A DNA stretch of 64,000 nucleotides. Source: an archaeon (lineage in GTDB: Archaea > Nanobdellota > Nanobdellia > Pacearchaeales > GW2011-AR1). A program made the translations under genes and the position numbers. The number at the start of each line of letters is the position of its first letter. The first letter of the stretch is position 1. The stretch covers positions 1-64,000 of the forward strand of contig JBDRNU010000026.1 of assembly GCA_043810775.1 (NCBI GenBank). The letters are read 5' to 3'. Below the pieces are notes generated by a model, which did not search any database, was not told where the DNA came from, and was given only the letters and a program-made list of their open reading frames with translations. Of the stretch, positions 1 to 64,000 are shown piece by piece.

Positions 1-5
1 ATTTG

Positions 6-57
6 GGAGATTTATGTCTTGCACTAAGCAAGTGGGCGTAAGCCCAAATAAATCACC
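6..57 (+). other. Small three-way-junction structure at the window edge, possibly part of a preceding structured unit
   Basis: ggagatttat (6-15) pairs with ataaatcacc (48-57) with one mismatch, enclosing hairpins cttgc-actaa-gcaag and tgggc-gtaa-gccca. Confidence 0.6.
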
Positions 58-220
58 TGTAAACGTATGTTGAAAGACCTGAACGAAGTGAAGGCACGAG
101 TGCGAACTAAGAGCCTCGTGAGTGGAAATTTCGTTCTCGCCCATGTGAGTTGCGTAGTTTTTTGAAGAAGCGAAGGATATATAATCCCTCGCTCTTTCAT
201 TACTTTGGGAGGTAATGAAT

Positions 221-367
221 ATGAGTTTTAGTATAGGGGGATTGTCAGCTTCAGCAGTATCAGTATTAGTTGCTTTTTTTATGATTGCTACTGAACACAT
301 CTTCTGGGGAATAAGTTTTATTTTTTTAGCAATCATTTTAGCATTTATATCTACAGAAAAGAACTAA
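221..367 (+). CDS. 48-aa hydrophobic peptide MSFSIGGLSASAVSVLVAFFMIATEHIFWGISFIFLAIILAFISTEKN, likely 2 TM segments
   Basis: Not in the ORF track. SD GGAGGT at 208-213, ATG 221, TAA 365-367; TATA-like gatatataa at 176-184. Confidence 0.65.
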   Translation: MSFSIGGLSASAVSVLVAFFMIATEHIFWGISFIFLAIILAFISTEKN

Positions 368-494
368 GCAACCAAGCTGACAATCCTAAAAGGATTGTGA
401 TAATATAAAGAGCGATGGCTACTTCATTGCTAACTCTATCTCGCTTCTGAAAAAAATTTAATTTAACTTTAGTTATGTGATGTCTTGATTTCAT
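351..494 (-). CDS. 47-aa peptide MKSRHHITKVKLNFFQKRDRVSNEVAIALYIITILLGLSAWLLSSFL, basic N-terminus plus C-terminal TM
   Basis: Not in the ORF track. SD AGGAGA (complement of 502-507) 7 nt upstream of the ATG; TAG at 353-351; convergent with and overlapping 221-367. Confidence 0.6.
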   Translation of the reverse strand: MKSRHHITKVKLNFFQKRDRVSNEVAIALYIITILLGLSAWLLSSFL

Positions 495-656
495 ATTCGT
501 ATCTCCTTTTGTGAAGTTAAGTTGAGCAATTCACTTCTTAGGCGAGAATTACCGACAGCCGAAAGGTGTGGGAAAGGGGAAGCTAAAGCTCTGTGCCTAA
601 AACTAGGGTTCAGTCGGTAACATTTATGCGAAATTTTCATTTTTTTCAACATCGGG

Positions 657-686
657 GATATATAACTTATTTAGAATTTATATATC
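657..686. promoter_or_regulatory. 9-bp inverted repeat between the folded element and the recombinase gene; candidate recombinase or regulator site
   Basis: gatatataa (657-665), 12-nt spacer, ttatatatc (678-686). Confidence 0.4.
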
Positions 687-738
687 AAATTTAGAATATA
701 TAGTAACCTTTATATACTATTAAAGTAATTTTAATTTT

Positions 739-1551
739 ATGAACAATAAAGAGGACTGCCTTAAAAAATTAGAAGAAAACCTTAAATTAAGAAACTATTC
801 AAAAGAAACCCAAAAAGTCTATATTATACATATAAAAAAATACTTTGAATTTCTTGAAAATGAATCTCCTTGCTATGAAAATGCCAAAGAATACATTCTG
901 AAAAAGCTAGAAACTAATGAGCCCTCATCAGTCCACCACACTATTTTCGCAGTAGAATATTTCTTCAAAAACATTTTAAAAGAGAGTATTTATATTCCAA
1001 AGCCAAAAAGAAGCAAAAAAATACCTGAAATCCTCACTCAAGAAGAAATTAAAAGCATGATTCAATCTACAAGAAATATAAAGCACAAATTAATACTAAA
1101 AATCCTTTATGGTTGCGGGTTAAGGGTTTCTGAAGTAGTAAATTTAAAAAATGAAAATGTAAGCATTAAAGAAAGTTTAATCCATATTAAGCAAGGAAAA
1201 GGGAAAAAAGACAGGTTTGTAAAAATTCCTGGTTCAATAAATGAAGAGCTTAATGCATATCTCAAGCTTAACAACGACGAGTTTTTATTCCCATCAACAA
1301 GAGGAGGAAAGCTGACTAAAAAAACAATTTCAAAAATAGTTGAAACTTCAGCAAAAAAAGCAAAGATTAAAAAAAGAGTTTACCCACACTTATTAAGACA
1401 CTCCTTTGCCACTCATTTGCTCGAGCAAGGAGTAGATTTAAAAATAATACAGAAGTTATTAGGTCATTCTGACATAAAAACAACACAGATTTACACCCAA
1501 ATTTCACAAGCATCAATTAAAAATATAAAATCTCCATTAGACAATTTATAA
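739..1551 (+). CDS. Tyrosine recombinase (XerA/XerD or integron-integrase-like, N-terminal SAM-like domain)
   Basis: Catalytic motifs GLRVSE, GKGKK, HLLRH, LGHS, TQIY; N-terminus LKLRNYSKETQKVY; no obvious IntI-specific insertion. Confidence 0.95.
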   Translation: MNNKEDCLKKLEENLKLRNYSKETQKVYIIHIKKYFEFLENESPCYENAKEYILKKLETNEPSSVHHTIFAVEYFFKNILKESIYIPKPKRSKKIPEILTQEEIKSMIQSTRNIKHKLILKILYGCGLRVSEVVNLKNENVSIKESLIHIKQGKGKKDRFVKIPGSINEELNAYLKLNNDEFLFPSTRGGKLTKKTISKIVETSAKKAKIKKRVYPHLLRHSFATHLLEQGVDLKIIQKLLGHSDIKTTQIYTQISQASIKNIKSPLDNL

Positions 1552-1554
1552 AAA

Positions 1555-3765
1555 ATGCCAAGAAAAAGAAAAATAGCAGAAGATATGAAAGAGCCAGACT
1601 ATATACCTATGAGTCCATCAAACTTAAAGCACACTACTGAAATTACAGTCAAACATATTGACAAAAAAGCTCTTCTAACAGTGGAAAAGCAGGGAAAAAA
1701 GCCAAAGCAGGAAAAATACACACTAATAATAACAGAAAAACCACAGGCAGCTGAAAAAATAGCCCATGCACTTGGAAATCCACTAAAAATTTCAAATAAA
1801 GACAGAACAAATTATTTTGAGTTAAACAAAAACGGAAAGAAAATACTAATTACAGCCGCAGTAGGTCATCTTCTCAATCTAGAGCAGAAAAAAGGTGAAA
1901 AAGGCTGGCCAATATTCAAACTAGAATGGGTTCCAGGATATAAGAAGAAAAAAGCAGAATTCAGCAAAAAATATTACTCTCTAATAAGTAAATTATGTAA
2001 AGATGCTTCTGAATTTGTCGTAGCTACAGACTATGATGTAGAAGGGGAGGTAATTGGATTGAATATAATTAGATACATATGCAAGCAGAAAGATGCTCAA
2101 AGAATGAAATTCTCAAGCCTGACTAAAGAAGAAATTCAAAAAGCCTTCCAGAACTTACAGCCTACACTAAACTGGGGGCAGGCAATAGCCGGAGAAACTC
2201 GGCACTATCTTGACTGGCTTTACGGCATAAATCTTTCTCGTGCCCTAATGGACGCTATTAAAACAACAGGCAGTTTCAGGATAATGTCAATTGGCAGAGT
2301 TCAGGGTCCAGCCCTACATCTAATTGTTGACCGCGAGCTGAAAATCCAGAACTTCAAGCCACAAGCTTACTGGCAGGTCTATATCTCGATCTTACCAGGA
2401 AAAATAGAGCTAAAATATAATAAAGACATAACTAAAAAAGAAGAGCTTGATGAGTTCTTAAAACTAAAAGGTAAAAAAGCTCAAGCAGAAACAAAAACTT
2501 CTGATCAGGTTATAACTCCTCCAGTGCCTTTTGATTTAACAACTTTGCAAACAGAATCCTATAAATTCTTTGGAATAACTCCCTCAAAAACCTTGCAAAT
2601 CGCGCAATCATTATATCTGGCAGGTTTAATATCCTACCCAAGAACATCTAGCCAGAAAATACCAGAAGCAATTTCTCCAAGAACTATAATCAACAAGCTA
2701 TCTAAAAACTATAAAGAAGCTTCTCTATGCTCTCGAACTAAACCAATAGAAGGCAAAAAATCAGACCCTGCACACCCATCAATCTATCCAACTGGCGAGC
2801 AAGCTTCCCTAGCTGGCGAGCAAAAAAAAGTTTATGATTTAATAGTAAGAAGATTTCTTGCAGTTTTCTGTGAAGATGCAATAGTTGAAAACAAATCAAT
2901 AAGCGTAACTATAGATAATCATAAATTTTATACTAGAGGCCAGATAGTAAAGAAAAAAGGTTGGATGCAGGTGTATCAAGCCAGTATAAAAGAAAACAAG
3001 CTCCCAGATATAAATGGGGAAGTAAAAATAGATAAGGTAAGAATAGAAGAAAAAGAAACCCAGCCTCCAAAGCGCTATTCACAAGCTTCACTTATTTCAG
3101 AGCTTGAAAAGCATAACCTAGGAACCAAAGCAACTCGGGCTTCAATAATTGAGACTCTGTATGACAGGCAGTATATAAGAGAACTTTCAATTCAGGCAAC
3201 TCCTCTGGGAATGTCCCTGATTTCAACCATGAAAAAAAATGTTCCAATAATAATTGAAGAAGAGCTTACAAGGCATTTTGAAAAAGAAATGGAAATAATA
3301 CGAACAGCAAAAAAGAATCTAAATGAAAAACAAAAGCAAATCTTGCAAGAAGCTGAAAAAACTCTTACTAAAATATCTCACGATTTCAAGAAAAAAGAAA
3401 AAGCAATAGGCAAAGACTTGGTAAAGGCAACAAGCCACCTAATTAAAGACATGAAAGAACAAAACACTCTTGTCCTATGCCCTGTATGCAAAAAAGGGCA
3501 CCTTGCAATTACTTTCTCAAAGAAAACAAAGCGCCACTTTATAGCTTGTAATGCTTATCCTGAATGCAAAACCACATTTTCTCTTCCACCAGGAGGGCTG
3601 GTTAAAAAAACAGATAAAGTCTGTGACAAATGCGGATTTCCTCTCCTAATAAGGCTGATGAAAGGCAGGCGTCCCTGGATATTCTGCTTTAATCCTAATT
3701 GCGAAACTAATAAAGAGTGGCAGAAAAAGCGTGAAGAATATATGAAGAATCATAAAACTAGCTGA
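1555..3765 (+). CDS. topA: DNA topoisomerase IA
   Basis: TOPRIM motifs TEKP and ATDYDVEGE, GRVQ, catalytic ISYPRT, C-terminal Zn ribbons. Confidence 0.97.
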   Translation: MPRKRKIAEDMKEPDYIPMSPSNLKHTTEITVKHIDKKALLTVEKQGKKPKQEKYTLIITEKPQAAEKIAHALGNPLKISNKDRTNYFELNKNGKKILITAAVGHLLNLEQKKGEKGWPIFKLEWVPGYKKKKAEFSKKYYSLISKLCKDASEFVVATDYDVEGEVIGLNIIRYICKQKDAQRMKFSSLTKEEIQKAFQNLQPTLNWGQAIAGETRHYLDWLYGINLSRALMDAIKTTGSFRIMSIGRVQGPALHLIVDRELKIQNFKPQAYWQVYISILPGKIELKYNKDITKKEELDEFLKLKGKKAQAETKTSDQVITPPVPFDLTTLQTESYKFFGITPSKTLQIAQSLYLAGLISYPRTSSQKIPEAISPRTIINKLSKNYKEASLCSRTKPIEGKKSDPAHPSIYPTGEQASLAGEQKKVYDLIVRRFLAVFCEDAIVENKSISVTIDNHKFYTRGQIVKKKGWMQVYQASIKENKLPDINGEVKIDKVRIEEKETQPPKRYSQASLISELEKHNLGTKATRASIIETLYDRQYIRELSIQATPLGMSLISTMKKNVPIIIEEELTRHFEKEMEIIRTAKKNLNEKQKQILQEAEKTLTKISHDFKKKEKAIGKDLVKATSHLIKDMKEQNTLVLCPVCKKGHLAITFSKKTKRHFIACNAYPECKTTFSLPPGGLVKKTDKVCDKCGFPLLIRLMKGRRPWIFCFNPNCETNKEWQKKREEYMKNHKTS

Positions 3766-4525
3766 CACTTTTACACAAATATCTACTATGGGAATCAGGA
3801 ATTTTTCTTGCATTTTCTTCATGCTTCACCAAGTCATATTTTGAAAAATCTATGAACCCTCCTCTAATGAAAAAATCAAGCTGCCCATCTTCAATATGGG
3901 AATAATGCATAAATTTTCTCCAAGCTCGAGATATACCCGTATCATTTGAGATAATGCAAGTTTTCCCGCGTGTATTTGCAAGAACAGCTCCAGAAATTAA
4001 AACATCTATATCAGCCTCGCTTAGTTTAAATTTTTCCGGCAAATAAAAGTAAGCCTGATGATATCTATTATACATTCCTCTCTCTTTAAGTGATAAATCA
4101 AGTATTTTATTATAGGTCTGAATTGATTCTACAAGACCTCTCCTGCCTTTGCTTTCCACTTTTCTTGCCCTTGCTTCACATAATTCAGCGCCAGGGTATT
4201 CAAATTGCCCCATCTGCCTTAAAAACTTCTTGATATGAAAATAAAGTTTATGGGAAAATTCATCAAGTACTTTTTGAGTAACAAGAATATTCTCACCCTG
4301 AACAATAAGAGCTTCAAGATATTTATAAAATTGAACAGCAGAATTTAATTTTCTTGCGCTTTTATAAAAATCCTCCTCTTCAAAAAGTCTTCTCTCTCTT
4401 TCATTTTTCCCCATAGGGCAAATTAAAGCTGAAGTATCAAACAAGCACAAGCTATAATCTTGCACTAACTCATCTAAGGCTGTTTTTTCTGATTCACTTG
4501 CTGAATCCAATAAACTAACTGACAC
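3758..4525 (-). CDS. Hypothetical protein, PIN-domain-like
   Basis: FDTSAL, VLDE, LSEADID and IISND acidic motifs resemble the PIN fold; flanked by a 15-bp direct repeat. Confidence 0.55.
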   Translation of the reverse strand: MSVSLLDSASESEKTALDELVQDYSLCLFDTSALICPMGKNERERRLFEEEDFYKSARKLNSAVQFYKYLEALIVQGENILVTQKVLDEFSHKLYFHIKKFLRQMGQFEYPGAELCEARARKVESKGRRGLVESIQTYNKILDLSLKERGMYNRYHQAYFYLPEKFKLSEADIDVLISGAVLANTRGKTCIISNDTGISRAWRKFMHYSHIEDGQLDFFIRGGFIDFSKYDLVKHEENARKIPDSHSRYLCKSVS

Positions 4526-5245
4526 TCATATCCACCTCCTCTTTTTGATTCCAGAACCAGTAATATAAAAATTAAGCTCCTTTTCTGCCATGCTCCTGTG
4601 CTTCTTAAGTATAGCTTTCCTGTTTTTTCCTTCCTGCTTTAGCTCAATTATACACTTGCTCCAGTATTTTAGCAAGTCTCCTCCAACCATTCTTGCTTCA
4701 GGCTTCTTGCCAGCTCTAAAATCTTCATCAGATAAAAACTCAGAATAAGTCTGATTAGTAGCAATAATTGGAATTAGCTTATTTCTTGATATTTCAGCTA
4801 AAGTTCTCAGCTGTCTTGCTAGCTGAGAATTTATCTCCTTAACTTTCATCTCATCTTCCTTGCAATTAGCCAGTTCCAGCCTGTATAGCATAGTCATGCC
4901 ATCTACAACTATCAACCCAACACCCTTAATTTCTTTTAGCATTTTCTCAAATGCTTTTTCCTGCTCATCAAAAGTCACTGGCTTTAGCAATAAGATATTT
5001 TTCAGGGCTTTTTCATACTCTTCCCCAGTTACTTGCTTAAACCTGTCAAGCGAAAATCCTCCCTCACTATCGATAAAAATAACCTTCTTATCTTTTTTAG
5101 CCATGCTGCTGGCAGCTAGAACACAAAAATTAGTTTTCCCAGAGCCAGCTGGCCCATAAATAGTAGTTATAATGTCCTTTTCATATCCGCCATAAAGCCA
5201 CTTATTCAAGTCAAAACTTCCAGCTGAAATCCTGTCAGTTCTCAT
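4526..5245 (-). CDS. radB: DNA repair and recombination protein RadB
   Basis: Short RecA-fold ATPase: GPAGSGKT, IDSEGG, TNQ, KHRS basic patch. Confidence 0.93.
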   Translation of the reverse strand: MRTDRISAGSFDLNKWLYGGYEKDIITTIYGPAGSGKTNFCVLAASSMAKKDKKVIFIDSEGGFSLDRFKQVTGEEYEKALKNILLLKPVTFDEQEKAFEKMLKEIKGVGLIVVDGMTMLYRLELANCKEDEMKVKEINSQLARQLRTLAEISRNKLIPIIATNQTYSEFLSDEDFRAGKKPEARMVGGDLLKYWSKCIIELKQEGKNRKAILKKHRSMAEKELNFYITGSGIKKRRWI

Positions 5246-5403
5246 TTTTCCTCCCTAAATCCTGGAAAAATGAGGGCTCGAAAATTTTAATTTTCGTTGT
5301 TCTCATAATTAGTTAAGTATTGGCCTACTTATATTAATTTGTATACTAAAAATAAATTAATTAAATAATAACATTTAAAAACTCCTTAAAACCAGTCAAA
5401 GAT

Positions 5404-5760
5404 ATGGAAAAAATCTTATTAGTTGAGGATGATATAGCCTTAGCTGAACAAATGAAAAGATTTTTAGAAGAAACTCGGAAATGCCGAGTTAATATAACTC
5501 TTACACTAGATGAAGCATTGAAAAATGCGCACCAAAATTATGATTTGCTGATTACAGATAAAAATCTCGGAGGCCATAGAGGAATACACCCCCTTTTAGA
5601 TTATATGAAAGAAGAAAAGCCATATACCCCTGTTCTTCTTGCTTCTGGTGAAGAGGGTATTCAGGCAAGAAGAGAGCTCTACTGCCATGATTTTTGGGAT
5701 AAAGATGATATAGATGAGTTTTTAGGAAAAGTCGACAAATTGCTATCCAAAGCTGCGTGA
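5404..5760 (+). CDS. Stand-alone CheY-like receiver domain
   Basis: ILLVEDD, phosphoacceptor LLITD, conserved S and K. Confidence 0.85.
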   Translation: MEKILLVEDDIALAEQMKRFLEETRKCRVNITLTLDEALKNAHQNYDLLITDKNLGGHRGIHPLLDYMKEEKPYTPVLLASGEEGIQARRELYCHDFWDKDDIDEFLGKVDKLLSKAA

Positions 5761-5873
5761 AAATTTTAGAATGATTTTCCCTTAAATTCTGGCTCTTCCA
5801 AGCTATAATGCTTGACTTTTTTATTTTTTCCTTATTCTCCTTACTTAAATATTTTCCCTTTCAATAACTGCGC

Positions 5874-6428
5874 CTATTTCTCACCTTCTTCTTCGCTAAA
5901 AATCTGTGCCTGAAATCTATAAAGCTTAAATTTCTCTTTCTGCCAGCTGTCTTTAGGCAAGCAGGCTTTCTGGCATAAAACTTCTAAAAACTGAATTCTA
6001 TCCATATTATTTTCACTAGCTACCTGAGGCAATAGCAAGCCAGAATATCCTAAATACTCACACATTAAGCCGTCTTTTCCAACCTCAACTTCACTAGCAC
6101 TGCACTTTACTGGCATTGTCAAAACAGAAACCTCAATCTTAATTTCATCTAGCTCACTCTCCTTTACACTGGAAAATCTTGGGTCAGAAAAAGCAGCTGA
6201 TTTCGCAGCCTCAACTATAGCTTCACAAACAGCCTTAGTAGGATAAGGCAATCCAATGCATCCCCTCAGCTTTTCATTTTTATGCAAAGTAACAAATACC
6301 CCTCTAGCCTGTCTAAATTTAGCTCCTTTGGGAAGCTCAATTTTTTCACCTGAAAACTTGCTTTTTATAGACTCTCTAGCAAGTTTCACAAACTCCTTGC
6401 CATCTTCCCCAATATATTCCCCTAGCAT
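5874..6428 (-). CDS. AMMECR1 domain protein
   Basis: GVFVTL, LRGCIG, DPRF, EVSVLT, GLLLPQV motifs. Confidence 0.93.
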   Translation of the reverse strand: MLGEYIGEDGKEFVKLARESIKSKFSGEKIELPKGAKFRQARGVFVTLHKNEKLRGCIGLPYPTKAVCEAIVEAAKSAAFSDPRFSSVKESELDEIKIEVSVLTMPVKCSASEVEVGKDGLMCEYLGYSGLLLPQVASENNMDRIQFLEVLCQKACLPKDSWQKEKFKLYRFQAQIFSEEEGEK

Positions 6429-6464
6429 AACAAGTATTATATACTAAAGTTTAATAATCTTCTT

Positions 6465-6833
6465 ATGAATGAGAGGGATCCACTAGCCACCGCCTTAGAA
6501 CTGTTATCAAAGCTAAATGAAAATTATGACCCATTAGTTGCTAAAGAGCTGAAAAATCTTATTGAATCGCCTGGAAAAGGACCTTTAAAAATTCTATATA
6601 GTAAGAAATTATATATAATTATGAACAAAAATGTTTCTGAACTAATTAAAAAAATGGAAGAAGCTTTAAGAACAGGTGAAGGCTATCTAACTGAAGAAGA
6701 AAAGCTAAAAATTACAAAGTCTATGTCACTAGATGCTCAGCTAAAAGAAGATTACTTAGGAAGATATGCGCATCTTATAAGAATTACTCCATCATCAGAA
6801 AAACCTACAGAAATAGCCTATGACACAATTTAA
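6465..6833 (+). CDS. Hypothetical protein (ORFan)
   Basis: 122-aa ORF with upstream TATA-like sequence; no recognised motif. Confidence 0.6.
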   Translation: MNERDPLATALELLSKLNENYDPLVAKELKNLIESPGKGPLKILYSKKLYIIMNKNVSELIKKMEEALRTGEGYLTEEEKLKITKSMSLDAQLKEDYLGRYAHLIRITPSSEKPTEIAYDTI

Positions 6834-6845
6834 ACAACACGCTGA

Positions 6846-7103
6846 TTATTTTTTTAAGCCGGCTACCAGCTTATCAGTATCTTTTTCTATTTCAGAAACT
6901 GCATCCTGAATAGCTTTTTTAGGAGTCTTGTTTTTAGTCTTTATTTTTAAAATAGGGTTTTTAGTAGGGTGCTCTCTTTTCCAAGCTGCAAAACTAACAC
7001 TCTCATCTTTATTTAAATACACTCTTAAAAGTTCAACTATAGTCATATTGCTAATTTCAATTTCAGCTTCAGTCTTATCTTCTTTTAAATATTTAATTTC
7101 CAT
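6846..7103 (-). CDS. rpoL: RNA polymerase subunit L (Rpo11)
   Basis: V.FAAWKREHP motif and size; start moved to MEIKYL at 7103. Confidence 0.85.
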   Translation of the reverse strand: MEIKYLKEDKTEAEIEISNMTIVELLRVYLNKDESVSFAAWKREHPTKNPILKIKTKNKTPKKAIQDAVSEIEKDTDKLVAGLKK

Positions 7104-7126
7104 ATTAATACTCTGAAAAATTAGTT

Positions 7127-7267
7127 TATAAAGCTTATTGTAGCTGAACATTAACTAACTCTATGCAGGGAGTTAATTCAGTGGGCTAATATCTCTGATT
7201 TAGTCCCGCTCTTTGGCAACCTTTGGAAAAGGTTGACTATAAAGCTTATTGTAGCTGAACATTAACT
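7127..7267. repeat. Dispersed hairpin element copy A between perfect 30-bp direct repeats
   Basis: tataaagcttattgtagctgaacattaact at 7127-7156 and 7238-7267; internal sequence homologous to 9973-10068 and 46394-46543. Confidence 0.9.
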
Positions 7268-7268
7268 T

Positions 7269-8021
7269 TTAATCATCCAAGAACTCAATCTGCCCTACCT
7301 CCTCCCCACCCTCCAGCTCAATCTCGCTACTCTCTTCATCTTTAAATTCAGGAATTTCTTCAATTTCAGCTTTTTGCCTCTCCAGTTTCATTCTCTGCAA
7401 GTCTGCGATAGTAATTGTTTTCAGCGAGTTATTATCAAAATTTAAAACCCTCGCAGGTTTTCTAACTGCTTCAATTCTTTCCTGCTCTTTTTGAAACTCT
7501 TTTTTCCTTAAGAATATACCAAAATACTGCTCTAACTTATTTATAATTCTGTCACCATCTCCTGGCAAGTCTCCGCTTTCAATCATTTTCACTGCCTCTT
7601 CTGACTCACCTAAAGCATCACTTACTTGTTTTAAAGTCAGGTGCTTTTTTCTTCTCGCTGCCTGAATATGCCAGTGGAAATTATCCACAAGATATAAAGG
7701 CTTATTTCTAGCTATACTCTGTTGCCTTTTAATTTCAAAACTAGGCTTATCATAATTCTTAGCCTTAGTCAGCTTGTCTAAAGTAAGTTTAACCTTATCC
7801 TCTGTCTTACTGGCCGGAAGCCCAGCCATTCTGCTAAGTCTCTGATAAACAGTATAAGGCTTATCAGTCTCCCTTAACTGATAAGAAGTAGGTTTCCTGA
7901 TAATAGGAATTTCTTCAACTAGCGCACACTCTTCACAAATCCTAACTATCTCATCGCCATCAATTGCATCAAGAAGTCTGACTTCTTCTTCATCCCTTAG
8001 GCATCTGAAACACTGTTCCAT
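7269..8021 (-). CDS. Zn-ribbon plus HTH protein, archaeal MBF1-like
   Basis: CFRC...CEEC Zn ribbon, Cro/C1-type HTH (ARRKKHLT..VS..LGES..AVKMIESG); start moved to MEQCFRC. Confidence 0.75.
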   Translation of the reverse strand: MEQCFRCLRDEEEVRLLDAIDGDEIVRICEECALVEEIPIIRKPTSYQLRETDKPYTVYQRLSRMAGLPASKTEDKVKLTLDKLTKAKNYDKPSFEIKRQQSIARNKPLYLVDNFHWHIQAARRKKHLTLKQVSDALGESEEAVKMIESGDLPGDGDRIINKLEQYFGIFLRKKEFQKEQERIEAVRKPARVLNFDNNSLKTITIADLQRMKLERQKAEIEEIPEFKDEESSEIELEGGEEVGQIEFLDD

Positions 8022-8084
8022 AGCTGAGCTAAAAGGATTTAGCTTATTAATATTACTATAATGCAAAACATATGTCAACTAGAT

Positions 8085-8744
8085 TTATTTAAGTAAATTC
8101 TCCACTTCTTCAACACTCATTAGTTCTGTAATCTGGTATTTTTCATCTATCAATAAGCAAGGAACCTCACTAATATTATATTTAGCCATTAACAAATCCA
8201 GCGAATCAACTTGCAAGTCAGTTGCAATAGGAATCAGCAAGATTTCGTTGCCTCTCTTTTCCTTTAAATCAAGAGCAATTTTGGAAAAAACATTTTGAAA
8301 AGACTTAGTCTGAATTGGAGTATCCTCATAATCATATAAATAAACTACAGTATGAAAGCTATCATCACAGTTTTCCTTTATCTTAATGCTATTTACCCAC
8401 AGCATAGTTCTAAGAATATCATATCTCTTATGGGCAATTTTCAGTTCATCACTAATTTTACTGGAAGAATCATAATCCTCCAAAGTTCTGGCTTCCCAGT
8501 AAATCCTGTCAGCAAATTCAACATTTTTTTTCACAGCTAGTTCACAATCAAGATTAAAATCAGAAAATAAGTCACTCTGCAGCCTTAAGTCCATTAAATC
8601 TACCTGAGAATCTAAATAAAGATAATCCACTCTCTGTGTCCTAAAATTCTCAACTAAAGCCCCTATAAGCATTCCAAAGAAAAAAATCAGCATTGCTACT
8701 AGTAAAGCCTGCCAAAACACGTGCTTTTGATTTTTAACTACCAT
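8085..8744 (-). CDS. Membrane-anchored hypothetical protein
   Basis: N-terminal TM helix; start overlaps the glycosyltransferase stop. Confidence 0.7.
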   Translation of the reverse strand: MVVKNQKHVFWQALLVAMLIFFFGMLIGALVENFRTQRVDYLYLDSQVDLMDLRLQSDLFSDFNLDCELAVKKNVEFADRIYWEARTLEDYDSSSKISDELKIAHKRYDILRTMLWVNSIKIKENCDDSFHTVVYLYDYEDTPIQTKSFQNVFSKIALDLKEKRGNEILLIPIATDLQVDSLDLLMAKYNISEVPCLLIDEKYQITELMSVEEVENLLK

Positions 8745-9964
8745 TTGTATTTCTTCCTAGCTAGCCTGTAAACTGCAAAAACTAAAAGTATAGGTATTGC
8801 AGTTAAATACACTAAAGTATAAAACACAAGGTTAAAATAATTTTCCTTTTTCAACTGGTCTTCTTTCATAACCCTTAATGAAAAAAGAGTGAAAAACAAT
8901 CCAAGAATAAATAGCATTATTCCAAAATAAATTAAAATTGAAGGTGTCAAGTTTAAATCCTGCATAGTCAAAATAGCTGTCTGGGCATAAATTGAATAAG
9001 AAGTTGAAAGATAAGCTTTTAAAATCCTCTGCAAAAACAAGTAAGTAAATAATCCCAGCCCAAACAATCCTAAAAAAAGAGATACAACAAAAAATGGCAG
9101 AATAAAATACCCCAGCATGTTTCTCCTGAAAAATATGCCTTTATACTTATTTATTGTCTGTATTCCACCCATATTCCACCTCACCCTCTGCCTAAACCAC
9201 TTCTTAAAAGTAGAAGGGGCAGTAGTATAAGTTTTAGCTGCAAGGCACATCTTTGCCTTGTATCCATTATATACTAAGTGCCAGGTAACCTCAATATCCT
9301 CAGTCATATTCTTAGGATCAAAACCTCCAATCTCTCTTAAAGCTGATGCCCTGTAAATGCTCAAAGGCCCGTTAGTCACATAAACAGAATCCACATAATC
9401 CAGCATTTTTCTGGTCCATGCAATCACAGTATACTCAAAAGCCTGCAAAGTTTCAATAAACTTATTATTCTCCCTGACTAGTATGGAATTTGTAACTGCT
9501 CCAACCTTGCTGTCATTAAAAAAACCTATCATCTTTTCCATTGAGTCTTTCAAAGGATAAGAATCAGAATCAGTAACAGCCATTAGCTCTCCCTTAACTA
9601 GCTTGAGTACCTTATTCAAGCTATTAGCCTTTCCCAGATTTTTCCCATTATCAACTAGTATCAAATTTTTATACTCTTTTTTTAGTTTAAGTATAATTTC
9701 TTTTGTCTTGTCAATAGAGCCGTCATTTATCACAATCACTTCATATAAAGGATAAGTTGAGTCAAATACATGCCTGATTGTAGTCTCAATTGTCTCTTCT
9801 TCATTATAAGCTGGAATAACTACACTTAGCCTGTATTTCTTTCTAGCTCTTGGATAATCAAAAAGAGTTTTTCTATTTTTAAGATAAATTAAAATAAAAA
9901 AACTCATCATATAAATTCCAATGAACATATACGCTAAATATATAATAGTAAGTATCTCTACCAT
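8738..9964 (-). CDS. Processive GT2 glycosyltransferase (PgaC/IcaA/cellulose-synthase-like)
   Basis: IPAYNEE, NDGS, DSD, TED and QRVRW motifs plus TM helices. Confidence 0.92.
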   Translation of the reverse strand: MVEILTIIYLAYMFIGIYMMSFFILIYLKNRKTLFDYPRARKKYRLSVVIPAYNEEETIETTIRHVFDSTYPLYEVIVINDGSIDKTKEIILKLKKEYKNLILVDNGKNLGKANSLNKVLKLVKGELMAVTDSDSYPLKDSMEKMIGFFNDSKVGAVTNSILVRENNKFIETLQAFEYTVIAWTRKMLDYVDSVYVTNGPLSIYRASALREIGGFDPKNMTEDIEVTWHLVYNGYKAKMCLAAKTYTTAPSTFKKWFRQRVRWNMGGIQTINKYKGIFFRRNMLGYFILPFFVVSLFLGLFGLGLFTYLFLQRILKAYLSTSYSIYAQTAILTMQDLNLTPSILIYFGIMLFILGLFFTLFSLRVMKEDQLKKENYFNLVFYTLVYLTAIPILLVFAVYRLARKKYKW

Positions 9965-10084
9965 TTTGAATATTAACTAACTCTATGCAGGGAGTTAATG
10001 AGGTGAGGTAATATCTTACATCAGTAAGATTTAGTCTCGCTGTTTGCCAAGCTTTATAAAGCTTGACTTACCATTTTGAATATT
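9959..10084. repeat. Dispersed hairpin element copy B between perfect 16-bp direct repeats
   Basis: taccattttgaatatt at 9959-9974 and 10069-10084; the repeat contains the GT2 start codon. Confidence 0.9.
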
Positions 10085-10141
10085 GAAATATCCCCAGTCT
10101 AAATTTATTCTTTTTTCTCTTCTTCTTTCTGTCAGAAATAC

Positions 10142-10699
10142 TTACTGATGTTCGTATTTCTGAGCATCCAAAAAACTCTCAGATTTGCCAGAGTTTTTTT
10201 GATTTCCAACAGCAAAATAATCATAAAAATTCTCGCTTAAGCTCAGCTCCTTAGTCCTTCCAGCTTTCTTAGCTCTTATTAAGCCTAGCTCTGCAAAATT
10301 CTTTACATGTTCATAAGCCTTATTGCCTCTAATCTTAATAATTACAGACTGTTTAACTGGCTGTTTATAAGCAATAATTGCAAGTGTTTCTTGTTCTGCC
10401 CTTGTAAACTCAGCTGAACCAGTAGCCAGCCGATTAACCATTTCCATATGCTCCTGCTTAACATCCATTTTCCAGCTATTATCCTTTCTCACAATCTCAA
10501 TTCCAGAATCATCACTATACTTATCCTCTAGCTTGGAAATAATCTCCTTTAACATAATAGGGTTAACATCAGTCAGAGCCACTAGCTCTTGCAAGCTAAG
10601 ATACCTTCCAGAAATAAACAAGGCTGCCTCTATTTTCTTCAGGCTGTTAATTTCTATTGCCCTGTCCAAATCCTCATTTGTTTTTTTAGATAAATCCAT
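10142..10699 (-). CDS. scpB: SMC-Scp complex subunit ScpB
   Basis: IEAALF, ETLAIIAYKQPV, IIKIRG motifs. Confidence 0.92.
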   Translation of the reverse strand: MDLSKKTNEDLDRAIEINSLKKIEAALFISGRYLSLQELVALTDVNPIMLKEIISKLEDKYSDDSGIEIVRKDNSWKMDVKQEHMEMVNRLATGSAEFTRAEQETLAIIAYKQPVKQSVIIKIRGNKAYEHVKNFAELGLIRAKKAGRTKELSLSENFYDYFAVGNQKNSGKSESFLDAQKYEHQ

Positions 10700-10885
10700 A
10701 AAGAAATAATAATTTCAGTATTTTTAAAATGTATGCTAATCAAAAAGATTATCAGAACACTGACTTCTGCCCTAAATAAACAACAACATGAGTAAACCTA
10801 TCACTTCCAGGTGATTTAATAGCTTCATCACTTTCTGCTCCATCTTCAACATGATAAACAACTTCATTTACTTTGTACATCCCGC

Positions 10886-11098
10886 TTAAAGAATTAAAGC
10901 GTCAATTATAACTAACACAACTCCCACTAAAGTCAGTATTACTATTGCCCATCCAGCAGCTACTGATAATGTCACTAAATAAGGAACTGTCAAAGTCTTA
11001 GAAATCATACCATGGCCTACAGCCAGTGATACTAAAACACCAACTAGCCACGCTAAAAAGCTCCATACCTTAGATAAAGTGCCTGATTTTTTTGCCAT
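10886..11098 (-). CDS. Small 2-TM membrane protein
   Basis: 70 aa, two hydrophobic segments, GGAGG SD upstream. Confidence 0.75.
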   Translation of the reverse strand: MAKKSGTLSKVWSFLAWLVGVLVSLAVGHGMISKTLTVPYLVTLSVAAGWAIVILTLVGVVLVIIDALIL

Positions 11099-11163
11099 TT
11101 TTTACCTCCTTTTAGATAAGTTAACAAGGTTAAATTTATATTTAAACCTTGCTTTAATAATAA

Positions 11164-11673
11164 ATGAAAAAAATGGGGAAAATATTAATTCCAATAACCA
11201 TATTACTCATAATAATACTCAGTTTACTCATAATTAGGGCTTTTTCAGAAAAACAGCTTGATGATGTCTCTCCAACAGTTACTTGCTCTCCTGAACTGCT
11301 TGAAAAAGCAGATGTTCTTTATATTATCCCCAGCTATAAAAACCAAAATATTTCATCTAATCAAGAATGGTGCCGCTCTATTCTCTTGCTAAATAAAAAA
11401 CTTGCTCTTCACGGAGTTTATCATACTTACAAGGAATTTTCAACTGACAGAAGCAAGGAATATCTTGAAAAAGGAATAAAAGAATTTGAAAACTGTTTTA
11501 ATCTCAAGCCAGAAGAATTTAAATCACCCCAGCTAGCCACCTCAATCACTAATAAAAAACTAATAAAAAATAATAATTTAAAGCTAAATGGGATAGCTAA
11601 TCAAATTTTCCATAAAGTCTATCACTGCGATAATTCTGGAACTTTTCCTAATTGGCTTATGAACTGGATTTAG
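11164..11673 (+). CDS. Exported polysaccharide-deacetylase-like protein (DUF2334-like)
   Basis: N-terminal TM, LDDV.P, LHGVYH metal-binding motif, F..P. Confidence 0.7.
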   Translation: MKKMGKILIPITILLIIILSLLIIRAFSEKQLDDVSPTVTCSPELLEKADVLYIIPSYKNQNISSNQEWCRSILLLNKKLALHGVYHTYKEFSTDRSKEYLEKGIKEFENCFNLKPEEFKSPQLATSITNKKLIKNNNLKLNGIANQIFHKVYHCDNSGTFPNWLMNWI

Positions 11674-12238
11674 CTGAAATTCTTTCATGCTGAGGATGCC
11701 ACATACTACACCAATTATTATTTCTAATGTTCACCCCATATTTTTCTGAATGTAATTTTGATAATACAACATTAATAATATCTATCGGCATTTCACCACC
11801 AATATTAAAAACTATCACTCCAGTTTTCTTTTTAATAACTCTCAACATTTCTCTTAAAGCCATTTCTGTATTTATGCTCTTTGGATACCATCCAACAGCT
11901 TTAGTAGAATAAGCAAAATCAAATGATTCATCTTTAAAAGGTAATTCTTCTGCCAAAGCTCTTAAACTTTTATTAGGAAAAGCAGGTTTTATTATTCTAT
12001 AAACAATTCCATCACCATTTCCCATAATTCTTCCAAGATTAGGATCAATACCAAACAAATTCTCAGCTTCTCCAAGTTGTTCTCCATAAAAACCACAACC
12101 AACATCAAGAATCATCTTCCTACTTTCTTCTTCACTAAACCCAATTCCTGCCAAACCGTGATCCCAGCCATCGCTAACATTAGTGCAATAATTATAAGAA
12201 GTTCTATCAAAATTTACTGATGAATTAATATTTTTCAT
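11657..12238 (-). CDS. Class I SAM-dependent methyltransferase
   Basis: ILDVGCG, GID, AEELPFKDESFD, ALREMLRV motifs. Confidence 0.85.
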   Translation of the reverse strand: MKNINSSVNFDRTSYNYCTNVSDGWDHGLAGIGFSEEESRKMILDVGCGFYGEQLGEAENLFGIDPNLGRIMGNGDGIVYRIIKPAFPNKSLRALAEELPFKDESFDFAYSTKAVGWYPKSINTEMALREMLRVIKKKTGVIVFNIGGEMPIDIINVVLSKLHSEKYGVNIRNNNWCSMWHPQHERISAKSSS

Positions 12239-12288
12239 AGAAAACTATTAAAATAATAATTCTTAAACTTTTCTAATTTAAAGCTTCC

Positions 12289-12516
12289 CTAACTTATAAA
12301 CAAGTAGACTAATATTATAGCAATAATAACAACAACAATCCAAAACCACTTACTTTTAAGCAATGAAGAAAAAAAGCCTTTTGTTTGCTTAGCTTCTGAC
12401 TTTGTCCTTGAACCTGTATTTTTAACTCTCTGAACAGTGTTTATTGTTTTGTCAATTGGATTCAAGACACTATTAACCTTGTCTGATGCCCTGCTTAATG
12501 AATCTAGTGCTCCCAT
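12289..12516 (-). CDS. Small tail-anchored membrane protein
   Basis: Start moved to MGALDS (GGAG upstream); helical N-terminal part, basic/Trp juxtamembrane segment, C-terminal TM. Confidence 0.7.
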   Translation of the reverse strand: MGALDSLSRASDKVNSVLNPIDKTINTVQRVKNTGSRTKSEAKQTKGFFSSLLKSKWFWIVVVIIAIILVYLFIS

Positions 12517-12578
12517 TTTAAATCTCCATAACACCTCTTTAATACAATAATTTCTAATGCTTTTTAAATTTTCCTGAA

Positions 12579-13661
12579 TTACAGCTGAAATCTCAGCAAA
12601 GCCCCAATTCCACCCAAATTCCAAAACTGCTCGCCTTCTGGAGTTTCAACAGAAACAATCTCAACTGTCGCAGAAATAGCTTCACCAGCCTGCCTTAACT
12701 CTTTTATTACATCTTTTTTTAGCTTCTTGCTTAAAATTAAAATATTCACAGCGCCGTATTTTAAAGCTCTCTTAACCTCGCTTAATCCATAAGAAACCTT
12801 CTCAGGTCTCTTGCCAAGAGTTTCAAAAAAATTCTCTAATAGCTTTTTTTCCTTAATAATTTCCTGCTGGGCAAGAACATCCTGGCTTAGCTCTACTAAG
12901 TCCTCTAATCCAGATTCATCAGTATTTCCTAAATCCTTTACAGCAATGACCATATCCTTTAGCTTAGTTACTAACTGCCCCTGGTCTAAAAAATCCTCCT
13001 TAGTTGGAATAGGGCCTCCAATCAGTATCCCCTTTAATCTAGGCATATCAAAAAACAACTCTTTCATTGCATCTGCAATTCTTCTGAAAAAATCCTTAGC
13101 CAGCCCTTCAGTAATCCTATGAAATCTCTGGCTTGATTGACCGCCAGCCCTGACTTTCCCAGGCACTCCTGAAGTCATTTTTCTTAGTAATTTAATCTGC
13201 TTTCCTTCTAATAATCCAATACTGGCCTCTTTCCTGTCCATAACAAGCAGTCCATAAACCTCTTCAACTTTAGTCATATCTTTTAATGGCTCTATTACAA
13301 AAGTCTGGTCGCATCTATAAAGTCTTGTCTTCATAGGCTGTGGCGGCTCAATAGTCCATAATTGTATATTTTCCTGACCCTCTTGCTCAGATACATTTCC
13401 AGCAAAAACAGCCATCCCATTTTTAGGGGTTTCCTTATACAACTTTAACTCGCGGGAAATTCTCTCTAAGCTATCTAAAACAGCTTTCCTGGTATTCTTG
13501 CTTTTAATATTTACAGCTGTAGATTTTTCAGCATCAATTTGCTTAGCTACTGCATTAATATTAAATCCAGCAGGTATATACACAGTTATTAGTTCAGTAT
13601 GCCTGCCCCTGATTTTTTCCAGCTCTTCAATCAGCTCTTCAAATTCATATTGTTCTGTCAT
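12579..13661 (-). CDS. prf1: Peptide chain release factor aRF1
   Basis: NIKS, YRCD and GGQS motifs. Confidence 0.96.
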   Translation of the reverse strand: MTEQYEFEELIEELEKIRGRHTELITVYIPAGFNINAVAKQIDAEKSTAVNIKSKNTRKAVLDSLERISRELKLYKETPKNGMAVFAGNVSEQEGQENIQLWTIEPPQPMKTRLYRCDQTFVIEPLKDMTKVEEVYGLLVMDRKEASIGLLEGKQIKLLRKMTSGVPGKVRAGGQSSQRFHRITEGLAKDFFRRIADAMKELFFDMPRLKGILIGGPIPTKEDFLDQGQLVTKLKDMVIAVKDLGNTDESGLEDLVELSQDVLAQQEIIKEKKLLENFFETLGKRPEKVSYGLSEVKRALKYGAVNILILSKKLKKDVIKELRQAGEAISATVEIVSVETPEGEQFWNLGGIGALLRFQL

Positions 13662-13662
13662 G

Positions 13663-15984
13663 TTAAATAAACTCAACTCCTAATTTACCTTCTTTAATTT
13701 CCCTGCAATTATGCGCCTTAATCAAGTCACTCTTAAATTTCACTAAAGACTTGGGAATATGCAAGGATTTAATTTCAGATTTTAAGCTCAAGCCCTTGTC
13801 TTTTTTTTCTTTCCATACAAGGCTGTTAAGCTCAACGAGCTCTTTTGTTTCTTGAATTTCCTTGAACTTGTTTTTAAAGAATTTCTCGCTATTAATATCC
13901 TTACCATAAAGCTCTTCAGATATATAATCACACATAAAAGGAGTAATTGGACTTAGCAAAATTAAAACACTCCTCAAACAATAGTGTAAAGTATAAAGCG
14001 CAGACTTGTCATTACTATAAGCCCTTGACTTTACTAATTCAAGATAATTGCTTGCAAATAAATTCCAGACAAAATTCCTGATTGCATTGCTTGGTATAAA
14101 AAAATTAAACTCACTATATCCTTTTTCACATTCTGCTGCAAGATTTTCTAATTCAGATACTATCCATTTATCTAGCTCTTCAAGTTTAGCTGGCTTTTTT
14201 TCTTCCTTGAAACTAGAAATAAATCTGGCAACATTCCAGAATTTAGATAAAAACTTGCTTGCAACCTCAATCCTAGCTTCAGAGCATCTAAAATCACTTC
14301 CTAATGCAGCTTCAGATGCTGCCCAAAATCTAAAAGCATCTCCGCCGTATTTTTCTATTATAGGAATAGGGTCAACTACATTGCCCTTGCTTTTGCTCAT
14401 TCTCTCACCTTTCTCATCTAGCCCAGAACCCATCACCCAGGCAGATTTCCAAGCCTGCTTATCAGTTAGCTGATAACATCTTAATAAAGTATAATATAGC
14501 CAAGTTCTCACAATATCCTTTCCCTGAGGCCTTATTGAATTAGGAAATGTCTTGTTGAAAAAATTCTTGTCTTTTTGAAACTTTGAAATATACAGTGGCG
14601 AAATGCTTGAGTCCATCCAGGTATCAAAAGTCCTTTCATCACCTTTCCAATCACTTGCACCACACTTGCATTTTTCTTTTATTTTCTGCTTCCAAGGCTG
14701 ATGATAGGTTTTATAATCTGCCTTGGGAACATAAATCTTCTCGCAAGAAGTGCATCTCCAAACAGGAACCTCTGTTCCATAATATCTTCTTCTTGAAATA
14801 GGCCAGTCCATGCTCACAGAATTAATCCAGTTAACTAACAACTGCCTGTTCATCTCTGGATAAAAAACTAGTTTTTCAGAAAATTTCTTTAAAATAGGCA
14901 GAAAATCAAGCTGTTTCAGATAAAACTCATTCATGGAAATAATCTCAATAGGGGTATTGCTCCTCTCACAAGTGGGAGTCCTGTGATTTATTTTTTCAGT
15001 TTTTTCAATTTTCCCCTCTTTTTCCAAATCTGCAATAATTTTTTTCCTTGCCTCCAATATTTTTAATCCTTTATAATCTCCTGCCTTTTCAGTCATCTTA
15101 CCCTGCTTATCTATAGCAATTATTTCTTGTAATTTCAGCTCACGAAAAATTCTTACATCATCATAATCTCCATAAGAGCAAATCATTACAGCTCCAGAGC
15201 CAAACTCAGGCTTTGCATAGTTATGGGCAACTATTTCTACCTCCCTCTCAAATAAAGGAATAAATGCATGCTTTCCACCCAATCCTTTATATCTCTCATC
15301 CTTAGGATTAAACATCACCACCTGGCAAGCACATAATAATTCAGGCCTAGTAGTGGCAATTACTATATCTTTTCCTGTTTCCTTGACTCTGAATTTAATA
15401 TGCACTAATTCCGTAGGAATTTCCTCATAGCTTATTTCTGCATCTGCAATAGTAGTTCCGCAATCTACACAATAATTATTCGGCCTTGTATCTTCATAAA
15501 TTAATTTCTTATTCCATAGCTCAATAAAAGTAGATTGTGTCAAAGCCCTGTATTCTTTAGAGTCAGTCCTGTAATAATTTTTAAATTCACAGGACATACC
15601 CATATTTTTCATAATTTCAAGCATCTCAGCTTCTAAGTCATCTAAAGCTACAGAACAGAGCTCTACAAATTTCTCTCTGGGAGTAGAATGCATCTTTATC
15701 TTATTCTTTTTCTCAGTATATCTTTCAACCGGAAGCCCATTTCTGTCTATCCCTATTGGAAAATGCACATTCTTACACTGCATTCTCGCTGTTCTTGCTA
15801 TCATGTCTATCTGAGAATAATGTGCTGCAGCTCCAATATGCCAAGGTCTTCCTGAAGGATATGGCGGTGGCGTATCTATGGCAAAATTATCTTTTCCTGG
15901 CTTAAAGCTAAAAGTATCATTTTTCTGCCACTTCTTAGCTATCTTCTTTTCTATTTCCCTATTCCAGGATTTTTCTTTAAGCAT
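13663..15984 (-). CDS. valS: Valine--tRNA ligase
   Basis: DTPPPY, HIGA, ATTRPE, DTWMDSS, RMSKS. Confidence 0.95.
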   Translation of the reverse strand: MLKEKSWNREIEKKIAKKWQKNDTFSFKPGKDNFAIDTPPPYPSGRPWHIGAAAHYSQIDMIARTARMQCKNVHFPIGIDRNGLPVERYTEKKNKIKMHSTPREKFVELCSVALDDLEAEMLEIMKNMGMSCEFKNYYRTDSKEYRALTQSTFIELWNKKLIYEDTRPNNYCVDCGTTIADAEISYEEIPTELVHIKFRVKETGKDIVIATTRPELLCACQVVMFNPKDERYKGLGGKHAFIPLFEREVEIVAHNYAKPEFGSGAVMICSYGDYDDVRIFRELKLQEIIAIDKQGKMTEKAGDYKGLKILEARKKIIADLEKEGKIEKTEKINHRTPTCERSNTPIEIISMNEFYLKQLDFLPILKKFSEKLVFYPEMNRQLLVNWINSVSMDWPISRRRYYGTEVPVWRCTSCEKIYVPKADYKTYHQPWKQKIKEKCKCGASDWKGDERTFDTWMDSSISPLYISKFQKDKNFFNKTFPNSIRPQGKDIVRTWLYYTLLRCYQLTDKQAWKSAWVMGSGLDEKGERMSKSKGNVVDPIPIIEKYGGDAFRFWAASEAALGSDFRCSEARIEVASKFLSKFWNVARFISSFKEEKKPAKLEELDKWIVSELENLAAECEKGYSEFNFFIPSNAIRNFVWNLFASNYLELVKSRAYSNDKSALYTLHYCLRSVLILLSPITPFMCDYISEELYGKDINSEKFFKNKFKEIQETKELVELNSLVWKEKKDKGLSLKSEIKSLHIPKSLVKFKSDLIKAHNCREIKEGKLGVEFI

Positions 15985-16034
15985 ATCTGTCCATATTAAC
16001 TAAATCTTTTAAACCTTACTGCCTATTATTTAGC

Positions 16035-16652
16035 ATGAATCAAAAAGCAAAACTAGCTGTCTCACAGCTGAAGAAAATTGAAAAGCTCACAGATAAAAAT
16101 ATGTTGCTTGCAGCAGACTGGCACAAGTCTTGGGAAGTCCTGATTTCAACTATGCTGTCAGCGCAGACAAAGGACGAGACTACAATAAAAATTTCCCATA
16201 TTCTTTATAAAAAATACCCCACCTTAAAAAGCCTGTCAAAAGCAAGAATAAAAGATATTGAAAAAATTATTCACCCTGTTAATTACTATAAAACTAAATC
16301 TAGGAATATCAAGAAAACAGCTAAGATGCTCGCTTGCAGGAATAATTGCAAAATTCCAAGAAATATTCATAAGCTCCTAGAACTTCCAGGAGTAGGAAGA
16401 AAAACAGCTAATGTATTCCTCGCAGTTCATAATAAGCCTGCAATAGGAGTTGATACTCATGTTTTCTATCTTGCCCAAATTTTAGGCTGGACAAGGCACA
16501 AGAACAAAGTTAAAATAGAAAAAGATCTCGAGCAGTTATTTCCTAAAAAATACTGGATATCCATAAACTATATTCTTGTAAGATTTGGCAGAACTTTTAA
16601 TACAAGGAAAAAGCAGGTTGATAAATTGCGGGAAATGAAGATAATCAAGTGA
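16035..16652 (+). CDS. nth: Endonuclease III (HhH-GPD glycosylase) without the C-terminal Fe-S cysteines
   Basis: LSAQT, LPGVGRKTA, VDTHV; no CX6CX2CX5C. Confidence 0.9.
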   Translation: MNQKAKLAVSQLKKIEKLTDKNMLLAADWHKSWEVLISTMLSAQTKDETTIKISHILYKKYPTLKSLSKARIKDIEKIIHPVNYYKTKSRNIKKTAKMLACRNNCKIPRNIHKLLELPGVGRKTANVFLAVHNKPAIGVDTHVFYLAQILGWTRHKNKVKIEKDLEQLFPKKYWISINYILVRFGRTFNTRKKQVDKLREMKIIK

Positions 16653-17640
16653 AGGCAGGATAACAGCCAGGAAACAAGTCAAGCTTGAATTCCCTAGATA
16701 CAATGCAAAAATCATGATTCTTGACTATATCCGGAAACTTCTCTTTTAAATCAAGTATAATCTCCTGAAATTTATCATAGCTTTCCAGCTCAAAATCAAT
16801 CTCAATATCCCACTCACCTATAACTCTTTGAGGCCATACAGCTCCCTGAATAGTCGATATATAATTCATAAATTTAGATAGCCTTTCATGCGGAGAGTTC
16901 GCCAGATAAATAATTAACTTGCAAAAGATTCTTTTCATAGCTCTAGGATTTAAGTGAGCCCTATAAGCAAGAATAATCTTCTTTTTTTCAAGCTCTTTAA
17001 TCCTATACTGAACAATTCTTGGAGTAGCTTTAATTTTTTGTGAAATCTCTACTAAGGGGATTCTGGCATTATTAGCAATTATCTTGATTAAGCCCAAGTC
17101 AAGCTCATCTGCTTTTTCCTGCTCATCTTTTGTTGTGTGGTAGACTATTTTAGAAATTTCTTTTTTTTTATTTTTTAAAAATTCCCTTTTTTGGTGAGAT
17201 AAATAAATTGTGGTAGTTATTGACTTTTCCTGAATAAATTTGGAAAACTTATTAAGAACCGTCTGAACTTCATCGTCAAGCTCATTTACATTCCTAACAA
17301 GAAATCCCACAATTAAATCCCATCTTCCAGTGGTAAGGGCTACCCATTCAGTTTTTTTATGGTTGCAAAAATATTTTGCAATTTCATCTGCTTTTTCCTT
17401 ATCTGCATTTGTAAATCTCAAATATAGCTTGAACTTTACAACACCTAGCTTGAAATAATTAATAATTGTATGAAACCTTAAAATAATCCCTTTCTCAATT
17501 AGTTTATCAATTCTATACTTAACCACTTCCTTGCTTAAGCCAATTTTTCTTCCAATCTGATTATTTGACTGCCTTGCATTGCTGTCTAATTCTGCCAGGA
17601 TTTTAATATCCCTCTTATCAAGTCCATAAATTTCACTCAT
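16645..17640 (-). CDS. Tandem (double) Lrp/AsnC-family transcriptional regulator
   Basis: Two HTH plus RAM modules (LDKRDIKIL..L..NAR...GRWD; LDLGLIKII..NAR...GEWD). Confidence 0.88.
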   Translation of the reverse strand: MSEIYGLDKRDIKILAELDSNARQSNNQIGRKIGLSKEVVKYRIDKLIEKGIILRFHTIINYFKLGVVKFKLYLRFTNADKEKADEIAKYFCNHKKTEWVALTTGRWDLIVGFLVRNVNELDDEVQTVLNKFSKFIQEKSITTTIYLSHQKREFLKNKKKEISKIVYHTTKDEQEKADELDLGLIKIIANNARIPLVEISQKIKATPRIVQYRIKELEKKKIILAYRAHLNPRAMKRIFCKLIIYLANSPHERLSKFMNYISTIQGAVWPQRVIGEWDIEIDFELESYDKFQEIILDLKEKFPDIVKNHDFCIVSREFKLDLFPGCYPAFT

Positions 17641-17735
17641 TATTTAACATAATTACATTTAGTATTTAAATTTTGTTATTTTGATAAATATTTAGCAAAT
17701 AAGTTTTATCTATTATAAATAACCACTTTTTAGTA

Positions 17736-19667
17736 ATGAAAAGCACAAAAAAATATAAGGTTGGACTTTACAGCTTGCCCCCATACCAGCCAGTATATAT
17801 TCATCCAGCAACACCTTATCTAGCTGGGCATCTAAAATCAAAAGTTCCGGATATTGAAGTGCATCAAGAAGACCTGAATACTTCATCTCTAGACTACTTC
17901 CTAGGCCAGGATTTAACCAGCTCAATGCAAGATATAAAATTATATAAGGACTTTTCTGCATTTAAAAAAGCAAAACGTGAAATAGCTGAAAAAATTAGTG
18001 AAAAAACATCTGGAATTCTAACAATTGAAAGAAACAGCATTAACTATCTCCCGCCAGAAGACTATAAATCACGGCAAGGCCTTTTGGATGCAGTAAAAAC
18101 AAAAGAAAAAAACACTTATTATTATTTTTTCAAAGAAAGAGTTATTCCACAAATCGAGCAAGGCAACATAAATTTCACAGGGCTATCAGTTATCCATCAA
18201 AAACAAATGATTCCAGCCATAATCCTTGCTTCAATGATTAAGGAAAAATTCGGAAATAATGTCAAAATTGCCCTGGGTGGGAATATTATAACAAGAAATT
18301 ATGATGTTCTATCTAGGGATGATGAACTAAACAAGAAATTATTTGATTATTTTGATTATCTTGTGCATCATGAAGGGGAAACTGCTCTTAGTGAACTAGT
18401 TAAAAGTTTAAAAGAAGATAAAAGTTTTAGTAAAGTTCCTAAGTTAGTATATAAAAAAGAAGGAAAAGTTGCAGAAAATCTAGAATTCGTCATTGAAGAC
18501 CCAAATGCGATTTCAATGCCAGACTATGAAGGACTTATTGCACAGGCAAATCACTGGACACCCTTGCCAGTAATTCCATACCTAATAGGAAGAGGATGTA
18601 ATTGGGGGGCATGTAGCTTCTGTGATATTCCAACAGGATATGACATTTCAAAAGCAAGAATAGAGCAAGAAACTGGGAAAAAATTTAGTGCAGAAAATCA
18701 ACCCACAGCTAAAAGAAGAGTTCAAAACTTGGAAAAAGTAATAGCAGAGCTTCAGCAATTAAGTGAAAAATACAATACAAAATATTTTAGTTTTAGTGAT
18801 GAGGAACTATCTGGAGATTTATTAAGAGATTTCATTGAAAAAATTGAAAAGTCAGGGTTAAATATAGAATGGGAATGCTTCGGAAGAATTGAAGACCTAT
18901 ATCTAGACAAGGAATTTTGTGAAAAACTGGGAAAAACTGGTTGCAGGTTTATCCAATTTGGAATAGAATCTGCAAGCCAAAAAGTCCTTGATGCAAATAA
19001 AAAAGGATACGCATTTGAAACTGCAAGAGAAGTTTTAAAAAATACTTATAAAGCAGGAATCATGAACCACGCATTTATTCTAACTGGCCTTCCTGGAGAC
19101 AGTTTAATTGAATCCTCAAAGCTGATTGAATTTCTTGAAGAATCCTCACAGCACCTAACAACAATAAAACCAATCTCTTATAAAGTATCTAAATGGTCGC
19201 CAATTGCACTGCACCCAGAAGATTTTAGATTAAGTCTGGATAAAGCTAGCACGCCAGATTTAGAGCTGAAAATAAATGTTAATGAAAACTCAGGTATGAT
19301 GAGCCGTCATAAATCAATTGCTTTTACAAGATTACTAGAATTATGGATTGCTAAAAACCATAAAGTTAATCCTGTAACAAGTGAATATATGTATTCTCAA
19401 AGACTATTCTTAACAAGAGATGAATTAGAATCTTTTGCAAAAAATGAGGGAATTAAACTAAAACTCTCTAAAAAAGATACTGAAATGATAGCAAAAGTAT
19501 ATAATGGGTTAATAGAAGAAATTAAATTATTTGCTTATTCAAAAGATACTGAGAAAAGTGAAAGAAGTAAGTTTGAAAATTTATACAAAAAATTAAAGAA
19601 AAAAAGAAATGAACAAGTTGGTTTAGAACAAGCTTTCCAGCTCTGTAAAGAAGTAACAGGCATCTAG
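17736..19667 (+). CDS. B12-binding radical SAM enzyme (class B-like)
   Basis: RGCNWGACSFC cluster motif, N-terminal cobalamin-binding-like region (LGG, EGE), F.DE, GIES. Confidence 0.85.
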   Translation: MKSTKKYKVGLYSLPPYQPVYIHPATPYLAGHLKSKVPDIEVHQEDLNTSSLDYFLGQDLTSSMQDIKLYKDFSAFKKAKREIAEKISEKTSGILTIERNSINYLPPEDYKSRQGLLDAVKTKEKNTYYYFFKERVIPQIEQGNINFTGLSVIHQKQMIPAIILASMIKEKFGNNVKIALGGNIITRNYDVLSRDDELNKKLFDYFDYLVHHEGETALSELVKSLKEDKSFSKVPKLVYKKEGKVAENLEFVIEDPNAISMPDYEGLIAQANHWTPLPVIPYLIGRGCNWGACSFCDIPTGYDISKARIEQETGKKFSAENQPTAKRRVQNLEKVIAELQQLSEKYNTKYFSFSDEELSGDLLRDFIEKIEKSGLNIEWECFGRIEDLYLDKEFCEKLGKTGCRFIQFGIESASQKVLDANKKGYAFETAREVLKNTYKAGIMNHAFILTGLPGDSLIESSKLIEFLEESSQHLTTIKPISYKVSKWSPIALHPEDFRLSLDKASTPDLELKINVNENSGMMSRHKSIAFTRLLELWIAKNHKVNPVTSEYMYSQRLFLTRDELESFAKNEGIKLKLSKKDTEMIAKVYNGLIEEIKLFAYSKDTEKSERSKFENLYKKLKKKRNEQVGLEQAFQLCKEVTGI

Positions 19668-19708
19668 CAAAGCAAAAACCTTATAAATCCCCTTAGTTAA
19701 CAATAATT

Positions 19709-19876
19709 ATGGCATCAGACAATAGAATACATATGCCTTCAGGATTTGGGGGCTTGCTAAGATATGATGAAGAGTATGAGTCAAAATTCAAGCTTAAGCC
19801 AGAGCATGTAATAGTCTTCATAGTCCTGGTTTTATTATTTGTAATAATTCTCAATCTATTTTTTCCAATAGCTTAA
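19709..19876 (+). CDS. Preprotein translocase subunit Sec61beta (SecG-like)
   Basis: Not in the ORF track: MASDNRIHMPSGFGGLLRYDEEYESKFKLKPEHVIVFIVLVLLFVIILNLFFPIA; GL.RY..E and P-then-TM pattern. Confidence 0.88.
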   Translation: MASDNRIHMPSGFGGLLRYDEEYESKFKLKPEHVIVFIVLVLLFVIILNLFFPIA

Positions 19877-19877
19877 A

Positions 19878-20201
19878 ATGTTTAATATGGATCCTAAAAA
19901 AATGCAGGGCATGATGAAACAGCTGGGTATCAAGCAGGAAGAAATTCAGGCATCTCGAGTTATCATAGAGCAGGAAGATAAAAATATAATCCTAGAAAAT
20001 CCTTCTGTAACTAAGATTAAAATGCAGGGTCAGGAATCCTGGCAAATTACAGGTGATGAAAGAGTTGAAGAAAAACAAGAGGATAATACTGAAGACATCA
20101 AAACAATAATGGAAAAAACCTCCTGCTCTGAACAAGAAGCCAAACAGGCTCTTGAGCAATCTGATGGAGACTTGGCAGAAGCTATTCTTTCTTTATCTTA
20201 G
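19878..20201 (+). CDS. nac: Nascent polypeptide-associated complex protein
   Basis: MMKQLGI, NP.V, C-terminal UBA-like GDLAEAILSL. Confidence 0.93.
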   Translation: MFNMDPKKMQGMMKQLGIKQEEIQASRVIIEQEDKNIILENPSVTKIKMQGQESWQITGDERVEEKQEDNTEDIKTIMEKTSCSEQEAKQALEQSDGDLAEAILSLS

Positions 20202-20570
20202 TGATAAAACTTCTAAAGTAGTGTCTCTCAAAGGTTCATTTTCAATATCTTGAATTAGCTCGCCTAAAAAAAGGTCGCACATAAGAAGGTCAAGCTGTTC
20301 CATATCAACTTTTTTCCCTTCATCTATGCACTTCTTTTCTCTTAACAAATCTAAAATTTTAAAGTACTGTTCATCTGAAACACATCCTCGCGGAGGTAAT
20401 GCCTTGTTAACCATTGCATGTACATAAACTCTATCAAAAGGTACTTTATTAATGCCTCTTTTTTCTAAAGCTCTTACTTGCAAAGAATCCCACTCATGAT
20501 AAACTCTCCTATTAAAATCACCATCACCTACATACTCATAATCCTTATTATCAAAATCATTAAAAAACAT
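20193..20570 (-). CDS. Hypothetical protein (ORFan)
   Basis: 125-aa ORF with its own TATA; flanked by a 14-bp direct repeat. Confidence 0.6.
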   Translation of the reverse strand: MFFNDFDNKDYEYVGDGDFNRRVYHEWDSLQVRALEKRGINKVPFDRVYVHAMVNKALPPRGCVSDEQYFKILDLLREKKCIDEGKKVDMEQLDLLMCDLFLGELIQDIENEPLRDTTLEVLSLR

Positions 20571-20631
20571 AAATCAACTAGAAATTTATAATTTATAAAT
20601 ATTTATATACTAAAGAAAAACTATTCTTTCT

Positions 20632-21189
20632 TTAAGCTAATAATACATAGCTAAAAATCAAGTTCCATATTATTATCATTGATAATAAAAAAGTTTCTGA
20701 GACTCCTGACATTAATTTATATTTTTTGCCTAAGATAAAAGATCCTGCAAAAAGCACAGCAAGAAAGATTACCCCAACTATTCCTATTAATTGACTAAGA
20801 AATAAAAGCTTAATATGAAATATTAATGCTCCTATGATTGCAGATACAAAAATAACTCTGCTTGCAATTGTATGTATTTTTTTATGATTCCCATACTGAA
20901 AAATAGATGCAACAACTAGGGCAACTCCTGCAATTACAAAAAGTGAAATTTCTAAATGAGGATTTGGAATTTCAAGCGCAAGAACTAATATAATATAGAA
21001 AATAACCTGCAATATACCTGAAATAGCCAAACACGGGTTGTAAAACTTCTTTGTTTTGCTGGAATTTCCACAATAGCAAAATGGATGCTTTTTAAAATCA
21101 AAATCTTTATTTGCCTTAACACAGATAAAATGATACATAAATGCAAAGATAGAATTAACTATTCCCAAATATTTTAGCATCTCTAACAT
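20632..21189 (-). CDS. Multi-pass membrane protein (DUF998-like)
   Basis: Five to six hydrophobic segments, IH..A motif, C-terminal E. Confidence 0.6.
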   Translation of the reverse strand: MLEMLKYLGIVNSIFAFMYHFICVKANKDFDFKKHPFCYCGNSSKTKKFYNPCLAISGILQVIFYIILVLALEIPNPHLEISLFVIAGVALVVASIFQYGNHKKIHTIASRVIFVSAIIGALIFHIKLLFLSQLIGIVGVIFLAVLFAGSFILGKKYKLMSGVSETFLLSMIIIWNLIFSYVLLA

Positions 21190-21298
21190 AACTTTAAGAT
21201 AATTTATTGATTTTTAAACCTATCTTAAGTATAATCTTATAACCGAAACATTTTTGAAATCTTATTTCTATAGTAGTATAGTCAGAAACTAAGGGAAA

Positions 21299-21772
21299 AT
21301 GGCAGTTGAAGAGAAATTTATTCAGTCGCTGAACCTAGCTAGTAAGCACCTTCAAACAGCGGACCACATGACTTATATTACCTATCCTCTAATAAAGGAA
21401 AAAAGGCTTCTTCTTAAGATACTTTCTGAACTGCATATATCAGTTATTAATATTGTAAATTCCATACTGCAGTATGAATACTACTATAAAAGAATCCAGA
21501 TTTACTCAGATGCACGCTCTAATTTTGAAGAATTTAAAGACAAATGCGCCCCAAGATATAATATTACAGTAGAACAAGTAAAAAAAATACTTGAAATCAT
21601 AAAAATAGCAGAGCGCCATAAAAACTCGCCCTTTGAGTTCATAAAAGATGATAAAATAGTAATCATGACAGATAATATGCAGACTGAAACCCTTACTTTA
21701 GAAAAAACCAAGGGATTTTTACTTGAAGTAAAAGACATGCTTAGAAAAGCCAGCACTAAAATCAGGAGATAA
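21299..21772 (+). CDS. Conserved hypothetical helical protein
   Basis: Strong promoter and RBS; ADHM.Y motif shared with 22985-23422. Confidence 0.75.
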   Translation: MAVEEKFIQSLNLASKHLQTADHMTYITYPLIKEKRLLLKILSELHISVINIVNSILQYEYYYKRIQIYSDARSNFEEFKDKCAPRYNITVEQVKKILEIIKIAERHKNSPFEFIKDDKIVIMTDNMQTETLTLEKTKGFLLEVKDMLRKASTKIRR

Positions 21773-21844
21773 TTCAGCCATAAAACTAGAAAATCAGATG
21801 ATTTTTTATAAAAGTTTTAGAAATAACCTTAATTTATTACTTTC

Positions 21845-22798
21845 CTATGTAAAAATTTTCTCAAATTGAGAAGGGGTTCTAGAAATTACATTGCTATTAA
21901 TCCATAATGCAACATCTTCTAATTTTTGTAAGCCTTCTCCCGAATCTCCAGGAAGATAATCAACTCCCCACCCCATTCCAGGATGTGCTGATACAACTAA
22001 ATCTCCACCAAATCTCTTAATAAGAATTCCCTTAAGATGAACTTCCTCAAGATATGTCCCTTTTTCAAATTCCTCTTTCTCTGGCTCTCCTACTATTATT
22101 GTCTTGTAAGGAAATGATATATCAAAAGCATGAGAATTTATTAGCCCTACTTGCTTTAAAGTAATTCCAATGTGGTTTAACCATAAACTTTCTTGTCTAT
22201 GGGTTAATCTGCCAGTATACCTTAAATTTTCACTAGGAGAAAATTCAAAGGGGATAGAGACATTTAGAGATCTTTCTAGTTCTGGGCATACTTGTAACGG
22301 AGTAAATGCTTCTTTTAAATCTCCTCTTTGCAAAATATAAGATATCTCTAAAAAAGAATTCCCACTATTTCTTATTAATTCAGCACGCTCGTAAAGTTGT
22401 TGTGGAACAGATGCTAAACCAGGGTAATAAGGCAGAACAATTCTTTTAGAATCAAGTTCTTTTAAAAAGTTAAATACTCTTTTTCCTGCAGAACTTATTA
22501 TTTTCTCTCTCTTAGAAGTGTCTAAAATTTCTTCACCAGGAAGGGCAATAGCTCCTCTTAGTTTCCTTGTAAAATTTCCATCATAGTGAGTCCAATTCCC
22601 AAGTCTCCCAAGCTCACTACCAGCATAACGAGAATTATCTCGGAGGTGGAAAGAACAATCTTCAGATCCTCCTTCAGAAGGAGCAAAGTACCACAATGGA
22701 GAAAATGGATCAGCACCATATTTTTCACAATTCACAAAAAATTCTGTAAGAATGTCTGCACATTTCTCATTGCCTTTAATTTGCCATTTCCTTCCCAT
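21845..22798 (-). CDS. Hypothetical protein (ORFan)
   Basis: 317-aa ORF; flanked by an imperfect 19-bp direct repeat. Confidence 0.65.
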   Translation of the reverse strand: MGRKWQIKGNEKCADILTEFFVNCEKYGADPFSPLWYFAPSEGGSEDCSFHLRDNSRYAGSELGRLGNWTHYDGNFTRKLRGAIALPGEEILDTSKREKIISSAGKRVFNFLKELDSKRIVLPYYPGLASVPQQLYERAELIRNSGNSFLEISYILQRGDLKEAFTPLQVCPELERSLNVSIPFEFSPSENLRYTGRLTHRQESLWLNHIGITLKQVGLINSHAFDISFPYKTIIVGEPEKEEFEKGTYLEEVHLKGILIKRFGGDLVVSAHPGMGWGVDYLPGDSGEGLQKLEDVALWINSNVISRTPSQFEKIFT

Positions 22799-22984
22799 AA
22801 AAATTATATATATTTGGGTTTTTTAAGTATTATTATACTAGACAATCAGGTAATTATTAAGTCCTAAATCTAGGCAATCAAGGCATATTTCACTATAATC
22901 AAGGGGTCAAAGAAAAAGTATAAATACTAGTATTACTTTAACAAATATACCCCTCAAAAAGAAAGAGGTAATTGGGGCCCAGCC

Positions 22985-23422
22985 ATGGAAAGAATAATTC
23001 AGGAGAAAATATCAGCAGATCACCTGCTTTATGTAAGCCTAAAATACACCAAAACAGGTGATGTAATGCTAAATCTAATTACAAGATGGAAATCAATGAT
23101 AGATGGATGTATAAATAGAATGCTGGAAAAAGCCAAAAAAAAGAAGGTTATAAAATCCATTCCTCTGGCACCTAAGCAAAAAATAGACAAAATACGCGAA
23201 ATTTACAAGAAAAATCCAGATATAATAGAAACCATGAACTTATATGAATTCTTCAAAAGAACAGAAAACGCAGAAAAGCTAAAAGAGCATGAATTCAGGA
23301 AAAATGTTACACTAAAAATTCTAGACAGGGGAGAGTGGATAGATATAAATCTAGACAAACTTAAAGAATATAATCTAATTTTAGAAAGGTTTATAAGTCA
23401 AACCAAACAAATTCTTTCATAA
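22985..23422 (+). CDS. Conserved hypothetical helical protein
   Basis: ADHLLY motif; directly upstream of minD. Confidence 0.75.
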   Translation: MERIIQEKISADHLLYVSLKYTKTGDVMLNLITRWKSMIDGCINRMLEKAKKKKVIKSIPLAPKQKIDKIREIYKKNPDIIETMNLYEFFKRTENAEKLKEHEFRKNVTLKILDRGEWIDINLDKLKEYNLILERFISQTKQILS

Positions 23423-23442
23423 TAAGAAGCTTGATTTTTAAA

Positions 23443-24213
23443 ATGGGAAAAATTTATACTATAATTTCAGGTAAAGGAGGTGTAGGAAAAACAACTTCAG
23501 CTATAAATTTAGCTGCTGCTCTTAACAGCCTGCAAGAAGAAGCAATAGTAGTTGATGGTAATCTAATCACTCCAAATGTTGGCTTGCATTTTGGAGCCCC
23601 AATAGTCCCAGTAAGCCTAAATCATGTTTTAAATGGAAAAGCAGTTATACACGAAGCTATCTATGAGCACGAATCTGGAACCAAGGTAATTCCAGCTTCA
23701 CTATCTCTAAAAGACCTTAAAAAAACAAACCCGGAAAAACTCAAGAATGCAGTTAAACTGCTGAAAAAAACATCAGACCATATAATACTAGATTCAGCTG
23801 CTGGACTAGGTGAAGAAGCTCTTGCTGCAATAGATGCAGGAGATGAAATTATAATAATCACCAACCCAGAAATGCCTGCAGTAACTGACGCTCTTAAAAC
23901 AATTAAAATAGCAGAAGAAAGAAAAAAGCCAGTTACAGGAGTAATCATCACCAGGATAAAAAGAGATGGATATGATATGCCTTACCTAAATGTTAAAGGT
24001 ATGTTAGAGGTTCCAATCTTAGGAATTATACCAGAAGACAAGAACATGAGAAAAGCTCTTGTAATGAAAAACGCCGTCTATCACACTCACCCAAATTCAA
24101 AGTCATCTCGCGCCTACCGTGAAATAGCTGAAAAGCTTTCTGGAAAGAAATACGATTCAATTAACAAGCCTAGCTTATATGAACAAGTTCTTAAAAAAAT
24201 AGGCTTGCGATAA
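23443..24213 (+). CDS. minD: MinD/ParA-family ATPase (archaeal MinD)
   Basis: Deviant Walker A SGKGGVGKTT, D.AAGLG, IPED. Confidence 0.92.
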   Translation: MGKIYTIISGKGGVGKTTSAINLAAALNSLQEEAIVVDGNLITPNVGLHFGAPIVPVSLNHVLNGKAVIHEAIYEHESGTKVIPASLSLKDLKKTNPEKLKNAVKLLKKTSDHIILDSAAGLGEEALAAIDAGDEIIIITNPEMPAVTDALKTIKIAEERKKPVTGVIITRIKRDGYDMPYLNVKGMLEVPILGIIPEDKNMRKALVMKNAVYHTHPNSKSSRAYREIAEKLSGKKYDSINKPSLYEQVLKKIGLR

Positions 24214-24243
24214 GTTTATAATAAACTATTTTTTTATCGTTTT

Positions 24244-24645
24244 ATGAAGTTTTATATTTCTGCAAAGTGGCAGTTAGTCGAAGAAGTGAGAAAAATTCAC
24301 AAGTTGCTAAAAGAAAAGGGTCATGAAATTACAGAAGACTGGACTCTTCATAATTGTGTAAAGCCATATGATAAAGATGTTAAAGTATCTAATGAATTGG
24401 CAAAAAAAGACATTCAAGGCGTCTTAAATGCTGATGTTTATGTTCTTTTAAGTGACAATAAGGGAATTGGTAAATATATAGAGTTAGGTGCTGCACTTGC
24501 CTCTAATGTTCTTGCAGGAAAGCCCTTGATTTATGTTATAGGGAGTCTTAACAACCAGTCGCAATTTTATTTTCATCCAGAAGTTAGGCTTAAAAGAAAT
24601 TTTGATGAAGTTCTTGAAGAAGTTGATAAATTAGGAGTAAAGTAA
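24244..24645 (+). CDS. Nucleoside 2-deoxyribosyltransferase-like protein
   Basis: FYISA, D..GV..AD, G.YIELGAA motifs. Confidence 0.75.
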   Translation: MKFYISAKWQLVEEVRKIHKLLKEKGHEITEDWTLHNCVKPYDKDVKVSNELAKKDIQGVLNADVYVLLSDNKGIGKYIELGAALASNVLAGKPLIYVIGSLNNQSQFYFHPEVRLKRNFDEVLEEVDKLGVK

Positions 24646-24668
24646 ACTTAAATCCAGTTCTGTATAAA

Positions 24669-24992
24669 ATGAACATAGAAAATTTAAATTTAGATCCATG
24701 GGAGCTAAAAAAAGCCCTTGAACCACTAGGATATATTTTTCCTGACAGATTTACCTTTAAAACAAGAACATCAGGGAAATTTGATTCAGACGGGGAAGTG
24801 TATATTACTAATGCAGATATGCAGCTTCAGTCATTCATGATATATAGAAAAAGAGGTAATGAAAACATTGGTTTTAAAGTAATTCCCCATTCAATTTATG
24901 AAAAAAATTCCAATCCAAGACTAATAAAAACTCTAATTCCATTTCCAGATGAATTAGTAAAAGAACTGGAGTTGATTTTAGAAAAAAAATAA
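24669..24992 (+). CDS. Hypothetical protein (ORFan)
   Basis: 107-aa ORF ending just before the tRNA 3' end. Confidence 0.6.
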   Translation: MNIENLNLDPWELKKALEPLGYIFPDRFTFKTRTSGKFDSDGEVYITNADMQLQSFMIYRKRGNENIGFKVIPHSIYEKNSNPRLIKTLIPFPDELVKELELILEKK

Positions 24993-24994
24993 AA

Positions 24995-25067
24995 TGGGCC
25001 CTAGCAGAATTGAACTGCTGATCTCTTCCGTGTGAAGGAAGCGTCATAACCACTAGACTAAAGGCCC
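24995..25067 (-). tRNA. tRNA-Val(CAC)
   Basis: GGGCCTT/AGGGCCC acceptor stem, anticodon arm CTTCC-TTCACAC-GGAAG, T loop TTCAATT; CCA not encoded. Confidence 0.95.
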
Positions 25068-25098
25068 TGAGTATAACTAGAAATAAGGATATTTTAAA

Positions 25099-25359
25099 TT
25101 AACTGCGAACAGAGCTATTAACACTAAATTCTTGCTCAACAGCAAGATAAGCCAATCTTTTCAATCTTCTCATATTCTGTGGCTCATCAACTTCAGCATA
25201 GTTTATTCCAATTCTAGGCAGTATAGTTTCGCAATAGCACAAATCATGAAGCTTTTTATCAAATTCACTACGTTTCTCACAGCTTAATCCATCTATTTCA
25301 GAGTAAATTACAAGCATTTCTTCTGTAGTTAGAGAATTAAACCTTTCAATTAAGCCCAT
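25099..25359 (-). CDS. Hypothetical protein (ORFan)
   Basis: 86 aa, SD GGAGGAG. Confidence 0.6.
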   Translation of the reverse strand: MGLIERFNSLTTEEMLVIYSEIDGLSCEKRSEFDKKLHDLCYCETILPRIGINYAEVDEPQNMRRLKRLAYLAVEQEFSVNSSVRS

Positions 25360-25380
25360 TTACTCCTCCAAAACACCATT

Positions 25381-25596
25381 TTAAAATACTAGAAATTCAT
25401 CAGCTAAAACCATTTCAACAGGAGTCATATCACTAAAATAATTTAACTCACTATCAGCACCGCATTCAAAGCACCTGTACAAGCCAATAAAATCCTCCCT
25501 GGCTTTAAGTCTAGACATCAGCACATCATCCTCTCCACAATAAGGGCACTGCTCAGCAATAACAAGTTCATAAAGTTCATCCCTTACTCCTTCCAT
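25381..25596 (-). CDS. Small Zn-ribbon protein
   Basis: CPYC...CFEC. Confidence 0.65.
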   Translation of the reverse strand: MEGVRDELYELVIAEQCPYCGEDDVLMSRLKAREDFIGLYRCFECGADSELNYFSDMTPVEMVLADEFLVF

Positions 25597-25597
25597 T

Positions 25598-27030
25598 TTA
25601 ATCCTTTATTTTTGTAAACAAAATCTGTGCCTTTTTAATTTTTTGTATGCTAATTGGCTTGTTAATTTCCTCAATCCCTATCTTAAATCCAAAATGCTTG
25701 GCTATCTTCTCACTAGTCTCAGGAATAAAAGGATAAAGCAAAATAGAAATTGCCTTAATGCTGTCAACTAATTCATATAGCTTCTTTGAATCTCCGCTTT
25801 CCCATAGCTTATTTTTCTGAACATACTCATTGCAAATGTCAATAAACGCAAAAATCTCATTTAACGCCTTGTCAAACTGATAGCTGTCAACTAATTTGAT
25901 TATTTTTTTTAATTTTAATTTTCCAAGCAGCTTGTTTTGAGTTTTCTCGACGCCAAATTTCTCCCCCAAAGCACTGACTCTTGAAATCAAATTTCCCAGC
26001 TTGTTCGCAAGCTCATTATTATGCCTGTCAACTAAAGATTGCTCTGAAAAATCTCCATCATCTCCAAAAGGAGTTCCCCTAAACAAGAAATATCTTGCAG
26101 AATCAACACCAGCAATTCCAATTAGCTCATCAACATTAATTACCTTGCCCCTAGATTTTGAGATTTTTTCCTTATCAAAAGTCCACCAACCATGAGCAAA
26201 AACATTTTTAGGAAGTTCTATTCCTGCTGACATTAACATAGCAGGCCAGTATACAGTATGAAACCATATAATATCTTTCCCAATCAAGTGAACATCTGCA
26301 GGCCAGAATTTTTCTTTTCCTTTTTGCCTAGATGCAGAATAATAATTAAGCAATGCGTCAAACCAGACATAAGCCACATGCTTCTTATCAAATGGAAGAG
26401 AAACTCCCCAGTCAAAACCTATCCTAGAAATGCTAAAATCTTGTAATCCCTCCTTAACTCTGTTAATAATTTCATTTTCTCTTGACTTAGGCAAAATAAA
26501 TCCGGTTTTATATAAATCAAGAAGCTTTTTCTGATACTTGCTTAACTTAAAAAAATAGCTGTCTTCCTTTAGTTTATCAACTTTCTCTTGTGTATTGGAC
26601 AGCACTCATTAACCAAATCTTTTTCAGTAAAATAAGCCTCACAATCTACACAATAATAGCCCTCATACTGCCCAAAATAAATCTCACCCCTGTCATAAAT
26701 TTTCTGAATTATTTCCTGCACAACTTTTTCATGGTCAGGGTCAGTAGTCCTAATAAATCGGTCATATTGTATGTTTAATTTCTTCCACGCATCTTTGAAT
26801 TTTGGTATTAGCTCGTCGACAAATTGCTTTTCTGGCTTGCCTGCTTTTTGGGCTGCATTTTGAATTTTTTTTCCATGGTCATCAGTTCCAGTAAGGAAAA
26901 ATACTTCATTTCCCTTAATATGATTCCATCTAGCCAAAACATCAGCTGCTAATGTAGTATAACCATGCCCAATATGAGGTATATCACTGGGATAATAGAT
27001 GGGAGTAGTTACATAAAATTTCTTTGCCAT
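25598..27030 (-). CDS. metG: Methionine--tRNA ligase split by one frameshift near 26580-26590
   Basis: N-part 26569-27030 has TTPIYY, HIGH and the Zn knuckle; C-part 25598-26605 has SYFF, YVWFDAL, KISKS; the parts join after a -1 shift. Confidence 0.9.
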
Positions 27031-27064
27031 GAAAAATAGAGAAACGCTATTTATTTAAAGCTTA

Positions 27065-28681
27065 TCACACATTGCAAGCCCTGACAAAAGCATCAAATAA
27101 AGGTGCCGGCTTCATTAAGCTTGACTTAAACTCAGGGTGCGCCTGAGTAGCAATAAAAAATTTATTTTCAGGAATTTCAATAAACTCAACTAAATTCCCA
27201 TCAGGGCTCATGCCAGAAAACACTAATCCTTTTTCCTGAAGAATATCATGATAGTAAGGATTTACCTCATACCTGTGCCTGTGCCTTTCATAAGCTTCTC
27301 CACTTCTATAAATTTCCCTTACTCTTCCTTTTAGTAAAGCGCGATAAGCTCCTAGCCTCATACTAGCTCCTTTCTTATCAACGTGCAATTGTTCAGGTAA
27401 AATATCAATAACCTTGTGTTTAGTTTCAGGATTAATTTCAGAAGTGTGGGCATTTTCAAGTCCACAAACATTCCTAGCATACTCAACTACTGCAAGCTGC
27501 AATCCAAAACACAATCCAAGATAAGGAATATTATTTTCCCTTGCATGCTTTATCGCACAAATCTTACCCTCAACTCCACTCCCTCCAAACCCCCCAGGAA
27601 CAATAATCCCATCTAACCTGTCTAATTTGCTCTCTAAATTTCCACCATTCAGCCCATTTGCATCAATCCACTGAATATCAACTCCCACAGAATTATTTGC
27701 ACCTGCATGCTTCAAAGCCTCATTTACAGAAACATACGCATCTTCAAGTGTAAATCCTCCGCTTGCAATATACTTACAAATCATTCCTACCCGGATAGTC
27801 TTTTCAGGATTAACAATTTTATCAACAAGCTCGCCCCATCTTTCCCAGTCAGGCTCTTTCCTCTTCTCAAGTTCTAATCTATGGAGAAGTTTCTCTCCAA
27901 ATTTTTCACCCTCCAATTGAAGAGGAATCTGGTAGATAGTTCCATTTCTTTCTGATGTAGTCACATCCGGCATAGAAATAACTCCATCCTCACTAATATT
28001 AGCATATGTTTTTATTTTTCTTTTTCTCACACTATCCAATGCCTCTGCTCCCCTGCACAAAACAAAATCTGGCTGTATGCCGCTATGTCTTAAAAGTTTA
28101 ATTGCTATTTGAGTTGGCTTTGTTTTCATTTCTTTTATATGGCTCGGAGTAGGCAGATAGCTAACAAGTGCATTGACAAGATTATCTCTTCCAACCTCTA
28201 ATCCTAATGAATTCATCGCAAAAAGAAAAGGAAAATGCTCATCATCTCCAATCGTGCCCCCAACTTCAACAACACTAATATCATAATCTTTGCTTGCCTC
28301 TACAACTCTTTTCTTAATTTCATCAGAAACATGCGGGACAAGCTGGACAGTCCTGCCAAGAAAATCCCCTCGCCTCTCCTTCTCCAGCAAATCCTGAAAA
28401 ACCGCTCCCTGAACAATATTATTTTTCTTTAAAATAGTACTGCCAAGAAATCTCTCATAAGTTCCTAAATCCTGGTCAGTTTCTGCGCCATCTTCTGTAA
28501 CAAAAACCTCTCCATGCTCAGTAGGCCTCATAGTTCCTGGATCAACATTCAAATAAGCATCAAGCTTTACTACAGTTGTATTAAATCCATATTCCTGCAT
28601 AATCTTTCCAATAGAAGCGCTTGCCACCCCCTTTCCCACCCCAGAAATTACACCTCCTGTAACTACAATATACTTAGTCAT
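27065..28681 (-). CDS. pyrG: CTP synthase
   Basis: TGGVISGVGKG, EHGEVFV, KTKPTQ, GLCFG, HRHRYE, HPE. Confidence 0.97.
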   Translation of the reverse strand: MTKYIVVTGGVISGVGKGVASASIGKIMQEYGFNTTVVKLDAYLNVDPGTMRPTEHGEVFVTEDGAETDQDLGTYERFLGSTILKKNNIVQGAVFQDLLEKERRGDFLGRTVQLVPHVSDEIKKRVVEASKDYDISVVEVGGTIGDDEHFPFLFAMNSLGLEVGRDNLVNALVSYLPTPSHIKEMKTKPTQIAIKLLRHSGIQPDFVLCRGAEALDSVRKRKIKTYANISEDGVISMPDVTTSERNGTIYQIPLQLEGEKFGEKLLHRLELEKRKEPDWERWGELVDKIVNPEKTIRVGMICKYIASGGFTLEDAYVSVNEALKHAGANNSVGVDIQWIDANGLNGGNLESKLDRLDGIIVPGGFGGSGVEGKICAIKHARENNIPYLGLCFGLQLAVVEYARNVCGLENAHTSEINPETKHKVIDILPEQLHVDKKGASMRLGAYRALLKGRVREIYRSGEAYERHRHRYEVNPYYHDILQEKGLVFSGMSPDGNLVEFIEIPENKFFIATQAHPEFKSSLMKPAPLFDAFVRACNV

Positions 28682-29073
28682 ATAAAAAAGAGTTAATTAG
28701 AGTATTATAAAGATTATTATAGTGTATTGATAACTAATCTATTAAAAGGAAAGTTTAAATTTCATATAAATAATCTTCCTGCATGGCAATAAAACTTCCT
28801 AAATATACCAATTCAAGGCAAGAGTTAGAAAAAGCGAAGGTTTTTTATAGTTCAGAATAATATTAATATTAATATGTTCCCCAGTATGGTCTTAGGGCAA
28901 TACTGGGCTCTTATTTTAATCCTATTAATTTAACTATCTTTTTATTTATGCAGAAAGAAGTATTGCAGGTTTTCAAGCTACAAGAAGCCAGAATAATTAA
29001 ATAAAAGTGCCCAAATAAATTCTAGAACTTATTTCAACTAATTATTAAAAACTCCCAGAAAAAGCCGATTTTC

Positions 29074-31617
29074 TTAAACAGCCAATACAATAATAATCAA
29101 AATAATTATTATAAGTATTAATACTAGAAAGATTAGAACTGCTGGAGTCAGCAAATCCATTAAGCTTCTGCTCCTAGATTGCTTTCCTAAAGGTACACTT
29201 CCTGTAGCTGAGTAATTAGTATTTCCTAAATAAACAGTAGTCCCAGCATTGCTAGGCTCTTGTGTATCTTCAATTGGAATATTAGGTTTAGTAGTTCCTC
29301 CTCCCCCGCCTGAATCATCATCATCGTCATCATCATCATCTCCAGGAGGGCCAATGCACTTGGCATTTTCACATCCATAAGTGCACTCTTCAACAATTTC
29401 AGTGGTATTTGCAATCTGACAAGTATAATTCTCACAATCAGGAACTAAATGGTCCCTGACTACATCATCAGCAAAACAATAATTTCCAGAGTAACTCTCA
29501 TTCCCGCAGTCAGAATCTTGATTGCATTCTGGCTCTTTGCACTGCCCATCCTCGCATCCATACTCACACTCTTCAACTAATACAGGTTTAGTTTCACTTG
29601 AACAAAAGCTGTCTGCTTCTTCCGGATTATTGCAGCTAAACTCAGTATAATTCTGATAAACATTAGTATGGCATATGCAATATTTCTCACCTATAAAACC
29701 ATCTTCCCCGCAGTCTGAATCTTGATTGCATTCAACTGGAGGTTCTATGCATTGAGCATCCTCGCATCCATACAAGCAATACTCCTGAACTTCTGTAACA
29801 TTGCTAACAAGCCCGCACTCTCCACCTTCACAACCATAAGATAAATAATCCACAGCCACATTTCCTTCAGAACAATAAGGCAGAGTAACAGCTTCAGCCC
29901 CGCAATCTTCTACTATCCAAGGAGTTATACTCTCATCACAATAACTTTCAAATGTACCTGGATTTTTGCAAGTATAATCTATAAAATCTTGAGTTGAATT
30001 TTGTCCTGAACAGTACTTATCCCCAAAAGGTCCGTCAATTCCGCACTCCCAATTTTCAAAGCAAGTAATCTCATCAGTGCACTCCCCATCTACACACTCT
30101 TCATTGCACTCCTGGACTAATTCAGTTAGCTTCTCAATTCCGCACTCATTGCCTTCACATCTGGGAACATAATGGTCAACTACAACACGGCTATTATCAC
30201 AATAATTCTCACCATAATAATCATCTCCGCACTCTTCATCAATTTCACACTCTGGCTCCAAGCACTGCCCATCCTTGCATCCATACTCACACTCTTCAAC
30301 AAAATCAGGTTGAACACTAAGATGGCACTCACCATCATTGCAATAAGGATTAAAATAATCTCTGTAAACATCTCCTGCAAAACAATAATTATCTTCATAA
30401 TATGATTCACCACAGTCTTTATCAATATAGCATGAAGGCTCAGGATAAACAAAAATTTCTTGGATTATTGTTTCATTCAGGTTTTCTTCATAAGGGCAGT
30501 TATCTGCAACACCTTGCACTGTTAGAGTATAAAGCCCCTGCTCTTCAGGTGTCCACGGAAAACTAAATGTATAAGGATTAAATTCATCACCATTAGCTTC
30601 CACAACAAAACTAACCTCATTAGTTTCTGTATCATTAACTTTTTTGATTTCAACATCAATAACAGTTGGAAGAGGGGTTAAGTCTTCTCCATAAACAGCA
30701 TTGCTTATTTTATCAGCATAAACACTAACTTCCTGTCCTGCCTTAGGCATATTATCTGAAAAAACTAAATTATTCAGTAAAGTATAGCACATTTCCTCAA
30801 GCTCATCAATAACACTAAACTCTTTTTCAACAGACATATCAAGAACTTCCAGGCATTTTTCATCTGTAATATGGCTAGTAACAATTGCCTTATACTCTCC
30901 TGCTACTTCAGGAGTCCAGACAAAACTAACACTTTCTTTTCCGCTGTATTCAATCATTAAATCTTCATAATCTTCAAAAACAACATCATCAGTACTATTA
31001 ATAATTTGCACTATAACTCTTGTAGCTATCTGATAATGCTCTAAAATCTCAGAAGGAACATAATCTAAAGGCCCATTATGCTCAAGAGCAGAAGTCACAT
31101 CTGAATCCAGCTCAGCTTCAACATCTATTTGCAATGGTTGATGAGGATTTACACCATTAATCAAGCTAAAATTATCAACAACAGCACTGCACTGCTCAAC
31201 TTTCAGTAAATATTTAGAATAAGGCCCTTGAGGGTCTGCAGGATTAGTTCCCCACCAAGTTGCTTTTATCTCCCAGGGAACATAACCCTCTTTAAAAAAA
31301 TAAACGCCATATCCAGAAGATTGTAAATTTGTAGGATATGTAAGTTGAATATGATTATCGCTTCCTGAATTTAATATTTCACCACCCCATAGCTCACCGC
31401 TAACAGAACTGCAAGCAGAATTAGCGCAGACAAAGCCAATTACACTAAAATTATTCACAGGGTTTGTTGTAGTTGTATATGAGCCATCCAAATGAAGTGT
31501 TGCTTCATAAGTATTATAATCAATATATCTTGTAGCACTAACAAGGAAACAAGCGCTTAAAACTAAAATTATTACTAATGAAATCTTCCAAGGAATTGTA
31601 TTTGCTATTTTGTTCAT
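29074..31617 (-). CDS. Cys-rich, acidic surface protein with internal repeats and C-terminal TM anchor
   Basis: Signal peptide, Ig-like N-terminal part, repeated C..D.DCG...YC...CEYGC.DG.C units, poly-D/G linker. Confidence 0.85.
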   Translation of the reverse strand: MNKIANTIPWKISLVIILVLSACFLVSATRYIDYNTYEATLHLDGSYTTTTNPVNNFSVIGFVCANSACSSVSGELWGGEILNSGSDNHIQLTYPTNLQSSGYGVYFFKEGYVPWEIKATWWGTNPADPQGPYSKYLLKVEQCSAVVDNFSLINGVNPHQPLQIDVEAELDSDVTSALEHNGPLDYVPSEILEHYQIATRVIVQIINSTDDVVFEDYEDLMIEYSGKESVSFVWTPEVAGEYKAIVTSHITDEKCLEVLDMSVEKEFSVIDELEEMCYTLLNNLVFSDNMPKAGQEVSVYADKISNAVYGEDLTPLPTVIDVEIKKVNDTETNEVSFVVEANGDEFNPYTFSFPWTPEEQGLYTLTVQGVADNCPYEENLNETIIQEIFVYPEPSCYIDKDCGESYYEDNYCFAGDVYRDYFNPYCNDGECHLSVQPDFVEECEYGCKDGQCLEPECEIDEECGDDYYGENYCDNSRVVVDHYVPRCEGNECGIEKLTELVQECNEECVDGECTDEITCFENWECGIDGPFGDKYCSGQNSTQDFIDYTCKNPGTFESYCDESITPWIVEDCGAEAVTLPYCSEGNVAVDYLSYGCEGGECGLVSNVTEVQEYCLYGCEDAQCIEPPVECNQDSDCGEDGFIGEKYCICHTNVYQNYTEFSCNNPEEADSFCSSETKPVLVEECEYGCEDGQCKEPECNQDSDCGNESYSGNYCFADDVVRDHLVPDCENYTCQIANTTEIVEECTYGCENAKCIGPPGDDDDDDDDDSGGGGGTTKPNIPIEDTQEPSNAGTTVYLGNTNYSATGSVPLGKQSRSRSLMDLLTPAVLIFLVLILIIIILIIIVLAV

Positions 31618-31649
31618 TTTTATAATTTTTTATTTAATGAAGTCAGTAT

Positions 31650-34364
31650 TTATGCGCCAGGTCCATCTACTTCACCACCGCCAAATTTCGGTTTATGCCC
31701 TTTTCCCTTAAATAATTTGCTTGCTCCACAAGTTTCACCAATTATTACAACAGGAGTAAGCAGGGTTTCTACACACTGCCTTGTCTCATCTAACCCATCA
31801 ACACTGTCATTTGGCGCGTTTCTTCCATTAAAAACATCTTCAGGGCAAACTAATTCACCTTCCTTAAAAGGCACCTGCCCGTCAATATTATCAGTATTAT
31901 AGTAAACAACTGGCAAGCCAGATAAACGATAACTTAGTGGTAATCTAGAGTCAATTAATTCTCCCAAATCCATATCAGAACCTAAAACCCTGCTTGCAGC
32001 ATCTCCGCCAATCCCATTTGATTGAACAACTCTTAATGGAAATTCAACCACAGCTCCAACACCCTGGGAAAAATTATATCTTCTACTATTTTCATCTGCA
32101 CCTATTCTAATTGCCAGCTCAGGAATATCCCATACCCCTTGCACTACACTATTTCCTGCATTTGTTATAGCTCCAAAACCATACCAAACATTGCCTAATG
32201 TTCCACCTATTAAATCTCTGATAAATGCTTCATAACCTATATTGTAAATGCCTCTTCCAGTGCTAGTAAAAACATGCCCTACTCTCTCAATTCCTCTTGG
32301 CTTGTCAGCTCCTATAGGTGGAACTATTCCAAATGTAACACCGCTTAAAATATTCACTGCTCCCTTGCCAGTATCTAAAAGAGTATTTTTAGGAACAACT
32401 ATTAGTTCATTTACACCAGCTTCTATTAATCCTGTTCTTCCATAAGGCTTTACCATTAAACCTTCTTCTGTTATAATAGACTGATTTGCGCCTGGCCCAA
32501 TATCTAAAAGTGCATTTCCAAAATTGCCTAAAGGAGAATCAGGAAGTGCTGTTCTCTCTTCATTAAAATATTTTTTTAATCCCACACTATCAACACAAGC
32601 ACATAATCCTTCTGCTTGAGCTATTACTGGAGGTTCTGGAACAACTATCATAGGGGGCTCTGAAAATACATCCTCATTTCCACCAGCTCCACCTTTTTCA
32701 CATCCATTAATAATATCAGTTAATTCTGCACTAGTTGCTTTTCTTAAAGAAGGTAATAGATTAATATTAAACTCTCCTGTGCAAGGATGCAGTGCAATAT
32801 AATTTTCTCTGTCTGGCACAACACCAAAATACTCAGCTAAGCAGGCTCTTGATACAACATTTGACTCTACTTCCTTTCTCTTTAGCTCATCAACTACACT
32901 ATTGAGGTCACTAGGTAAATTGCCCCCATTACTAGAAAGCTTGCAATTATCAAATTCTGCCTTAGCTAGTGAAGCTGGCTGTTGAGAATAAATATCTTGA
33001 GCTTCCTGGCTTGATTTTGCAACTTGCTCAACTGCTGCCTGCTCAACTACTGATTCAATTCCGCCTGCTGGTGGAATGCTACTATCTTTAGGTTCAGGAA
33101 AATATCCACTAAAATTTTCAGAAAAATCATTGCCAACTATATTAGAAACTTCAGAAGAATAAACATCTTGAGCAGCTTGAATTTGAGATGCTGTATTTTC
33201 AATTATCATCTCTTCAGCTCTGCTTTCAGAAACAAGAGGAGTCATTGGATTTCTAGCATCATCCCAAGAAATTTCACCAGCTTCCATTTTTCTATTCCAC
33301 TCATGCACTACATCCATATACTCCCTCTGATTAAAACTATTAGCTACATCTTCTAGCTTTTCACTTACATAATTTGCTGCAGCTTCTGCTACATTTCCAA
33401 TATCACCTGCCCAAGCTTTTGCACCAATATAATCACCTAAACTAGCTCCTAGTTTTTTTATCCTATTCATTACTCCCCCCAAACCACCCATTCCAGCTTT
33501 AGCAATTCTAGTTTCTTCTGTTTTAGGCTTGCTGTCCCCTATTCTAATTTCTTCATGATTGCTAAGATTTCCAGAAGCATACAATCCCAAGCTTAGCGCA
33601 CCTCCAACAAATAATCCAGCAGCAATCTGCCCAGCTCTTGTATCTAAAGCTTTGCTAATAATTCCTCTTCTTCTATTAGATGTTTTGCCACCCTCAATAA
33701 TTTCTAACCTTTGAGAAGGATTTTTTCTTAATTCAGCCTCTAAACTAACATGATTCATAGAATTATAAGTATCCATTTCATCAGGACTTAAATCACTTTT
33801 TTCACAAATAGCATATGAACATATCTCATTGCTTGCAGGATGAGGAATTCTGTAAACTAATCCTTCTTCTAGCTTTGCAAAAGGCTCTGCTGTCAATCCA
33901 AGACATTCACCTATTGAAAATTGAGCTGTTGATTCACTATTAGAATCAGGTACACTTTGAGCATACTCAATCTCACCTTTAGCTTCTTTTAGCTGTCTAT
34001 AAATAGTAGAAGTTGATGCATTAGTCATCCTGGCAATATCTCTAACAGAAATATTCTCTTCTCTTAATTTATGAATATTCATAATATCATCATACCAGAA
34101 TCTATCAGAAGTATTTACCTGCATCCCTTGATCTTTTGCATCCTTAACAATTCTCTTTACAGCATAAGAAGTTAAGCCAGTTCCCCAAGAAACAGCATCA
34201 TACAAACTATCTAATTTTCCATGATACTTTCTCTGCTCATTGCAGTAGCTGACAACATCATCTTTTATCTTTTCAGAAATAGCTCTTGAGCTTCTTCTAG
34301 AATCAAGTTCTTTAAATCCGTCATAAGACACTAAACTAGTCTTACTATCCTTTCCCTTAGTCAT
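31650..34364 (-). CDS. Large hypothetical protein: HTH-like N-terminus, central TM, Gly-rich C-terminus
   Basis: SVRDIARMTNASTSTIYRQL HTH; hydrophobic IAAGLFVGGALSLGLYA. Confidence 0.7.
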   Translation of the reverse strand: MTKGKDSKTSLVSYDGFKELDSRRSSRAISEKIKDDVVSYCNEQRKYHGKLDSLYDAVSWGTGLTSYAVKRIVKDAKDQGMQVNTSDRFWYDDIMNIHKLREENISVRDIARMTNASTSTIYRQLKEAKGEIEYAQSVPDSNSESTAQFSIGECLGLTAEPFAKLEEGLVYRIPHPASNEICSYAICEKSDLSPDEMDTYNSMNHVSLEAELRKNPSQRLEIIEGGKTSNRRRGIISKALDTRAGQIAAGLFVGGALSLGLYASGNLSNHEEIRIGDSKPKTEETRIAKAGMGGLGGVMNRIKKLGASLGDYIGAKAWAGDIGNVAEAAANYVSEKLEDVANSFNQREYMDVVHEWNRKMEAGEISWDDARNPMTPLVSESRAEEMIIENTASQIQAAQDVYSSEVSNIVGNDFSENFSGYFPEPKDSSIPPAGGIESVVEQAAVEQVAKSSQEAQDIYSQQPASLAKAEFDNCKLSSNGGNLPSDLNSVVDELKRKEVESNVVSRACLAEYFGVVPDRENYIALHPCTGEFNINLLPSLRKATSAELTDIINGCEKGGAGGNEDVFSEPPMIVVPEPPVIAQAEGLCACVDSVGLKKYFNEERTALPDSPLGNFGNALLDIGPGANQSIITEEGLMVKPYGRTGLIEAGVNELIVVPKNTLLDTGKGAVNILSGVTFGIVPPIGADKPRGIERVGHVFTSTGRGIYNIGYEAFIRDLIGGTLGNVWYGFGAITNAGNSVVQGVWDIPELAIRIGADENSRRYNFSQGVGAVVEFPLRVVQSNGIGGDAASRVLGSDMDLGELIDSRLPLSYRLSGLPVVYYNTDNIDGQVPFKEGELVCPEDVFNGRNAPNDSVDGLDETRQCVETLLTPVVIIGETCGASKLFKGKGHKPKFGGGEVDGPGA

Positions 34365-34448
34365 TGTTTTAACTATTTAATGACACTATTTAAATATTTA
34401 TATACTTAAATGTAAATATATTTATAATTTAAATCAAGAAATATTTGC

Positions 34449-34519
34449 GCAGCCTTAGTTTAATGGTAGAATCTGAGCTTCCCAAGCTTATGGTGCGGGT
34501 TCAATTCCCGCAGGCTGCA
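34449..34519 (+). tRNA. tRNA-Gly(CCC)
   Basis: GCAGCCT/AGGCTGC acceptor stem, TGAGC-TTCCCAA-GCTTA anticodon arm, short variable loop. Confidence 0.95.
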
Positions 34520-34524
34520 TTCAA

Positions 34525-35946
34525 TCAAACTTCCTTCTCTCGATTAAGAGCAGCAAGAATCAACAATAATACAACTAGTATCAAAACTAAAGTAATCTCA
34601 ATAACTATAAATAAAAGACCGGCATCCTCAATTAATCCTCCAGCATCTTCTGAAATACTTTCTAATTCATCTTCATCTATTTCACTAATCTCCTCTTCTT
34701 GCTCACCAGATTCTTCTTCAGAAACTTTTCCTGTAACTAACATCAAAGAAACACTCTCTCCAGCATCACTTGTATCAGTATCATTATTCTTATCTATACA
34801 AGCCCAGTAAGTCTTGTTTGAAGATTCAGATTTGAAATTGCATTCACACCCACTCCCATTAACTTCACAAGAACATAACGTAACTCCAGCCAGTCCAGAA
34901 CATGAAGCTGACCTCAAGTTTAAAGTCTTACCATTACAACCACTTAGATTATCCATCCTGGCTTTAACATTTCCTCCTTCTTCAACACTAGCAGGGTCAA
35001 AACTTAAAGTTAACAAGCCTGTGCAAGATTTTGCACCTAAAATATTCTTCAAGCTTGAATTTAAAGGAGTTCCGCTAAATGCTATTTTCTCGCCAGAGGT
35101 TTCCCCTTCACCATTCAAGGAAACTAAGCTAAAAATAAGATTCACATCTGCTTCTGGCATCATTACATAAACTATAATAAAATTCTTGGAAACATTACTG
35201 CCTAATAAATAAGCTAAATTAACTTTAGCTTCACTTCCTTCAAGAGCAGAATCTCCAATCATCTTCTCACCACTGTCTTTTCTGCCATTATTATTATCAT
35301 CAGCATACACCTCAATTTTTGTAATTTGCTTTGATAAATCCGCATCTCCAATATCTTTTAAATTAAGGTCACTAAGCATAATATTCTCGCCTTCTGCACT
35401 AAGTTTAAACTGCATCATCACATTATTTAACTCTGGATTTTCAGTATCATACTGCCAAGAATGGTCAGCAGGATTATGGCTTCCTAGCTCAATCTTTCCA
35501 GTGCCAGCTTTTCCAACAACACTAAATCCAATACTAGATAAACTGTCTATTGGCTCTAAAATAGGATCAGCATCAAACTTGCCATTATTATTGCAATCAA
35601 CTATTATATCATAATCACCAGCTAAAGGAACTTCCCATATCTTAGTTACAGCTAAATTAGCATCACCATCAGTTGTAACTTTTTGAGCAGCACCCCTCAC
35701 ATCAACTAAATCCTCTCCGCCAGCCCAATTAGATTTGTCCTGAACAATATAAAGGTCAAGTTGCTTGTTTATAGTGCAGACACCAGTGCCCTTAACATAA
35801 ACCATCTCACTTGTTTCAAAGCTGTTTTTTATCACACCAGCTGAATTAGTGCTTCCAGGAGAAAGTAATGCCAAAGAAAATGCTGAACATAAAATTATAA
35901 GGCATAACACAGCTGATAAAATAATTCCTCTTTTCATTATCATCAA
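34525..35946 (-). CDS. Secreted or surface protein with C-terminal TM anchor
   Basis: Signal peptide, DxNxNG Ca-binding-like loops, Cys cluster, C-terminal TM. Confidence 0.8.
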   Translation of the reverse strand: MMIMKRGIILSAVLCLIILCSAFSLALLSPGSTNSAGVIKNSFETSEMVYVKGTGVCTINKQLDLYIVQDKSNWAGGEDLVDVRGAAQKVTTDGDANLAVTKIWEVPLAGDYDIIVDCNNNGKFDADPILEPIDSLSSIGFSVVGKAGTGKIELGSHNPADHSWQYDTENPELNNVMMQFKLSAEGENIMLSDLNLKDIGDADLSKQITKIEVYADDNNNGRKDSGEKMIGDSALEGSEAKVNLAYLLGSNVSKNFIIVYVMMPEADVNLIFSLVSLNGEGETSGEKIAFSGTPLNSSLKNILGAKSCTGLLTLSFDPASVEEGGNVKARMDNLSGCNGKTLNLRSASCSGLAGVTLCSCEVNGSGCECNFKSESSNKTYWACIDKNNDTDTSDAGESVSLMLVTGKVSEEESGEQEEEISEIDEDELESISEDAGGLIEDAGLLFIVIEITLVLILVVLLLILAALNREKEV

Positions 35947-36040
35947 AACTCGAGAAACAAATATATAAGCTTTTATATTGTGTAAAATATAAGCTTTTTC
36001 ATCAGTAAAAAGTAATGAAAATTATTGAATTAATTTAATA

Positions 36041-37135
36041 TCAAATAATTCCTAACTCGCGAGCTTCCATTAAAGACATAACTGCATGCTGGTTTCTGTC
36101 AACTCTCTGGGTAGTAGAGTCATTGCTCCCTAAAAACCCACCTATAGCCTCTATCTCATATTTTTCTCTGTCAGTTACTTGCAAATCCAAAGTTGCATCT
36201 AACCCTTCTATTACAAAATTCTTGTAGCATCTTGCTCTTTCATTGTCTCCCACATCACTTGCAAGCTCGTAAGCTCGGTTTACTCCTTCAACATAAACTG
36301 AAGTAACTATTCCTCCAGAAAAATCAAAATCAGAGCAGTTTCCTTTTGGAGAGTGCTGCTCCAGCATCCAGTCATTCATTTCAAAAACAAAATCCCTGAC
36401 TTCATCATCAGGATTAGCATTATAAAGTTTCTGATAAGCCCTGCTCTGCCACGGAACAAAAGCAGTGTTTCTATTTTTCCTCCAATAGCTAGAATAATAA
36501 GGAAATGCATTTTCAACAGCTTCAAGATATCTCTGCTCGCCATTTGTCTCATAAAGAGTCATTAGGGCAAATAACGCCTCTCCAGGATAATAATCCTGGC
36601 TTCCTAGCTCGCCAGAATAAAATTCAGCATTCAGGCTTCCATCATCATTCTGGCTGTAAAGAATGCCATTTGCAAATTTTTCAAGATAATACTCTTTTTC
36701 CTCATGCTCCATTTCAGTTAAAGTTAAAATCAAAAACGCAGAATAACCTAGCTTTATATTATCAGGAGTTATATTGAGAAAAATAAAATCATTTTCAGCA
36801 TCAGCTTCAAAATAATTCTCAAAAAACTCAAATCCTCTTTTGGCAAGAAGCCCATAACTTTTATCATCAAGATAATTAGCAAGCTTTGCAACACTCCACA
36901 GGCTTGCAGATGACCTTAAATAATGATACTCTTCAGGATGAACCTCTTGCTCAACATCATAAATATAATACAAGAAGTAAGGGTCTTGATTATTCAAGAA
37001 CCACTTGCCACCAAGTTCAATTGCCCTATCATACTTGCTTTGTTTAGGAATTGAATTAATAAGCAAACAAATCAAAACTAACATGACAACTATTAGCACA
37101 ACAATAGCCACCAACTTTTTTGCTTTTCTTTTCAT
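36041..37135 (-). CDS. Membrane-anchored alpha/alpha-toroid (terpene-cyclase or six-hairpin-like) protein
   Basis: N-terminal TM; Q..DGS, YYPGEAL..L and GGF motifs. Confidence 0.6.
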   Translation of the reverse strand: MKRKAKKLVAIVVLIVVMLVLICLLINSIPKQSKYDRAIELGGKWFLNNQDPYFLYYIYDVEQEVHPEEYHYLRSSASLWSVAKLANYLDDKSYGLLAKRGFEFFENYFEADAENDFIFLNITPDNIKLGYSAFLILTLTEMEHEEKEYYLEKFANGILYSQNDDGSLNAEFYSGELGSQDYYPGEALFALMTLYETNGEQRYLEAVENAFPYYSSYWRKNRNTAFVPWQSRAYQKLYNANPDDEVRDFVFEMNDWMLEQHSPKGNCSDFDFSGGIVTSVYVEGVNRAYELASDVGDNERARCYKNFVIEGLDATLDLQVTDREKYEIEAIGGFLGSNDSTTQRVDRNQHAVMSLMEARELGII

Positions 37136-37310
37136 GCATAATAAAGAAAAAATAATTATTTAAACCTTGTTAATATAATTATTTCATCCTCTCTACTAAT
37201 GCCTAAATTCTTTCACAATATTTGCCTGTCATAATCTTTTTTAAATTTTTCCTTTCTCATTCGGAGAGCTTTTCAGCAAGGTTTTTAAGGCAGTCTTAAT
37301 AAGATAGATT

Positions 37311-38168
37311 ATGGAATGGTTTATATTGTCGGTATTTGCAACTATCATGTTCGGAATTCAGAGCTTTCTTTACAAATCTTCTATGGAAAAAGGGTGCAAC
37401 AAATTCCTGGTAACTCTTAGTTTTATGGTTACTGTTGAAATTCTAGCTGTAATTTTATTTTTATTTAAGGGAATTAATTTTTCCAGTTTATTGATAACTC
37501 TTGTATTAGGTTTTGTCTTTGCAATAGTGTTTTATATTAAAACAATAAGCCAGATGAAAGCCCTGCAGTTTCTCCCCACAAATAAGGTTTTCCCCATCAC
37601 TGCAAGCGAAGTCATTCTTGTAATTATATTTGCCCTCATATTTTTTCATGAAACTCTAGAATTATACCAAATTATAGGAATTACTATGATTATTTTATCT
37701 ATTACCCTAATACATTCACGCTCAAAAAAACAGAAAGACTATTCTGAAAAAAAGATAGGATTTTTTTATGCTTTTTTAGCAATACCTTTCGGCGCTGCTG
37801 TTGTAATTACAAATAAATTCGCGACAATGAATTCAGAAATTGGTTTTTTTATTGTAATCGCTTATTTATTTTCAATCCTCATATCTTTTATATCTTATAA
37901 AGTGGCTGAAGAAAATTCCAATAAGAAAGTCTCAAAAAAAGACTCGTTAAAAATAGGAATTTTCATAGGGATAGTTAATTTCCTGGGTTTTTTTGCTTTC
38001 TTAACTGCACTGAAAACAGGCCCTCTTGCACTTGTATCTGCAATTCACCCAAATTATATAATAGTCACAGTAATTTTAGCCAGAATAGTGCATAAAGAAG
38101 AGTTGACTTGGAAGCAGTTTGGACTTGTAGTACTATCTGTAATAGGAATTATTTTACTTAAAATTTAA
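37311..38168 (+). CDS. EamA/DMT-family transporter
   Basis: About 10 TMs in two repeats, FF.E.L...QIIG, ALKTGP. Confidence 0.9.
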   Translation: MEWFILSVFATIMFGIQSFLYKSSMEKGCNKFLVTLSFMVTVEILAVILFLFKGINFSSLLITLVLGFVFAIVFYIKTISQMKALQFLPTNKVFPITASEVILVIIFALIFFHETLELYQIIGITMIILSITLIHSRSKKQKDYSEKKIGFFYAFLAIPFGAAVVITNKFATMNSEIGFFIVIAYLFSILISFISYKVAEENSNKKVSKKDSLKIGIFIGIVNFLGFFAFLTALKTGPLALVSAIHPNYIIVTVILARIVHKEELTWKQFGLVVLSVIGIILLKI

Positions 38169-38179
38169 AATCAAAAAAT

Positions 38180-38620
38180 ATGATAAACCTAGCTAAGATA
38201 ATTAAGCAAAAATTCCACAATGACTGCGGGCCTGCAGCTCTTGCTACAGTTTTCTGCTATTACAATAAATGCCAGGACTATCCAGAACTGCTAAAAAAAT
38301 CTGAGCTGTCAAAAGGTACAGATAATCCAAAAATGAAGGAAATGGCTGAAGAAATCGGCTTCAAGACATTTACTAAAGAAAATTCCTCTCTCGAAGACAT
38401 TAAAAATTATCTTGCAAGAAATATTCCAGTAATTATAAACTATATTGAACCAGAGCTAAACTGGGGGCACTATGCAATAATAACTAATATTAATGACAAG
38501 ATAACTCTTGCCAATCCAGATACAGGCAAGCAGGAAAAAATGGAAATCAGCGAATTTGAAAAAAGATGGATTTCAGGTTCAGGCAAGTACAAGCGCTGGA
38601 TGCTGGCTGTCTTTAATTAA
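38180..38620 (+). CDS. Peptidase C39-like protein
   Basis: Q....DCGPAAL, GHY, ANP. Confidence 0.85.
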   Translation: MINLAKIIKQKFHNDCGPAALATVFCYYNKCQDYPELLKKSELSKGTDNPKMKEMAEEIGFKTFTKENSSLEDIKNYLARNIPVIINYIEPELNWGHYAIITNINDKITLANPDTGKQEKMEISEFEKRWISGSGKYKRWMLAVFN

Positions 38621-38636
38621 ATCAATCAAAATAGAA

Positions 38637-39017
38637 TTATCCTGTCTTAGCAATAAAAAGCTCCACTAACGAGCCCCTGTCTACAAGCTCTTCAGCATAC
38701 TTCCTGACTTCCTCTATTCCCGCTTCATCACCTTCATTAACCATATCCATAACAGTCATAGCGCATTTCTTTGTATCATGAAACATAGCTAACTTGCCTG
38801 TTTCGTTTAGTAAGTGTTCTTCAAGCTTAAAAATAGTACCATTTGTTGAATCAAAAAGTGCAAACTCCCCTTGCCCCTTAAAAACAGGAGCAACACTCAA
38901 ATATGTCTGCAAAATAGTGCCTAATAAAGGAGAATAATCAACACCAGAAATACTTATATTCCTTTTAATGTCATCTTCTATATGAGATTTAACATAATCA
39001 ACATTTGCATTTGGCAT
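38637..39017 (-). CDS. Hypothetical protein (ORFan)
   Basis: 126 aa with its own promoter. Confidence 0.6.
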   Translation of the reverse strand: MPNANVDYVKSHIEDDIKRNISISGVDYSPLLGTILQTYLSVAPVFKGQGEFALFDSTNGTIFKLEEHLLNETGKLAMFHDTKKCAMTVMDMVNEGDEAGIEEVRKYAEELVDRGSLVELFIAKTG

Positions 39018-39056
39018 TTTAAAGCTATAATCATTATATTCTTAAATGTTTCTATT

Positions 39057-39578
39057 TTATTTAATAAAAAACCACAGATAAAATACATTCATAATAGTAT
39101 ACCCTAAAGTAATCACCAATGTTAATATAAAAATCTTTGAAGATTCTGGGATAATAAAACCTAACAAGATTAGAATAATTGCATAGATGATAAAATAAAC
39201 TTTAATGTATTTTTTCAATTTATTGAGATTCTCATTTTTAAGACAAAAAATTCTTGGCATCATAAAAACAGCTGCCCAAAAGCTAAACATTCCTATCTGA
39301 TTCGCATCAAGATTCAACCAAGGAGCGTTTCCAAGTAAAAACCATTCAAACATCAATCCAAAAGTGCTTGCAATAATGTAATAAAGAATTTCTGAGTAAG
39401 GTTTCCTAATTTTATTTATGATTTTGCCTAAGAAATAAGCAAAAGTTAAAAGAGTAAAATATATTATAAATGTAAAAAGATATGAATTAATATTTTTTAA
39501 AATAAGTATATTTAAAACAAATTCTGCAACTGTGGCGAATAGTATTCCTATAATAATAAACTTAAAAAATTTGTTCAT
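39057..39578 (-). CDS. Multi-pass membrane protein
   Basis: About 6 TM segments. Confidence 0.7.
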   Translation of the reverse strand: MNKFFKFIIIGILFATVAEFVLNILILKNINSYLFTFIIYFTLLTFAYFLGKIINKIRKPYSEILYYIIASTFGLMFEWFLLGNAPWLNLDANQIGMFSFWAAVFMMPRIFCLKNENLNKLKKYIKVYFIIYAIILILLGFIIPESSKIFILTLVITLGYTIMNVFYLWFFIK

Positions 39579-39654
39579 TTTGAAATCCTCACCATATCTA
39601 AATCATCAACTAACTGACTTTTCTTAAACTTTTCGGTTAATTTTTTGTCTTTAA

Positions 39655-40611
39655 TTAAACTAAAAAATTCTCCTTATTAGTGACTATTCTTTTTCCAAAG
39701 CTCAAAATAGCTATCTTCCTAAGAGTATTGGGAAATTTCTGCTTCATTAGTTCAAGCTCTTCCTGCAGTTGCGAAATGCTGGGATAAACAAAATCTACTT
39801 CATAATCCCACAAGCCCAGCATCTTAGTAATATATCTCACATTTTTATTAGACATAATATAATTCTCAAATTCACTGGTTTTTTTTAAGTTCTGCACCTG
39901 AAATAATAACTTAAAAGTATTATACTTAAATTTTCTCAAGTCCAAAGTTAAAAAATATCCAGTTATCACTCCATCCTTTTCCAGCTCCCTCATTCTGGCA
40001 GAAACAGTCTTTGGTGAAAGATGGGTTTCCTTTGCAATATCTACAACATTCATTCTAGGATTATATCTAAGAACAAGAAGAATTTTTTTATCAGTATCAT
40101 TCAAGGAAATTTTCTTGCCTTTTTTGAAAATCTCATACATATTATGAATGGGCTTTTCATGAATAAAACTATGCCTAAAATAAACCTGTTTAAAAATTAT
40201 CTGCATATCCTTCTGATTTATCTTGCCTGCAAACTTCCTATTAAACTCACTTTCCTGAAAAATTAAATCATCAAAATTATTTACTAGAAAGCAAACACAT
40301 AAGTCATAAATCCCATAAAATCTTGCAGCCCATAAAATATTCTTATACTTTTTAACCTCCCTAATCACTTCATTCTCTGTCTGCTCGTCATAAAAATCAA
40401 AAGTATAATACACCTTCACCATAGTATATCCTAAAATCTCATTATTCAGGCCAGTGGCATTGTGAAGCATGTACTCTTTTAGTTTTTCAAATCTTAATGC
40501 AACAGAATTTTTAGAAAGCCTAACCTTTTTCCCAATTTTAGAAAAACTTTGTCTAAAATTAATATCAATCTCCTTTAGTATGGCATAATCCTTTGCATCT
40601 AACTTCTCCAT
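39655..40611 (-). CDS. Tandem (double) Lrp/AsnC-family transcriptional regulator
   Basis: Two HTH plus RAM modules (LDAKDYAIL...GIYD; LNDTDKKIL...GLWD). Confidence 0.88.
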   Translation of the reverse strand: MEKLDAKDYAILKEIDINFRQSFSKIGKKVRLSKNSVALRFEKLKEYMLHNATGLNNEILGYTMVKVYYTFDFYDEQTENEVIREVKKYKNILWAARFYGIYDLCVCFLVNNFDDLIFQESEFNRKFAGKINQKDMQIIFKQVYFRHSFIHEKPIHNMYEIFKKGKKISLNDTDKKILLVLRYNPRMNVVDIAKETHLSPKTVSARMRELEKDGVITGYFLTLDLRKFKYNTFKLLFQVQNLKKTSEFENYIMSNKNVRYITKMLGLWDYEVDFVYPSISQLQEELELMKQKFPNTLRKIAILSFGKRIVTNKENFLV

Positions 40612-40812
40612 AAAAACAAATGCACTCTTAAATATAAAAATCTTTGTCTTTTATAATAAGACACAAAATACTATCACCCACTAAAAAATACTTATCTGTC
40701 ACAGATATATAAGATATGATCATACTTTAACCCATTAATTAACTGCGAAACTTCCAGTATGTCATAAAATTCAACCATGCTAGTTTAAGTAAGATTATTC
40801 AGTAAAAAGTAT

Positions 40813-41958
40813 ATGCACAATTCAACTTCTTCACTGTCTGTAAAAGAACTTGAAAACCTGTTAACAGAAGGTAGATTTCCAATTACTCCAAAATCTGAGC
40901 AAAAAAAATTTATAAGAGACCCAATAAGTAGAGACATTGTAGTATTTTGCCCAGAAAGAGACCAAATTCCAGCTAATATAACAGAGCTTCAAACAACTCT
41001 GGCTCAAACTAAAGATAAATCTCAAAGCTGCAGAATCTGCGAAGGAAAAACAACAAAGATTGAAGGTGTAAAAAGAACTGGTCAAGATACTTTTACATTT
41101 TATAATAAAAACCCATTCCCAGCACTAAGTCGAACTGGAATTGAAAATATCCTTCCAGATTCTTCAGAACCAACAAAAAAACTCGTGGGTGAAAACTATT
41201 TATTATGGGTATCTAATGAGCATAAAGATATCCACCAACTATCTCATAAAGAGCATCAGGCCTGTTTTGAACTGCTTGCAGAACTTGAAGGAGAACTCCA
41301 CGGAACCGGATTTGTTTATATTTTTAAAAACACTGGAGCAGAAGCAGGAGCCTCTCAAGAACACGGGCACTATCAAATAGAATTTCTGAATACTCTTCCA
41401 AGAATAATTGAAGAAAACAAAAAATTTGCAATGACATTTAATAAATCAAGAGTAGCTCACTGGCTAGACTCAACACCCAAAGAACTCGAAGTTAAAGATT
41501 ATGAAAATGCAAGAATAATAATCCCTCCATTTATGAAAACACCTTGGAGAGCTATAATTCTTGCAAAAACAAATCATCCTGATAAAATGCTTAATCTAAG
41601 AGGTTGTATGGAGGATGGAGGCATACAAGACCTTGCCGCAGCTACTTCTGATATGGCTTATGCCCTAAGTCTGCTAATGCCTGCTCGGGGTTTTCCACTT
41701 TCTTATAAGCTCATTTTCCACACACAGCACACCCACCTGGGAAGAACAGGCCAGATGTATATAGAAGTTATACCTCTTCTGCAAAAAATGGGAGGGTCAG
41801 AAGAAGGAGGAGTTTATTTTCCCAAAGATTCCCCTCAAAAAGCATCAGAAAGATACCGAAGATGTTTTGATAATTATATCTTTGGAAGAGAAGAAGATTC
41901 CAGCCAGCCCTCTTCCAATGAAGTATTTAAAAATTGTATAGCCCCACTATTAAACTAA
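40813..41958 (+). CDS. GalT-like (HIT-superfamily) nucleotidyltransferase
   Basis: RDP....V...P.R, C..C, NPFPAL, FKN.G..AGAS..HGH.Q. Confidence 0.8.
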   Translation: MHNSTSSLSVKELENLLTEGRFPITPKSEQKKFIRDPISRDIVVFCPERDQIPANITELQTTLAQTKDKSQSCRICEGKTTKIEGVKRTGQDTFTFYNKNPFPALSRTGIENILPDSSEPTKKLVGENYLLWVSNEHKDIHQLSHKEHQACFELLAELEGELHGTGFVYIFKNTGAEAGASQEHGHYQIEFLNTLPRIIEENKKFAMTFNKSRVAHWLDSTPKELEVKDYENARIIIPPFMKTPWRAIILAKTNHPDKMLNLRGCMEDGGIQDLAAATSDMAYALSLLMPARGFPLSYKLIFHTQHTHLGRTGQMYIEVIPLLQKMGGSEEGGVYFPKDSPQKASERYRRCFDNYIFGREEDSSQPSSNEVFKNCIAPLLN

Positions 41959-41968
41959 AAGAAGTAAA

Positions 41969-42634
41969 TTACTTATTGAAAATTTCTTCCCTGACTTTCT
42001 TTCCGTATTTATGGGCAAGAACAATTGGTTCAGGAAGCTTATGTGGCTTGACTATATATTTCTTAGTGAATTCAATCGCACTCTTTAAGCTTACTAAATT
42101 TCCAGGGCTGACATAAATAGGCTTGCTTCCTTCCTTACTGACTAAAACCTTTCCAACTTCCTTGCCATCTAATAAAACACTTTCACCTTTTTCCTCACCT
42201 ATGACCAAATTATCAGCAACACCAATTGCAGGAGATCCAGTAGCAATCGAAAAATGACTTGCTAATCCTAATCTCACATGAGCAGTACCATGCCCATGAA
42301 TAAACATAATTTCTGGCTTCACTTCAAGCTTATCATAACAAGATACCATTGAAGGTAGCTCTCTATAAGCCCTAAATCCTGAGATATAAGGGAATTTAAG
42401 TTTGTCTGAAAAATACTCCTGAGCAACAATCTCTCCATCCCTATCTACCACAACAATAGCAGAAATTATCTTATTCTCAAAAAAAATATTATCGCATCCA
42501 CCTACTAATTCTACTTCAGAAAAATCTCGAGAATCCTTAATACTCAAAGTCTTCGCTAGCTTAATCTGCTCATCCTCCAGTTTTTTCAAATTAATATTAT
42601 ACTTTTCAGCTACATCTTCAGGTTTCATGTTCAC
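41969..42634 (-). CDS. nfi: Endonuclease V-like protein
   Basis: PYISGF.AYRE.P, GLASH, PIYVSPG, LPEP; the usual DGxG motif reads HGHG. Confidence 0.85.
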   Translation of the reverse strand: MNMKPEDVAEKYNINLKKLEDEQIKLAKTLSIKDSRDFSEVELVGGCDNIFFENKIISAIVVVDRDGEIVAQEYFSDKLKFPYISGFRAYRELPSMVSCYDKLEVKPEIMFIHGHGTAHVRLGLASHFSIATGSPAIGVADNLVIGEEKGESVLLDGKEVGKVLVSKEGSKPIYVSPGNLVSLKSAIEFTKKYIVKPHKLPEPIVLAHKYGKKVREEIFNK

Positions 42635-42747
42635 GCTCTTTACAAAATATATACAAAGGTATTTAAACTTAAATATATAATAAAATATTAATTAAAAATC
42701 TTTCTCTAATCCAAGGGAAGGAACGTGAGTGTCTTAATTAAGATAAA

Positions 42748-43446
42748 ATGTCAATATTTAGTAAAAAATGCGGAAGATGCAATAAAGAATTAGCCAAGAA
42801 TTTTGAGTTCTGCCCATTTTGCGGAGCTAATCTTAGAAAACAAAAAGAAGAACAAAACTTCGGACTGCTCGGAAGAGAAGATAACTTCTTCGATATGAAT
42901 ATGGTCAGAATGCCTTTTGGATTTAACAAGCTATTTAACTCACTAGTCAAAGAGCTGGATAAACAGTTTAAAGAACTAGACAAAGAAATGACCCACGAAA
43001 TAAAGGAAAAGAAAGTGAAAAAACCTCAGCAGTTTCCTAATAATTCTGGGATTAGCATAAAAATATCAACTTCAACTGGCAAGCAGCCAGAAATAAATAT
43101 TTCTGGATTTGGTCCAGAGTTTGAAAAAATTAAAGATGATATTGAGGAAAAGCCGGTCATAAGAGCACATATTACAGATGAACAAGCCAAAAAATACTCT
43201 AAACTTCCAAAAAAAGAAGCCATGACTAAGGTTCGCAGGCTTAGCAACAAAATAGTTTATGAAATTACCTTGCCCGGAGTAAAATCCCTAAAAGAAGTAA
43301 TAATTAATAAACTTGAAAATAGTATTGAAATAAAAGCATTTAGCAAAGACTCTGCGTATTTCAAACTCCTTCCTGTAAATCTTCCTCTTGTTGATTATAA
43401 ATTACAAGATGAAAAACTAATTTTAGAATTGCAAACTAATCAATAA
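42748..43446 (+). CDS. Zn-ribbon plus HSP20-like domain protein
   Basis: CGRC...CPFCG; C-terminal LPGVK, SIEIKA alpha-crystallin-like region. Confidence 0.75.
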   Translation: MSIFSKKCGRCNKELAKNFEFCPFCGANLRKQKEEQNFGLLGREDNFFDMNMVRMPFGFNKLFNSLVKELDKQFKELDKEMTHEIKEKKVKKPQQFPNNSGISIKISTSTGKQPEINISGFGPEFEKIKDDIEEKPVIRAHITDEQAKKYSKLPKKEAMTKVRRLSNKIVYEITLPGVKSLKEVIINKLENSIEIKAFSKDSAYFKLLPVNLPLVDYKLQDEKLILELQTNQ

Positions 43447-43449
43447 AAA

Positions 43450-43956
43450 TCAATTATTAATTCTAGAACCTGATAATATCTTCTCTGTTTTATCTAGTTC
43501 GCCTCTAAATTGTTCAGGAGTATAAATCTGCCTTTCATCATCAAAAATATAGCTTATTTCTCCATCTAGCTTCAATGAATCATATAATCCTTTTGTTGCA
43601 CTAAGCACCTCTCTTGCCAGTTTACTATCACAAAAACTCGCATGGCTTCCACTGCTCACTTCAGCAACTAAAAAAAGATCTTTGCCTTTTAAATAATCTG
43701 GAAGAGTTTCTAAATCTAAATTTCCCCATTGCCATAAACCAACTAATTCATCAGGCACATCAATAAAAGGCTGTTCTCTGCAAAGTAGTCTCCCATCACC
43801 TTTTGAAAACTTAGTCCACCCCTCTCTCTTGTCATAAAAGCAATTAAAAGCTGGATAAATACTTCTTAATAGTTCAGAAACACTGCTTCTTACATTAGCA
43901 AAATCTATTTCAGTTTCACCAACAGCTAAAATCTTTCCTTGCAATGAATGGCTCAT
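43450..43956 (-). CDS. Hypothetical protein (ORFan)
   Basis: 168 aa; flanked by an 11-bp direct repeat. Confidence 0.6.
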   Translation of the reverse strand: MSHSLQGKILAVGETEIDFANVRSSVSELLRSIYPAFNCFYDKREGWTKFSKGDGRLLCREQPFIDVPDELVGLWQWGNLDLETLPDYLKGKDLFLVAEVSSGSHASFCDSKLAREVLSATKGLYDSLKLDGEISYIFDDERQIYTPEQFRGELDKTEKILSGSRINN

Positions 43957-44003
43957 CCTGGTTTAAACAAGTAAACAGTTTATAAGAATTATTATACTTG
44001 AAC

Positions 44004-44768
44004 TCAATAAAAATATTTCAAAGCTTCTTCAATACTTCCAACCTCTATGACTTGGACTCCAGTTTCTTCAGTAAGATTGACTTTTCTTGGCTTAGTTTCA
44101 GTAGTGCACAGCTCACTAGTGCCAAAAGTCTCGCAAGAATCTTCAGATTCATACACTATATCTCTGCTTTGTAATAAAGGAACTAAAAAAGTCTTAGCAC
44201 CAGCATCTCCTGCAGCTTTTGCCTTTGCAAGTATCTCTGAAACAGGACCTATGCTTCCATCCCTATTTATAGTTCCAGTAATCATTACATCCTCCCTTAC
44301 ACTCTTGCCTTCGATAGCAGCAATAGTTGCAATTGCCAGTGCCGCTCCTGCACTCGGCCCACCAATAATACTCGCATTTGCCTTTATAGAATAAATTAAA
44401 TCATAATTATTTACATCTTCTTCAGAAAGTTCTCCTGCAACTAACCTGGCTATTCTTATGCTATGCTGAGTATCTGCCCAAAAAAGAAGATTATCTATAT
44501 CAGTAAGAGTTCTCCCGCTTCCAGGCATTGCCTCAACAAAAAGAACAGTGCTAACACCATTACCATCAGAATCAACAGCAGGAAGCATCATACTCAGTAA
44601 AGTTAAATCCCCTTCCTGAATAAAAACAGGCTCAAACTTGCCTTCATTTTCAATATTTAATTCACTAGGGCTATAAATCACTAAAAGAAGCTCCAAGACA
44701 ATTAAAATAAAAACTATAGCTAGCAAATACCTCCAAAAATAATTCTTAGTGACGCTCTTTTTAACCAT
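44004..44768 (-). CDS. Membrane-anchored Lon-like (S16) serine protease domain
   Basis: GPSAG, ITGTI..DG.IGPV, catalytic Lys; N-terminal TM. Confidence 0.88.
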   Translation of the reverse strand: MVKKSVTKNYFWRYLLAIVFILIVLELLLVIYSPSELNIENEGKFEPVFIQEGDLTLLSMMLPAVDSDGNGVSTVLFVEAMPGSGRTLTDIDNLLFWADTQHSIRIARLVAGELSEEDVNNYDLIYSIKANASIIGGPSAGAALAIATIAAIEGKSVREDVMITGTINRDGSIGPVSEILAKAKAAGDAGAKTFLVPLLQSRDIVYESEDSCETFGTSELCTTETKPRKVNLTEETGVQVIEVGSIEEALKYFY

Positions 44769-44776
44769 TTCTGATA

Positions 44777-45847
44777 TTATTGAAAAACCTCAATCTTATC
44801 AGACAAAAAACCTTTAATAAGTTTTGCCTTTTTATCGTCAATTCCATCAAGTCTCACAAGCTCGCTAGTGTCAGAATAAAGAATTCGTTTTAATTCCTTA
44901 AAATTACTAATTAATAAATCAATCTCATTTTTATTAAGGGGAGATTTAGAAAGCAGCCTATAACCTAAAGGGCCAAAATTAATCTTACCTTCATCTTGCC
45001 CATTATTTCTGGAGTAATTGTCTATTATTTTTTTAGACTGCTCAAATGTGGGAGTCTTTAAAGATTTAATTTTCCTAATTACATCATCTGTACGAAAGTA
45101 GCGGTCATAATCTTTCTTTAGATTATTAATTTCCTCCTTTAAACCACTAGTCACAATATTATACCTCGCTTTAAGAGTCTCTCCATACTTGCCAAGCTCC
45201 CCAATATAAATTGAACTCATTTCACAATCTCTAAAAAATAAAATTAATCTATTAATAATTTGAGCTAAATCACTAACACTGACTAAAGAAGAAACTTCAA
45301 GCAAATCAAACTTCTTTAAGTACATATTTAACTCCACCCTCTGCCCTTCCAAGTTTTCTACAACTTCTCTAGCCTTATATAAAAGTTCACTTAAATCACT
45401 AAGTACATGCCTCTGATTTCCATAATATACTGAAATCAAAGAAGATTTTTCTGAAACAGAAATAACAATAGTGCCAAGTTGTTTGGCAGCTCTCTCAGCA
45501 GCCTTGTGCCTAGTGCCTGTCTCCTCACTTTTAATCTTAGAGTCAGGAATAAGCAAAGCATTGGCATATAAAATCTTCTTAAGTTTTGAGTCAACAATTA
45601 TTGCACCATCCATCTTAGCTAGCTCAGCAAGCTTGTTTGAAGTAAATCTAGAATTAATTGCAAAACCTCCATCAGCAATATCTTTTGCAGACTCAGATAA
45701 GACAATTAAAGCCCCCCTATTAGATTTGGAAATTCTCTCTAAAGCTTCCCTAAGCTCACTACCATAAGAAAAAAGCTTCAGGACATCAGCCAGATGATAG
45801 TCTTCCATAATCTTATTTTCAACCAGTTTTTTTTGAGCAGTTTCCAT
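44777..45847 (-). CDS. disA: DisA-like diadenylate cyclase
   Basis: ELAKMDGA, ETGTRHKAAER, helical linker, PLGYRLL, C-terminal HhH. Confidence 0.88.
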   Translation of the reverse strand: METAQKKLVENKIMEDYHLADVLKLFSYGSELREALERISKSNRGALIVLSESAKDIADGGFAINSRFTSNKLAELAKMDGAIIVDSKLKKILYANALLIPDSKIKSEETGTRHKAAERAAKQLGTIVISVSEKSSLISVYYGNQRHVLSDLSELLYKAREVVENLEGQRVELNMYLKKFDLLEVSSLVSVSDLAQIINRLILFFRDCEMSSIYIGELGKYGETLKARYNIVTSGLKEEINNLKKDYDRYFRTDDVIRKIKSLKTPTFEQSKKIIDNYSRNNGQDEGKINFGPLGYRLLSKSPLNKNEIDLLISNFKELKRILYSDTSELVRLDGIDDKKAKLIKGFLSDKIEVFQ

Positions 45848-46005
45848 CTTAACCTCTTTTGTTCACAAAAGATAAACCTTGCCAATATTTATAATTTTCT
45901 CTTATGACAAGTTCAAATTAATTGAAATAGATTTTTTACTTTTAAACCTTTGTTACCACTTAAAGAATTAGAAATGTTAGATGTTAGGGCGTTGATGAAA
46001 ATCAA

Positions 46006-46305
46006 TTACTTATTTCTCTTTTTATACATATCAGTCCATTCTTCACTCAAAGGCCATCCTTCAAATTTTTCACAAGGAAAAAGCTCACAATCTTTTGAAC
46101 AAACTTCAAGCTTTTTCTTAACACAACATTCTAAAACAGGGCAACCAACTCCTTCTTTATTTAATTTATCTACTGCCTCTTGTGTTTTTGTGCAACCTTT
46201 ACAAATACCTTTTACATGAAGACCACAAGTTGTGCAACAAATCCCACAACACCCCACTAAAAGAGCCTTATCTTGTTTAGGATTTTGCTGTTCCATATTA
46301 CTCAA
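46006..46305 (-). CDS. Cys-rich small protein (DUF3795-like)
   Basis: CCG.CC..C, C.GC, C....CC, C..C..FPC. Confidence 0.75.
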   Translation of the reverse strand: MSNMEQQNPKQDKALLVGCCGICCTTCGLHVKGICKGCTKTQEAVDKLNKEGVGCPVLECCVKKKLEVCSKDCELFPCEKFEGWPLSEEWTDMYKKRNK

Positions 46306-46393
46306 TTAAAATTAAAGTTTATAGACTTTCCGTTCAAACTTCCCGCTTCACCTCCAAAAATAAAAATTCTCGTTCAAATCCAAAAGGCGAACC

Positions 46394-46543
46394 ATTAACT
46401 AACTCTATGCAGGAAGTTAATGTGGTGAGGTAATATCTTACATCAGTAAGATTTAGTCTCGCCTCTTCAGAATTCCTTTGAATTCTGAGAGTCGTCAAGA
46501 ATCTTTGATTCTTGAGATTTGCCAAGCTTTTTAAAGCTTGACT
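46394..46543. repeat. Dispersed hairpin element copy C (long form with two extra hairpins) abutting the tRNA-Ile 3' end
   Basis: Near-identical to copy B, plus tcagaattc-cttt-gaattctga (46467-46488) and tcaagaatc-ttt-gattcttga (46495-46515). Confidence 0.9.
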
Positions 46544-46544
46544 A

Positions 46545-46632
46545 TGAGCCTGCACGGATTTGAACCGTGGACCCCTGCCTGTCTGAGTTTACATATCAGA
46601 GCAGTGCTCTAACCTGGCTGAGCTACAGGCTC
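46545..46632 (-). tRNA. tRNA-Ile(GAU) with a 13-nt intron at 37/38
   Basis: GAGCCTG/CAGGCTC acceptor stem; CTGCT-CTGATA[TGTAAACTCAGAC]A-GGCAG; intron TCAG pairs with CTGA (BHB-type helix). Confidence 0.9.
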
Positions 46633-46745
46633 ATAAGTCTGTAGAAAGCATAAACTCTCAAACTACTACAGGCTCATAAAGAAACAACTTTTCTACCATT
46701 TAAAATACTTACGATTATAGAAAAGTAAAAAAATAAAAGAAAAAG

Positions 46746-47084
46746 TTAGCTAGATTGAATAACTAACTTGATTCCAGTCACTAAAGCCCAAACCCAAGCT
46801 ACAGCTATAATCAAAGCTCCAAGATAAAAAACTACTATTAAAACAAAAGCTCCAATAATAGTAAGCACGAGTTGCCAAATTCCTGCCTTAACTTTTCCCC
46901 CCACCAAGCTTCCAACTCCTGGAATTAAAATATTCAGTATCAAAGCAACCACTGCTAAAAGCAAGTCACCCCCTCCCTTCTTTAAAACAACTGGCTGAGG
47001 TAATTTCCTTGGCGCAGCTTTTTTTGCAGCCCGAGATTTCTTCGCTCTAGTCGCTGATTTTTTAGATTTTTTCTTTGCAGGCAT
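46746..47084 (-). CDS. Lys-rich N-tail membrane protein, Stum/SPEC3-like
   Basis: Start MPAKKK; ILNILIPGVGS...GIWQL...AWVWA pattern. Confidence 0.65.
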   Translation of the reverse strand: MPAKKKSKKSATRAKKSRAAKKAAPRKLPQPVVLKKGGGDLLLAVVALILNILIPGVGSLVGGKVKAGIWQLVLTIIGAFVLIVVFYLGALIIAVAWVWALVTGIKLVIQSS

Positions 47085-47183
47085 CCTACCATTTACCTCC
47101 TTTTTATATCTTATAATACCATCAAACATTTATAAAGCTTCGTAAGGTTTAAAAAACACCTTTTACATCAATCTTAAAGAAAA

Positions 47184-47744
47184 ATGGCAAAAAAAGCGTA
47201 TGATTTTATAAAAGAAAACTTAAGGGTAGGTTTAAGGGAAAAAATGATAGCCTGGCGAGCTGGAGATTCTATAACAAGAATAGACAAGCCAACTGATATA
47301 GGTAGGGCTAGAAATCTTGGATATAAAGCTAAAAAAGGATTTGCAATAGTGCGGATAAAACTAAGAAGAGGTGGCCATAAAAGGTCTCGTCCTAATAAAG
47401 GAAGAAGGTCAAAAAGGCTCTCAATTAGAAAAAATCTAAAAATGAATTATCAATGGATTGCTGAACAAAGAGCAGCTAAAAAATTTAGCAACCTGGAAGT
47501 TTTAAATTCATACAAAATCGGAAAAGATGGAATGCACTACTTTTTTGAAATTATAATGATAGATCCGTCTAGACCAGAAATAAAAGCAGACAAAAACCTT
47601 TCATGGATATCCAAGCCTGCTAACACAAAACGTGTATTTCGTGGACTTACTTCAGCTGGCAAAAAATCCAGGGGTTTGAGAAGCAAGTCTCGCAATCTAA
47701 AAGTCAGGCCAAGCCTAACCGCCTGGGGCCATAAAGGCAAGTAA
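47184..47744 (+). CDS. rpl15e: 50S ribosomal protein L15e
   Basis: ARNLGYKAKKG, NLEVLNSY, RGLTSAGKKSRGL. Confidence 0.97.
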   Translation: MAKKAYDFIKENLRVGLREKMIAWRAGDSITRIDKPTDIGRARNLGYKAKKGFAIVRIKLRRGGHKRSRPNKGRRSKRLSIRKNLKMNYQWIAEQRAAKKFSNLEVLNSYKIGKDGMHYFFEIIMIDPSRPEIKADKNLSWISKPANTKRVFRGLTSAGKKSRGLRSKSRNLKVRPSLTAWGHKGK

Positions 47745-47792
47745 ATTCTAGAATATACAAATTATTTTAAATATAAGTTTCTAAAAAATAAA

Positions 47793-48254
47793 ATGACAGA
47801 TTTTACTCAACTAAAAAGATATTCTTCCTGGAGAGGCATAAAAAGTTTTCAAGACATAAAAAACCTGTATTATTCAAAACAAGCCAGAAGACATGCATAT
47901 AGTTTTAATTTTGATGAAGCTGTAAAATATGTTTCAAAAACTTCACCCCCAGAATTTCAAGAACAACTAACTCTCGCCATTTTACTTGGAGTTTCAGTAA
48001 GGACAATTATGATACAAAGAGGAAAACCAGGAGATAATGCACTTTTATTTAAAATTATGAGGAATAAAGAAGATTATGACAGAGATACAGAACTAGCAGG
48101 AAATTCTAGCCCTGAAAGAATTACACTGCATGTAGATAAGGATTTTGCAGAAATTCAGGGAATTGAAAAAATAGTAAGCAAAGTTATCCCCCTAGATAAT
48201 CCTTTGCTTCAGCACTATCAAAGATTAAAAGAGAAAAGTGGGCAAGTAAAATAA
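47793..48254 (+). CDS. Hypothetical protein (ORFan)
   Basis: 153 aa; its upstream region is duplicated downstream. Confidence 0.6.
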   Translation: MTDFTQLKRYSSWRGIKSFQDIKNLYYSKQARRHAYSFNFDEAVKYVSKTSPPEFQEQLTLAILLGVSVRTIMIQRGKPGDNALLFKIMRNKEDYDRDTELAGNSSPERITLHVDKDFAEIQGIEKIVSKVIPLDNPLLQHYQRLKEKSGQVK

Positions 48255-48302
48255 ATTCTACAATACACAAATTATTATAAAGCAGAAAAAAGTAAAATAA
48301 AA

Positions 48303-48725
48303 ATGACAGCATTGAAGCCAGGAAAATTATATAATATAACAGGCAAACGAAGAATTATACATTATAGGGAAGAAGATTGTTACAATTACATAATCAATGG
48401 TTGCTTGTATGTAAGAGAAGAAGAATTAAACTGTGAAGTCACAGAAAATACTGGAAAATGGAATGTATTCTTTCATCCAAATCCTATTCAAAGGCTAAGA
48501 TTTCAGCCTCACTCACTAATTTCACAAGATTCCAATATTCTAACAGTTCGCGAATTCGTGGAAAGAGATTTAATGACAGACAACACCACTGGAAAATACA
48601 ACTTTGAAAATCCTGAAATAATCTCCTTCCTTAAAGAATCAAGAAAACTCGCTGAAAATTTGCAAGAACCAAGAGAAAAATCTAGATTCCTAAGAGCACT
48701 AGACACACTTTTAGGTAAGCCTTAA
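48303..48725 (+). CDS. Hypothetical protein (ORFan)
   Basis: 140 aa; shares upstream sequence with 47793-48254. Confidence 0.6.
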   Translation: MTALKPGKLYNITGKRRIIHYREEDCYNYIINGCLYVREEELNCEVTENTGKWNVFFHPNPIQRLRFQPHSLISQDSNILTVREFVERDLMTDNTTGKYNFENPEIISFLKESRKLAENLQEPREKSRFLRALDTLLGKP

Positions 48726-48764
48726 AAACTTCTTTTTCTTATTATCTAAAAGGAAAAAACTAAC

Positions 48765-50447
48765 ATGCTCTATTCAGAACTCTGCAAGGTATATCAAGAA
48801 CTTGAAGCCACATCAAAGCGGTTGGAAAAGACAGAAGTTCTAGTTAATTTTCTAGGCAAGCTCAAGAATGAAACACCTGAAATAATCTATCTTCTAAAAG
48901 GAAGAATATTTCCAGACTATGAAGAAAAAGAAACAGGAATCTCTGAACAGCTAGTAATCAAAGCCCTGTCAAAATCCTCTGGAATTTCAGCTCTGGAAAT
49001 AACAAAAGAATGGAAAAAACTAGGAGATTTAGGCTTAGTAGCAGAATCAGTAATTAATAAAAAAAAGCAAAGAAGTCTTGACTCAAAATTACTAACAGTT
49101 GACAAAGTTCTTTATAATTTAAAAAAACTCCCTGAACTTGTGGGAAAAGGAACAGTTGAAAAAAAGTTGTCCTTAATTTCTGAATTATTAACTTCTGCTT
49201 CAACCATAGAAGCCCGCTATATTATCAGAACTCTTCTTGGAGATTTAAGAGTAGGTGTAGGTGATGGAGTTCTAAGAGATTCAATTACTCTTACGTTTCT
49301 TGAAAAAACAAAAGAAAATCTTGACCTTGTGCAATCAGCATATGATAAAACAACTGATTTCGCACTAGTATTTGAAAAAGCTCGCAAAGGAAAAAAAGAG
49401 CTTGAAAAAGTTGAGCTAACTCCAGGAGTGCCAGTAAAAGTTATGCTTTTCCTTAAAGCAAAAGATATAGAAGATGCATTTAAAATAGTGGGAAAACCCG
49501 CCGCCTTTGAGTATAAGTATGATGGATTTAGGATGATGATTAATAAAAATAAAGATGATATAAAAATATTTACAAGAAGGCTAGATGAAGTTACAAAACA
49601 ATTCCCTGAAGTAGTAAGCTATGTCCAAAAATATGTAAAAGGAGATTCATTTATTCTTGATGCAGAAGCAGTAGGCTTCTCACCCACACAAAAAAAATAT
49701 CGCCCTTTCCAAGAGATAAGTCAAAGAATAAAAAGAAAATATGATATAGAATTGATATCTAATAAGCTGCCTATTGAAATTAATATTTTTGATATAATTT
49801 ACTATAGTAATAAATCCCTGATTCTAACACCATTTAAAGATAGACGGAAGATACTTGAAAAAATAGTAAAAGGAAAAAAATGGCAGCTAGTTCTCGCCAA
49901 GCAAATAATAACTGAAAAATCAGAAGAAGCAGAAAAGTTTTATCAGCAAGCCTTAAATGAAGGTGAAGAAGGAATAATGGTTAAAAACCTGCAAGCCCCT
50001 TACAAACCAGGAGCCAGAGTAGGTTATGCTGTAAAAATCAAGCCAGAAGATAATGAACTTGATTTAGTTATTGTAAAAGCAGAATATGGAACAGGAAAAA
50101 GGGCAGGATGGCTCACATCATATACTGTAGCATGCCAAGATTCAGACAATAATTTACTTGAAATAGGAAAAGTTTCAACAGGGTTAAAAGAAAAAGAATC
50201 CCAGGGTTTAAGTTTCATGGAGATTACTAAAAAACTTAAGCCCCTGATTGAAAAAGAATCAGGAAGAGAAGTGATTATCAAGCCAAAGCTAGTAGTTACA
50301 GTTACCTACCAAAATATACAAAAATCCCCAAAATACGCTTCAGGATATGCTCTAAGATTTCCAAGATTCACAAGAATTAGGCTTGACCGGGGAATTCATG
50401 ATATAGCTTTTCTTAATGAGATAAAAAGAGAGCACACTCAAAGATAA
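48765..50447 (+). CDS. lig: ATP-dependent DNA ligase
   Basis: EYKYDG, EGIMVK, DLVI, LRFPRF. Confidence 0.97.
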   Translation: MLYSELCKVYQELEATSKRLEKTEVLVNFLGKLKNETPEIIYLLKGRIFPDYEEKETGISEQLVIKALSKSSGISALEITKEWKKLGDLGLVAESVINKKKQRSLDSKLLTVDKVLYNLKKLPELVGKGTVEKKLSLISELLTSASTIEARYIIRTLLGDLRVGVGDGVLRDSITLTFLEKTKENLDLVQSAYDKTTDFALVFEKARKGKKELEKVELTPGVPVKVMLFLKAKDIEDAFKIVGKPAAFEYKYDGFRMMINKNKDDIKIFTRRLDEVTKQFPEVVSYVQKYVKGDSFILDAEAVGFSPTQKKYRPFQEISQRIKRKYDIELISNKLPIEINIFDIIYYSNKSLILTPFKDRRKILEKIVKGKKWQLVLAKQIITEKSEEAEKFYQQALNEGEEGIMVKNLQAPYKPGARVGYAVKIKPEDNELDLVIVKAEYGTGKRAGWLTSYTVACQDSDNNLLEIGKVSTGLKEKESQGLSFMEITKKLKPLIEKESGREVIIKPKLVVTVTYQNIQKSPKYASGYALRFPRFTRIRLDRGIHDIAFLNEIKREHTQR

Positions 50448-50501
50448 ACATTTAAAAATTAATAATACCTCTAACTTTTAACAAAAGTTTAATTTGTTAA
50501 C

Positions 50502-52277
50502 ATGGAAACAAAAAGGGTGAGTTTATTGCTGGTTGCTGTCATATTATTACTTGCACTAACACTAGTTGCATTTCTCTCAATTAAAAAAGATAAAAATATT
50601 CTGCTTTCACCAGAAGAAGATATGAACATTTCTGGGAGTACTGAAGAAAATAATATTGAGAATATTACAGAAACTGGAAATGAAAGCTCAGAATATAATA
50701 CTTCTAGTGATGAAGAAATTATAGGATTTTCACCCGGAAGCAACTGCACAGACTCTGATTTGGGCAAAAACTATTATTTAAGAGGGCAGATAATATTCTC
50801 TCCACAAACAGGAAATAATATTTCTTATAATGATTCTTGTGAAGATTACAACCTCCTAAAAGAATACTATTGTAATGAAACTAATGATATTGAGAATGAA
50901 CAGTACAACTGTAATATAAGTTGCTTAAATGGGGCCTGTGAAAGCCTAAACATCTGCATAGATACAGACTTCGGAGCAAACTACAATGAAAAAGGAACAA
51001 CTTTTGGCAGAAATATAAGTTCTCCCTTGAATAATATAACTGCAGAAGACTACTGTTCTGGAGATGACCTTATAGAATATTTCTGTCGTGGAAGCTATAT
51101 AGATAGCGAGATATATGAATGCTCAAACTCCTGTATCAATGGAGCATGCAACTCTTCTAATTGCGCCCCCTCGTGGACTCAAACAAATACCACTTGCAAG
51201 TCAAACAATCGCTTAGAAATTTACTTCACAGATTCAAACTCTTGCAGCCAAACTCCTCCAGCAAATCAAACAGCACACTGTGATTATGATGGAAACGGAT
51301 TAATTGGAAACCTTTCTTCATTTTCATCTTCCAATATATACCTAAGTGTATATATTAATGGTTCTCAAAACTCAACACAGCAATACACAGGAACCTTCAA
51401 AGTAGAATTTAAAGACGGAAATGATGCAATTATTGAATTTGACTGGAATTTTGCCAGCCCACTTGACTTTGAAGATATTTATATTGAAAAACAAGGCTCT
51501 TCATCAAGCCAGGGATATTTGCTAATTAAAAAAATTAGTGCAAATAAAAAAGTATCAGTTGATAAAAAAAGTAGCTCAAGTAACTCAGTTTGCGTAAAAA
51601 AAGCTGAAGTTAACTCAACATCAGATATTACTTCAAACTGCAACGGAACTAATGAAGTCCTAGTTGCCTGTCCTGGAGCAAATTCAGGAATATCTTGTTC
51701 ACCAAGCAGTACCGACTTTCTTGTTGAGGGAGTAACTAACTCACTAATAATAGAATATCTTGGCAACGCAACTCCAGCAGGAGGATGCTCTCCTAGTTGG
51801 GATTGTGAAGACTGGTCAGCTTGTGCCAACTCCTTGCAAACAAGAGTTTGTAACGACCTAAATTATTGCAACACTACCTCTCAAAAACCAGAAGAAAGCC
51901 AGATATGTGCCTCTGAATGCGAAGAAAACTGGGATTGTGAAGACTGGCCGTCAGACTGCCCAAAAAATAAAACTCTGACAAGAGCATGTAATGATTTAAA
52001 CAGTTGCGGAACTTCAAATGAAAAACCTCTAACATCAAAAAGCTGCGAACAAGGCTCTAATTTAGGATATATAGTATTAATAATTATTATTGCGTTGCTT
52101 GCAATTATAATTGCCCTTGCAATTATCTACTTGCTAAAAAAACAAAAAGAAGATTCTTCAGGAAATACTCTTTCTAAGTCCAGTCCTCCATTTGGACCTT
52201 TTTCTCCGCAAAACCGCCCAGTAAACCCTCCAATGCAAAGAACATTTCAGCCAAAACCCGGCATTTACAGAGTCTGA
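50502..52277 (+). CDS. Cys-rich surface protein with N- and C-terminal TMs
   Basis: C.D.D.G.NY..G repeats; W.C..W..C...R.C.D.N.C thrombospondin-like repeats. Confidence 0.85.
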   Translation: METKRVSLLLVAVILLLALTLVAFLSIKKDKNILLSPEEDMNISGSTEENNIENITETGNESSEYNTSSDEEIIGFSPGSNCTDSDLGKNYYLRGQIIFSPQTGNNISYNDSCEDYNLLKEYYCNETNDIENEQYNCNISCLNGACESLNICIDTDFGANYNEKGTTFGRNISSPLNNITAEDYCSGDDLIEYFCRGSYIDSEIYECSNSCINGACNSSNCAPSWTQTNTTCKSNNRLEIYFTDSNSCSQTPPANQTAHCDYDGNGLIGNLSSFSSSNIYLSVYINGSQNSTQQYTGTFKVEFKDGNDAIIEFDWNFASPLDFEDIYIEKQGSSSSQGYLLIKKISANKKVSVDKKSSSSNSVCVKKAEVNSTSDITSNCNGTNEVLVACPGANSGISCSPSSTDFLVEGVTNSLIIEYLGNATPAGGCSPSWDCEDWSACANSLQTRVCNDLNYCNTTSQKPEESQICASECEENWDCEDWPSDCPKNKTLTRACNDLNSCGTSNEKPLTSKSCEQGSNLGYIVLIIIIALLAIIIALAIIYLLKKQKEDSSGNTLSKSSPPFGPFSPQNRPVNPPMQRTFQPKPGIYRV

Positions 52278-52318
52278 TAAACACAATATTTTTAAACTGA
52301 AACACTAGAATAAATACA

Positions 52319-52675
52319 ATGACAATAGAAGATACAACAGAAGAAACTAGCGGCGAAAAAGTAAACTCTCACTGTAGAAATTGTGAAAAACCATTTCAGA
52401 ATGGAGATATGATTTCTTATAATTTTATAACTGGAGAAGCTTTTCATTATTTTCCACTAGAATTAATGAATCTCCCAGAATTTCATCATTTAATCAGAGC
52501 AGGACACAGGCCTTGTTCAGAACAATTTGAAAATGAAATGCCCCAAGTAGTCAAAGAAGGAGTCTTTCATAAAAGAAGAGTATTTGACCCCTCTCAAATT
52601 CGTTGTGCTAATATAACTTATAAGAAGGAAATGCTTGGAGTAGAATTTCCAGCTTATAAAAAAGATTTAAAATAA
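52319..52675 (+). CDS. Hypothetical protein, possible Zn-binding (ORFan)
   Basis: CRNC plus downstream H and C. Confidence 0.6.
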   Translation: MTIEDTTEETSGEKVNSHCRNCEKPFQNGDMISYNFITGEAFHYFPLELMNLPEFHHLIRAGHRPCSEQFENEMPQVVKEGVFHKRRVFDPSQIRCANITYKKEMLGVEFPAYKKDLK

Positions 52676-52699
52676 ATTAATTAATTTCTAATTGCATCA

Positions 52700-52734
52700 A
52701 CCGAAAGCTTTAAAAACACCGAAAGATTTAAAAA
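52700..52734 (+). promoter_or_regulatory. Tandem duplicated BRE-TATA elements upstream of tbp
   Basis: accgaaagctttaaaaa (52700-52716) and accgaaagatttaaaaa (52718-52734). Confidence 0.7.
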
Positions 52735-52762
52735 GAAACGAAATAACTTCTAAAAAACAAAA

Positions 52763-53314
52763 ATGGCTAAGGTTTCTTTAAAAGTGCAAAATATCGTCGC
52801 AACAACCTCTTTAGGCAAACCAGTGTCACTTACAAAACTAGCAAGAACTGAGTCTAATACAGAATATAACCCTGAACAGTTTCCAGGACTAGTTTTAAGG
52901 GTAAAAAAGCCAAAATCAGCAGTTCTAGTGTTCTCATCTGGAAATCTAGTATGTACAGGCACAAAAAGCATAGCTCAAGTAAAGCAAGTTATTGATTCTG
53001 TAATAAAACAACTTAGGAAAATTAATGTAAAAATAACAGATAAGCCTAAAATAAATGTGCAGAATATAGTTGCTTCTGGTAGCATTGATATGATGCTAAA
53101 CCTTAATGTCCTCGCTTTAGAGCTTGAAAATACAGAATACGAGCCAGAGCAGTTTCCAGGTCTGGTCTATAAGCTAGTAGACCCTACAGCAACCTTCTTG
53201 TTATTTAGCAATGGAAAGCTTGTATGCACTGGGACAAAGAACAGAAAACAGCTTGAGGAAAGCATAAAACAGCTTATTAAGAACGTAAAAGCAGTCTTAA
53301 AAAGGTTAAAGTAA
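52763..53314 (+). CDS. tbp: TATA-box-binding protein
   Basis: Two repeats NIVA...EY.PEQFPGL...F.SG/NG..VCTG. Confidence 0.98.
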   Translation: MAKVSLKVQNIVATTSLGKPVSLTKLARTESNTEYNPEQFPGLVLRVKKPKSAVLVFSSGNLVCTGTKSIAQVKQVIDSVIKQLRKINVKITDKPKINVQNIVASGSIDMMLNLNVLALELENTEYEPEQFPGLVYKLVDPTATFLLFSNGKLVCTGTKNRKQLEESIKQLIKNVKAVLKRLK

Positions 53315-53480
53315 TTTTTATTTTTCTTGTGTTTTCCACTTAAACATAGTAAGATAACTTAATAAATAACATGAAGTTAACATTCCCATAGACTTAAGGG
53401 AAAAGTATATTTTAACTTATAGAAATGAATAAAAACTCATCCATATACTGAGTTTTGTCAGGGGTGTAAAAAGGGTAAAA

Positions 53481-55496
53481 ATGGCCGATAAACCAAAAAC
53501 TGAAGATATGATACTAGAAGCTAAAAATTTCTTTGACTTTTACAAAAAAGAAATAGGCAAGTCAATTAGGTCTGGTAAAAATGTAATATATGTAAATTTC
53601 AATGAAATAGCAGAGTTTTCGCACTTATTGGCAGAACTCCTTCTTTCAAATCCAGAAGAAATCATAGGAGTATTAGAAACCTCACTAGAAGAATCAGGGC
53701 TTGTAGTGTCACCCAGAATAAGGCTGCTAGACCTTCCAGACTCACATTCAGAAAGAGTAAGGAATCTAAGAGCAAAGCACCTCAATAAGATAGTGCAAGT
53801 TGAAGGTATAGTGCGTCAAGCTTCTGAAGTTCGTCCACAAGTTGTAAATGCCAAATTTGAGTGCCCTTCTTGTGGAACAGTGCTTTCTATACTTCAAATT
53901 GAATCAAAATTCCGCGAGCCTACTCGCTGTTCTTGTGGAAGAAAGGGAAATTTTAAGTTAATGAGCAAAGATATGGTAGACGCACAAAGAATAGTAATAG
54001 AAGAAAACCCAGAAAGCCTTTTTGGAGGCGAACAGCCAAGAAGAATCTCTATTTTCCTAAAAGAAGATTTAGTTGAGCCAAAAATGGAAGAAAAAACAAC
54101 TCCTGGAAGCAGAATAAGAGTCATCGGAGTCTTAAAAGAAATTTCACGCCCAAGCCCAGCAGGAGGGACTCTAACAAGATATGATATAGCTATAGAAGCA
54201 AACAATCTAATCCCTTTAGAAGAAACTTTTGAAGAGCTGGATATCACTGAAGAAGATGAAAGACAAATTCAAGAACTAGCAGCAGACCCTAAAGTTTTTG
54301 TTAAGCTAGCTGAAAGCATAGCACCCTCAATTTATGGTTATGAAGAAATAAAACAAGCTCTGGTTCTTCAGCTTTTTGCAGGAGTAGGAAAACAGAGATC
54401 CGATTATACACACAGCAGAGGAGATATTCATGTCCTGCTAGTTGGAGACCCAGGAGTGGCAAAATCAGTCACTCTTAAATTCATATCTAGCATCGCACCA
54501 AAAGGAAGGTATGTAGTGGGAAAATCTGCTACTGGTGCTGGACTCACTGCAACAGTAGTAAGAGACGAGTTCTTAAGAGGCTGGAGTTTAGAAGCAGGAG
54601 CAATGGTTCTAAGCAATAAAGGAATAGTCTGCATAGATGAAATTGAAAAAATGGACCCTCAAGATAGAAGCGCAATGCATGAAGCAATGGAACAGCAAAC
54701 CGTTACTATATCAAAAGCTAATGTTCAAGCCACTTTAAGGGCAGAAACATCTGTACTAGCTGCAGGCAACCCAAAATTCGGAAGGTTTGACCCTTACCAA
54801 ACAGTTTCAAGCCAAATTGATATTCCCCCAACCCTTATTAACAGATTTGATGTTATATTTATTGTTAAAGACCTGCCAGACAGGGCAAAAGATGAGGCAA
54901 TAGCCTCACATGTTTTAATGGAGCACACACAAGAAGCTGTAAAAACCCTAATTGATAGGGAACTTTTCAAGAAATATGTTGCTTATGCAAAACAAAGATA
55001 TAAACCTAAATTATCTCAAGAAGCGGTAGATGAAATAAAAAAATTTTACGTTGACCTAAGATCAACCAGAGTCTCAGGCGACCAGCCAACAAAGCCTCTT
55101 CCAATTTCAGCTCGACAATTAGAAGCTCTAATTAGAATGTCAGAAGCTTCAGCAAAATCACGCCTTTCAAACAAAGTTACAAAAGAGGACTCTAAGCGTG
55201 CAATAAACTTAATGAAATATTATTTAATGCAAGTAGGTTACGATTATGAAACAAAAACTTTTGATATTGATAGAATAGCAACAGGCATCTCTACTTCACA
55301 AAGAGGAAGAATTATTCTAGTAAGAGAAACACTTTCAAGACTTGAAAATAGGCTTGGAAAGCTAATTCCTATAGAAGAAATCAAAAAAGAATTAGAAGGA
55401 AAAGTAGATGATAAAGAAATAGAAGATGCCCTAGATAAACTGACAATATCAGGGGATATATTTCATCCAAGGAGGGGATTTGTCCAAAGAACATGA
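53481..55496 (+). CDS. mcm: MCM replicative helicase
   Basis: Zn finger, GDPGVAKS, IDEIEKM, RFD, ISARQLE, C-terminal WH. Confidence 0.98.
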   Translation: MADKPKTEDMILEAKNFFDFYKKEIGKSIRSGKNVIYVNFNEIAEFSHLLAELLLSNPEEIIGVLETSLEESGLVVSPRIRLLDLPDSHSERVRNLRAKHLNKIVQVEGIVRQASEVRPQVVNAKFECPSCGTVLSILQIESKFREPTRCSCGRKGNFKLMSKDMVDAQRIVIEENPESLFGGEQPRRISIFLKEDLVEPKMEEKTTPGSRIRVIGVLKEISRPSPAGGTLTRYDIAIEANNLIPLEETFEELDITEEDERQIQELAADPKVFVKLAESIAPSIYGYEEIKQALVLQLFAGVGKQRSDYTHSRGDIHVLLVGDPGVAKSVTLKFISSIAPKGRYVVGKSATGAGLTATVVRDEFLRGWSLEAGAMVLSNKGIVCIDEIEKMDPQDRSAMHEAMEQQTVTISKANVQATLRAETSVLAAGNPKFGRFDPYQTVSSQIDIPPTLINRFDVIFIVKDLPDRAKDEAIASHVLMEHTQEAVKTLIDRELFKKYVAYAKQRYKPKLSQEAVDEIKKFYVDLRSTRVSGDQPTKPLPISARQLEALIRMSEASAKSRLSNKVTKEDSKRAINLMKYYLMQVGYDYETKTFDIDRIATGISTSQRGRIILVRETLSRLENRLGKLIPIEEIKKELEGKVDDKEIEDALDKLTISGDIFHPRRGFVQRT

Positions 55497-55966
55497 AACC
55501 TAAAAGAGAATTTATATCCACTATTTATATTATAAAAGAAGAAAAAGTTCTCCTAATTTGGAACAAAAAAGTAGGCTCATTTATACCCCTTGGAGGTCAT
55601 CTAGAAGAAGACGAACTCCCTTGTGAAGCAGCAATCAGAGAAGCAAAAGAGGAATCTGGGTTTGAAATTGAATTAATAAACACAGAAAAAAAAGAAATAA
55701 CATCTCCAACTGGTGCAAAAAGAGTCTTCCTACCACAAAACTTTATAATAGGGCTAGATGTAATAAAACCAGACCATCATCACATAAATATGGGTTATGT
55801 TGGTAAAATAATAAACGGCCAGCAACTGGAAAAATCAGATGAAAACACAGAACTAAGGTGGTTTTCTAAAGAAGAAATCACTAATAATTCAAAAATTTTT
55901 GATAATGTTAAATTAGAAGCAGAAAAAGCAATTAAACTAATGGAGGATTATAAAAATGACTGCTGA
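55493..55966 (+). CDS. NUDIX hydrolase
   Basis: GGHLEEDE....AAIREAKEESG Nudix box. Confidence 0.92.
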   Translation: MKPKREFISTIYIIKEEKVLLIWNKKVGSFIPLGGHLEEDELPCEAAIREAKEESGFEIELINTEKKEITSPTGAKRVFLPQNFIIGLDVIKPDHHHINMGYVGKIINGQQLEKSDENTELRWFSKEEITNNSKIFDNVKLEAEKAIKLMEDYKNDC

Positions 55967-56570
55967 AACAATAAAAAGACAGACAGCTTACAAAGTAAAA
56001 ATAGGTGATATAATTAATGGGAAGCAAATTATGGACGGAGAAAGATTTTCATATTTAGAACAAGAAAATAAAAGACTTGTAAGAATTAACTTAGTAGCTA
56101 ATGTAGTTGATAAATATGAGGCTCAAGGAGACAAAAAATATATTTCATTTACACTTGATGATGCTTCCGGACAAATTAGACTTAAGATTTTCGGAGATGA
56201 TGTCGATAGATTCAGAGACATAACCCAAGGTCATACAGTAATGGTGATTGGTTTAATAAGATTCTATAATGATGAGTTATACATAAATCCAGAAATAATA
56301 AAAATCCAGGATCCGCGTTATCTTTTAGTAAGAAAACTTGAATTAGAATCAAGCAAGCCCAAAGAGGTAAATAAAGAAGAGGTAAAAGAGATAAAAGATA
56401 AGATTATAGAAATGGTAAAAAGCTCAGATTCAACAGGAGGTTTGGAAACTGAAAAGCTTATTCTAGAATTAAAAGCCTCGCCTGATTTAATAAATTCAGA
56501 AATTCGAAAAATGCTTGAATCAGGAATGATATACGAGCCTCGCCCGGGAAAAATTAGATACCTAGGATAA
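55956..56570 (+). CDS. RPA32-like OB-fold ssDNA-binding protein
   Basis: LDDASG OB fold; C-terminal WH G.IYEPRPG. Confidence 0.85.
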   Translation: MTAETIKRQTAYKVKIGDIINGKQIMDGERFSYLEQENKRLVRINLVANVVDKYEAQGDKKYISFTLDDASGQIRLKIFGDDVDRFRDITQGHTVMVIGLIRFYNDELYINPEIIKIQDPRYLLVRKLELESSKPKEVNKEEVKEIKDKIIEMVKSSDSTGGLETEKLILELKASPDLINSEIRKMLESGMIYEPRPGKIRYLG

Positions 56571-58208
56571 TTATTTCTTCCTTTTCTTCATAACTTTTCT
56601 TTGAACCTTTACTTTAGGTTTTTCTCCAGGTTTCTTTTTCCCTTTTCTTTTAGTCAGAAATAAATAAACTACTAAAATTACTATCAAAGCAATAATAAAT
56701 TTAATTAAATTTTTAGATAGATTCCTATTAGTTGCTCCATCTTCTTCTGGTTCAATTCCAGTCTGAAATTCAATTCCAAAACTAGAAGAAGGATTTGTAC
56801 TCACGATTAGTAGTGTTGTATGTCTTCCAACATCACTAAAAGTCCATTTAAACTGCACACCATTCCATCCGCTAGCAGTATGATTATACTTATTTCCAAA
56901 ACTACCTTTATCAAAAACCCATGTAAAATTCACAGCCCTATACTCATCTCCAACTGGCGCTGCAGGAGTTATAGGAACGCCCCCTTGAATTTGTGAAGGG
57001 CAATACTTTCCAGCTATACAATATATTCCAGGATTCGTGGTAATATTTATTTCAAGTGCATAAGTTCCAGATGCATTAAATTTGACTTCCTGTTGGTCAA
57101 AAATCTGGCCAAATGCGGGATAATCAATCCAGGCAAACACCTCTTTGCTATCTACTGAAGGATTAACTACCAAAATACTGACTAAAGTTCTGGCACTAGC
57201 TCCTCTTTCATCTGTAACAGTAAGCCAAATTGTCTTCTGTCCAGTACTTGAATAAGCATGAGTAAAACTATCAGAAGTTTCATTAGTTCCATCACCCAAA
57301 TCCCACTTCACGCTGACAATACTATCATCTATATCATAACTGGCATGTGAAAAACTAATTGAGGAAGAAATACTATAAACACTTCTATTCAAGGGACTAG
57401 TGATAATAGCTACTGGAGGAGTATTGTGCTCTTGTTGAGTCATCAGCAAATTATAAGACTCATTACAAATTGCTAAATTCACATTGCATGCATCAAAATA
57501 ATACTGCCTATTTTCATTTATACTATCTGAACTTCCATCAAAATCTTCATCTCCTAAAACCCAACTAGTAGACTCATAACCGTCTATAGTTCCTATTTTA
57601 GAATCCCATAAACCTAAAAATCCTCCATTTTTTTCATATATAGTAAAACTGATATTTTGCCCAATAAACCCACTGCCCTTAGTTACAAGTTTCACCCTAT
57701 CACTCTGATTAGCTACAAATATTTTCTGATCATGCATATTATTCCACTCAGAGCCTTCACCAAATTCAAAACCAACCTTACAGCATATCTTAAGATTATA
57801 AGCAGCGCACCCTCCAGCATGAGCATTGGTACTTCCAGACATAGAACCAACACACTCAAAACTCGGGCTGCAACTCCCAGCTTCATACTGGCATCCTAAA
57901 TTATCAAAACAAACATCAGTAGCATAATTTGTTAAAGGATATTCTTCAGCATGAGCATTAGTGACTGCTGACAATCCAACTATCCCATTACTTCCATCAC
58001 AAGCTACACTAGAAATTCCAGATTGTGTTTGAAAACAAGCTATATAATTATAGGTACTTGCCGGCATTGTTCCGGCATGAGCATTTGCAATGTCAGATAA
58101 TTTAAATAAAGAAGTTCCTGAACAATTAGCACTTCCAGTAACATCCGCATATACAAAACTAGAAAACAAAATAGCCAAAACTACTAATAACAAAAGCCTC
58201 TTTTTCAT
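56571..58208 (-). CDS. Surface protein with triple NAHA Cys-repeat, PKD domain and C-terminal TM
   Basis: Signal peptide from MKKRLL; NAHA three times; WDLGDG...HAY...LTVTD PKD. Confidence 0.85.
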   Translation of the reverse strand: MKKRLLLLVVLAILFSSFVYADVTGSANCSGTSLFKLSDIANAHAGTMPASTYNYIACFQTQSGISSVACDGSNGIVGLSAVTNAHAEEYPLTNYATDVCFDNLGCQYEAGSCSPSFECVGSMSGSTNAHAGGCAAYNLKICCKVGFEFGEGSEWNNMHDQKIFVANQSDRVKLVTKGSGFIGQNISFTIYEKNGGFLGLWDSKIGTIDGYESTSWVLGDEDFDGSSDSINENRQYYFDACNVNLAICNESYNLLMTQQEHNTPPVAIITSPLNRSVYSISSSISFSHASYDIDDSIVSVKWDLGDGTNETSDSFTHAYSSTGQKTIWLTVTDERGASARTLVSILVVNPSVDSKEVFAWIDYPAFGQIFDQQEVKFNASGTYALEINITTNPGIYCIAGKYCPSQIQGGVPITPAAPVGDEYRAVNFTWVFDKGSFGNKYNHTASGWNGVQFKWTFSDVGRHTTLLIVSTNPSSSFGIEFQTGIEPEEDGATNRNLSKNLIKFIIALIVILVVYLFLTKRKGKKKPGEKPKVKVQRKVMKKRKK

Positions 58209-58288
58209 ATTATATCCTATAAATCCTATACGTTTATAAAGTTTACTAATTTCCAAATATTTATAAATCAAATTTGATAATTGAAAGT

Positions 58289-58705
58289 ATGGCAGATTAT
58301 AACAGTTTATTAGAAGAAGCTTATAAAAAAATAAAACCTATTACTAGCAAGGGTGCTGAAAGATTTGAAATTCAAAAAGTGGAGGGTCACATTGAAGGAA
58401 ATAAAACTATAATTACAAACTTTGTTCAAATGTCAAATCATTTAAGAAGAAATCCAGACCACTTTTCTAAATACCTTTTAAGAGAGCTTGCAACTTCTGG
58501 TGTAATAGAAGGTGAAAGATTAGTTTTGCAAAGAAAAATTTCTTCATCAAGAATAAATGAAAAGATTGACTCATATGTAAAAGAATTTGTAATATGTAAA
58601 GAGTGTAAAAAACCTGATACTGAGCTAATAAAGCAAGATAGATTAATGTTCATTCATTGTTTAGCTTGTGGAGCTAAACATTCAGTGAGAGCTAAAATAA
58701 CTTAA
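58289..58705 (+). CDS. eif2b: Translation initiation factor aIF2 beta subunit
   Basis: RFEI, EG.KT...NF, C..C..PDT, C.ACGA. Confidence 0.95.
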   Translation: MADYNSLLEEAYKKIKPITSKGAERFEIQKVEGHIEGNKTIITNFVQMSNHLRRNPDHFSKYLLRELATSGVIEGERLVLQRKISSSRINEKIDSYVKEFVICKECKKPDTELIKQDRLMFIHCLACGAKHSVRAKIT

Positions 58706-58714
58706 GGAGGTAAA

Positions 58715-58882
58715 ATGGTTGAAGGTAGATGTATGAGATGTAAAGAGCAAAAAGAGATGAAAGATTTGAAGATTGAGAGAACATCCAGAGGCGGTTATAT
58801 CGCCAAAGGTAAATGCAAGGACTGCAACACAAAGATGGCAAAAATCCTCTCAAAAGATCAAGCAGAAAAACTAAAAGGATAA
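58715..58882 (+). CDS. Small Zn-ribbon protein (DUF5679-like)
   Basis: Not in the ORF track: MVEGRCMRCKEQKEM...KGKCKDCNTKMAKIL, SD GGAGG. Confidence 0.8.
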   Translation: MVEGRCMRCKEQKEMKDLKIERTSRGGYIAKGKCKDCNTKMAKILSKDQAEKLKG

Positions 58883-58892
58883 TTAAAGGAAA

Positions 58893-59189
58893 ATGTACTA
58901 TAAAGTACACAAATCATATAGGGAAGTAATTGCTATTTGTGATTCTGAATTACTTGGGAAGAAATTTGAAGAGGAAGATAAACTCCTTGAAGTTAGGGAA
59001 ACTTTTTATAATGGAGAAGAAGTAAGTGAAGCCAAAATTCACAAAATAATGGAAGATTTTGCAAAAGAAGACGCGACTTTTAATATAGTTGGAGAAAAAT
59101 CTGTTAATATTGCTCTAAAACTAGGCATAGTAAGTAAAGAAGGAATTAAAAAAGTGCAAGGCGTTCCTTTTGCATTAGTTCTTCTCTAA
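58893..59189 (+). CDS. DUF424-family protein
   Basis: AICD.ELLGK.F, FY.G, N.VG. Confidence 0.85.
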   Translation: MYYKVHKSYREVIAICDSELLGKKFEEEDKLLEVRETFYNGEEVSEAKIHKIMEDFAKEDATFNIVGEKSVNIALKLGIVSKEGIKKVQGVPFALVLL

Positions 59190-59723
59190 TAAAACAAAAA
59201 ATTCAACATTTTTTCCTTTCTCTCCCTTTATAGGAGACTTTGCAATTCCCAAAACAGTTGCTTCTCCATCCAAATCTTTTTTAACCTTATCAATTACATT
59301 TCCAAGATTTTCTTCTTTAAGAGTCCCTTTATCTAACCATTCTGGATAAGCCTCATACTGCGGCTTGACAAGAGAAATTATCTTTCCATCATTTTTTAAA
59401 TTTTTAATTGCATTAGGAATTATTTTTTTCTGAGGAGTCCATCCAACATCTATAGTAATAATATCTACTTTTTCAGGCAAAGTAACATACATTGCATTTA
59501 CCTCATCTATTACTTCAACTCTTTTATCATCTTTGAGCATAAAATGAAGCCTATTTCTACCATTATCAACTGAATACACTTTCAAAGCTCCTTTTTCAAG
59601 CAAAACTTGTACAAATCCTCCAGTTGAACTGCCAAGATCAGCGCATACCTTTTCTTTTATATCTATTCCAAACTTTTCAACAGCAAATTTTAACTTATCA
59701 TACCCCCTTGATACTGGTTTCAT
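59175..59723 (-). CDS. TlyA/FtsJ-like RNA methyltransferase without an S4 domain
   Basis: VSRG..KL, DLGSSTGGF, LVKPQYE, N.EF. Confidence 0.88.
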   Translation of the reverse strand: MKPVSRGYDKLKFAVEKFGIDIKEKVCADLGSSTGGFVQVLLEKGALKVYSVDNGRNRLHFMLKDDKRVEVIDEVNAMYVTLPEKVDIITIDVGWTPQKKIIPNAIKNLKNDGKIISLVKPQYEAYPEWLDKGTLKEENLGNVIDKVKKDLDGEATVLGIAKSPIKGEKGKNVEFFVLLEKN

Positions 59724-59753
59724 ATTAATAGTAAGAACTAATAATTAATAAAA

Positions 59754-60230
59754 TTAACTGACAAAATACCTTAAATTTTTCTTATGCCTTTTTTCTTTTA
59801 TTTTAGTTAAACTAGCTGAATAAGTCTTTTCTTTTTCCCCCTTTAACAACTCACCCATTTTATCCCTTTTCTCAACTAATCTTTTACTCCCCATTCTCCA
59901 AAAATACCATATATCAACTTGAGTCATTAATACAGCCTCATCAACCATATCATCAAATAAAGAAAGGTCTTCTTGAAGAACTATTTCACAAACTCTCTCC
60001 ATAAAATTATTTTCCACTTTTTTCCTAGCATCCACTAAGCTAAGGTTGCTTCTCCCATCTATTCTATTTTCATAACCCCTTGCAACTATTTTATAGTTTG
60101 AAGAAACAGGTTTTTCAAGCCATTTTTCAAAATCTCCCCTACTCTTAAAAAATTCAAAAAATTTCTCTCCACTAAGCTGTCCTCCCTTAATCTCTAAAAC
60201 AACATTATAATTTCCCAGTTCATCATTCAT
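59754..60230 (-). CDS. Hypothetical protein (ORFan)
   Basis: 158 aa. Confidence 0.6.
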   Translation of the reverse strand: MNDELGNYNVVLEIKGGQLSGEKFFEFFKSRGDFEKWLEKPVSSNYKIVARGYENRIDGRSNLSLVDARKKVENNFMERVCEIVLQEDLSLFDDMVDEAVLMTQVDIWYFWRMGSKRLVEKRDKMGELLKGEKEKTYSASLTKIKEKRHKKNLRYFVS

Positions 60231-60342
60231 TAAATCATCAGAATTACCTATATTTTTAAAATATTATATCACTTAAGTATATACTTTCAATACCTTTATA
60301 AAGCAATTCAAATTTGAGAATATAAGGAAAATTTAAGCTAAA

Positions 60343-60663
60343 ATGGCAAAAGAATATAGAAACAAAGAAGAACACGAAATAACTAGAGTTAGAACTCCAA
60401 GAGGGCGCGAAATTCTTGGTATAGTTGAACAAAGATTTGGAGGGATGAAAATGCTAGTTAAATGCCTTGATGGAATAGCTCGAAATTGTAGAATTCCAGG
60501 CAGATACAAGAGAAAACTCTGGATTAGAGAAGGTAATATTGTACTTGTAGAGCCATGGGAATTTGATAATAATAAGGGGGATATAATTTTTAAATATCAC
60601 CCAGCAGCAGTAGATTGGTTAAAGAAAAAAGGTTATCTAAAAGAAGTATCAGACGAATTTTAA
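60343..60663 (+). CDS. eif1a: Translation initiation factor aIF1A
   Basis: C.DG..R.CRIPGR, WIREG..V.V.PW. Confidence 0.95.
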   Translation: MAKEYRNKEEHEITRVRTPRGREILGIVEQRFGGMKMLVKCLDGIARNCRIPGRYKRKLWIREGNIVLVEPWEFDNNKGDIIFKYHPAAVDWLKKKGYLKEVSDEF

Positions 60664-60664
60664 A

Positions 60665-61171
60665 ATGCATAGCTTACCATTTGAAAACATAAGAAAAGTT
60701 ATAGCTCATAAGAAACTTCTTGAAAAAAAGCTAAAAGTTAAAATTTTAATTAAAAAAAAGTTTATAACTATTTCTGGAACTGAAGAAAATGAATATTTTG
60801 CAGTTAAGGTATTTGAAGCTATAGATGCAGACTTTCCAATAGATATATCCTTGCTTATTGCTGACTCTCCAGAAGAATATATGATTGAACATCTCTCTAT
60901 TAAAGAATTCACAAGAAGACCAAATTTAGCAGAAGTCCGAGCAAGAATTATTGGAAGAAAAGGAAAAACAAAACAAATAATAGAAGATCTTTCCAATTGC
61001 TATATTTCATTGCATGAAAATACAGTAAGTATAATAGGAAATACAGAAGATATAGGAAGAGCAACTCAAGCTATTACAAAACTAATACAGGGCAGCAAAC
61101 AGTCATCAGTTTATGGATTTTTAGAAAAATCAGGGAGAAGATTTTACTCTAATTTGGGACTAAAAAAATAA
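60665..61171 (+). CDS. KH-domain ribosome-maturation protein (Dim2/Pno1-like)
   Basis: ARIIGRKGKT, GSKQSSVY; follows aIF1A. Confidence 0.88.
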   Translation: MHSLPFENIRKVIAHKKLLEKKLKVKILIKKKFITISGTEENEYFAVKVFEAIDADFPIDISLLIADSPEEYMIEHLSIKEFTRRPNLAEVRARIIGRKGKTKQIIEDLSNCYISLHENTVSIIGNTEDIGRATQAITKLIQGSKQSSVYGFLEKSGRRFYSNLGLKK

Positions 61172-61282
61172 ACTAATAGTTCCTGTATTTCCAAGACATT
61201 TAAAGTTATAAAAAAAGCAACTTATAAGGTTTTATATGATAAACAATAAGGTTTAAAAGCAATTTTTAGCTAATTAAACTAA

Positions 61283-61355
61283 GTCCCGGTAGCTCAGCAG
61301 GTAGAGCAACTGACTGTTAATCAGTGGGTCAGAGGTTCGAGTCCTCTCCGGGACG
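61283..61355 (+). tRNA. tRNA-Asn(GUU)
   Basis: GTCCCGG/CCGGGAC acceptor stem, ACTGA-CTGTTAA-TCAGT anticodon arm. Confidence 0.96.
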
Positions 61356-61365
61356 TTTATTTCAA

Positions 61366-61773
61366 ATGAAAAAAGGGTTGAGAATTTTAACTATTTTAAT
61401 TATAGTTTTTTTAGTAATATCAATTGCAGTTTATATTGTTTATTTAATAAAAATAAACCAAGATATTAAGAAATATAATATAAGCACCTTGAAGATTGTG
61501 AAATGTTTCTCAAATTGTCCTTTTGAATATAACCAAACACTGAATAAAACCTGGATGACTTCTGAGTGTGTAAATTTCTGTATAGAAAAATATCAGATAG
61601 AATATCCAAGAATATCTGCCCAAAAGTATTTTGAAAAAATGGTTATTACTGAATTTGCCCAGTGTTTTAACAAAGAATATAATGAAGAAGAATTCAAATC
61701 GTGCCTTAATCAGGGTCTAGACGCATACACCTATATTATTGACCTATCAGAAGAAAATACAACTCCTAGTTAA
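61366..61773 (+). CDS. Membrane-anchored Cys-containing hypothetical protein
   Basis: Start moved downstream of the tRNA to MKKGLR; N-terminal TM; Cys pairs. Confidence 0.7.
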   Translation: MKKGLRILTILIIVFLVISIAVYIVYLIKINQDIKKYNISTLKIVKCFSNCPFEYNQTLNKTWMTSECVNFCIEKYQIEYPRISAQKYFEKMVITEFAQCFNKEYNEEEFKSCLNQGLDAYTYIIDLSEENTTPS

Positions 61774-61803
61774 ATTTTTATACCCTTTAAGCCTTATTTA
61801 AAA

Positions 61804-62364
61804 ATGGACCTAGATAAAGTAACAAAAGAGCGACATTCATGCAGAAGATTCACAAGAAAAAAACCAGACTGGAGAGATATAGTGCTGGCAATTAACTCTG
61901 CAAGAACAGCTCCAACTGCAGGAAACATCCCAACTATAAAATATATTTTAGTAGATGACTCAGAAAAAATAGCACAGCTCGCAGAAGCAGCAACTCAAGA
62001 CTTTGTTGCAGAAGCTCAGTATGTAGTTGTTGTCTGCACCAAACCAGATCAGTGTGTAAGAAGTTATGGTGAACGAGGAAAAAGATATTTCAGGCAGCAA
62101 ACAGGCGCAGCAATTCAAAACTTCTTGCTTAAAATAACTGAATTAGGCTTGGCGACTTGCTGGGTAGGAGCATTTGTTGACGATATGGTAAAGTATGCTC
62201 TACAAATACCTGAAGATATAGAAGTTGAAGCTATGTTCCCCATAGGATATGAAAGGCCTCCAAAATCTACTCAAAGGAAAAAACCAGATTTAGATATGTG
62301 TTTATACTTTAATGTATGGAAAAATAAGCACATGGTGCGCGTAAAAAGACCAGAAGCAGTATAA
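61804..62364 (+). CDS. Nitroreductase-family protein
   Basis: RHSCRRF, APTAGN, QNFLL...GLATCWVG, PIGY. Confidence 0.92.
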   Translation: MDLDKVTKERHSCRRFTRKKPDWRDIVLAINSARTAPTAGNIPTIKYILVDDSEKIAQLAEAATQDFVAEAQYVVVVCTKPDQCVRSYGERGKRYFRQQTGAAIQNFLLKITELGLATCWVGAFVDDMVKYALQIPEDIEVEAMFPIGYERPPKSTQRKKPDLDMCLYFNVWKNKHMVRVKRPEAV

Positions 62365-62385
62365 ATTTACTTCTCTTTTAATTAA

Positions 62386-62688
62386 TTAAAAATCATCATC
62401 GCCACTCCCACCACCCATCCAAAATCCAACCCTTTCATTAACATAAGATTCAAGTCCAAAAGTTAGTTGCTTATCTTTAACATAATGGATTATCCTATAA
62501 CTCTCAGCTTCCTGCCCATCCGTTCTTCTAAGAGCAACACAGCCATTATTTCCCCTAGCAACAATCTGAAATATTCCACAAGGCTCATATCCTAATTCTT
62601 CTGCTTCTCTCAAAACTTTTACTAAACTCTCACTCTCAAAAATAACTCTGCAATCTTTTCCATCCTGAATCCCATTAATCATAGGCAT
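62386..62688 (-). CDS. Hypothetical protein (ORFan)
   Basis: Likely start at MPMING, downstream of the ftsZ terminator. Confidence 0.55.
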   Translation of the reverse strand: MPMINGIQDGKDCRVIFESESLVKVLREAEELGYEPCGIFQIVARGNNGCVALRRTDGQEAESYRIIHYVKDKQLTFGLESYVNERVGFWMGGGSGDDDF

Positions 62689-62739
62689 AACAAATCTTGG
62701 ATTTATTAGTTTAAAAAGAAATCTATACTCTAAAATAAT

Positions 62740-62780
62740 CAATAAAAATAAAAAAAGCGGGCAGGCGTGAACCCGCCCAC
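62740..62780 (-). terminator. Intrinsic-type terminator after ftsZ
   Basis: Minus strand GTGGGCGGG-TTCACG-CCTGCCCGC (9 bp, 2 G-U) followed by TTTTTTTATTTTT. Confidence 0.75.
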
Positions 62781-62806
62781 AGAAGTAAAAGACTAAGGGA
62801 AAATTA

Positions 62807-63889
62807 TTATCTAAAAACTTCAATTCCTAGATCTGAGATTTCAGGCATTCCGTGACTTCTCGTATCCTCGAATCTTGGCTTGCCAAGAATATAAGGACTC
62901 TTTACTCCAGTCATAATAGTAATAACTCTAACTCTTCCTTCAAAATCCTTATTAATTCTAGCTCCAATAATAACTTGGGCTTCCGGACTTAGATTCTCTG
63001 TAACCATCATACCCACATTACTAAACTCTTCCAGTTTCATATCAGGTCCACAAGTTATATGTATAAGAGCTCCTGTAGCCCCTCTGTAATCAACATCTAG
63101 CAATGGGTGAGTCAAAGCCTGTCTAACTGCTTCATCTACTCTTGCAGCAGTATCGCTCTCGCCTATCCCAATGACAGCAACGTCTCCATTTTTCATAATA
63201 CTAGAGACATCCGCATAGTCCAGATTAATCAATGATGGCAAGGTAATTGTTTCCACAATTCCTTTAATCATTGTACTAACCAACTCATTAGCAACAGCAA
63301 AAGCCTGCTCAATAGGTAAATTTCCAGCAATATCAACAAGCCTATTATTATCTATTACTATCACTGTATCAGTCACTTCTCTTAATTCCTGTAAACCAAA
63401 CTCTGCCTTATCAATTCTAGCTTTCTCACAGTCAAAAGGCATAGTAGTAACTCCAATCACAACTGATCCAGTCTCTTTAGCTAACTGAGAAACAACTGGT
63501 GCTGCTCCAGTACCTGTTCCACCACCCATTCCAGCAATTACAAAAACCATATCTGCTCCAGAAACCGCTTTCTTTATTTCAGAAATAGCTTCTTTTGCAG
63601 CTTCTCTTCCTTTAGCAGGATATCCACCGCATCCTAATCCTCTAGTTAACTCTTTTCCAATTAAAATCTTTTCATCAGCCTTTGTAATACTTAAATGCAA
63701 TGCATCAGTATTCATTCCATAGACAGTTGCTCCATTAATACCCTTGTTAAATAACCAAGTAATAGCATTACTTCCAGCTCCGCCTACGCCAAAAACCTTA
63801 ATGTTAGCTTTCCCGGCCTTAAGTTCGTCAAAGTTAATACTGTGAGTTGAAGCGTTACTTATTGCCTCTTTTGCAAAATCCAATACCAT
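62807..63889 (-). CDS. ftsZ: Cell division protein FtsZ
   Basis: GVGGAG, GMGGGTGTG, INLDYAD. Confidence 0.98.
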   Translation of the reverse strand: MVLDFAKEAISNASTHSINFDELKAGKANIKVFGVGGAGSNAITWLFNKGINGATVYGMNTDALHLSITKADEKILIGKELTRGLGCGGYPAKGREAAKEAISEIKKAVSGADMVFVIAGMGGGTGTGAAPVVSQLAKETGSVVIGVTTMPFDCEKARIDKAEFGLQELREVTDTVIVIDNNRLVDIAGNLPIEQAFAVANELVSTMIKGIVETITLPSLINLDYADVSSIMKNGDVAVIGIGESDTAARVDEAVRQALTHPLLDVDYRGATGALIHITCGPDMKLEEFSNVGMMVTENLSPEAQVIIGARINKDFEGRVRVITIMTGVKSPYILGKPRFEDTRSHGMPEISDLGIEVFR

Positions 63890-64000
63890 GTTTTAAACCT
63901 CCTTTCAATTATCCTTGAGTATAAGAAGTATTATTAAATATTAAAGCAAACATTTAAATACTTCTTACACTTCTATTTAACATTAGAAAAAATATACTGA

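Follow-up and report, generated by a model that had tools for sequence, protein, structure and literature searches.

The left end of a 64,000-nucleotide stretch of archaeal DNA (the window, by which we mean this whole stretch) raises the question of what kind of element lies directly upstream of its tyrosine recombinase gene. A sequence-only reading had described about 590 nt there as a single strand closing into one multibranched structure with cargo inside, and had proposed an integron-like system. To our knowledge, integrons are the sole known platform on which single-gene cassettes are stockpiled by recombining folded single strands in a structure-specific way, and all of them rely on a single enzyme lineage, IntI. 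The analysis below leads us to an integron-like cassette system of Pacearchaeota-type DPANN archaea that would work via folded single strands, with the window's cassette as the recombinase-proximal one, a reading to which we assign a probability of roughly 0.5. The features of the locus are summarized in Table 1.

Table 1. Features of the putative cassette, the candidate platform site and the adjoining genes (positions in the window)
Feature	Position	Strand	Basis or remark
Cassette unit, recombinase-proximal, incomplete at left	1-652	+	Conserved family match
Three-way-junction part of 5' module	1..58	+	MFE fold; conservation begins at position 1
Helices and hairpins of this part	5-7/56-58, 9-15/48-54; hairpins 18-22/28-32, 33-37/42-46	+	
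P0 helix, 3' strand (CTGTAAACG)	57..65	+	In relatives, partner is the leader starting 1-4 nt past the cassette junction
P1 helix, 5' strand (TGTTGAAAGA)	68..77	+	Partner is 642-651
Two local hairpins at four-way junction (78-94, 95-120)	78..120	+	Helix 95-100/115-120 covaries
Long-range helices, 5' strands: P2 (124-133), 133-142, 145-153, 157-162	121..162	+	Covariation
Helix strand closing the cargo loop	157-162	+	Partner is 452-457
BRE/TATA-like element CGAAGG ATATATAA	171..184	+	Within cargo loop, 38 nt upstream of cargo ATG
Cargo ORF, 50-aa hydrophobic peptide	215..367	+	GGAGG upstream; without Pfam family
Conserved 3' domain	441..641	+	A3 and A6 alignments, pair counts, window mapping
Local helices of 3' domain	458-469/513-525, 550-556/613-619, 559-560/607-608, 621-622/627-628	+	
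3' strands of long-range helices in 3' domain	452-457, 526-534, 540-549, 629-640	+	
P1 helix, 3' strand (642-651), with conserved cassette end AACAT (648-652)	642..652	+	
12-6-12 palindrome GATATATAACTT ATTTAG AATTTATATATC	657..686	.	Candidate platform (attI- or dif-like) site
XerA-like tyrosine recombinase, 270 aa	739..1551	+	Without IntI insertion; platform-associated paralog clade
topA, archaeal type IA topoisomerase	1555..3765	+	TIGR01057, 649.7 bits; 4 nt past recombinase gene

The multibranched fold at the left end of the window was confirmed as real and beyond chance. With RNA parameters, the folding energy of positions 1-700 is -205.2 kcal/mol for the + strand, whose shuffled versions average -165.3 kcal/mol (z = -5.5; none of 20 shuffles as good), and -169.0 kcal/mol for the - strand (z = -9.1). 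With DNA parameters, both strands fold about equally well (+ strand, -98.2, z = -6.4; - strand, -91.5, z = -6.1). Nor did a known structural RNA account for the fold: Rfam 15 gave no covariance-model match at E <= 1 in positions 1-8000 of the window and two matches in seven homologous loci, both chance-level. A known RNA identity was rejected on this ground and because RNase P RNA, SRP RNA and LSU (23S) rRNA are located elsewhere in the window's genome. Group I/II introns, BHB-processed circular RNA, tmRNA-like RNA, OMEGA/bridge RNAs and retrons were set aside since their motifs or partner genes are lacking: no RT was detected in the window's genome, and the ends pair with a splint, not with each other.

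Seven other genomes out of 301 contain homologs of window positions 1-185 and 540-660, whereas the interior has no counterpart in them. An HMM of the 5' domain was matched by 14 of the 23 hits on genome contigs and 32 of the 42 from metagenomes, the family hosts being Pace-, Woese- and Nanoarchaeota MAGs, and the 5' module is present in 36 of 151 genomes sampled at one genome per genus. After the removal of six duplicates, 21 unique complete units were available, in which a conserved framework of about 385 nt of covarying helices surrounds one cargo gene. At 64 consensus pairs, 98.7% of the cells pair, compared with 31-51% when the partners were slid, and 27 of these pairs show compensatory change; the observed values were reached in 0 of 500 shuffles. 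Hairpin 18-22/28-32 has compensatory changes at all five of its pairs, and helix 95-100/115-120 covaries from AU to UA and from AU to GC. P1 (68-77/642-651) forms a run of 9-10 bp in 20 of 22 units, with four compensatory variants; P2 likewise has four, as counted on unaligned sequences, the MAFFT alignment being register-shifted there. Note that for some of the long-range helices the covariation comes mainly from the window's own lineage.

Among the stems listed in the sequence-only reading, 64-77/642-654 (with a conserved core at 68-77/642-651), 95-120, 121-133/629-641, 134-141/541-548, 145-153/526-534, 460-471/512-523 and 549-556/613-620 all match helices with covariation among the 21 units. 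Stem 156-173/441-458 survives in its outer part (conserved at 157-162/452-457), whereas stem 189-197/407-415 falls in the non-conserved cargo region. The suggested preference for one strand is also a property of the family, in which 1339 consensus cells include 153 G.T but only 11 A.C wobbles, a bias to the + strand; G.T/G.U-type wobbles make up 11% of the cells, and many are invariant. GNA and GNRA loops occur in the fold as had been noticed, and c(GNA)g mini-hairpins average 2.95 per unit in the family against 0.56 in shuffles, although the window itself has 0 when a stem of 3 bp or more is strictly required. In passages of PMC13037366, c(GNA)g-type hairpins are described as much stabler as DNA than as RNA, and such GNA hairpins as found at ssDNA priming sites and poorly bound by SSB.

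The units terminate in AACAT. Comparison of empty with occupied platforms (L040 with L049, L060 with L104) indicates that the cassette junction is at or within this pentamer (window 648-652). L038 and L116 are 99.96% identical over 2504 nt, their identity stops exactly at AACAT, and they differ by one cassette, which indicates cassette gain or loss between near-identical strains. These empty and occupied sites and the strain polymorphism shift the crossover to AACAT from the AAC triplets at 62-64 and 664-666, which had been named as candidate points. The proposed left boundary has to be given up as well: the contig begins at window position 1 and does not include the leader, which forms the 5' strand of P0, and because that strand is missing, the left cassette junction lies beyond the contig start. 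The three-way junction that had been seen at 6-57 exists, but it is part of the window's own unit and not of a separate one. Positions 1-652 are the recombinase-proximal cassette and maybe the sole cassette of the locus. Elsewhere the anticipated arrays are present, with 2 to 4 AACAT-plus-leader junctions per locus. In the 21 units, AACAT is followed by the next cassette leader (11 units), by the palindrome with the recombinase (8) or by something else (2). On the + strand, AACAT directly precedes a helix in both contexts, namely P0 in a cassette, or the palindrome as a hairpin at the platform.

On the + strand, a single uninterrupted stretch inside the cassette pairs with both the 5' leader (P0) and, right beside it, the 3' end (P1); a 2-4 nt bulge contains the junction. 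Since they pair side by side on the same strand, the cassette ends meet, in agreement with the earlier proposal that folding brings them together. P0 has more than 10 covarying leader/partner variants, and cognate pairs are Watson-Crick at 9/9 positions in 19 of 35 cases, compared with 2.5% of 882 non-cognate pairs. The possibility that the leader is a mere TATA box was discarded, as the leader covaries with the strand it pairs with and lies at variable distances, 13 to about 110 nt, from the 5' module.

Inside this conserved closing structure the cargo varies, as had been predicted: the cargo gene is different in every unit, and blastp among the 21 cargo proteins gave no match at E <= 0.01. 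A Pfam family was assigned to 2 of the 18 cargo proteins tested (GNAT and polysaccharide deacetylase). A clear + strand ORF is present in 19 of 21 units, those of L082 and L111 being ambiguous, and in 17 of 21 a TATA-like octamer is located 24-40 nt upstream of the cargo ATG; judging from the motif, this element in the cargo loop may be a promoter. The 3' domain starts directly past the cargo stop codon. Between L110 and L111, the 5' module is 94% identical while the cargo and the 3' domain differ. L125, a unit at a platform, has no ORF, which shows that the element is at its core the fold.

The palindrome that separates the cassette from the recombinase gene is unique in the window's genome, and in 10 loci a palindrome with this layout, though not with this sequence, begins 78-86 nt before the recombinase ATG. 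The cassette junction is 0-4 nt outside the left arm of the palindrome, which is intact and present on one side only of the cassettes. The palindrome sequences vary between genomes while the cassette ends are shared, so that recognition of the cassettes would have to rely on structure. The idea that the palindrome is part of a longer dyad with AACAT failed to hold across loci.

The recombinase scored 227 bits against NF040815 (XerA equivalog; cut-off 220) and so belongs to that group, whereas TIGR02249 (IntI) matched it in two stretches (8-178 and a second one) with 197 bits, below the cut-off of 265. By sequence, the solved structure closest to it is that of P. abyssi XerA (PDB 4a8e; 1.2e-49, full-length alignment). 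IntI4 (PDB 2a3v) aligns to it in two stretches, so the IntI insert is absent, as had been noted in arguing that this is not a canonical integron. In the phylogenetic tree, the window's enzyme falls in a clade of nine rows (support 100/99), all of whose members have the platform, and two further recombinase clades are platform-linked. Mapped on the tree, the platform label requires 3 changes, compared with 9.4 when shuffled, and none of 500 shuffles was as low. These clades and the fixed distance of the palindrome bear out the postulated link between the cassettes and the adjoining recombinase. A separate eight-row clade without the platform comprises G000:C6 together with a single copy each from seven further sampled genomes; it is likely the better candidate for the housekeeping XerA, with the window's enzyme distinct from it. 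The topA gene that follows is the sole topA detected in the window's genome, and the recombinase-topA gene order is the same in L038, L040 and L043. A recombinase gene lies downstream on the same strand within 7.2 kb for 11 of 55 5'-module hits, as compared by eye. In a genome of two contigs, the unit G112:C1:91739 lies 280 kb from the recombinase gene. Of the 36 unit-bearing genomes, six, all of them incomplete assemblies, have no XerA-like gene detected at E <= 1e-20.

The mechanism that we propose takes as its starting point what this analysis establishes, that is, the family, its fold with a bias to the + strand, a cargo that varies, the arrays, the place of the junction, the gain or loss of one cassette between near-identical strains and the link to a recombinase clade. 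A cassette consists of a leader, a structured 5' module in which the three-way junction is followed by the strands of P0 and P1, a cargo loop with one gene and its own BRE/TATA-like element, and a structured 3' domain ending in AACAT. Cassettes lie between a conserved ...AACAT and the palindrome, and the gene of a dedicated XerA-like paralog begins about 84 nt downstream of the palindrome's start. The pseudo-duplex formed by P1, the bulge and P0 recalls a folded attC or CTXphi attP(+), and the recombinase may cleave AACAT on the folded + strand of single-stranded DNA. One strand swap between the juxtaposed ends would then free a single-stranded circle, and the reverse reaction would insert it at the platform. 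The c(GNA)g mini-hairpins may stabilise the ssDNA fold or prime second-strand synthesis. A bolder form of this reading, which we hold tentatively and at somewhat less than even odds, is that the cassettes represent a second, independently evolved kind of integron, in which a XerA-derived enzyme captures and releases self-folding ssDNA cassettes that have their own promoter and fold along their whole backbone so as to splint the ends. The splinted ends would permit excision by a single strand swap with no Holliday junction, and the cassettes possibly carry their own priming hairpins.

As in integrons, a tyrosine recombinase gene adjoins a sequence-specific platform site, here an attI-type site made of AACAT and the palindrome, at which a cassette array is found. 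The arrays are head-to-tail and contain mostly single-gene, mostly ORFan cassettes; the cassette sites are kept in structure over sequence and fold on one strand, and an AAC triplet is at the predicted crossover. Read along the strand that folds, the bulk of the folded site is at the cassette start, while the cassette before it contributes its end as the outermost arm. The recombinase gene has this strand as its sense strand, and copies remote from the recombinase are comparable to CALINs. In contrast to integrons, the enzyme is of the XerA type, with no IntI-specific additional domain around patch III. attC sites, which fold on the bottom strand, are imperfect hairpins (R''-L''...L'-R') that have extrahelical bases and a length of about 57-141 nt, whereas here a three-way junction of about 100-150 nt lies within P0 and P1, and some 250 nt of additional framework form pairs across the cargo; the fold at the cassette junction is analogous to attC in topology, but is much larger and on the cargo-sense strand. 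Integron cassettes are promoterless and expressed from the common Pc promoter, while the present cargo is sense to the folding strand and has, on motif evidence, its own promoter-like element. The platform also differs in being a 12-6-12 palindrome with insertion at its outer edge.

Some observations tell against the integron-like reading. Xer-type enzymes cleave duplex sites at the spacer, and insertion here is at the outer edge of the palindrome. Invariant G.U-type wobbles are commoner in RNA, and DNA parameters fold both strands alike. Most of the framework, the approximately 250 nt beyond P0 and P1, is unneeded for a recombination site. Most copies of the 5' module (about 44 of 55) are away from a recombinase gene or at contig ends. 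The shared cassette ends beside palindromes that vary between genomes, the long-range helices whose covariation comes mainly from the window's lineage and the six unit-bearing genomes in which a XerA-like gene was not detected also count against it.

Alternatively, the fold could act in RNA, the cassette being transcribed alone or by read-through of the array, and the P0/P1 clamp with the 5' and 3' domains could stabilise, process (by a cut at AACAT) or regulate the cargo mRNA. The cassettes would then move as duplex DNA or by homologous exchange in the frameworks, and the recombinase would need only the AACAT core. Such a role would suit a fold specific to the cargo sense strand, the many invariant wobbles, the preference of RNA parameters for the + over the - strand (-205 vs -169 kcal/mol), the 3' domain beginning at the stop codon and the GNRA loops, and the L110/L111 mosaic fits homologous exchange within frameworks. 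We nevertheless consider it unlikely. With the internal TATA-like box, the mRNA would start past the 5' module and the clamp would be unable to form in it; moreover, the P0 5' strand begins 1-4 nt past the DNA junction, and no conserved promoter was found upstream of the first cassettes. The c(GNA)g triloops as DNA-type motifs, the empty Rfam result and the ORF-less unit at a platform also argue against a function in RNA.

Two further explanations keep the folded DNA but change the enzyme. In the IS200/IS605 family there is no target duplication, the left flank ends in the element's right-end pentamer, and the cleavage sites are read by base pairing to an internal guide, for which folded ssDNA is required. 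This pattern resembles the cassettes, which share with IS200/IS605 elements and PATEs the strand-specific folded ends, the insertion 3' of a fixed pentanucleotide without target duplication and the alignment of ends through pairing with an internal guide strand. The cassettes could accordingly be non-autonomous elements moved in trans by an HUH Y1 transposase and inserted 3' of AACAT beside a hairpin, the recombinase platform being a favoured target since it offers both. Y1_Tnp genes in 47 of 151 family genomes and 16 of 36 unit-bearing genomes, and copies away from recombinase genes, one of them directly past a tRNA gene (L091), would fit. However, Y1_Tnp is missing in 20 of the 36 unit-bearing genomes, including G015 (listed as 100% complete) and the window's own (80% complete), in which none was detected, and the units examined had no Y1 gene next to them. 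The association of three recombinase clades with the AACAT-palindrome platform, whose distance from the ATG is fixed at 78-86 nt, and the tandem head-to-tail arrays ending there, which would be unusual for IS200/IS605, make this explanation improbable. The cassettes further differ from IS200/IS605 elements in that the element as a whole forms one closed structure. We find it very improbable that the cassettes are hitch-hikers of the IMEX type, with the palindrome as the chromosomal dif and the enzyme as the housekeeping XerA, in the way that CTXphi, TLC and pdif modules exploit Xer/dif in bacteria. The enzyme does pass the XerA equivalog model with P. abyssi XerA as its closest structural relative by sequence, the palindrome resembles dif in its 12-6-12 arrangement and occurs once in the genome, and the gene is joined operon-like to the sole topA. 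Yet the other XerA-like clade, with one copy per sampled genome and no platform, is the better housekeeping candidate; insertion is outside the palindrome spacer, with no dif-like half sites flanking the cassettes; and palindromes differ between genomes while cassette ends do not. With IMEX of the CTXphi type, the cassettes have in common a Xer-family enzyme, site arms that are apart in the duplex and joined only in the folded single strand with an imperfect central region, and complementary arms that end up inside the element after insertion. IMEX integrate inside the central region of dif, so that dif-like sites remain on either side. The cassettes differ in being single-gene units of 0.4-1.1 kb, not phages, in inserting beside and not within the central region of the palindrome, and in that the likely enzyme is a dedicated paralog, not the housekeeping Xer. 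The pdif modules of Acinetobacter plasmids are also small gene modules with presumed Xer-type movement, but these are bounded by duplex XerC/XerD sites in inverted orientation, whereas the cassette borders here are without duplex half-sites.

If the integron-like reading is true, a non-IntI system with a different site architecture would mean that the strategy evolved more than once. It would also give ultra-small, host-dependent archaea a route of rapid gene turnover, explain the frequent assembly breaks at these loci and provide a compact, self-synapsing recombination substrate as a possible tool. In the literature searched, including passages of PMC9668308, PMC8371274 and PMC8138268, there was no description of this cassette system; some of these contigs might be listed among the attC and IntI tables that accompany PMC9668308. 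Viral contigs gave no match for two patterns. In public reads, low-depth Logan contig fragments were found in four DNA runs, and one contig bridges positions 574-868 as assembled.

The cassette at the start of the window belongs to a family of units whose conserved stretch corresponds to window positions 1 to about 652, with the 3' conserved part following immediately on the stop codon of the cargo. In a BLAST search of 301 genomes from this order, true homologs turned up in seven further genomes and cover only window positions 1-185 and 540-660. A degenerate 25-nt pattern was found in 23 stretches of GTDB genome contigs, of which 14 matched the HMM of the 5' domain (all labelled Pacearchaeota, Woesearchaeota, Nanoarchaeota or 'archaeon'), and in 42 stretches of metagenome contigs (32 clear HMM matches); the viral contigs gave no match to the pattern. 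A covariance model of the 5' module detected 55 matches in 36 of 151 family genomes (one genome per genus; 1-4 matches per genome). After dropping six duplicates, 21 complete units of 649-1098 nt were analyzed. Units and recombinase genes often lie at contig ends, as would be anticipated if arrays are repetitive or polymorphic. The window itself is the first 64 kb of one of the 26 contigs of a genome of about 1 Mb (80% complete), whose RNase P RNA, SRP RNA and 23S rRNA are all on other contigs.

The fold that the sequence-only reading had described greatly surpasses shuffled controls on the + and the - strand, with RNA and DNA parameters alike (Table), and it corresponds to no known structural RNA among the Rfam families at E<=1. 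An RNAalifold consensus over the conserved columns of the 21-unit alignment contains 64 pairs, in which 98.7% of the cells are paired, versus 31-51% after a shift of the 3' partners by 1-3 columns. Compensatory changes occur in 27 of the 64 pairs, and none of 500 shuffles reached the observed values. Long-range helices span the cargo and tie the 5' domain to the 3' domain; most of the stems proposed from the window alone coincide with these family helices, whereas the stem 189-197/407-415 falls in the non-conserved cargo. The variants of helix P1 are GCTTG/CAAGC, GCCC/GGGC, GAAAG/TTTTC (the window's own) and CCCAG/TGGG.

Table. Folding energies and coordinates of features of the cassette in the window
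Feature	Position	Strand	Remarks
MFE, RNA parameters	1-700	+	-205.2 kcal/mol, z -5.5 vs shuffles
MFE, RNA parameters	1-700	-	-169.0 kcal/mol, z -9.1 vs shuffles
MFE, DNA parameters	1-700	+	-98.2 kcal/mol, z -6.4 vs shuffles
MFE, DNA parameters	1-700	-	-91.5 kcal/mol, z -6.1 vs shuffles
Helix P1	68-77 with 642-651	+	9-10 bp run in 20/22 units, four compensatory variants
Helix P2	124-133 with 629-640	+	four variants
Long-range helix	133-142/540-549	+	consensus pairs, window mapping
Long-range helix	145-153/526-534	+	consensus pairs, window mapping
Long-range helix closing cargo loop	157-162/452-457	+	consensus pairs, window mapping
Cargo	215-367	+	50-aa hydrophobic peptide

An additional helix, P0, which the sequence-only reading could not have seen, is formed by the leader, which begins 1-4 nt past the cassette junction, and the stretch immediately preceding the P1 strand on its 5' side (window 57-65). 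More than 10 covarying variants of P0 occur; cognate leaders and partners are Watson-Crick paired at 9/9 positions in 19 of 35 cases and at 8/9 or more in 26, compared with 2.5% and 15% of 882 non-cognate control pairs, and mismatches between leader and partner were found in seven listed units (including those of loci L040, L046, L093 and L094). The window does not include the 5' strand of P0, which lies to the left of the contig start, and the unit is thus truncated by at least about 28 nt; the three-way junction at 6-57, previously taken for a sign of a further unit, belongs to the window's own. The cassette 3' end (...CAACA-T, in P1) and the 5' leader (in P0) adjoin side by side along a single uninterrupted complementary strand, where a small bulge holds the junction, bringing the two ends together by folding as had been supposed.

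The consensus structure includes 153 G.T cells versus 11 A.C cells among 1339, so it can be formed by the + strand only, extending to the family the strand preference suggested by wobbles in the window. There is evidence for RNA and for ssDNA as the folded molecule. The wobbles are frequent and invariant, the + strand is far more stable than the - strand under RNA parameters, and the folding strand is the sense strand of the cargo, all of which argue for RNA. On the side of ssDNA, P0 starts at a DNA junction and a conserved promoter upstream is absent, while the internal promoter-like element would place the mRNA start 3' of the 5' module. The c(GNA)g mini-hairpins (GCGAAGC, CCGAAGG, GCGGAGC and GCGTAGC) are also enriched, at 2.95 per unit versus 0.56 in shuffles; according to PMC13037366, hairpins of this type have extraordinary stability as DNA and far lower stability as RNA, and they mark ssDNA priming sites and are poorly bound by SSB.

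A single clear + strand ORF of 50-215 aa, starting 204-242 nt into the unit, is present in 19 of the 21 units, the exceptions being L082 and L111. The enclosed ORFs vary as had been anticipated: no related pair of cargo proteins was detected at blastp E<=0.01, and only two of the 18 tested have a Pfam family, GNAT (L038) and polysaccharide deacetylase (L114). A TATA-like octamer, often with GAAAG ahead, lies 24-40 nt before the cargo ATG in 17/21 units and is read, from its sequence and position, as a putative internal archaeal promoter for leaderless or short-leader mRNAs. The unit at L125 (G318:C52, 62-495; ~410 nt) has no ORF, its cargo loop being a GAAG tetraloop, and carries a fourth compensatory P1 variant, TGTTCCC/GGGAACA. 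It is placed between the left flank of the platform (AACAT) and the palindrome before a recombinase gene, whose product is 69% identical to the window's. In the window, a 47-aa ORF with a hydrophobic tail (351-494, - strand) lies within the cargo loop, convergent to the cargo ORF and overlapping its end; it could be a small gene in antisense or a chance ORF.

The units terminate in AACAT (window 648-652), and junctions of AACAT with a leader occur two to four times per locus, 0.2-2 kb apart, in agreement with the arrays postulated earlier. Some array cassettes have different frameworks with the 5' module in common, and at least three framework types share it. The 21 units are followed by the palindrome in eight cases (seven with a visible recombinase gene, one at a contig end), by the next cassette leader in 11 and by other sequence in two, both with a truncated AACAT. 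The 12-6-12 palindromes vary in sequence by genome and are constant in layout, starting 78-86 nt ahead of the recombinase ATG in 10 loci; that of the window (657-686) has no second copy in its genome. Loci L040 and L049 have about 88 nt in common up to ...GACATAACAT, after which L040 continues into palindrome and recombinase gene and L049 into a cassette; GGAATTACAGATAACA is common to L060 and L104 (as well as L125), with a parallel divergence after it. By this comparison the pairs of related loci L040/L049 and L060/L104 give empty and occupied sites. Between L038 and L116, identity is 99.96% across 2504 nt (cassette and recombinase gene) and ends exactly at AACAT, upstream of which one has another cassette and the other the platform's left flank; the difference is the gain or loss of one cassette between near-identical strains.

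The contigs of L052 (1692) and L119 (137) are 100% identical over 550 nt with a breakpoint within the P1 5' strand (...AACAT|TGCTTGACC vs ...GCTGT|TGCTTGACC), which hints that recombination is possible at the TGTT side of P1 too. A second conserved 3' end, ...TGTGCGAAGCAC...GGGGCGGGTGGTCGGGGG... followed by about 70 nt to ...AACAT, terminates cassettes of other frameworks (L040 4215-4330; L049 5130-5245; upstream of units in L046, L055, L047 and L108); the L040 example is a 2.3-kb cassette with two - strand ORFs. The 5' modules of L110 (1560-1856) and L111 (1426-1721) are 94% identical with different cargo and 3'-end types, a comparison that suggests exchange within frameworks besides whole-cassette movement. 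At L091 (~430-600, - strand) the unit starts 4 nt after a putative tRNA 3' end (T-arm, acceptor end; TCGT, then leader), and this would be a secondary insertion site distant from any recombinase platform. The 1065-nt contig of L092 (entire length, - strand) shows rearrangement or decay: its unit has neither leader nor three-way junction, and its 3' domain is cut off after GAGAAT and joined there to the central part of a recombinase gene (query residues 166-242).

The window recombinase passes the NCBIfam XerA equivalog cut-off (227 bits; cut-off 220), and its catalytic R, K, HxxR, H and Y motifs are legible by direct reading. It fails the integron-integrase model, the match being split in two stretches; likewise, among solved structures it is best aligned, over its full length, with P. 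abyssi XerA, and in two pieces with IntI4, which bears out the lack of an obvious IntI-specific insertion. In a 28-row tree, whose rows were drawn from loci selected for the platform question, it falls in a 9-row clade (support 100/99) with the AACAT-palindrome platform in all members; platform linkage recurs in two additional clades, and the label requires three changes versus 9.4 when shuffled (0/500 as low). A separate 8-row clade (94/91) without the platform comprises G000:C6, from the window's genome, as well as a single copy per genome from seven others sampled, and on these grounds is the better candidate for the housekeeping XerA. Its member from the window's genome, a second XerA-like gene (G000:C6:11754-12566; L079 3255-4070; 271 aa, 42% identical), has no cassette, AACAT or palindrome upstream and is likely to be the housekeeping XerA. 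The proposed link between cassette and recombinase is favoured by the platform clades. In a less biased sample, 11 of the 55 5'-module matches have, as judged by eye, a recombinase gene at most 7.2 kb downstream on their own contig and strand; the remaining matches are elsewhere or at contig ends. topA, the only type IA topoisomerase gene detected in the genome, follows the recombinase gene after 4 nt on the same strand (739-3765), an order retained in L038, L040 and L043; the pairing, in one operon, of a single-strand-specific topoisomerase with a candidate recombinase of ssDNA may not be accidental.

We propose that AACAT would be the core or overlap sequence, because it directly precedes a helix in both the cassette (P0) and the platform (the palindrome folded as a hairpin), and all upstream flanks end in AACA, able to pair with the TGTT opening the P1 strand. 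The recombinase would recognise AACAT adjoining a helix on the folded + strand, and exchange of one strand where the two ends are held at the P0/P1 interface would free a single-stranded circle, which the reverse reaction would insert at the platform. That the crossover is at the outer edge of the palindrome and not in its spacer counts as a problem for this mechanism. The remaining conserved framework could have a role in priming the second strand, in stabilising the mRNA 3' end, or in both.

Among known systems, integrons are closest in logic and CTXphi attP(+) in site geometry, but the system lacks the IntI domain, attC and Pc that define integrons, the insertion within dif that defines IMEX and the Y1 transposase of IS200/IS605. 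The window's genome (80% complete) yielded neither a reverse transcriptase nor a Y1 transposase; Y1_Tnp is present in 47/151 family genomes and absent from 20/36 unit-bearing genomes. We rate the system as a variant form of a known strategy, structure-specific cassette capture by a tyrosine recombinase; no description of it was found in the article texts covered, and a single-strand, self-splinted mechanism, if confirmed, would bring it close to a new class. Y1 transposase genes of the IS200/IS605 type are common in the family (up to 11 matches per genome, many at contig ends). Elsewhere in the window, at 46544-46633 on the - strand, ARAGORN predicted a 90-nt tRNA with a 2-base 'anticodon' and gave no identity for it; this may be a split archaeal tRNA or one that contains an intron.

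Follow-up and report, generated by a model that had tools for sequence, protein, structure and literature searches.

Results

The window analysed here, a 64,000-nt stretch of DNA from a tiny uncultured archaeon (contig JBDRNU010000026.1, positions 1 to 64,000), carries eight pairs of direct repeats at its gene junctions, numbered 1 to 8 by position. All eight were found where the original prediction had placed them and, as it had stated, no sequence is common to them. Among the nine ORFs that they bracket, eight have no Pfam family and the remaining one matches HTH_38 only; searches of NCBIfam gave nothing at the curated cut-off, and those of PHROGs gave weak matches only (best E 0.00049). To this extent the bracketed genes are ORFans as claimed, with the exception of the gene in pair 1, which has a syntenic orthologue in the comparison genome described next.

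The genome holding the window (G000) was compared with a genome of the same genus (G001, hereafter the relative; median amino-acid identity 69%). Repeats were scored without gaps (+1 per match, -2 per mismatch) between flanks that extended 90 nt outwards from the bracketed genes and 25 nt into them, for every 1- and 2-gene span of the window (145 tests), a range wide enough for all eight pairs, and the null was formed by 6414 orientation-matched mismatched flank pairs. On this null the 145 spans should yield 44 pairs by chance at a score of 9, 18 at 10, 7.4 at 11, 2.9 at 12 and 0.63 at 14. It is useful to know that, where junctions are A/T-rich, a flanking repeat as short as 9-12 nt is by itself uninformative. 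Over all the spans tested, the window yields eight matches scoring at least 12 (2.9 expected) and four scoring at least 14 (0.63 expected).

Four of the eight repeats were set aside. Pair 1 is a 14/15 repeat at 3755-3769 and 4512-4526 (minus strand) around ORF 3758-4525 (255 aa), with a score of 12 (p=0.02). The orthologue of this ORF in the relative (C19 3494-4186, 34% identity) likewise lies between topoisomerase and RadA-like genes, and the right repeat copy sits in the N-terminus of the ORF, a part unconserved there; an insertion scar is rejected, as the gene was already at the site in the common ancestor of the two genomes. Pair 3, a 16/19 repeat at 21785-21803 and 22837-22855 (minus strand), surrounds ORF 21845-22798 (317 aa), which is a real accessory gene: it is missing from the relative, where its neighbours are 69 nt apart. 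Homology to the relative breaks off 13 nt before the left copy is reached and restarts about 55 nt beyond the right one, so that both copies fall inside the missing segment, and the relative has no copy at all. This repeat includes a near-palindrome, AATCAnnTGATT, which recurs intergenically at C12 357, C12 1728, C22 161 and C22 983, and its score of 10 is at chance level (p=0.12). On these grounds a target duplication is rejected for pair 3.

Pair 4 is an exact 9-mer (9/9) at 25376-25384 and 25593-25601 (minus strand) around a zinc-ribbon-like ORF of 71 aa (25381-25596). It too is at chance level (score 9, p=0.30), in keeping with the caution, already voiced in the original prediction, that the shortest repeats are individually weak in AT-rich DNA; the same slot in the relative is filled differently, by a 134-aa ORF. 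Pair 5 is a gapped A/T-rich match of 22 against 19 nt with a 3-nt indel (31631-31652 and 34374-34392, minus strand), whose copies precede two co-oriented large genes (29074-31617 and 31650-34364), 9-13 nt ahead of the start codon in each. Its longest ungapped stretch is 10 nt (score 10, p=0.12), no paralogy was detectable between the two large proteins, and the contig of the relative stops at this locus, so that no empty site is available; pair 5 is at chance level or may reflect a shared leader.

The best-supported case of the set is pair 7, an exact 11-mer, TCAATAAAAAT (11/11), at 43440-43450 and 44004-44014 (minus strand), around a promoter and ORF 43450-43956 (168 aa, orf168). In the relative the two neighbours of this insert are convergent and overlap by 7 nt, and a single copy, TCAGTAAAAAT, carries both of their stop codons. 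The two copies in the window are identical and differ from that of the relative by one base, and a Lon-like gene finishes within the right copy, which supplies its conserved YFY* end. Among 150 other genomes of the order orf168 is present in one (36% identity). The score of this pair is 11 (p=0.05; 7.4 expected in the window), and we regard it as the strongest example of a target duplication.

Pairs 2 and 6 are exact 14-mers (14/14), each with a score of 14 (p=0.0044), and both are likely target duplications; in each, one copy lies within the coding end of a neighbour, the other is noncoding, and the stop codons are in register. Pair 2 (20182-20195 and 20621-20634, minus strand) surrounds a promoter and ORF 20193-20570 (125 aa, orf125). 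Its left copy lies within the conserved coding end of the NAC gene, whose C-terminus, AILSLS*, is identical in the relative; its right copy is noncoding apart from the stop codon of a DUF998 gene, and the stop codons of that gene and of orf125 stand at equal offset within the two copies. No homologue of orf125 was found but itself, and there is no empty site for this pair because the DUF998 gene was found in only one of 40 relatives, and weakly. Pair 6 (38608-38621 and 39646-39659, minus strand) surrounds ORFs 38637-39017 and 39057-39578, with the stop codon of a C39 peptidase gene in its left copy and that of an Lrp-type gene in its right copy; with the copies collapsed into one, these stop codons would form an overlapping TTAA. 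The Lrp orthologue of the relative overlaps a convergent gene by 4 nt, and since this gene is a different one from that in the window, the locus does not provide an empty site. For pairs 2, 6 and 8 no empty site was found in any genome searched.

Pair 8 is a real duplication, nested within a two-ORF insert. Its core is a 27/30 repeat at 47742-47771 and 48252-48281 (plus strand) around ORF 47793-48254 (153 aa, orf153), and with a 4-nt indel it reaches about 66 nt (47734..48309), from the end of the L15e gene, GGCAAGTAA, through the start ATGACAG. It scores 21 (p=0.0003) and occurs in exactly two copies in the genome, which makes it a genome-unique pair. In the second copy the L15e end lies out of frame inside the 3' end of orf153. 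All 48 nt of the spacer are included in the copy, and a TATA-like box stands 21 nt from each of the two start codons; in the relative the L15e and ligase genes are 49 nt apart and the L15e end is the same, AAAGGCAAGTAA. Around the complete two-ORF insert there is no flanking repeat (best score 7), its orf153 and orf140 show no similarity to each other, and orf153 has no homologue but itself.

The original prediction had also stated that, in several cases, deleting an insert together with one repeat restores tightly joined neighbours. This was borne out against a real empty site for pair 7 only, is geometrically consistent for pairs 2 and 6, and fails for pair 3. Its further statement that the inserts have no terminal inverted repeats stands for the four supported inserts (pairs 2, 6, 7 and 8). 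Searches of Pfam, NCBIfam and PHROGs found no transposase or integrase in the inserts, and neither G000 nor G001 contains donor copies of them.

A sharper test came from comparing the stop-codon contexts of adjacent co-oriented genes at the same offset. In G000, 12 of 730 gene pairs had an in-register score of at least 14, against 0.09 expected, and seven of these 12 fall outside a tandem array on C11; in G001, six of 666 scored at least 12 (0.45 expected). At low scores the excess comes in part from consensus sequences, TAAAATG for example, that operon junctions have in common. For one in-register pair, C2 12787/13281, the relative has a weaker counterpart at the orthologous locus, a hint that this pair is maintained or functional and not a recent scar. 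The test finds real scars at almost zero background and is usable across many genomes.

Similar sites on other contigs include an MFS-like gene between exact 19-mers (C3 70095-71294), in which the final five codons of the conserved gene upstream are duplicated together with its stop, an exact 24-mer pair (C8 9146-9844), and a 16-nt promoter piece with two copies in G000 and one in G001 (C2 37099-37947). Several of the genome-wide pairs are promoter-like or span start regions. Across G000, 39 repeats scored at least 14 against 9.3 expected, an excess for which tandem paralogue arrays account in part. Genes with such flanks lacked a homologue in the relative in 11 of 16 cases, compared with 416 of 1082 overall (Fisher p=0.013), with the 16 not being independent because at least six belong to the C11 array.

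Within the window, a further exact 14-mer, absent from the earlier list, lies at 46623-46636 and 46666-46679 (minus strand). It copies the first bases of a tRNA gene (46544-46633), and the copies are 29 nt apart, giving the gene-end-duplication geometry seen elsewhere with a tiny insert.

The proposal that such events are a general gene-capture route, explaining the interspersed ORFans of this genome, did not hold up. Comparison of the two genomes identified 52 and 47 lineage-specific gene indels beside 300 conserved adjacencies. The mean flank score of these 99 indels was 7.99, against 8.05 for mismatched flanks, with three scoring at least 12 (2.0 expected) and one at least 14 (0.4 expected), and their flanks showed no excess over those of 348 conserved genes (mean 7.24 vs 7.58; one-sided Mann-Whitney p=0.99). 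Among 29 indels with a tight empty site (gap of at most 15 nt), an in-register repeat of at least 10 nt was found in pair 7 only. The enrichment that the prediction called for is therefore absent from the 99 indels, in a test that is weak for old insertions because the relative is so distant. The single copy that it expected at empty sites was seen for pair 7 and for C2 37099-37947, and not for pair 3. Insertion with variable target duplications describes a minority, namely pairs 2, 6, 7 and 8 and sites on other contigs, and not the other four of the eight pairs; it is an occasional event, leaving roughly a dozen recognisable scars per megabase.

Discussion

On balance, we regard the eight pairs as a mixture of chance matches (pairs 3, 4 and 5), a conserved gene (pair 1) and real junction duplications (pairs 2, 6, 7 and 8), and the duplications are best read as insertion with long target duplication in an archaeal variant with shorter repeats. 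We infer that the events were probably insertions rather than deletions, and that they proceeded independently of a recombinase. A small segment of 0.4-1.0 kb, consisting of a promoter and one or two ORFs and having neither inverted ends nor a recombinase, would enter where two genes abut or overlap, and 11 to ~66 bp of the target would be copied during insertion, so that both neighbours would retain stop codons. The most likely means would be a staggered break that is then filled in, or a switch of template during replication by which the target stretch is copied again; integration of a circle through short homology would be the next most likely. Selection may retain an insertion only if it rebuilds the ends of both genes, and this would account for the stop codons within the repeats. 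Against a firm polarity, the L15e/ligase and Zn-ribbon/Lon slots hold different genes in different genera, so that turnover goes in both directions.

It is quite unlikely that all eight pairs are chance matches among many A/T-rich junctions, carrying no insertion signature. Such matches are plentiful at scores of 9 to 12, as the expected 44, 18, 7.4 and 2.9 pairs attest, and accessory genes defined by genome comparison show no repeat enrichment; against this stand the p value of pair 8 (0.0003), the four pairs scoring at least 14 where 0.63 are expected, the 12 in-register stop-context matches where 0.09 are expected, and the empty site of pair 7, with both stop codons on one copy. Chance has largely been refuted for pairs 2, 6, 7 and 8, and stands for pairs 3, 4 and 5. 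We give little credence to local copying between adjacent genes, whether by gene conversion or by tandem duplication of part of a promoter, leader or 3'-end signal, with the copies then retained as functional and without any foreign insertion. It would suit the copying in pair 8 of a whole 48-nt spacer with its equidistant TATA-like box, the promoter-like or start-spanning pairs elsewhere in the genome and the counterpart of C2 12787/13281 in the relative, but it leaves unaccounted for the coding ends of neighbours copied into noncoding DNA (pairs 2, 6 and 7), the out-of-frame L15e end inside orf153 and the absence of the bracketed genes from the relative.

Duplication of a gene 3' end is the classical geometry of site-specific integrative elements, and the repeats could be att sites of 3'-end-targeting tyrosine-recombinase elements now reduced by decay to one or two cargo genes, or else mobilised in trans (CIME-like). 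We find this improbable, despite a tyrosine recombinase gene at 739-1551 and the duplication of a tRNA 5' end as well: every repeat differs in sequence and length, the inserts of 0.4-1.0 kb contain no recombinase remnant detectable with Pfam, NCBIfam or PHROGs, and the repeats are exact or nearly so, leaving little time for an att-flanked element to decay. The recombinase itself looks, from its Pfam matches only, like a housekeeping Xer-type gene. Highly improbable is the reverse order of events, in which the repeats came first and relatives lost the gene by slippage or illegitimate recombination, making the single-copy site a deletion product. Deletion between short direct repeats yields the same three-sequence pattern, and the genomes of this group are small and their slots show turnover; however, an 11-14 nt repeat would have had to arise by chance exactly on the stop codons of both neighbours, the copies of pair 7 are identical to each other and differ from that of the relative, and orf168, orf125 and orf153 have next to no counterparts in other genomes.

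Insertion with long target duplication, the process to which we tentatively assign pairs 2, 6, 7 and 8, is known but unexplained, and was reportedly first described in Helicobacter pylori by Nobusato et al. in 2000. Insertion sequences, MITEs and casposons also duplicate their target directly on both sides of the inserted DNA, but a given family makes duplications of one fixed length, has inverted repeats at its termini and is moved by a transposase or casposase. Their transposition is rejected here, as the supported inserts show no such repeats and no such enzyme among their Pfam, NCBIfam and PHROGs matches, and their duplications vary from 11 to ~66 bp. Integrative elements, and integrase-less att-flanked islands (CIMEs), that target the 3' ends of tRNA or protein genes likewise leave their DNA between two copies of a gene end and restore the gene, but the present inserts measure only 0.4-1.0 kb, have no integrase in or beside them and share no repeat core. 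Integron cassettes are promoterless single-gene or small ORF units added singly, and have been reported in archaeal MAGs too. They resemble our inserts in being small ORF units in slots of changing cargo, but the inserts are scattered between core genes rather than gathered in an IntI-linked array, and no attC-like hairpin or inverted repeat was found after the inserted ORFs.

The closest parallel is the insertion of restriction-modification genes with long, variable target duplications (Furuta, Abe & Kobayashi, 2010; PMC2853133), a report that credits the first description to work on Helicobacter pylori (its reference 37). As that report describes its cases, they share with ours inserts of the size of genes that have no transposase, integrase or inverted ends, direct repeats on both sides that are genome-unique (here pair 8) and differ from case to case, and, according to its Figure 3 legend, repeats that overlap the 3' end of a flanking gene. 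In its cases the repeat also aligns with one copy in an insert-free genome; here this was seen for pair 7 and C2 37099-37947 and not for pair 3, and pairs 2, 5, 6 and 8 offer no empty site. Its criterion for a duplication is more than 30 bp, whereas ours are mostly 11-24 bp with one of 30 to ~66 bp; pairs 7, 2 and 6 are below it at 11, 14 and 14 bp, and the core of pair 8 is 30 bp (27/30). The report further concerns restriction-modification cargo in bacteria compared within species, with no archaeal system passing the selection it describes, whereas our inserts carry ORFs without a family, in an archaeal host whose sole relative stands at 69% median protein identity.

Ultra-small archaeal genomes, of which the present type is about 91% coding by our own ORF calls, have many lineage-specific genes wedged between conserved ones. 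A far-reaching extension, which we consider doubtful, is that a recurrent, recombinase-free pathway in DPANN archaea inserts foreign or new DNA exactly at gene boundaries, the inserts ranging from pieces of ~30 nt through hairpin elements of 100 nt up to blocks of several kilobases. It would re-copy 10-70 bp of target, rebuild the gene ends and be a main entry route for lineage-specific genes in these very compact genomes, with most scars too old to be recognised by comparison with the one relative at hand. If insertion with target duplication is true for even a minority of these genes, it would offer compact genomes a way of gaining genes that is both simple and general and that needs no mobile-element enzyme, and would extend a poorly understood bacterial phenomenon to archaea.

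Repeat pairs and the genes they bracket

The genome under study (G000) is an assembly of 995,483 bases in 26 contigs with about 33% G+C, in which simple longest-ORF calling yields 1134 genes and a coding density of 91%. The window is on contig C26, and its gene content is archaeal, including TBP, MCM, L15e, eRF1, Sec61-beta, NAC, and an RNA polymerase L-like subunit. Eight direct-repeat pairs bracketing ORFs (cases 1–8, running from 3755-3769/4512-4526 to 47742-47771/48252-48281) are each present where the original prediction placed them, with identities of 14/15, 14/14, 16/19, 9/9, 22 versus 19 nt with an indel, 14/14, 11/11, and 27/30, respectively. As a set of insertion marks they stand only in part: roughly half of them are noise or features of another kind, while the rest are genuine junction duplications.

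The bracketed ORFs had been described as ORFans, and eight of the nine indeed have no Pfam family, the ninth matching only HTH_38, but the case 1 gene also exists in G001, the same-genus comparison genome. None matches NCBIfam at the curated cut-off, and matches to PHROGs are weak (best E 0.00049). Within the sensitivity of the search tool, orf153 (case 8) and orf125 (case 2) matched only themselves in a large protein collection, and orf168 (case 7) has a homologue, at 36% identity, in one of 150 other genomes of the order; this homologue adjoins a gene sharing a 28-nt, 79%-identical stretch, and a search for a flanking repeat at that locus found none. Queried with the ORFs of cases 2, 3, 6, 7, and 8, BLASTP against G000 identified no paralogues, and the gene pairs of cases 5 and 8 show no tandem paralogy. 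The case 5 neighbour, an 847-aa repeat-rich protein, gave patchy matches and no synteny information. Searches with ten inserts against G000 and G001 (blastn with word size 9, and blastx) found no donor locus, returning only promoter-like matches of 23–50 nt and one known paralogue. Composition gave no sign of a foreign origin, as insert G+C is ordinary (9th to 58th percentile of genes).

Chance level of flanking repeats

Each one- or two-gene span was scored for the best ungapped direct repeat (+1 match, −2 mismatch) between its two flanks, taken as 90 nt outside plus 25 nt inside so as to accommodate all eight pairs (145 tests in the window), and compared with a null of 6414 pairs in which flanks from different genes were matched for strand context. 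The null tail probabilities are 0.30 at a score of 9, 0.12 at 10, 0.051 at 11, 0.020 at 12, 0.0044 at 14, and 0.0003 at 21. Chance alone yields 18–44 pairs in the window like that of case 4 (score 9) or those of cases 3 and 5 (score 10). The repeat length alone is not significant for case 7 (score 11) or case 1 (score 12); cases 2 and 6 (score 14) and case 8 (score 21) are above chance. The tail as a whole is in excess, both in the window (8 versus 2.9 expected at scores of at least 12, and 4 versus 0.63 at 14 or more) and in the genome (39 versus 9.3 expected at 14 or more). Many of the genome-wide top pairs, however, lie in a tandem paralogue array with conserved start regions on contig C11, and unique pairs number about 20.

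The array itself (G000 C11 9959-16321 and 17471-20580) consists of genes of about 200–280 aa that are absent from G001 and joined by stop/start overlaps. Their start regions are nearly identical over 30–46 nt, and much of the genome-wide repeat excess comes from here.

A G001 homologue is missing for 35 of the 65 genes with a flank score of at least 11 (p=0.007) and for 11 of the 16 scoring at least 14, versus 416 of 1082 overall (Fisher p=0.013, a test overstated because at least six of the 16 belong to the C11 array). The direction of this link between high flank score and accessory status agrees with insertion.

Flanking repeats at gene indels

G001 is the closest genome compared (L15e 70% identical), with 595 reciprocal best hits to G000 at a median identity of 69% and long synteny with the window. 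Between adjacent orthologues, extra genes occur at 52 sites in G000 and 47 in G001, alongside 300 conserved adjacencies. If a general capture route had supplied the interspersed ORFans, as originally proposed, repeats should be stronger at accessory than at core genes. The 99 indels have a mean score of 7.24, versus 7.58 for 348 conserved genes with conserved neighbours (one-sided Mann-Whitney p=0.99), and score no higher than mismatched flanks (p=0.56). With wider flanks the mean is 7.99 versus 8.05 in the null, with scores of at least 12 in 3 (2.0 expected) and at least 14 in 1 (0.4 expected). As the indels match the controls, flanking repeats are not general to this genome's accessory genes, and a general capture route is not shown; at the distance of G001 any but a recent insertion would have lost its scar, so that the test bounds only recognisable scars. 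Among 29 events with a tight empty site, that is, a junction without the insert and with a gap of at most 15 nt, case 7 alone has an in-register repeat of at least 10 nt.

The same comparison revealed three other differences in the window. The methionyl-tRNA synthetase at 25598-27030 reads as two ORFs, of 335 aa and 153 aa, that overlap by 37 nt, against a single 475-aa ORF in G001, which could reflect a frameshift, a sequencing error, or a genuine split. A class I aminoacyl-tRNA synthetase at 13663-15984, fully syntenic, shares only 37% identity with the corresponding G001 protein, against 66–86% for its neighbours, and a distant homologue may have taken the place of the original gene. A methyltransferase gene and eRF1 (11657-13676) are in swapped order relative to G001 C19 11787-13814 in otherwise conserved synteny, a small local rearrangement.

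Junctions examined case by case

The prediction that an empty site should hold a single repeat copy is matched exactly at case 7. The insert is absent from G001, where the neighbouring genes overlap by 7 nt at ...CAAGC-TCAGTAAAAAT-ATTTAAGAGC..., and one 11-mer holds the stop codons of both the Lon-like gene (TCA) and the Zn-ribbon gene (TAA). In G000, TCAATAAAAAT stands on either side of a 553-bp segment carrying orf168 and a TATA-like upstream region.

The exact 14-mers of cases 2 and 6 occupy junctions that were once convergent. One copy in case 2 is the coding end of NAC, whose protein end is identical in G001 though the DNA differs; the other is noncoding save for the stop codon of a DUF998 gene, and the stop of orf125 falls on the corresponding triplet of its own copy. 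With only one copy, the C39 peptidase and Lrp-type genes of case 6 would have a TTAA stop overlap. No empty site for either was found in the genomes searched, and because the DUF998 gene is nearly unique to G000, relatives offer no NAC/DUF998 junction to look up.

In case 8, both orf153 and the second ORF of the insert, orf140, are missing from G001, where 49 nt separate L15e from the ligase gene. The repeat is the region upstream of both inserted ORFs: each spacer is 48 nt long, 21 nt separate the end of the repeat from the ATG, and each ORF begins ATGACAG. The duplication is genuine, but it is not a scar of the insertion between L15e and ligase. The second copy also holds GGCAAGTAA, which encodes the conserved C-terminal residues of L15e and here lies, out of frame, in the end of orf153. 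The arrangement reads as an insertion of orf153 after L15e and before a pre-existing orf140, during which about 66 bp of the target were copied.

At case 3 the prediction fails: the gene is absent from G001 and its neighbours lie 69 nt apart, but G001 has no copy of the repeat, and both copies are therefore inside the indel. Homology with G001 runs up to a stop codon that precedes the left copy by 13 nt and restarts at a promoter about 55 nt past the right copy. The repeat contains a near-palindrome, AATCAnnTGATT (window 21792-21805), that recurs in intergenic DNA at G000 C12 357-370 and 1728-1741 and C22 161-174 and 983-996. It lies upstream of promoter-like sequences, often followed by a T run, and could be an operator-like site. 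Elsewhere, the case 1 gene occupies the same site in G001 at 34% identity, the slots of cases 2 and 4 are filled there by other small ORFs, and the loci of cases 5 and 6 fall at a contig end or in broken synteny.

In-register duplications at stop codons

Because several copies had stop codons at the same offset, an in-register test was devised, in which the stop-codon contexts of adjacent co-oriented genes were aligned at offset zero and set against a background of about 40,000 random gene pairs. Among 730 pairs in G000, scores of at least 10 occurred in 24 (3.0 expected), at least 12 in 14 (0.5), and at least 14 in 12 (0.09); among 666 pairs in G001, 6 scored at least 12 (0.45 expected). Start-codon contexts gave a weaker excess (in G000, 4 at 14 or more versus 0.48 expected). 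Scores of 10–13 partly reflect a shared operon-junction consensus such as TAAAATG. The 12 strong pairs in G000 comprise five from the C11 array and seven others, namely case 2, case 8, C6 10168/9266, C2 12787/13281, C3 69636/70095, C1 4286/6942, and C2 4472/5039.

The gene at C3 70095, an MFS-like gene of 399 aa absent from G001, ends with the MKKEV-stop 19-mer of the conserved gene upstream; in G001 the orthologous end of the upstream gene is recognisable and a different gene fills the slot. At C8 9146, an exact 24-mer spans a stop/start overlap before an inserted gene, and its second copy, after the gene, is a dead start. A 16-nt promoter piece at C2 37099 has two copies in G000 and one in G001. 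Against a simple scar reading, the orthologous locus in G001 shows a weaker counterpart of the C2 12787/13281 pair.

Two further duplications were seen. The strongest in-register stop-context match in G001 (score 52) is a junction stretch of about 50–60 nt, comprising gene end, spacer, and start codon, before two consecutive genes at G001 C3 14034-15616. In the window, an exact 14-mer at 46623-46636 takes in the first bases of a minus-strand tRNA gene (46544-46633) and has a second copy 43 nt further upstream, at 46666-46679, with the two separated by 29 nt; the region of this second copy shows partial complementarity to the 3′ end of the tRNA, and the layout resembles the duplication of a gene end around a very small insert.

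Turnover of the same slots among relatives

Elsewhere in the family, the L15e/ligase slot (window 47745-48764; loci L002-L012) measures about 370–1030 nt in five other genera and is either longer than 1.5 kb or undefined in four. The ORFs within it are unrelated to one another and include putative rubrerythrin-like, superoxide-reductase-like, and membrane proteins. The convergent Zn-ribbon/Lon-like junction (window 43447-44003; loci L167-L181) ranges from the overlap in G001 to about 1300 nt, and the intervening DNA in relatives does not match orf168. Since slot contents differ across lineages, the same junctions take different cargo, and with such turnover the polarity of insertion and loss is unreadable from one relative.

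Closer empty sites were sought in metagenomes. The DisA-like protein encoded at 44777-45847 identified 80 loci in metagenome contigs, of which none (best 43% identity) was close enough for the comparison. Four public sequencing runs carry parts of 41000-50000; over 31000-50000 their contigs represent the same strain only as pieces of 150–440 nt at a depth of 2–4, and the joints listed in run contigs were discarded, having come from low-likeness matches to other organisms.

Possible routes of insertion

The proposal of a gene-capture route is supported as far as the junction duplications go, if not as a general one, and its account of the inserts holds in two respects: they have no inverted ends, and the repeats share neither sequence nor length. 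No recombinase or transposase genes were found in the inserts (Pfam, NCBIfam, PHROGs), and an inverted-repeat scan of the window found no element linking them. Bacterial restriction-modification genes inserted with long, variable target duplication and without other mobile elements have been described by Furuta, Abe and Kobayashi (PMC2853133), whose screen had no archaeal case. By analogy, the inserts agree with insertion of this type. The present duplications differ in being mostly below the 30-bp criterion and in carrying ORFs of no known function instead of restriction-modification genes. In the titles and abstract openings of the papers listed by literature searches, we found no report of this signature in DPANN archaea.

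Such scars would be left by a staggered break of variable width followed by fill-in, by a template switch returning upstream of its departure point, or by a circle integrated through short homology, and sequence alone does not choose among the three. Selection for intact neighbours would account for the stop codons within the repeats wherever genes overlapped. The real pairs are junction duplications of a type already described but still without an explanation, seen here in an archaeon, with shorter repeats and with ORFans as cargo.

Follow-up and report, generated by a model that had tools for sequence, protein, structure and literature searches.

Small three-hairpin mobile elements with variable target duplications at gene boundaries in two archaeal genomes of one genus

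Mobile DNA is regarded as scarce in small-genome archaea of the kind considered here. Among the small elements known from other genomes, MITEs carry terminal inverted repeats and make fixed short duplications, while REP sequences and IS200/IS605 derivatives make no target duplication and require a Y1 transposase. Integron attC/Xer sites act as a folded single strand with AAC..GTT boxes, are recombined by a tyrosine recombinase and leave no target duplication. The junctions of L1 elements and SINEs are precise on the 3' side, with 5' truncation, microhomology and filler bases on the 5' side. Three further systems share individual traits with the elements described below. IS1549 and IS1634 produce long target duplications of variable length, 8–514 bp, for which there is no accepted mechanism according to the part of PMC2266710 drawn on here. 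Replitron-1, a eukaryotic HUH element that moves by copy-and-paste, is portrayed in the corresponding part of PMC10288648 as inserting in a specific orientation, with variable duplications and a fuzzy end that carries flanking sequence of the parent copy. The hairpin and double-hairpin repeats of mitochondria (sponges, Allomyces) are small, dispersed and intergenic in compact genomes, occur in close relatives only and come without a transposase, and an RNA intermediate has been suggested for them (sections of PMC2800124, citing Paquin et al. 2000).

The stretch analysed here, referred to as the window, comprises 64,000 nt of an archaeal genome of ~1 Mb, an 80% complete MAG. The sole other species of the genus is represented by an 85% complete MAG, and the coding DNA of the two is only 70–75% identical. 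A sequence-only reading of the window had proposed a non-autonomous, structured mobile family without terminal inverted repeats and with long, variable duplications, a proposal upheld by the duplications of 0–34 bp and the empty sites reported below. Its three copies were recovered, all on the plus strand (Table 1), and the perfect repeats that it had described around copies A and B were confirmed, repeat and insert together giving periods of 111 and 110 bp. Copy C has two extra hairpins (about 46464–46517) between its second and third hairpins, common to a second repeat family.

Table 1. Element copies in the window and the features next to them; genes were called as greedy longest ORFs, with no gene finder. 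CM, covariance model.
Feature	Position	Strand	Remarks
Element copy A	7150..7238	+	P1 head 7150-7177, then P2, P3, tail ..TTGACT; CM 87.9 bits
Left 30-bp direct repeat, copy A	7127..7156	.	Starts within TATA box of the rpoL-like gene; covers first 7 nt of head
Right 30-bp direct repeat, copy A	7238..7267	.	Ends 1 nt short of stop codon 7269-7271 of gene 7269-8078(-)
Element copy B	9972..10068	+	CM 106.2 bits
Left 16-bp direct repeat, copy B	9959..9974	.	Holds start codon 9962-9964 of glycosyltransferase gene 8738-9964(-)
Right 16-bp direct repeat, copy B	10069..10084	.	Sister species: single repeat, without element
Element copy C, long form	46394..46543	+	No target duplication
tRNA	46544..46633	-	3' end adjoins tail of copy C
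RNA polymerase subunit L-like gene	6846..7103	-	RNA_pol_L_2, 53.6 bits; TATA box 7125-7132 forms the edge of A's duplication
Empty site	8738..8758	.	7-nt gene overlap plus 14 nt; duplicated (21 bp) around sister-species element C19:9198-9280

Extending the search to the whole genome and its relatives, as that reading had suggested, enlarged the family to 14 full copies plus two fragments (one headless copy and one head-only fragment) in the window's genome, and to 9 copies in the sister species, eight of them at E<=0.01 by covariance model and one weaker. Elements were not found in 59 other genera of the archaeal family, nor in three public collections. The exact head pattern with a variable loop gave no matches in genome_contigs, viral_contigs or metagenome_contigs, and the pattern with up to three mismatches, which overlooks the heads of the sister species (5 positions differ), gave none in 40 relatives. 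Copy C had no blastn match in phage and plasmid collections. An Rfam search was likewise among the proposed checks, and no family matched the elements: at the gathering score it returned only tRNAs in the window, and at E<=1 on nine element loci only tRNAs and two chance-level matches. The family is not described in the literature on archaeal MITEs with variable duplications or on DPANN hairpin repeats (supplements aside). These elements form a genus-restricted family of small, non-autonomous, structured mobile elements. Several known identities were set aside: consistent boxes of a C/D-box or H/ACA guide RNA were not seen by eye, no hammerhead or other ribozyme was matched in Rfam, and the acceptor stem of a tRNA-like fold is absent.

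Chance similarity or an artefact of assembly has a negligible probability as an explanation. Contigs of the genome do end in 141-nt overlaps, and its assembly is broken at repeats, but shuffle and random-site controls speak against chance; the 26-nt head occurs three times in the window and in none of 100 shuffled versions. In two public sequencing runs of a single study, possibly the source sample, unitigs cover 7127–7256 and 7127–7267 with no differences, spanning copy A with both its repeats unchanged, so that this copy and its repeats are not peculiar to one assembly. In addition, copies in the sister species carry duplications of their own.

Across the family, each element is 74–150 nt long and folds into three hairpins, P1-P2-P3, with almost no single-stranded flanks. 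In P1, the head, a conserved loop is closed by the stem ATYAAC/GTTRAT; P2 invariably has G/U-U-G at its start and C-G-C/A at its end, which creates a U.G wobble; after P3 comes a tail of 2–4 nt. The compensatory stem pairs quoted in the sequence-only reading are genuine and belong to a wider pattern: in a model-fitted alignment, pairing holds in 94.8% of cells (26–47% in slid alignment controls) and both sides have changed in 20 of 33 pairs, which was matched by none of 500 shuffles. Some of these apparently compensatory changes are module swaps and not independent events, since copies that are otherwise almost identical differ by an entire P3 module. The U.G wobble is invariant in all 24 copies (24/24) across both species and shows that the structured strand is the one read head first; the stems hold 48 G.T against 9 A.C, and this strand folds more stably in 13 of 14 copies. 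The expected lack of terminal inverted repeats extends to the whole set (14/14 copies), with ends matching at 7–10 of 16 positions, as shuffled ends do.

Exact direct repeats of 10–34 bp flank 9 or 10 of the 14 copies in the window's genome, compared with 0.43% of 3000 random pseudo-elements, and repeats of at least 13 bp flank 7 of the 14, compared with 0.03%. Duplication lengths are 0, 10, 13, 14–15, 15–16, 16, 21, about 24, 25, 30, 32 and 34 bp. No convincing repeat surrounds five of the 14 copies (C, C9:27924, C2:38660, C2:19142 and C3:42486), nor five of the nine in the sister species. The empty alleles that the sequence-only reading had proposed to look for were found: orthologous sites in the sister species are empty for copies A, B, C and C3:25639-25732, with a single repeat copy kept at the A and B sites, and sites in the window's genome are empty for two sister-species copies. 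This comparison covers alignable sites, and the orthologous sites of C16 and C7:36885 are not alignable. Contigs of four DNA runs, of low and patchy cover, contained no joint skipping an element. Since sites are empty in either species, these are real insertions with target duplication. An interpretation of the repeats as integrase att sites was rejected, because each repeat is specific to its locus and occurs once in the sister species. Taken together, the data show copy-and-paste insertion at gene boundaries, with duplication of 0 to about 34 bp of target, and activity of the elements in both species since these diverged.

The two junctions differ in kind. The tail junction is precise, the right repeat beginning at the tail. 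The head junction is fuzzy: microhomology spans 0–14 nt, filler bases occur, and one copy is 5'-truncated. The left repeat either overlaps the head, by 3–7 nt (A, B and C16), or stands 4–19 nt away from it. A 24-bp repeat surrounds the headless copy, and at the shared hot spot the repeat takes in 14 nt of a resident head. Target choice follows gene boundaries: 6 of 12 duplications start with TATAAA or TTTAAA, which form the BRE/TATA of the gene that follows; for 16 of 23 copies a stop codon or tRNA 3' end lies no more than 5 nt from the tail or the tail-side repeat, or is overlapped by it; and the orientation is antisense to the adjoining gene in 20 of 23 copies, with one copy ambiguous and two exceptions. 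One sister-species duplication, of 21 bp, spans a gene overlap of 7 nt, and one of 24 bp in the window's genome repeats the first eight codons of the downstream gene, with both ORFs intact in each case.

Such regular position and orientation relative to genes would also suit functional small RNA genes, or cis-acting RNA or DNA structures associated with 3' ends or promoters, held by selection and mobile only secondarily. The head and the U.G wobble are indeed kept between species only 70–75% identical in coding DNA, and at the single shared locus (C2:22741-22816 in the window's genome, C6:11798-11877 in the sister species) P1 and P2 remain paired through two-sided changes. In four copies, moreover, the duplicated TATA box lies 21–23 nt upstream of the head's first base, a spacing workable for an archaeal promoter. 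However, only 1 of about 22 loci is common to both species, Rfam returned no match at E<=1, and many copies lack a TATA-like sequence suitably spaced from the head. We consider this explanation improbable.

The tail of copy C abuts a tRNA, as had been described. ARAGORN gave it no name; inspection by eye suggests tRNA-Ile(GAU), interrupted at 37/38 by an intron of 13 nt. In the window's genome three copies adjoin tRNA 3' ends, 0–1 nt apart, and of 15 copies or fragments, 5 have a tRNA gene (about 27 in total) no more than 60 nt away. From this neighbourhood and the variable duplications, one might picture a SINE-like retroposition of RNA co-transcribed with tRNA-Ile and freed by tRNA 3' processing, in line with the earlier idea of a tRNA-cotranscribed master copy. 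Several findings speak against that idea. Copy C is a lineage-specific insertion that made no duplication, and the orthologous tRNA-Ile locus of the sister species has neither the intron nor the element. The structured strand, as judged from the wobble, the excess of G.T over A.C and the folding, is antisense to the tRNA, and a tRNA-linked RNA would carry a C.A mismatch at the invariant wobble. Around the nine sister-species copies, no tRNA lies closer than 1.5 kb, and no reverse transcriptase was found in either incomplete genome. A tRNA-Ile-linked origin is therefore very unlikely.

The search for an enzyme covered a few Pfam families of transposases and nucleases in the 80% complete genome of the window, together with reverse transcriptases in both genomes. 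RVT_1 stayed under the cut-off in the window's genome and was absent from the sister species (80% and 85% complete); the sole 15-bit match is the termination factor FttA, not a reverse transcriptase. The window's genome gave no match to Y1_Tnp (controls positive in 6 of 14 genomes), to Cas_Cas1 (positive in 7 of 14), to TnpB-type proteins or to DDE_Tnp_1, the only DDE profile tried, and it held no multi-copy IS-like gene. Viral_Rep, Rep_1 and Y2_Tnp were blank as well, but their controls were silent everywhere. For target-primed retroposition, which the earlier reading had brought up, the outcome is divided: the junction polarity is retroposition-like, while a reverse transcriptase domain is absent at threshold in both incomplete genomes.

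These searches also bear on whether the elements could be remnants of a DNA transposon, moved in trans by an unrecognised transposase with variably staggered cuts (IS1634/IS1549-like or a Replitron-1-like HUH enzyme). The long, variable duplications of IS1549 and IS1634 (8–514 bp, in the part of PMC2266710 used) and the variable duplications and fuzzy end of Replitron-1 (in that of PMC10288648) provide precedents. The elements themselves have reproducible ends, a biased orientation and one fuzzy end, and hairpins on one strand would suit a single-stranded DNA enzyme. The lack of terminal inverted repeats and the failure to find a DDE_Tnp_1, Y1_Tnp, TnpB-type or Cas1 match, or a multi-copy gene, in the 80% complete genome make this explanation unlikely, although less so than selection on function.

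We instead lean, at roughly even chances, towards the reading that these are non-autonomous copy-and-paste elements, inserted through primed synthesis that uses a single-stranded intermediate as template and is guided by microhomology. The intermediate would be a single-stranded head-first copy, either RNA or ssDNA, and the terminal hairpins would set its ends. A polymerase would copy it into the chromosome, taking as primer the gene-sense strand nicked at the tail junction, in many cases on the downstream edge of a TATA box or directly after a stop codon or tRNA 3' end. Synthesis would run from tail to head, followed by rejoining upstream through 0–14 nt of microhomology, and could account for duplications of variable length as well as for 5' truncation and the occasional filler bases. 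This would be a target-primed or template-switch mechanism and not a cut-and-paste DDE reaction, and the enzyme may be a host polymerase or primase. Reproducible ends are not predicted by pure microhomology switching, and a discrete intermediate is needed. One breakpoint clusters 0–2 nt past stop codons, which the primed-synthesis model leaves unexplained. A bolder version, which we regard as a long shot, would make the elements an archaeal counterpart of retroposons: a host polymerase or primase, with no canonical reverse transcriptase involved, would copy in a hairpin-bounded small RNA or ssDNA, and insertion would be directed to the 3' ends of transcription units and to the kinked edge of TATA boxes that TBP has bound, with the duplication sparing overlapping genes.

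Two genomes of ~1 Mb with no recognisable transposase have undergone recent, repeated insertion of a structured element. Long, variable duplications permit undamaging insertion in 1-nt spacers and even in 7-nt gene overlaps, and duplication on insertion provides a route for selfish DNA to persist in an almost fully coding genome. The precise tail, the fuzzy head, the breakpoints at TATA edges and gene ends, and the U.G wobble offer handles on an insertion enzyme or a host-polymerase route, and the junction anatomy bears on whether archaea possess a retroposition-like process.

In comparison with known systems, the elements resemble MITEs, REP/BIME and IS200/IS605 palindromic elements in being short, non-coding, intergenic, modular and structured, with modules swapped between copies. 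Neither the terminal inverted repeats nor the fixed short duplication of MITEs was found, and duplications are present while Y1_Tnp and TnpB-type matches are lacking, which separates the family from IS200/IS605 derivatives (PATE/REP). No Cas1 integrase match, as for casposon or CRISPR-type integration, was seen in the window's genome. Set against attC sites, P1 has the form ATYAAC..GTTRAT and the genome has two Xer-like recombinases; the boxes are only 8–16 nt apart, and duplications are present. The likeness to SINEs and target-primed retroposition lies in variable duplications, a precise 3' junction, 5' truncation, 5' microhomology or filler and an RNA-like structured strand; unlike SINEs, the elements have no A-rich or LINE-derived tail, and no reverse transcriptase partner was found in the two genomes. 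We know of no internal promoter in archaea.

The long duplications of variable length are shared with IS1634 and IS1549, which are 1.5–2 kb long with terminal inverted repeats and a DDE transposase, whereas inverted repeats and a match to DDE_Tnp_1, the only DDE profile searched, are missing here. Replitron-1, as presented in the part of its source used here, is similar in orientation bias, variable duplications and one fuzzy end; it is eukaryotic, with its own Rep and short terminal direct repeats, while the few searches made here, some with silent controls, found no HUH gene. Although the mitochondrial hairpin elements are organellar and, in the sections of PMC2800124 cited above, those of Allomyces lack duplicated flanks, whereas the present elements belong to an archaeon and make long duplications, both are small, dispersed hairpin repeats that lie between genes, are confined to near relatives and occur without a transposase.

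The three copies in the window lie where the sequence-only reading had placed them, and the 26-nt head (the 5' end, formed by hairpin P1) occurs three times there vs none in 100 shuffles. BLAST, a fuzzy motif scan, nhmmer and a covariance model concordantly recovered 14 full copies in the genome containing the window, G000 (995 kb, 26 contigs, 33% GC; the window is its contig C26). A tail-like 12-mer ends contig C2, which suggests at least one further copy broken by the assembly. Also on C2, a 523-bp duplicated gene 3' end (38150-38670 and 51990-52509, 84% identity) stops at an element tail in both of its copies, the second being cut by the contig end. G000 is archaeal, since it encodes the termination factor FttA/aCPSF1 and an RpoL-type subunit and some of its tRNAs bear introns; the public runs in which parts of the window were found are groundwater and biofilm metagenomes. 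All its contig ends show mutual overlaps of exactly 141 nt, an assembly-graph k-mer overlap, and joining of several contigs is therefore possible.

Locations of the element and of a second hairpin-repeat family in G000, with the length of the direct repeat flanking each element
Feature	Position	Strand	Repeat (bp)
Full copy A	C26:7150-7238	+	30
Full copy B	C26:9972-10068	+	16
Full copy C	C26:46394-46543	+	
Full copy	C2:48930-49027		14-15, = tRNA-Thr 3' end
Full copy	C2:38660-38757		
Full copy	C2:22741-22816		15-16
Full copy	C2:19142-19237		
Full copy	C3:42486-42559		
Full copy	C3:25639-25732		about 24, 2 mismatches
Full copy	C4:12705-12851		13
Full copy	C9:27924-28070		
Full copy	C16:1183-1282		32
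Full copy	C7:7053-7197		10
Full copy	C7:36885-36961		34, left copy split by 19 nt
Fragment, headless copy	adjoining C2:22816		
Fragment, head only	C23:7080-7106		
Second family	C26:46481-46517		
Second family	C8:1-147, 3019-3165		
Second family	C22, both ends		
Second family	C5:4583-4862		
Second family	C10:34146-34270		

Every copy consists of three hairpins (P1-P2-P3) joined by linkers of 2-6 nt, with almost no flanks. The P1 stem, ATTAACU/AGUUAAU, contains an AA/GA internal loop and is capped by a loop of 6 nt. P2 takes one of two forms, either long and bipartite or short (GUUGUGCU..AGCACGAC), and P3 has an AAGCUU or AACCUU stem, after which comes a short tail, e.g. GACU. As the sequence-only reading had stated, the element has no terminal inverted repeats, and Rfam holds no match for it. 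Long forms carry two additional hairpins, located within the P3 loop in C4, C9 and C7:7053 and between P2 and P3 in copy C. Those of copy C are members of the second family in the table, a multi-hairpin repeat (about 180 nt, 6-7 copies, with a GGATGAGC..CTGAGCATCC motif) that often breaks contigs.

Among 24 model-aligned copies from both species of the genus, in an alignment fitted to the model, 94.8% of cells were paired and two-sided changes were found in 20 of 33 pairs, values matched by none of 500 shuffles; slid controls were 26-47% paired. Part of these compensatory changes are module swaps and not independent events, because entire P3 modules distinguish copies that are otherwise nearly identical. 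The third P2 pair is U.G in all 24 copies, stem pairs include 48 G.T vs 9 A.C, and the head-first strand (read from head to tail) is the more stable of the two in 13 of 14 copies. The conserved structure is therefore a property of the head-first strand, as RNA or single-stranded DNA.

When the right repeat had to begin within 6 nt of the tail, exact direct repeats of at least 10 bp flanked 10 of the 14 copies vs 0.43% of 3000 random pseudo-elements, and repeats of at least 13 bp flanked seven vs 0.03%; the T-rich 10-mer at C3:42486, counted among the ten, is doubtful. In the sister species G001, the only other species of the genus, repeats measure 25, 21 and about 11 bp, with a 45-bp repeat at a tandem site, and five copies have no repeat of 8 bp or more. 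G001 is syntenic with G000 at about 70-75% identity and carries, at the sites of copies A and B, a single repeat copy and no element, which are the empty alleles that the sequence-only reading had proposed to look for. At the site of C3:25639, where the 24-bp duplication corresponds to the downstream gene's first eight codons, G001 has two genes 1 nt apart and no element. A 21-bp duplication surrounds the G001 element at C19:9198 and spans a 7-nt overlap between genes; in G000 (window 8738-8758) this overlap is intact and carries no element, and the G000 site corresponding to the G001 C9 copy is likewise empty. The sole locus common to both species (G000 C2:22741, G001 C6:11798) is a hot spot, occupied in each by tandem elements. 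Since empty sites exist in each species, the family has moved in both lineages after their split, and the variable target duplications of the earlier reading hold, ranging from 0 to 34 bp in a mobile element.

The tail junction is tight, with the right repeat beginning at the tail, and the head junction is variable: left repeat and head share 7 nt in copy A, 5-6 nt in C16 and 3 nt in copy B, and in six copies a gap of 4-19 nt separates the two. At the G001 hot spot, 14 nt of a resident head form part of the repeat, and the headless copy is flanked by its own 24-bp repeat. TATAAA or TTTAAA opens 6 of 12 duplications. The gene-strand motif, CGAAAGSTTTAAA, is also present elsewhere in the genome without elements and is read as a putative BRE/TATA promoter because it lies 21-35 nt upstream of start codons; the break falls 6-7 nt inside the TATA box. 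CGAAAG(G/C)TTTAAA, found upstream of genes at 13 exact sites in G000 and twice in tandem at window 52703-52740, resembles a BRE/TATA consensus of leaderless genes. Copy B splits the native TATA box from its downstream gene; its P3 (window 10043-10065) is a perfect palindrome, AAGCTTTATAAAGCTT, resembling the promoter motif in both directions, and might be a carried-in promoter. Between copy B and the stop of the gene at 10142-10699 lie about 80 nt (window 10127-10207) that are absent from the orthologous G001 site, match G001 contigs C4 and C45 and contain a hairpin with a 10-bp stem and a TTTCTGAGCATCC motif; they may represent a further small mobile or RNA element.

With genes called as greedy longest ORFs, 16 of 23 copies have their tail, or else the outer edge of the tail-side repeat, overlapping or within 5 nt of a stop codon or tRNA 3' end; five of them have a repeat that begins 0-2 nt past the stop despite a longer spacer, a regularity for which the copying model proposed below does not account. 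The tail-side gene reads toward the tail in 20 of 23 copies, one being ambiguous and two being exceptions (C7:36885 and C2:19142).

The sequence-only reading had envisaged a SINE-like element possibly spread from a master copy cotranscribed with a tRNA. In G000, which has about 27 tRNA genes, the distance from an element copy or fragment to a tRNA gene is at most 60 nt in five of 15 cases. This origin was not borne out, given that the strand is wrong, the tRNA-Ile site of copy C has no element in G001 and none of nine G001 copies is within 60 nt of a tRNA. The tRNA-Ile(GAU) gene (window 46544-46633, minus strand) contains a 13-nt insert at 37/38, an intron apparently gained or lost within the genus, because the anticodon loop of the G001 ortholog is a plain CTGATAA. 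Another element adjoins the 3' end of a 123-nt tRNA (C9:27800-27922) that was detected by Rfam, not called by ARAGORN, and has about 50 nt of inserted sequence.

The covariance model recovered 8 copies plus one weaker in G001, besides the 14 in G000, and no element in 59 other genomes, which represent 59 other genera of the family. G001 heads mostly have a plain 6-bp stem and 8-nt loop, e.g. ATCAAC-AGUCUAUG-GUUGAU; the stem pair T-A has become C-G there, a compensated change. Scanning three public collections for the exact pattern yielded no element, and blastn against phage and plasmid collections gave no match. The family is real, genus-specific and previously undescribed.

No reverse transcriptase or transposase had been seen in the window, and the genome-level searches agree: RVT_1 had no match at cut-off in either genome, and Y1_Tnp, TnpB-type, Cas1 and DDE_Tnp_1 had none in G000, with positive controls. 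A single 15-bit RVT_1 match was rejected, being FttA. Three HUH/Rep families were blank, their controls being silent too, and no multi-copy IS-like gene was found. G000 encodes two paralogous Xer-like tyrosine recombinases, at C6:11712-12569 and at window 739-1551, the latter directly upstream of topoisomerase I (1555-3765). Because the two genomes of the genus are 80% and 85% complete, absence of a partner gene is not proven. The element is grouped with the small non-autonomous structured repeats; its insertion signature is unusual and no enzyme is visible.

We propose that the element would exist in a discrete single-stranded form, that a polymerase would copy this form at a nick, starting from the tail, and that rejoining would occur through microhomology. 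Such tail-to-head copying fits the precise tail and fuzzy head, the 5' truncation and duplications of 0-34 bp, junction features that target-primed retroposition and template-switch repair produce. The reproducible ends coincide with the outer hairpins, suggesting a trimmed or structure-defined intermediate; it may be RNA or DNA. Variable duplication is known for IS1549/IS1634 (PMC2266710) and Replitron-1 (PMC10288648), and the nearest biological analogues are the mitochondrial hairpin elements (PMC2800124).
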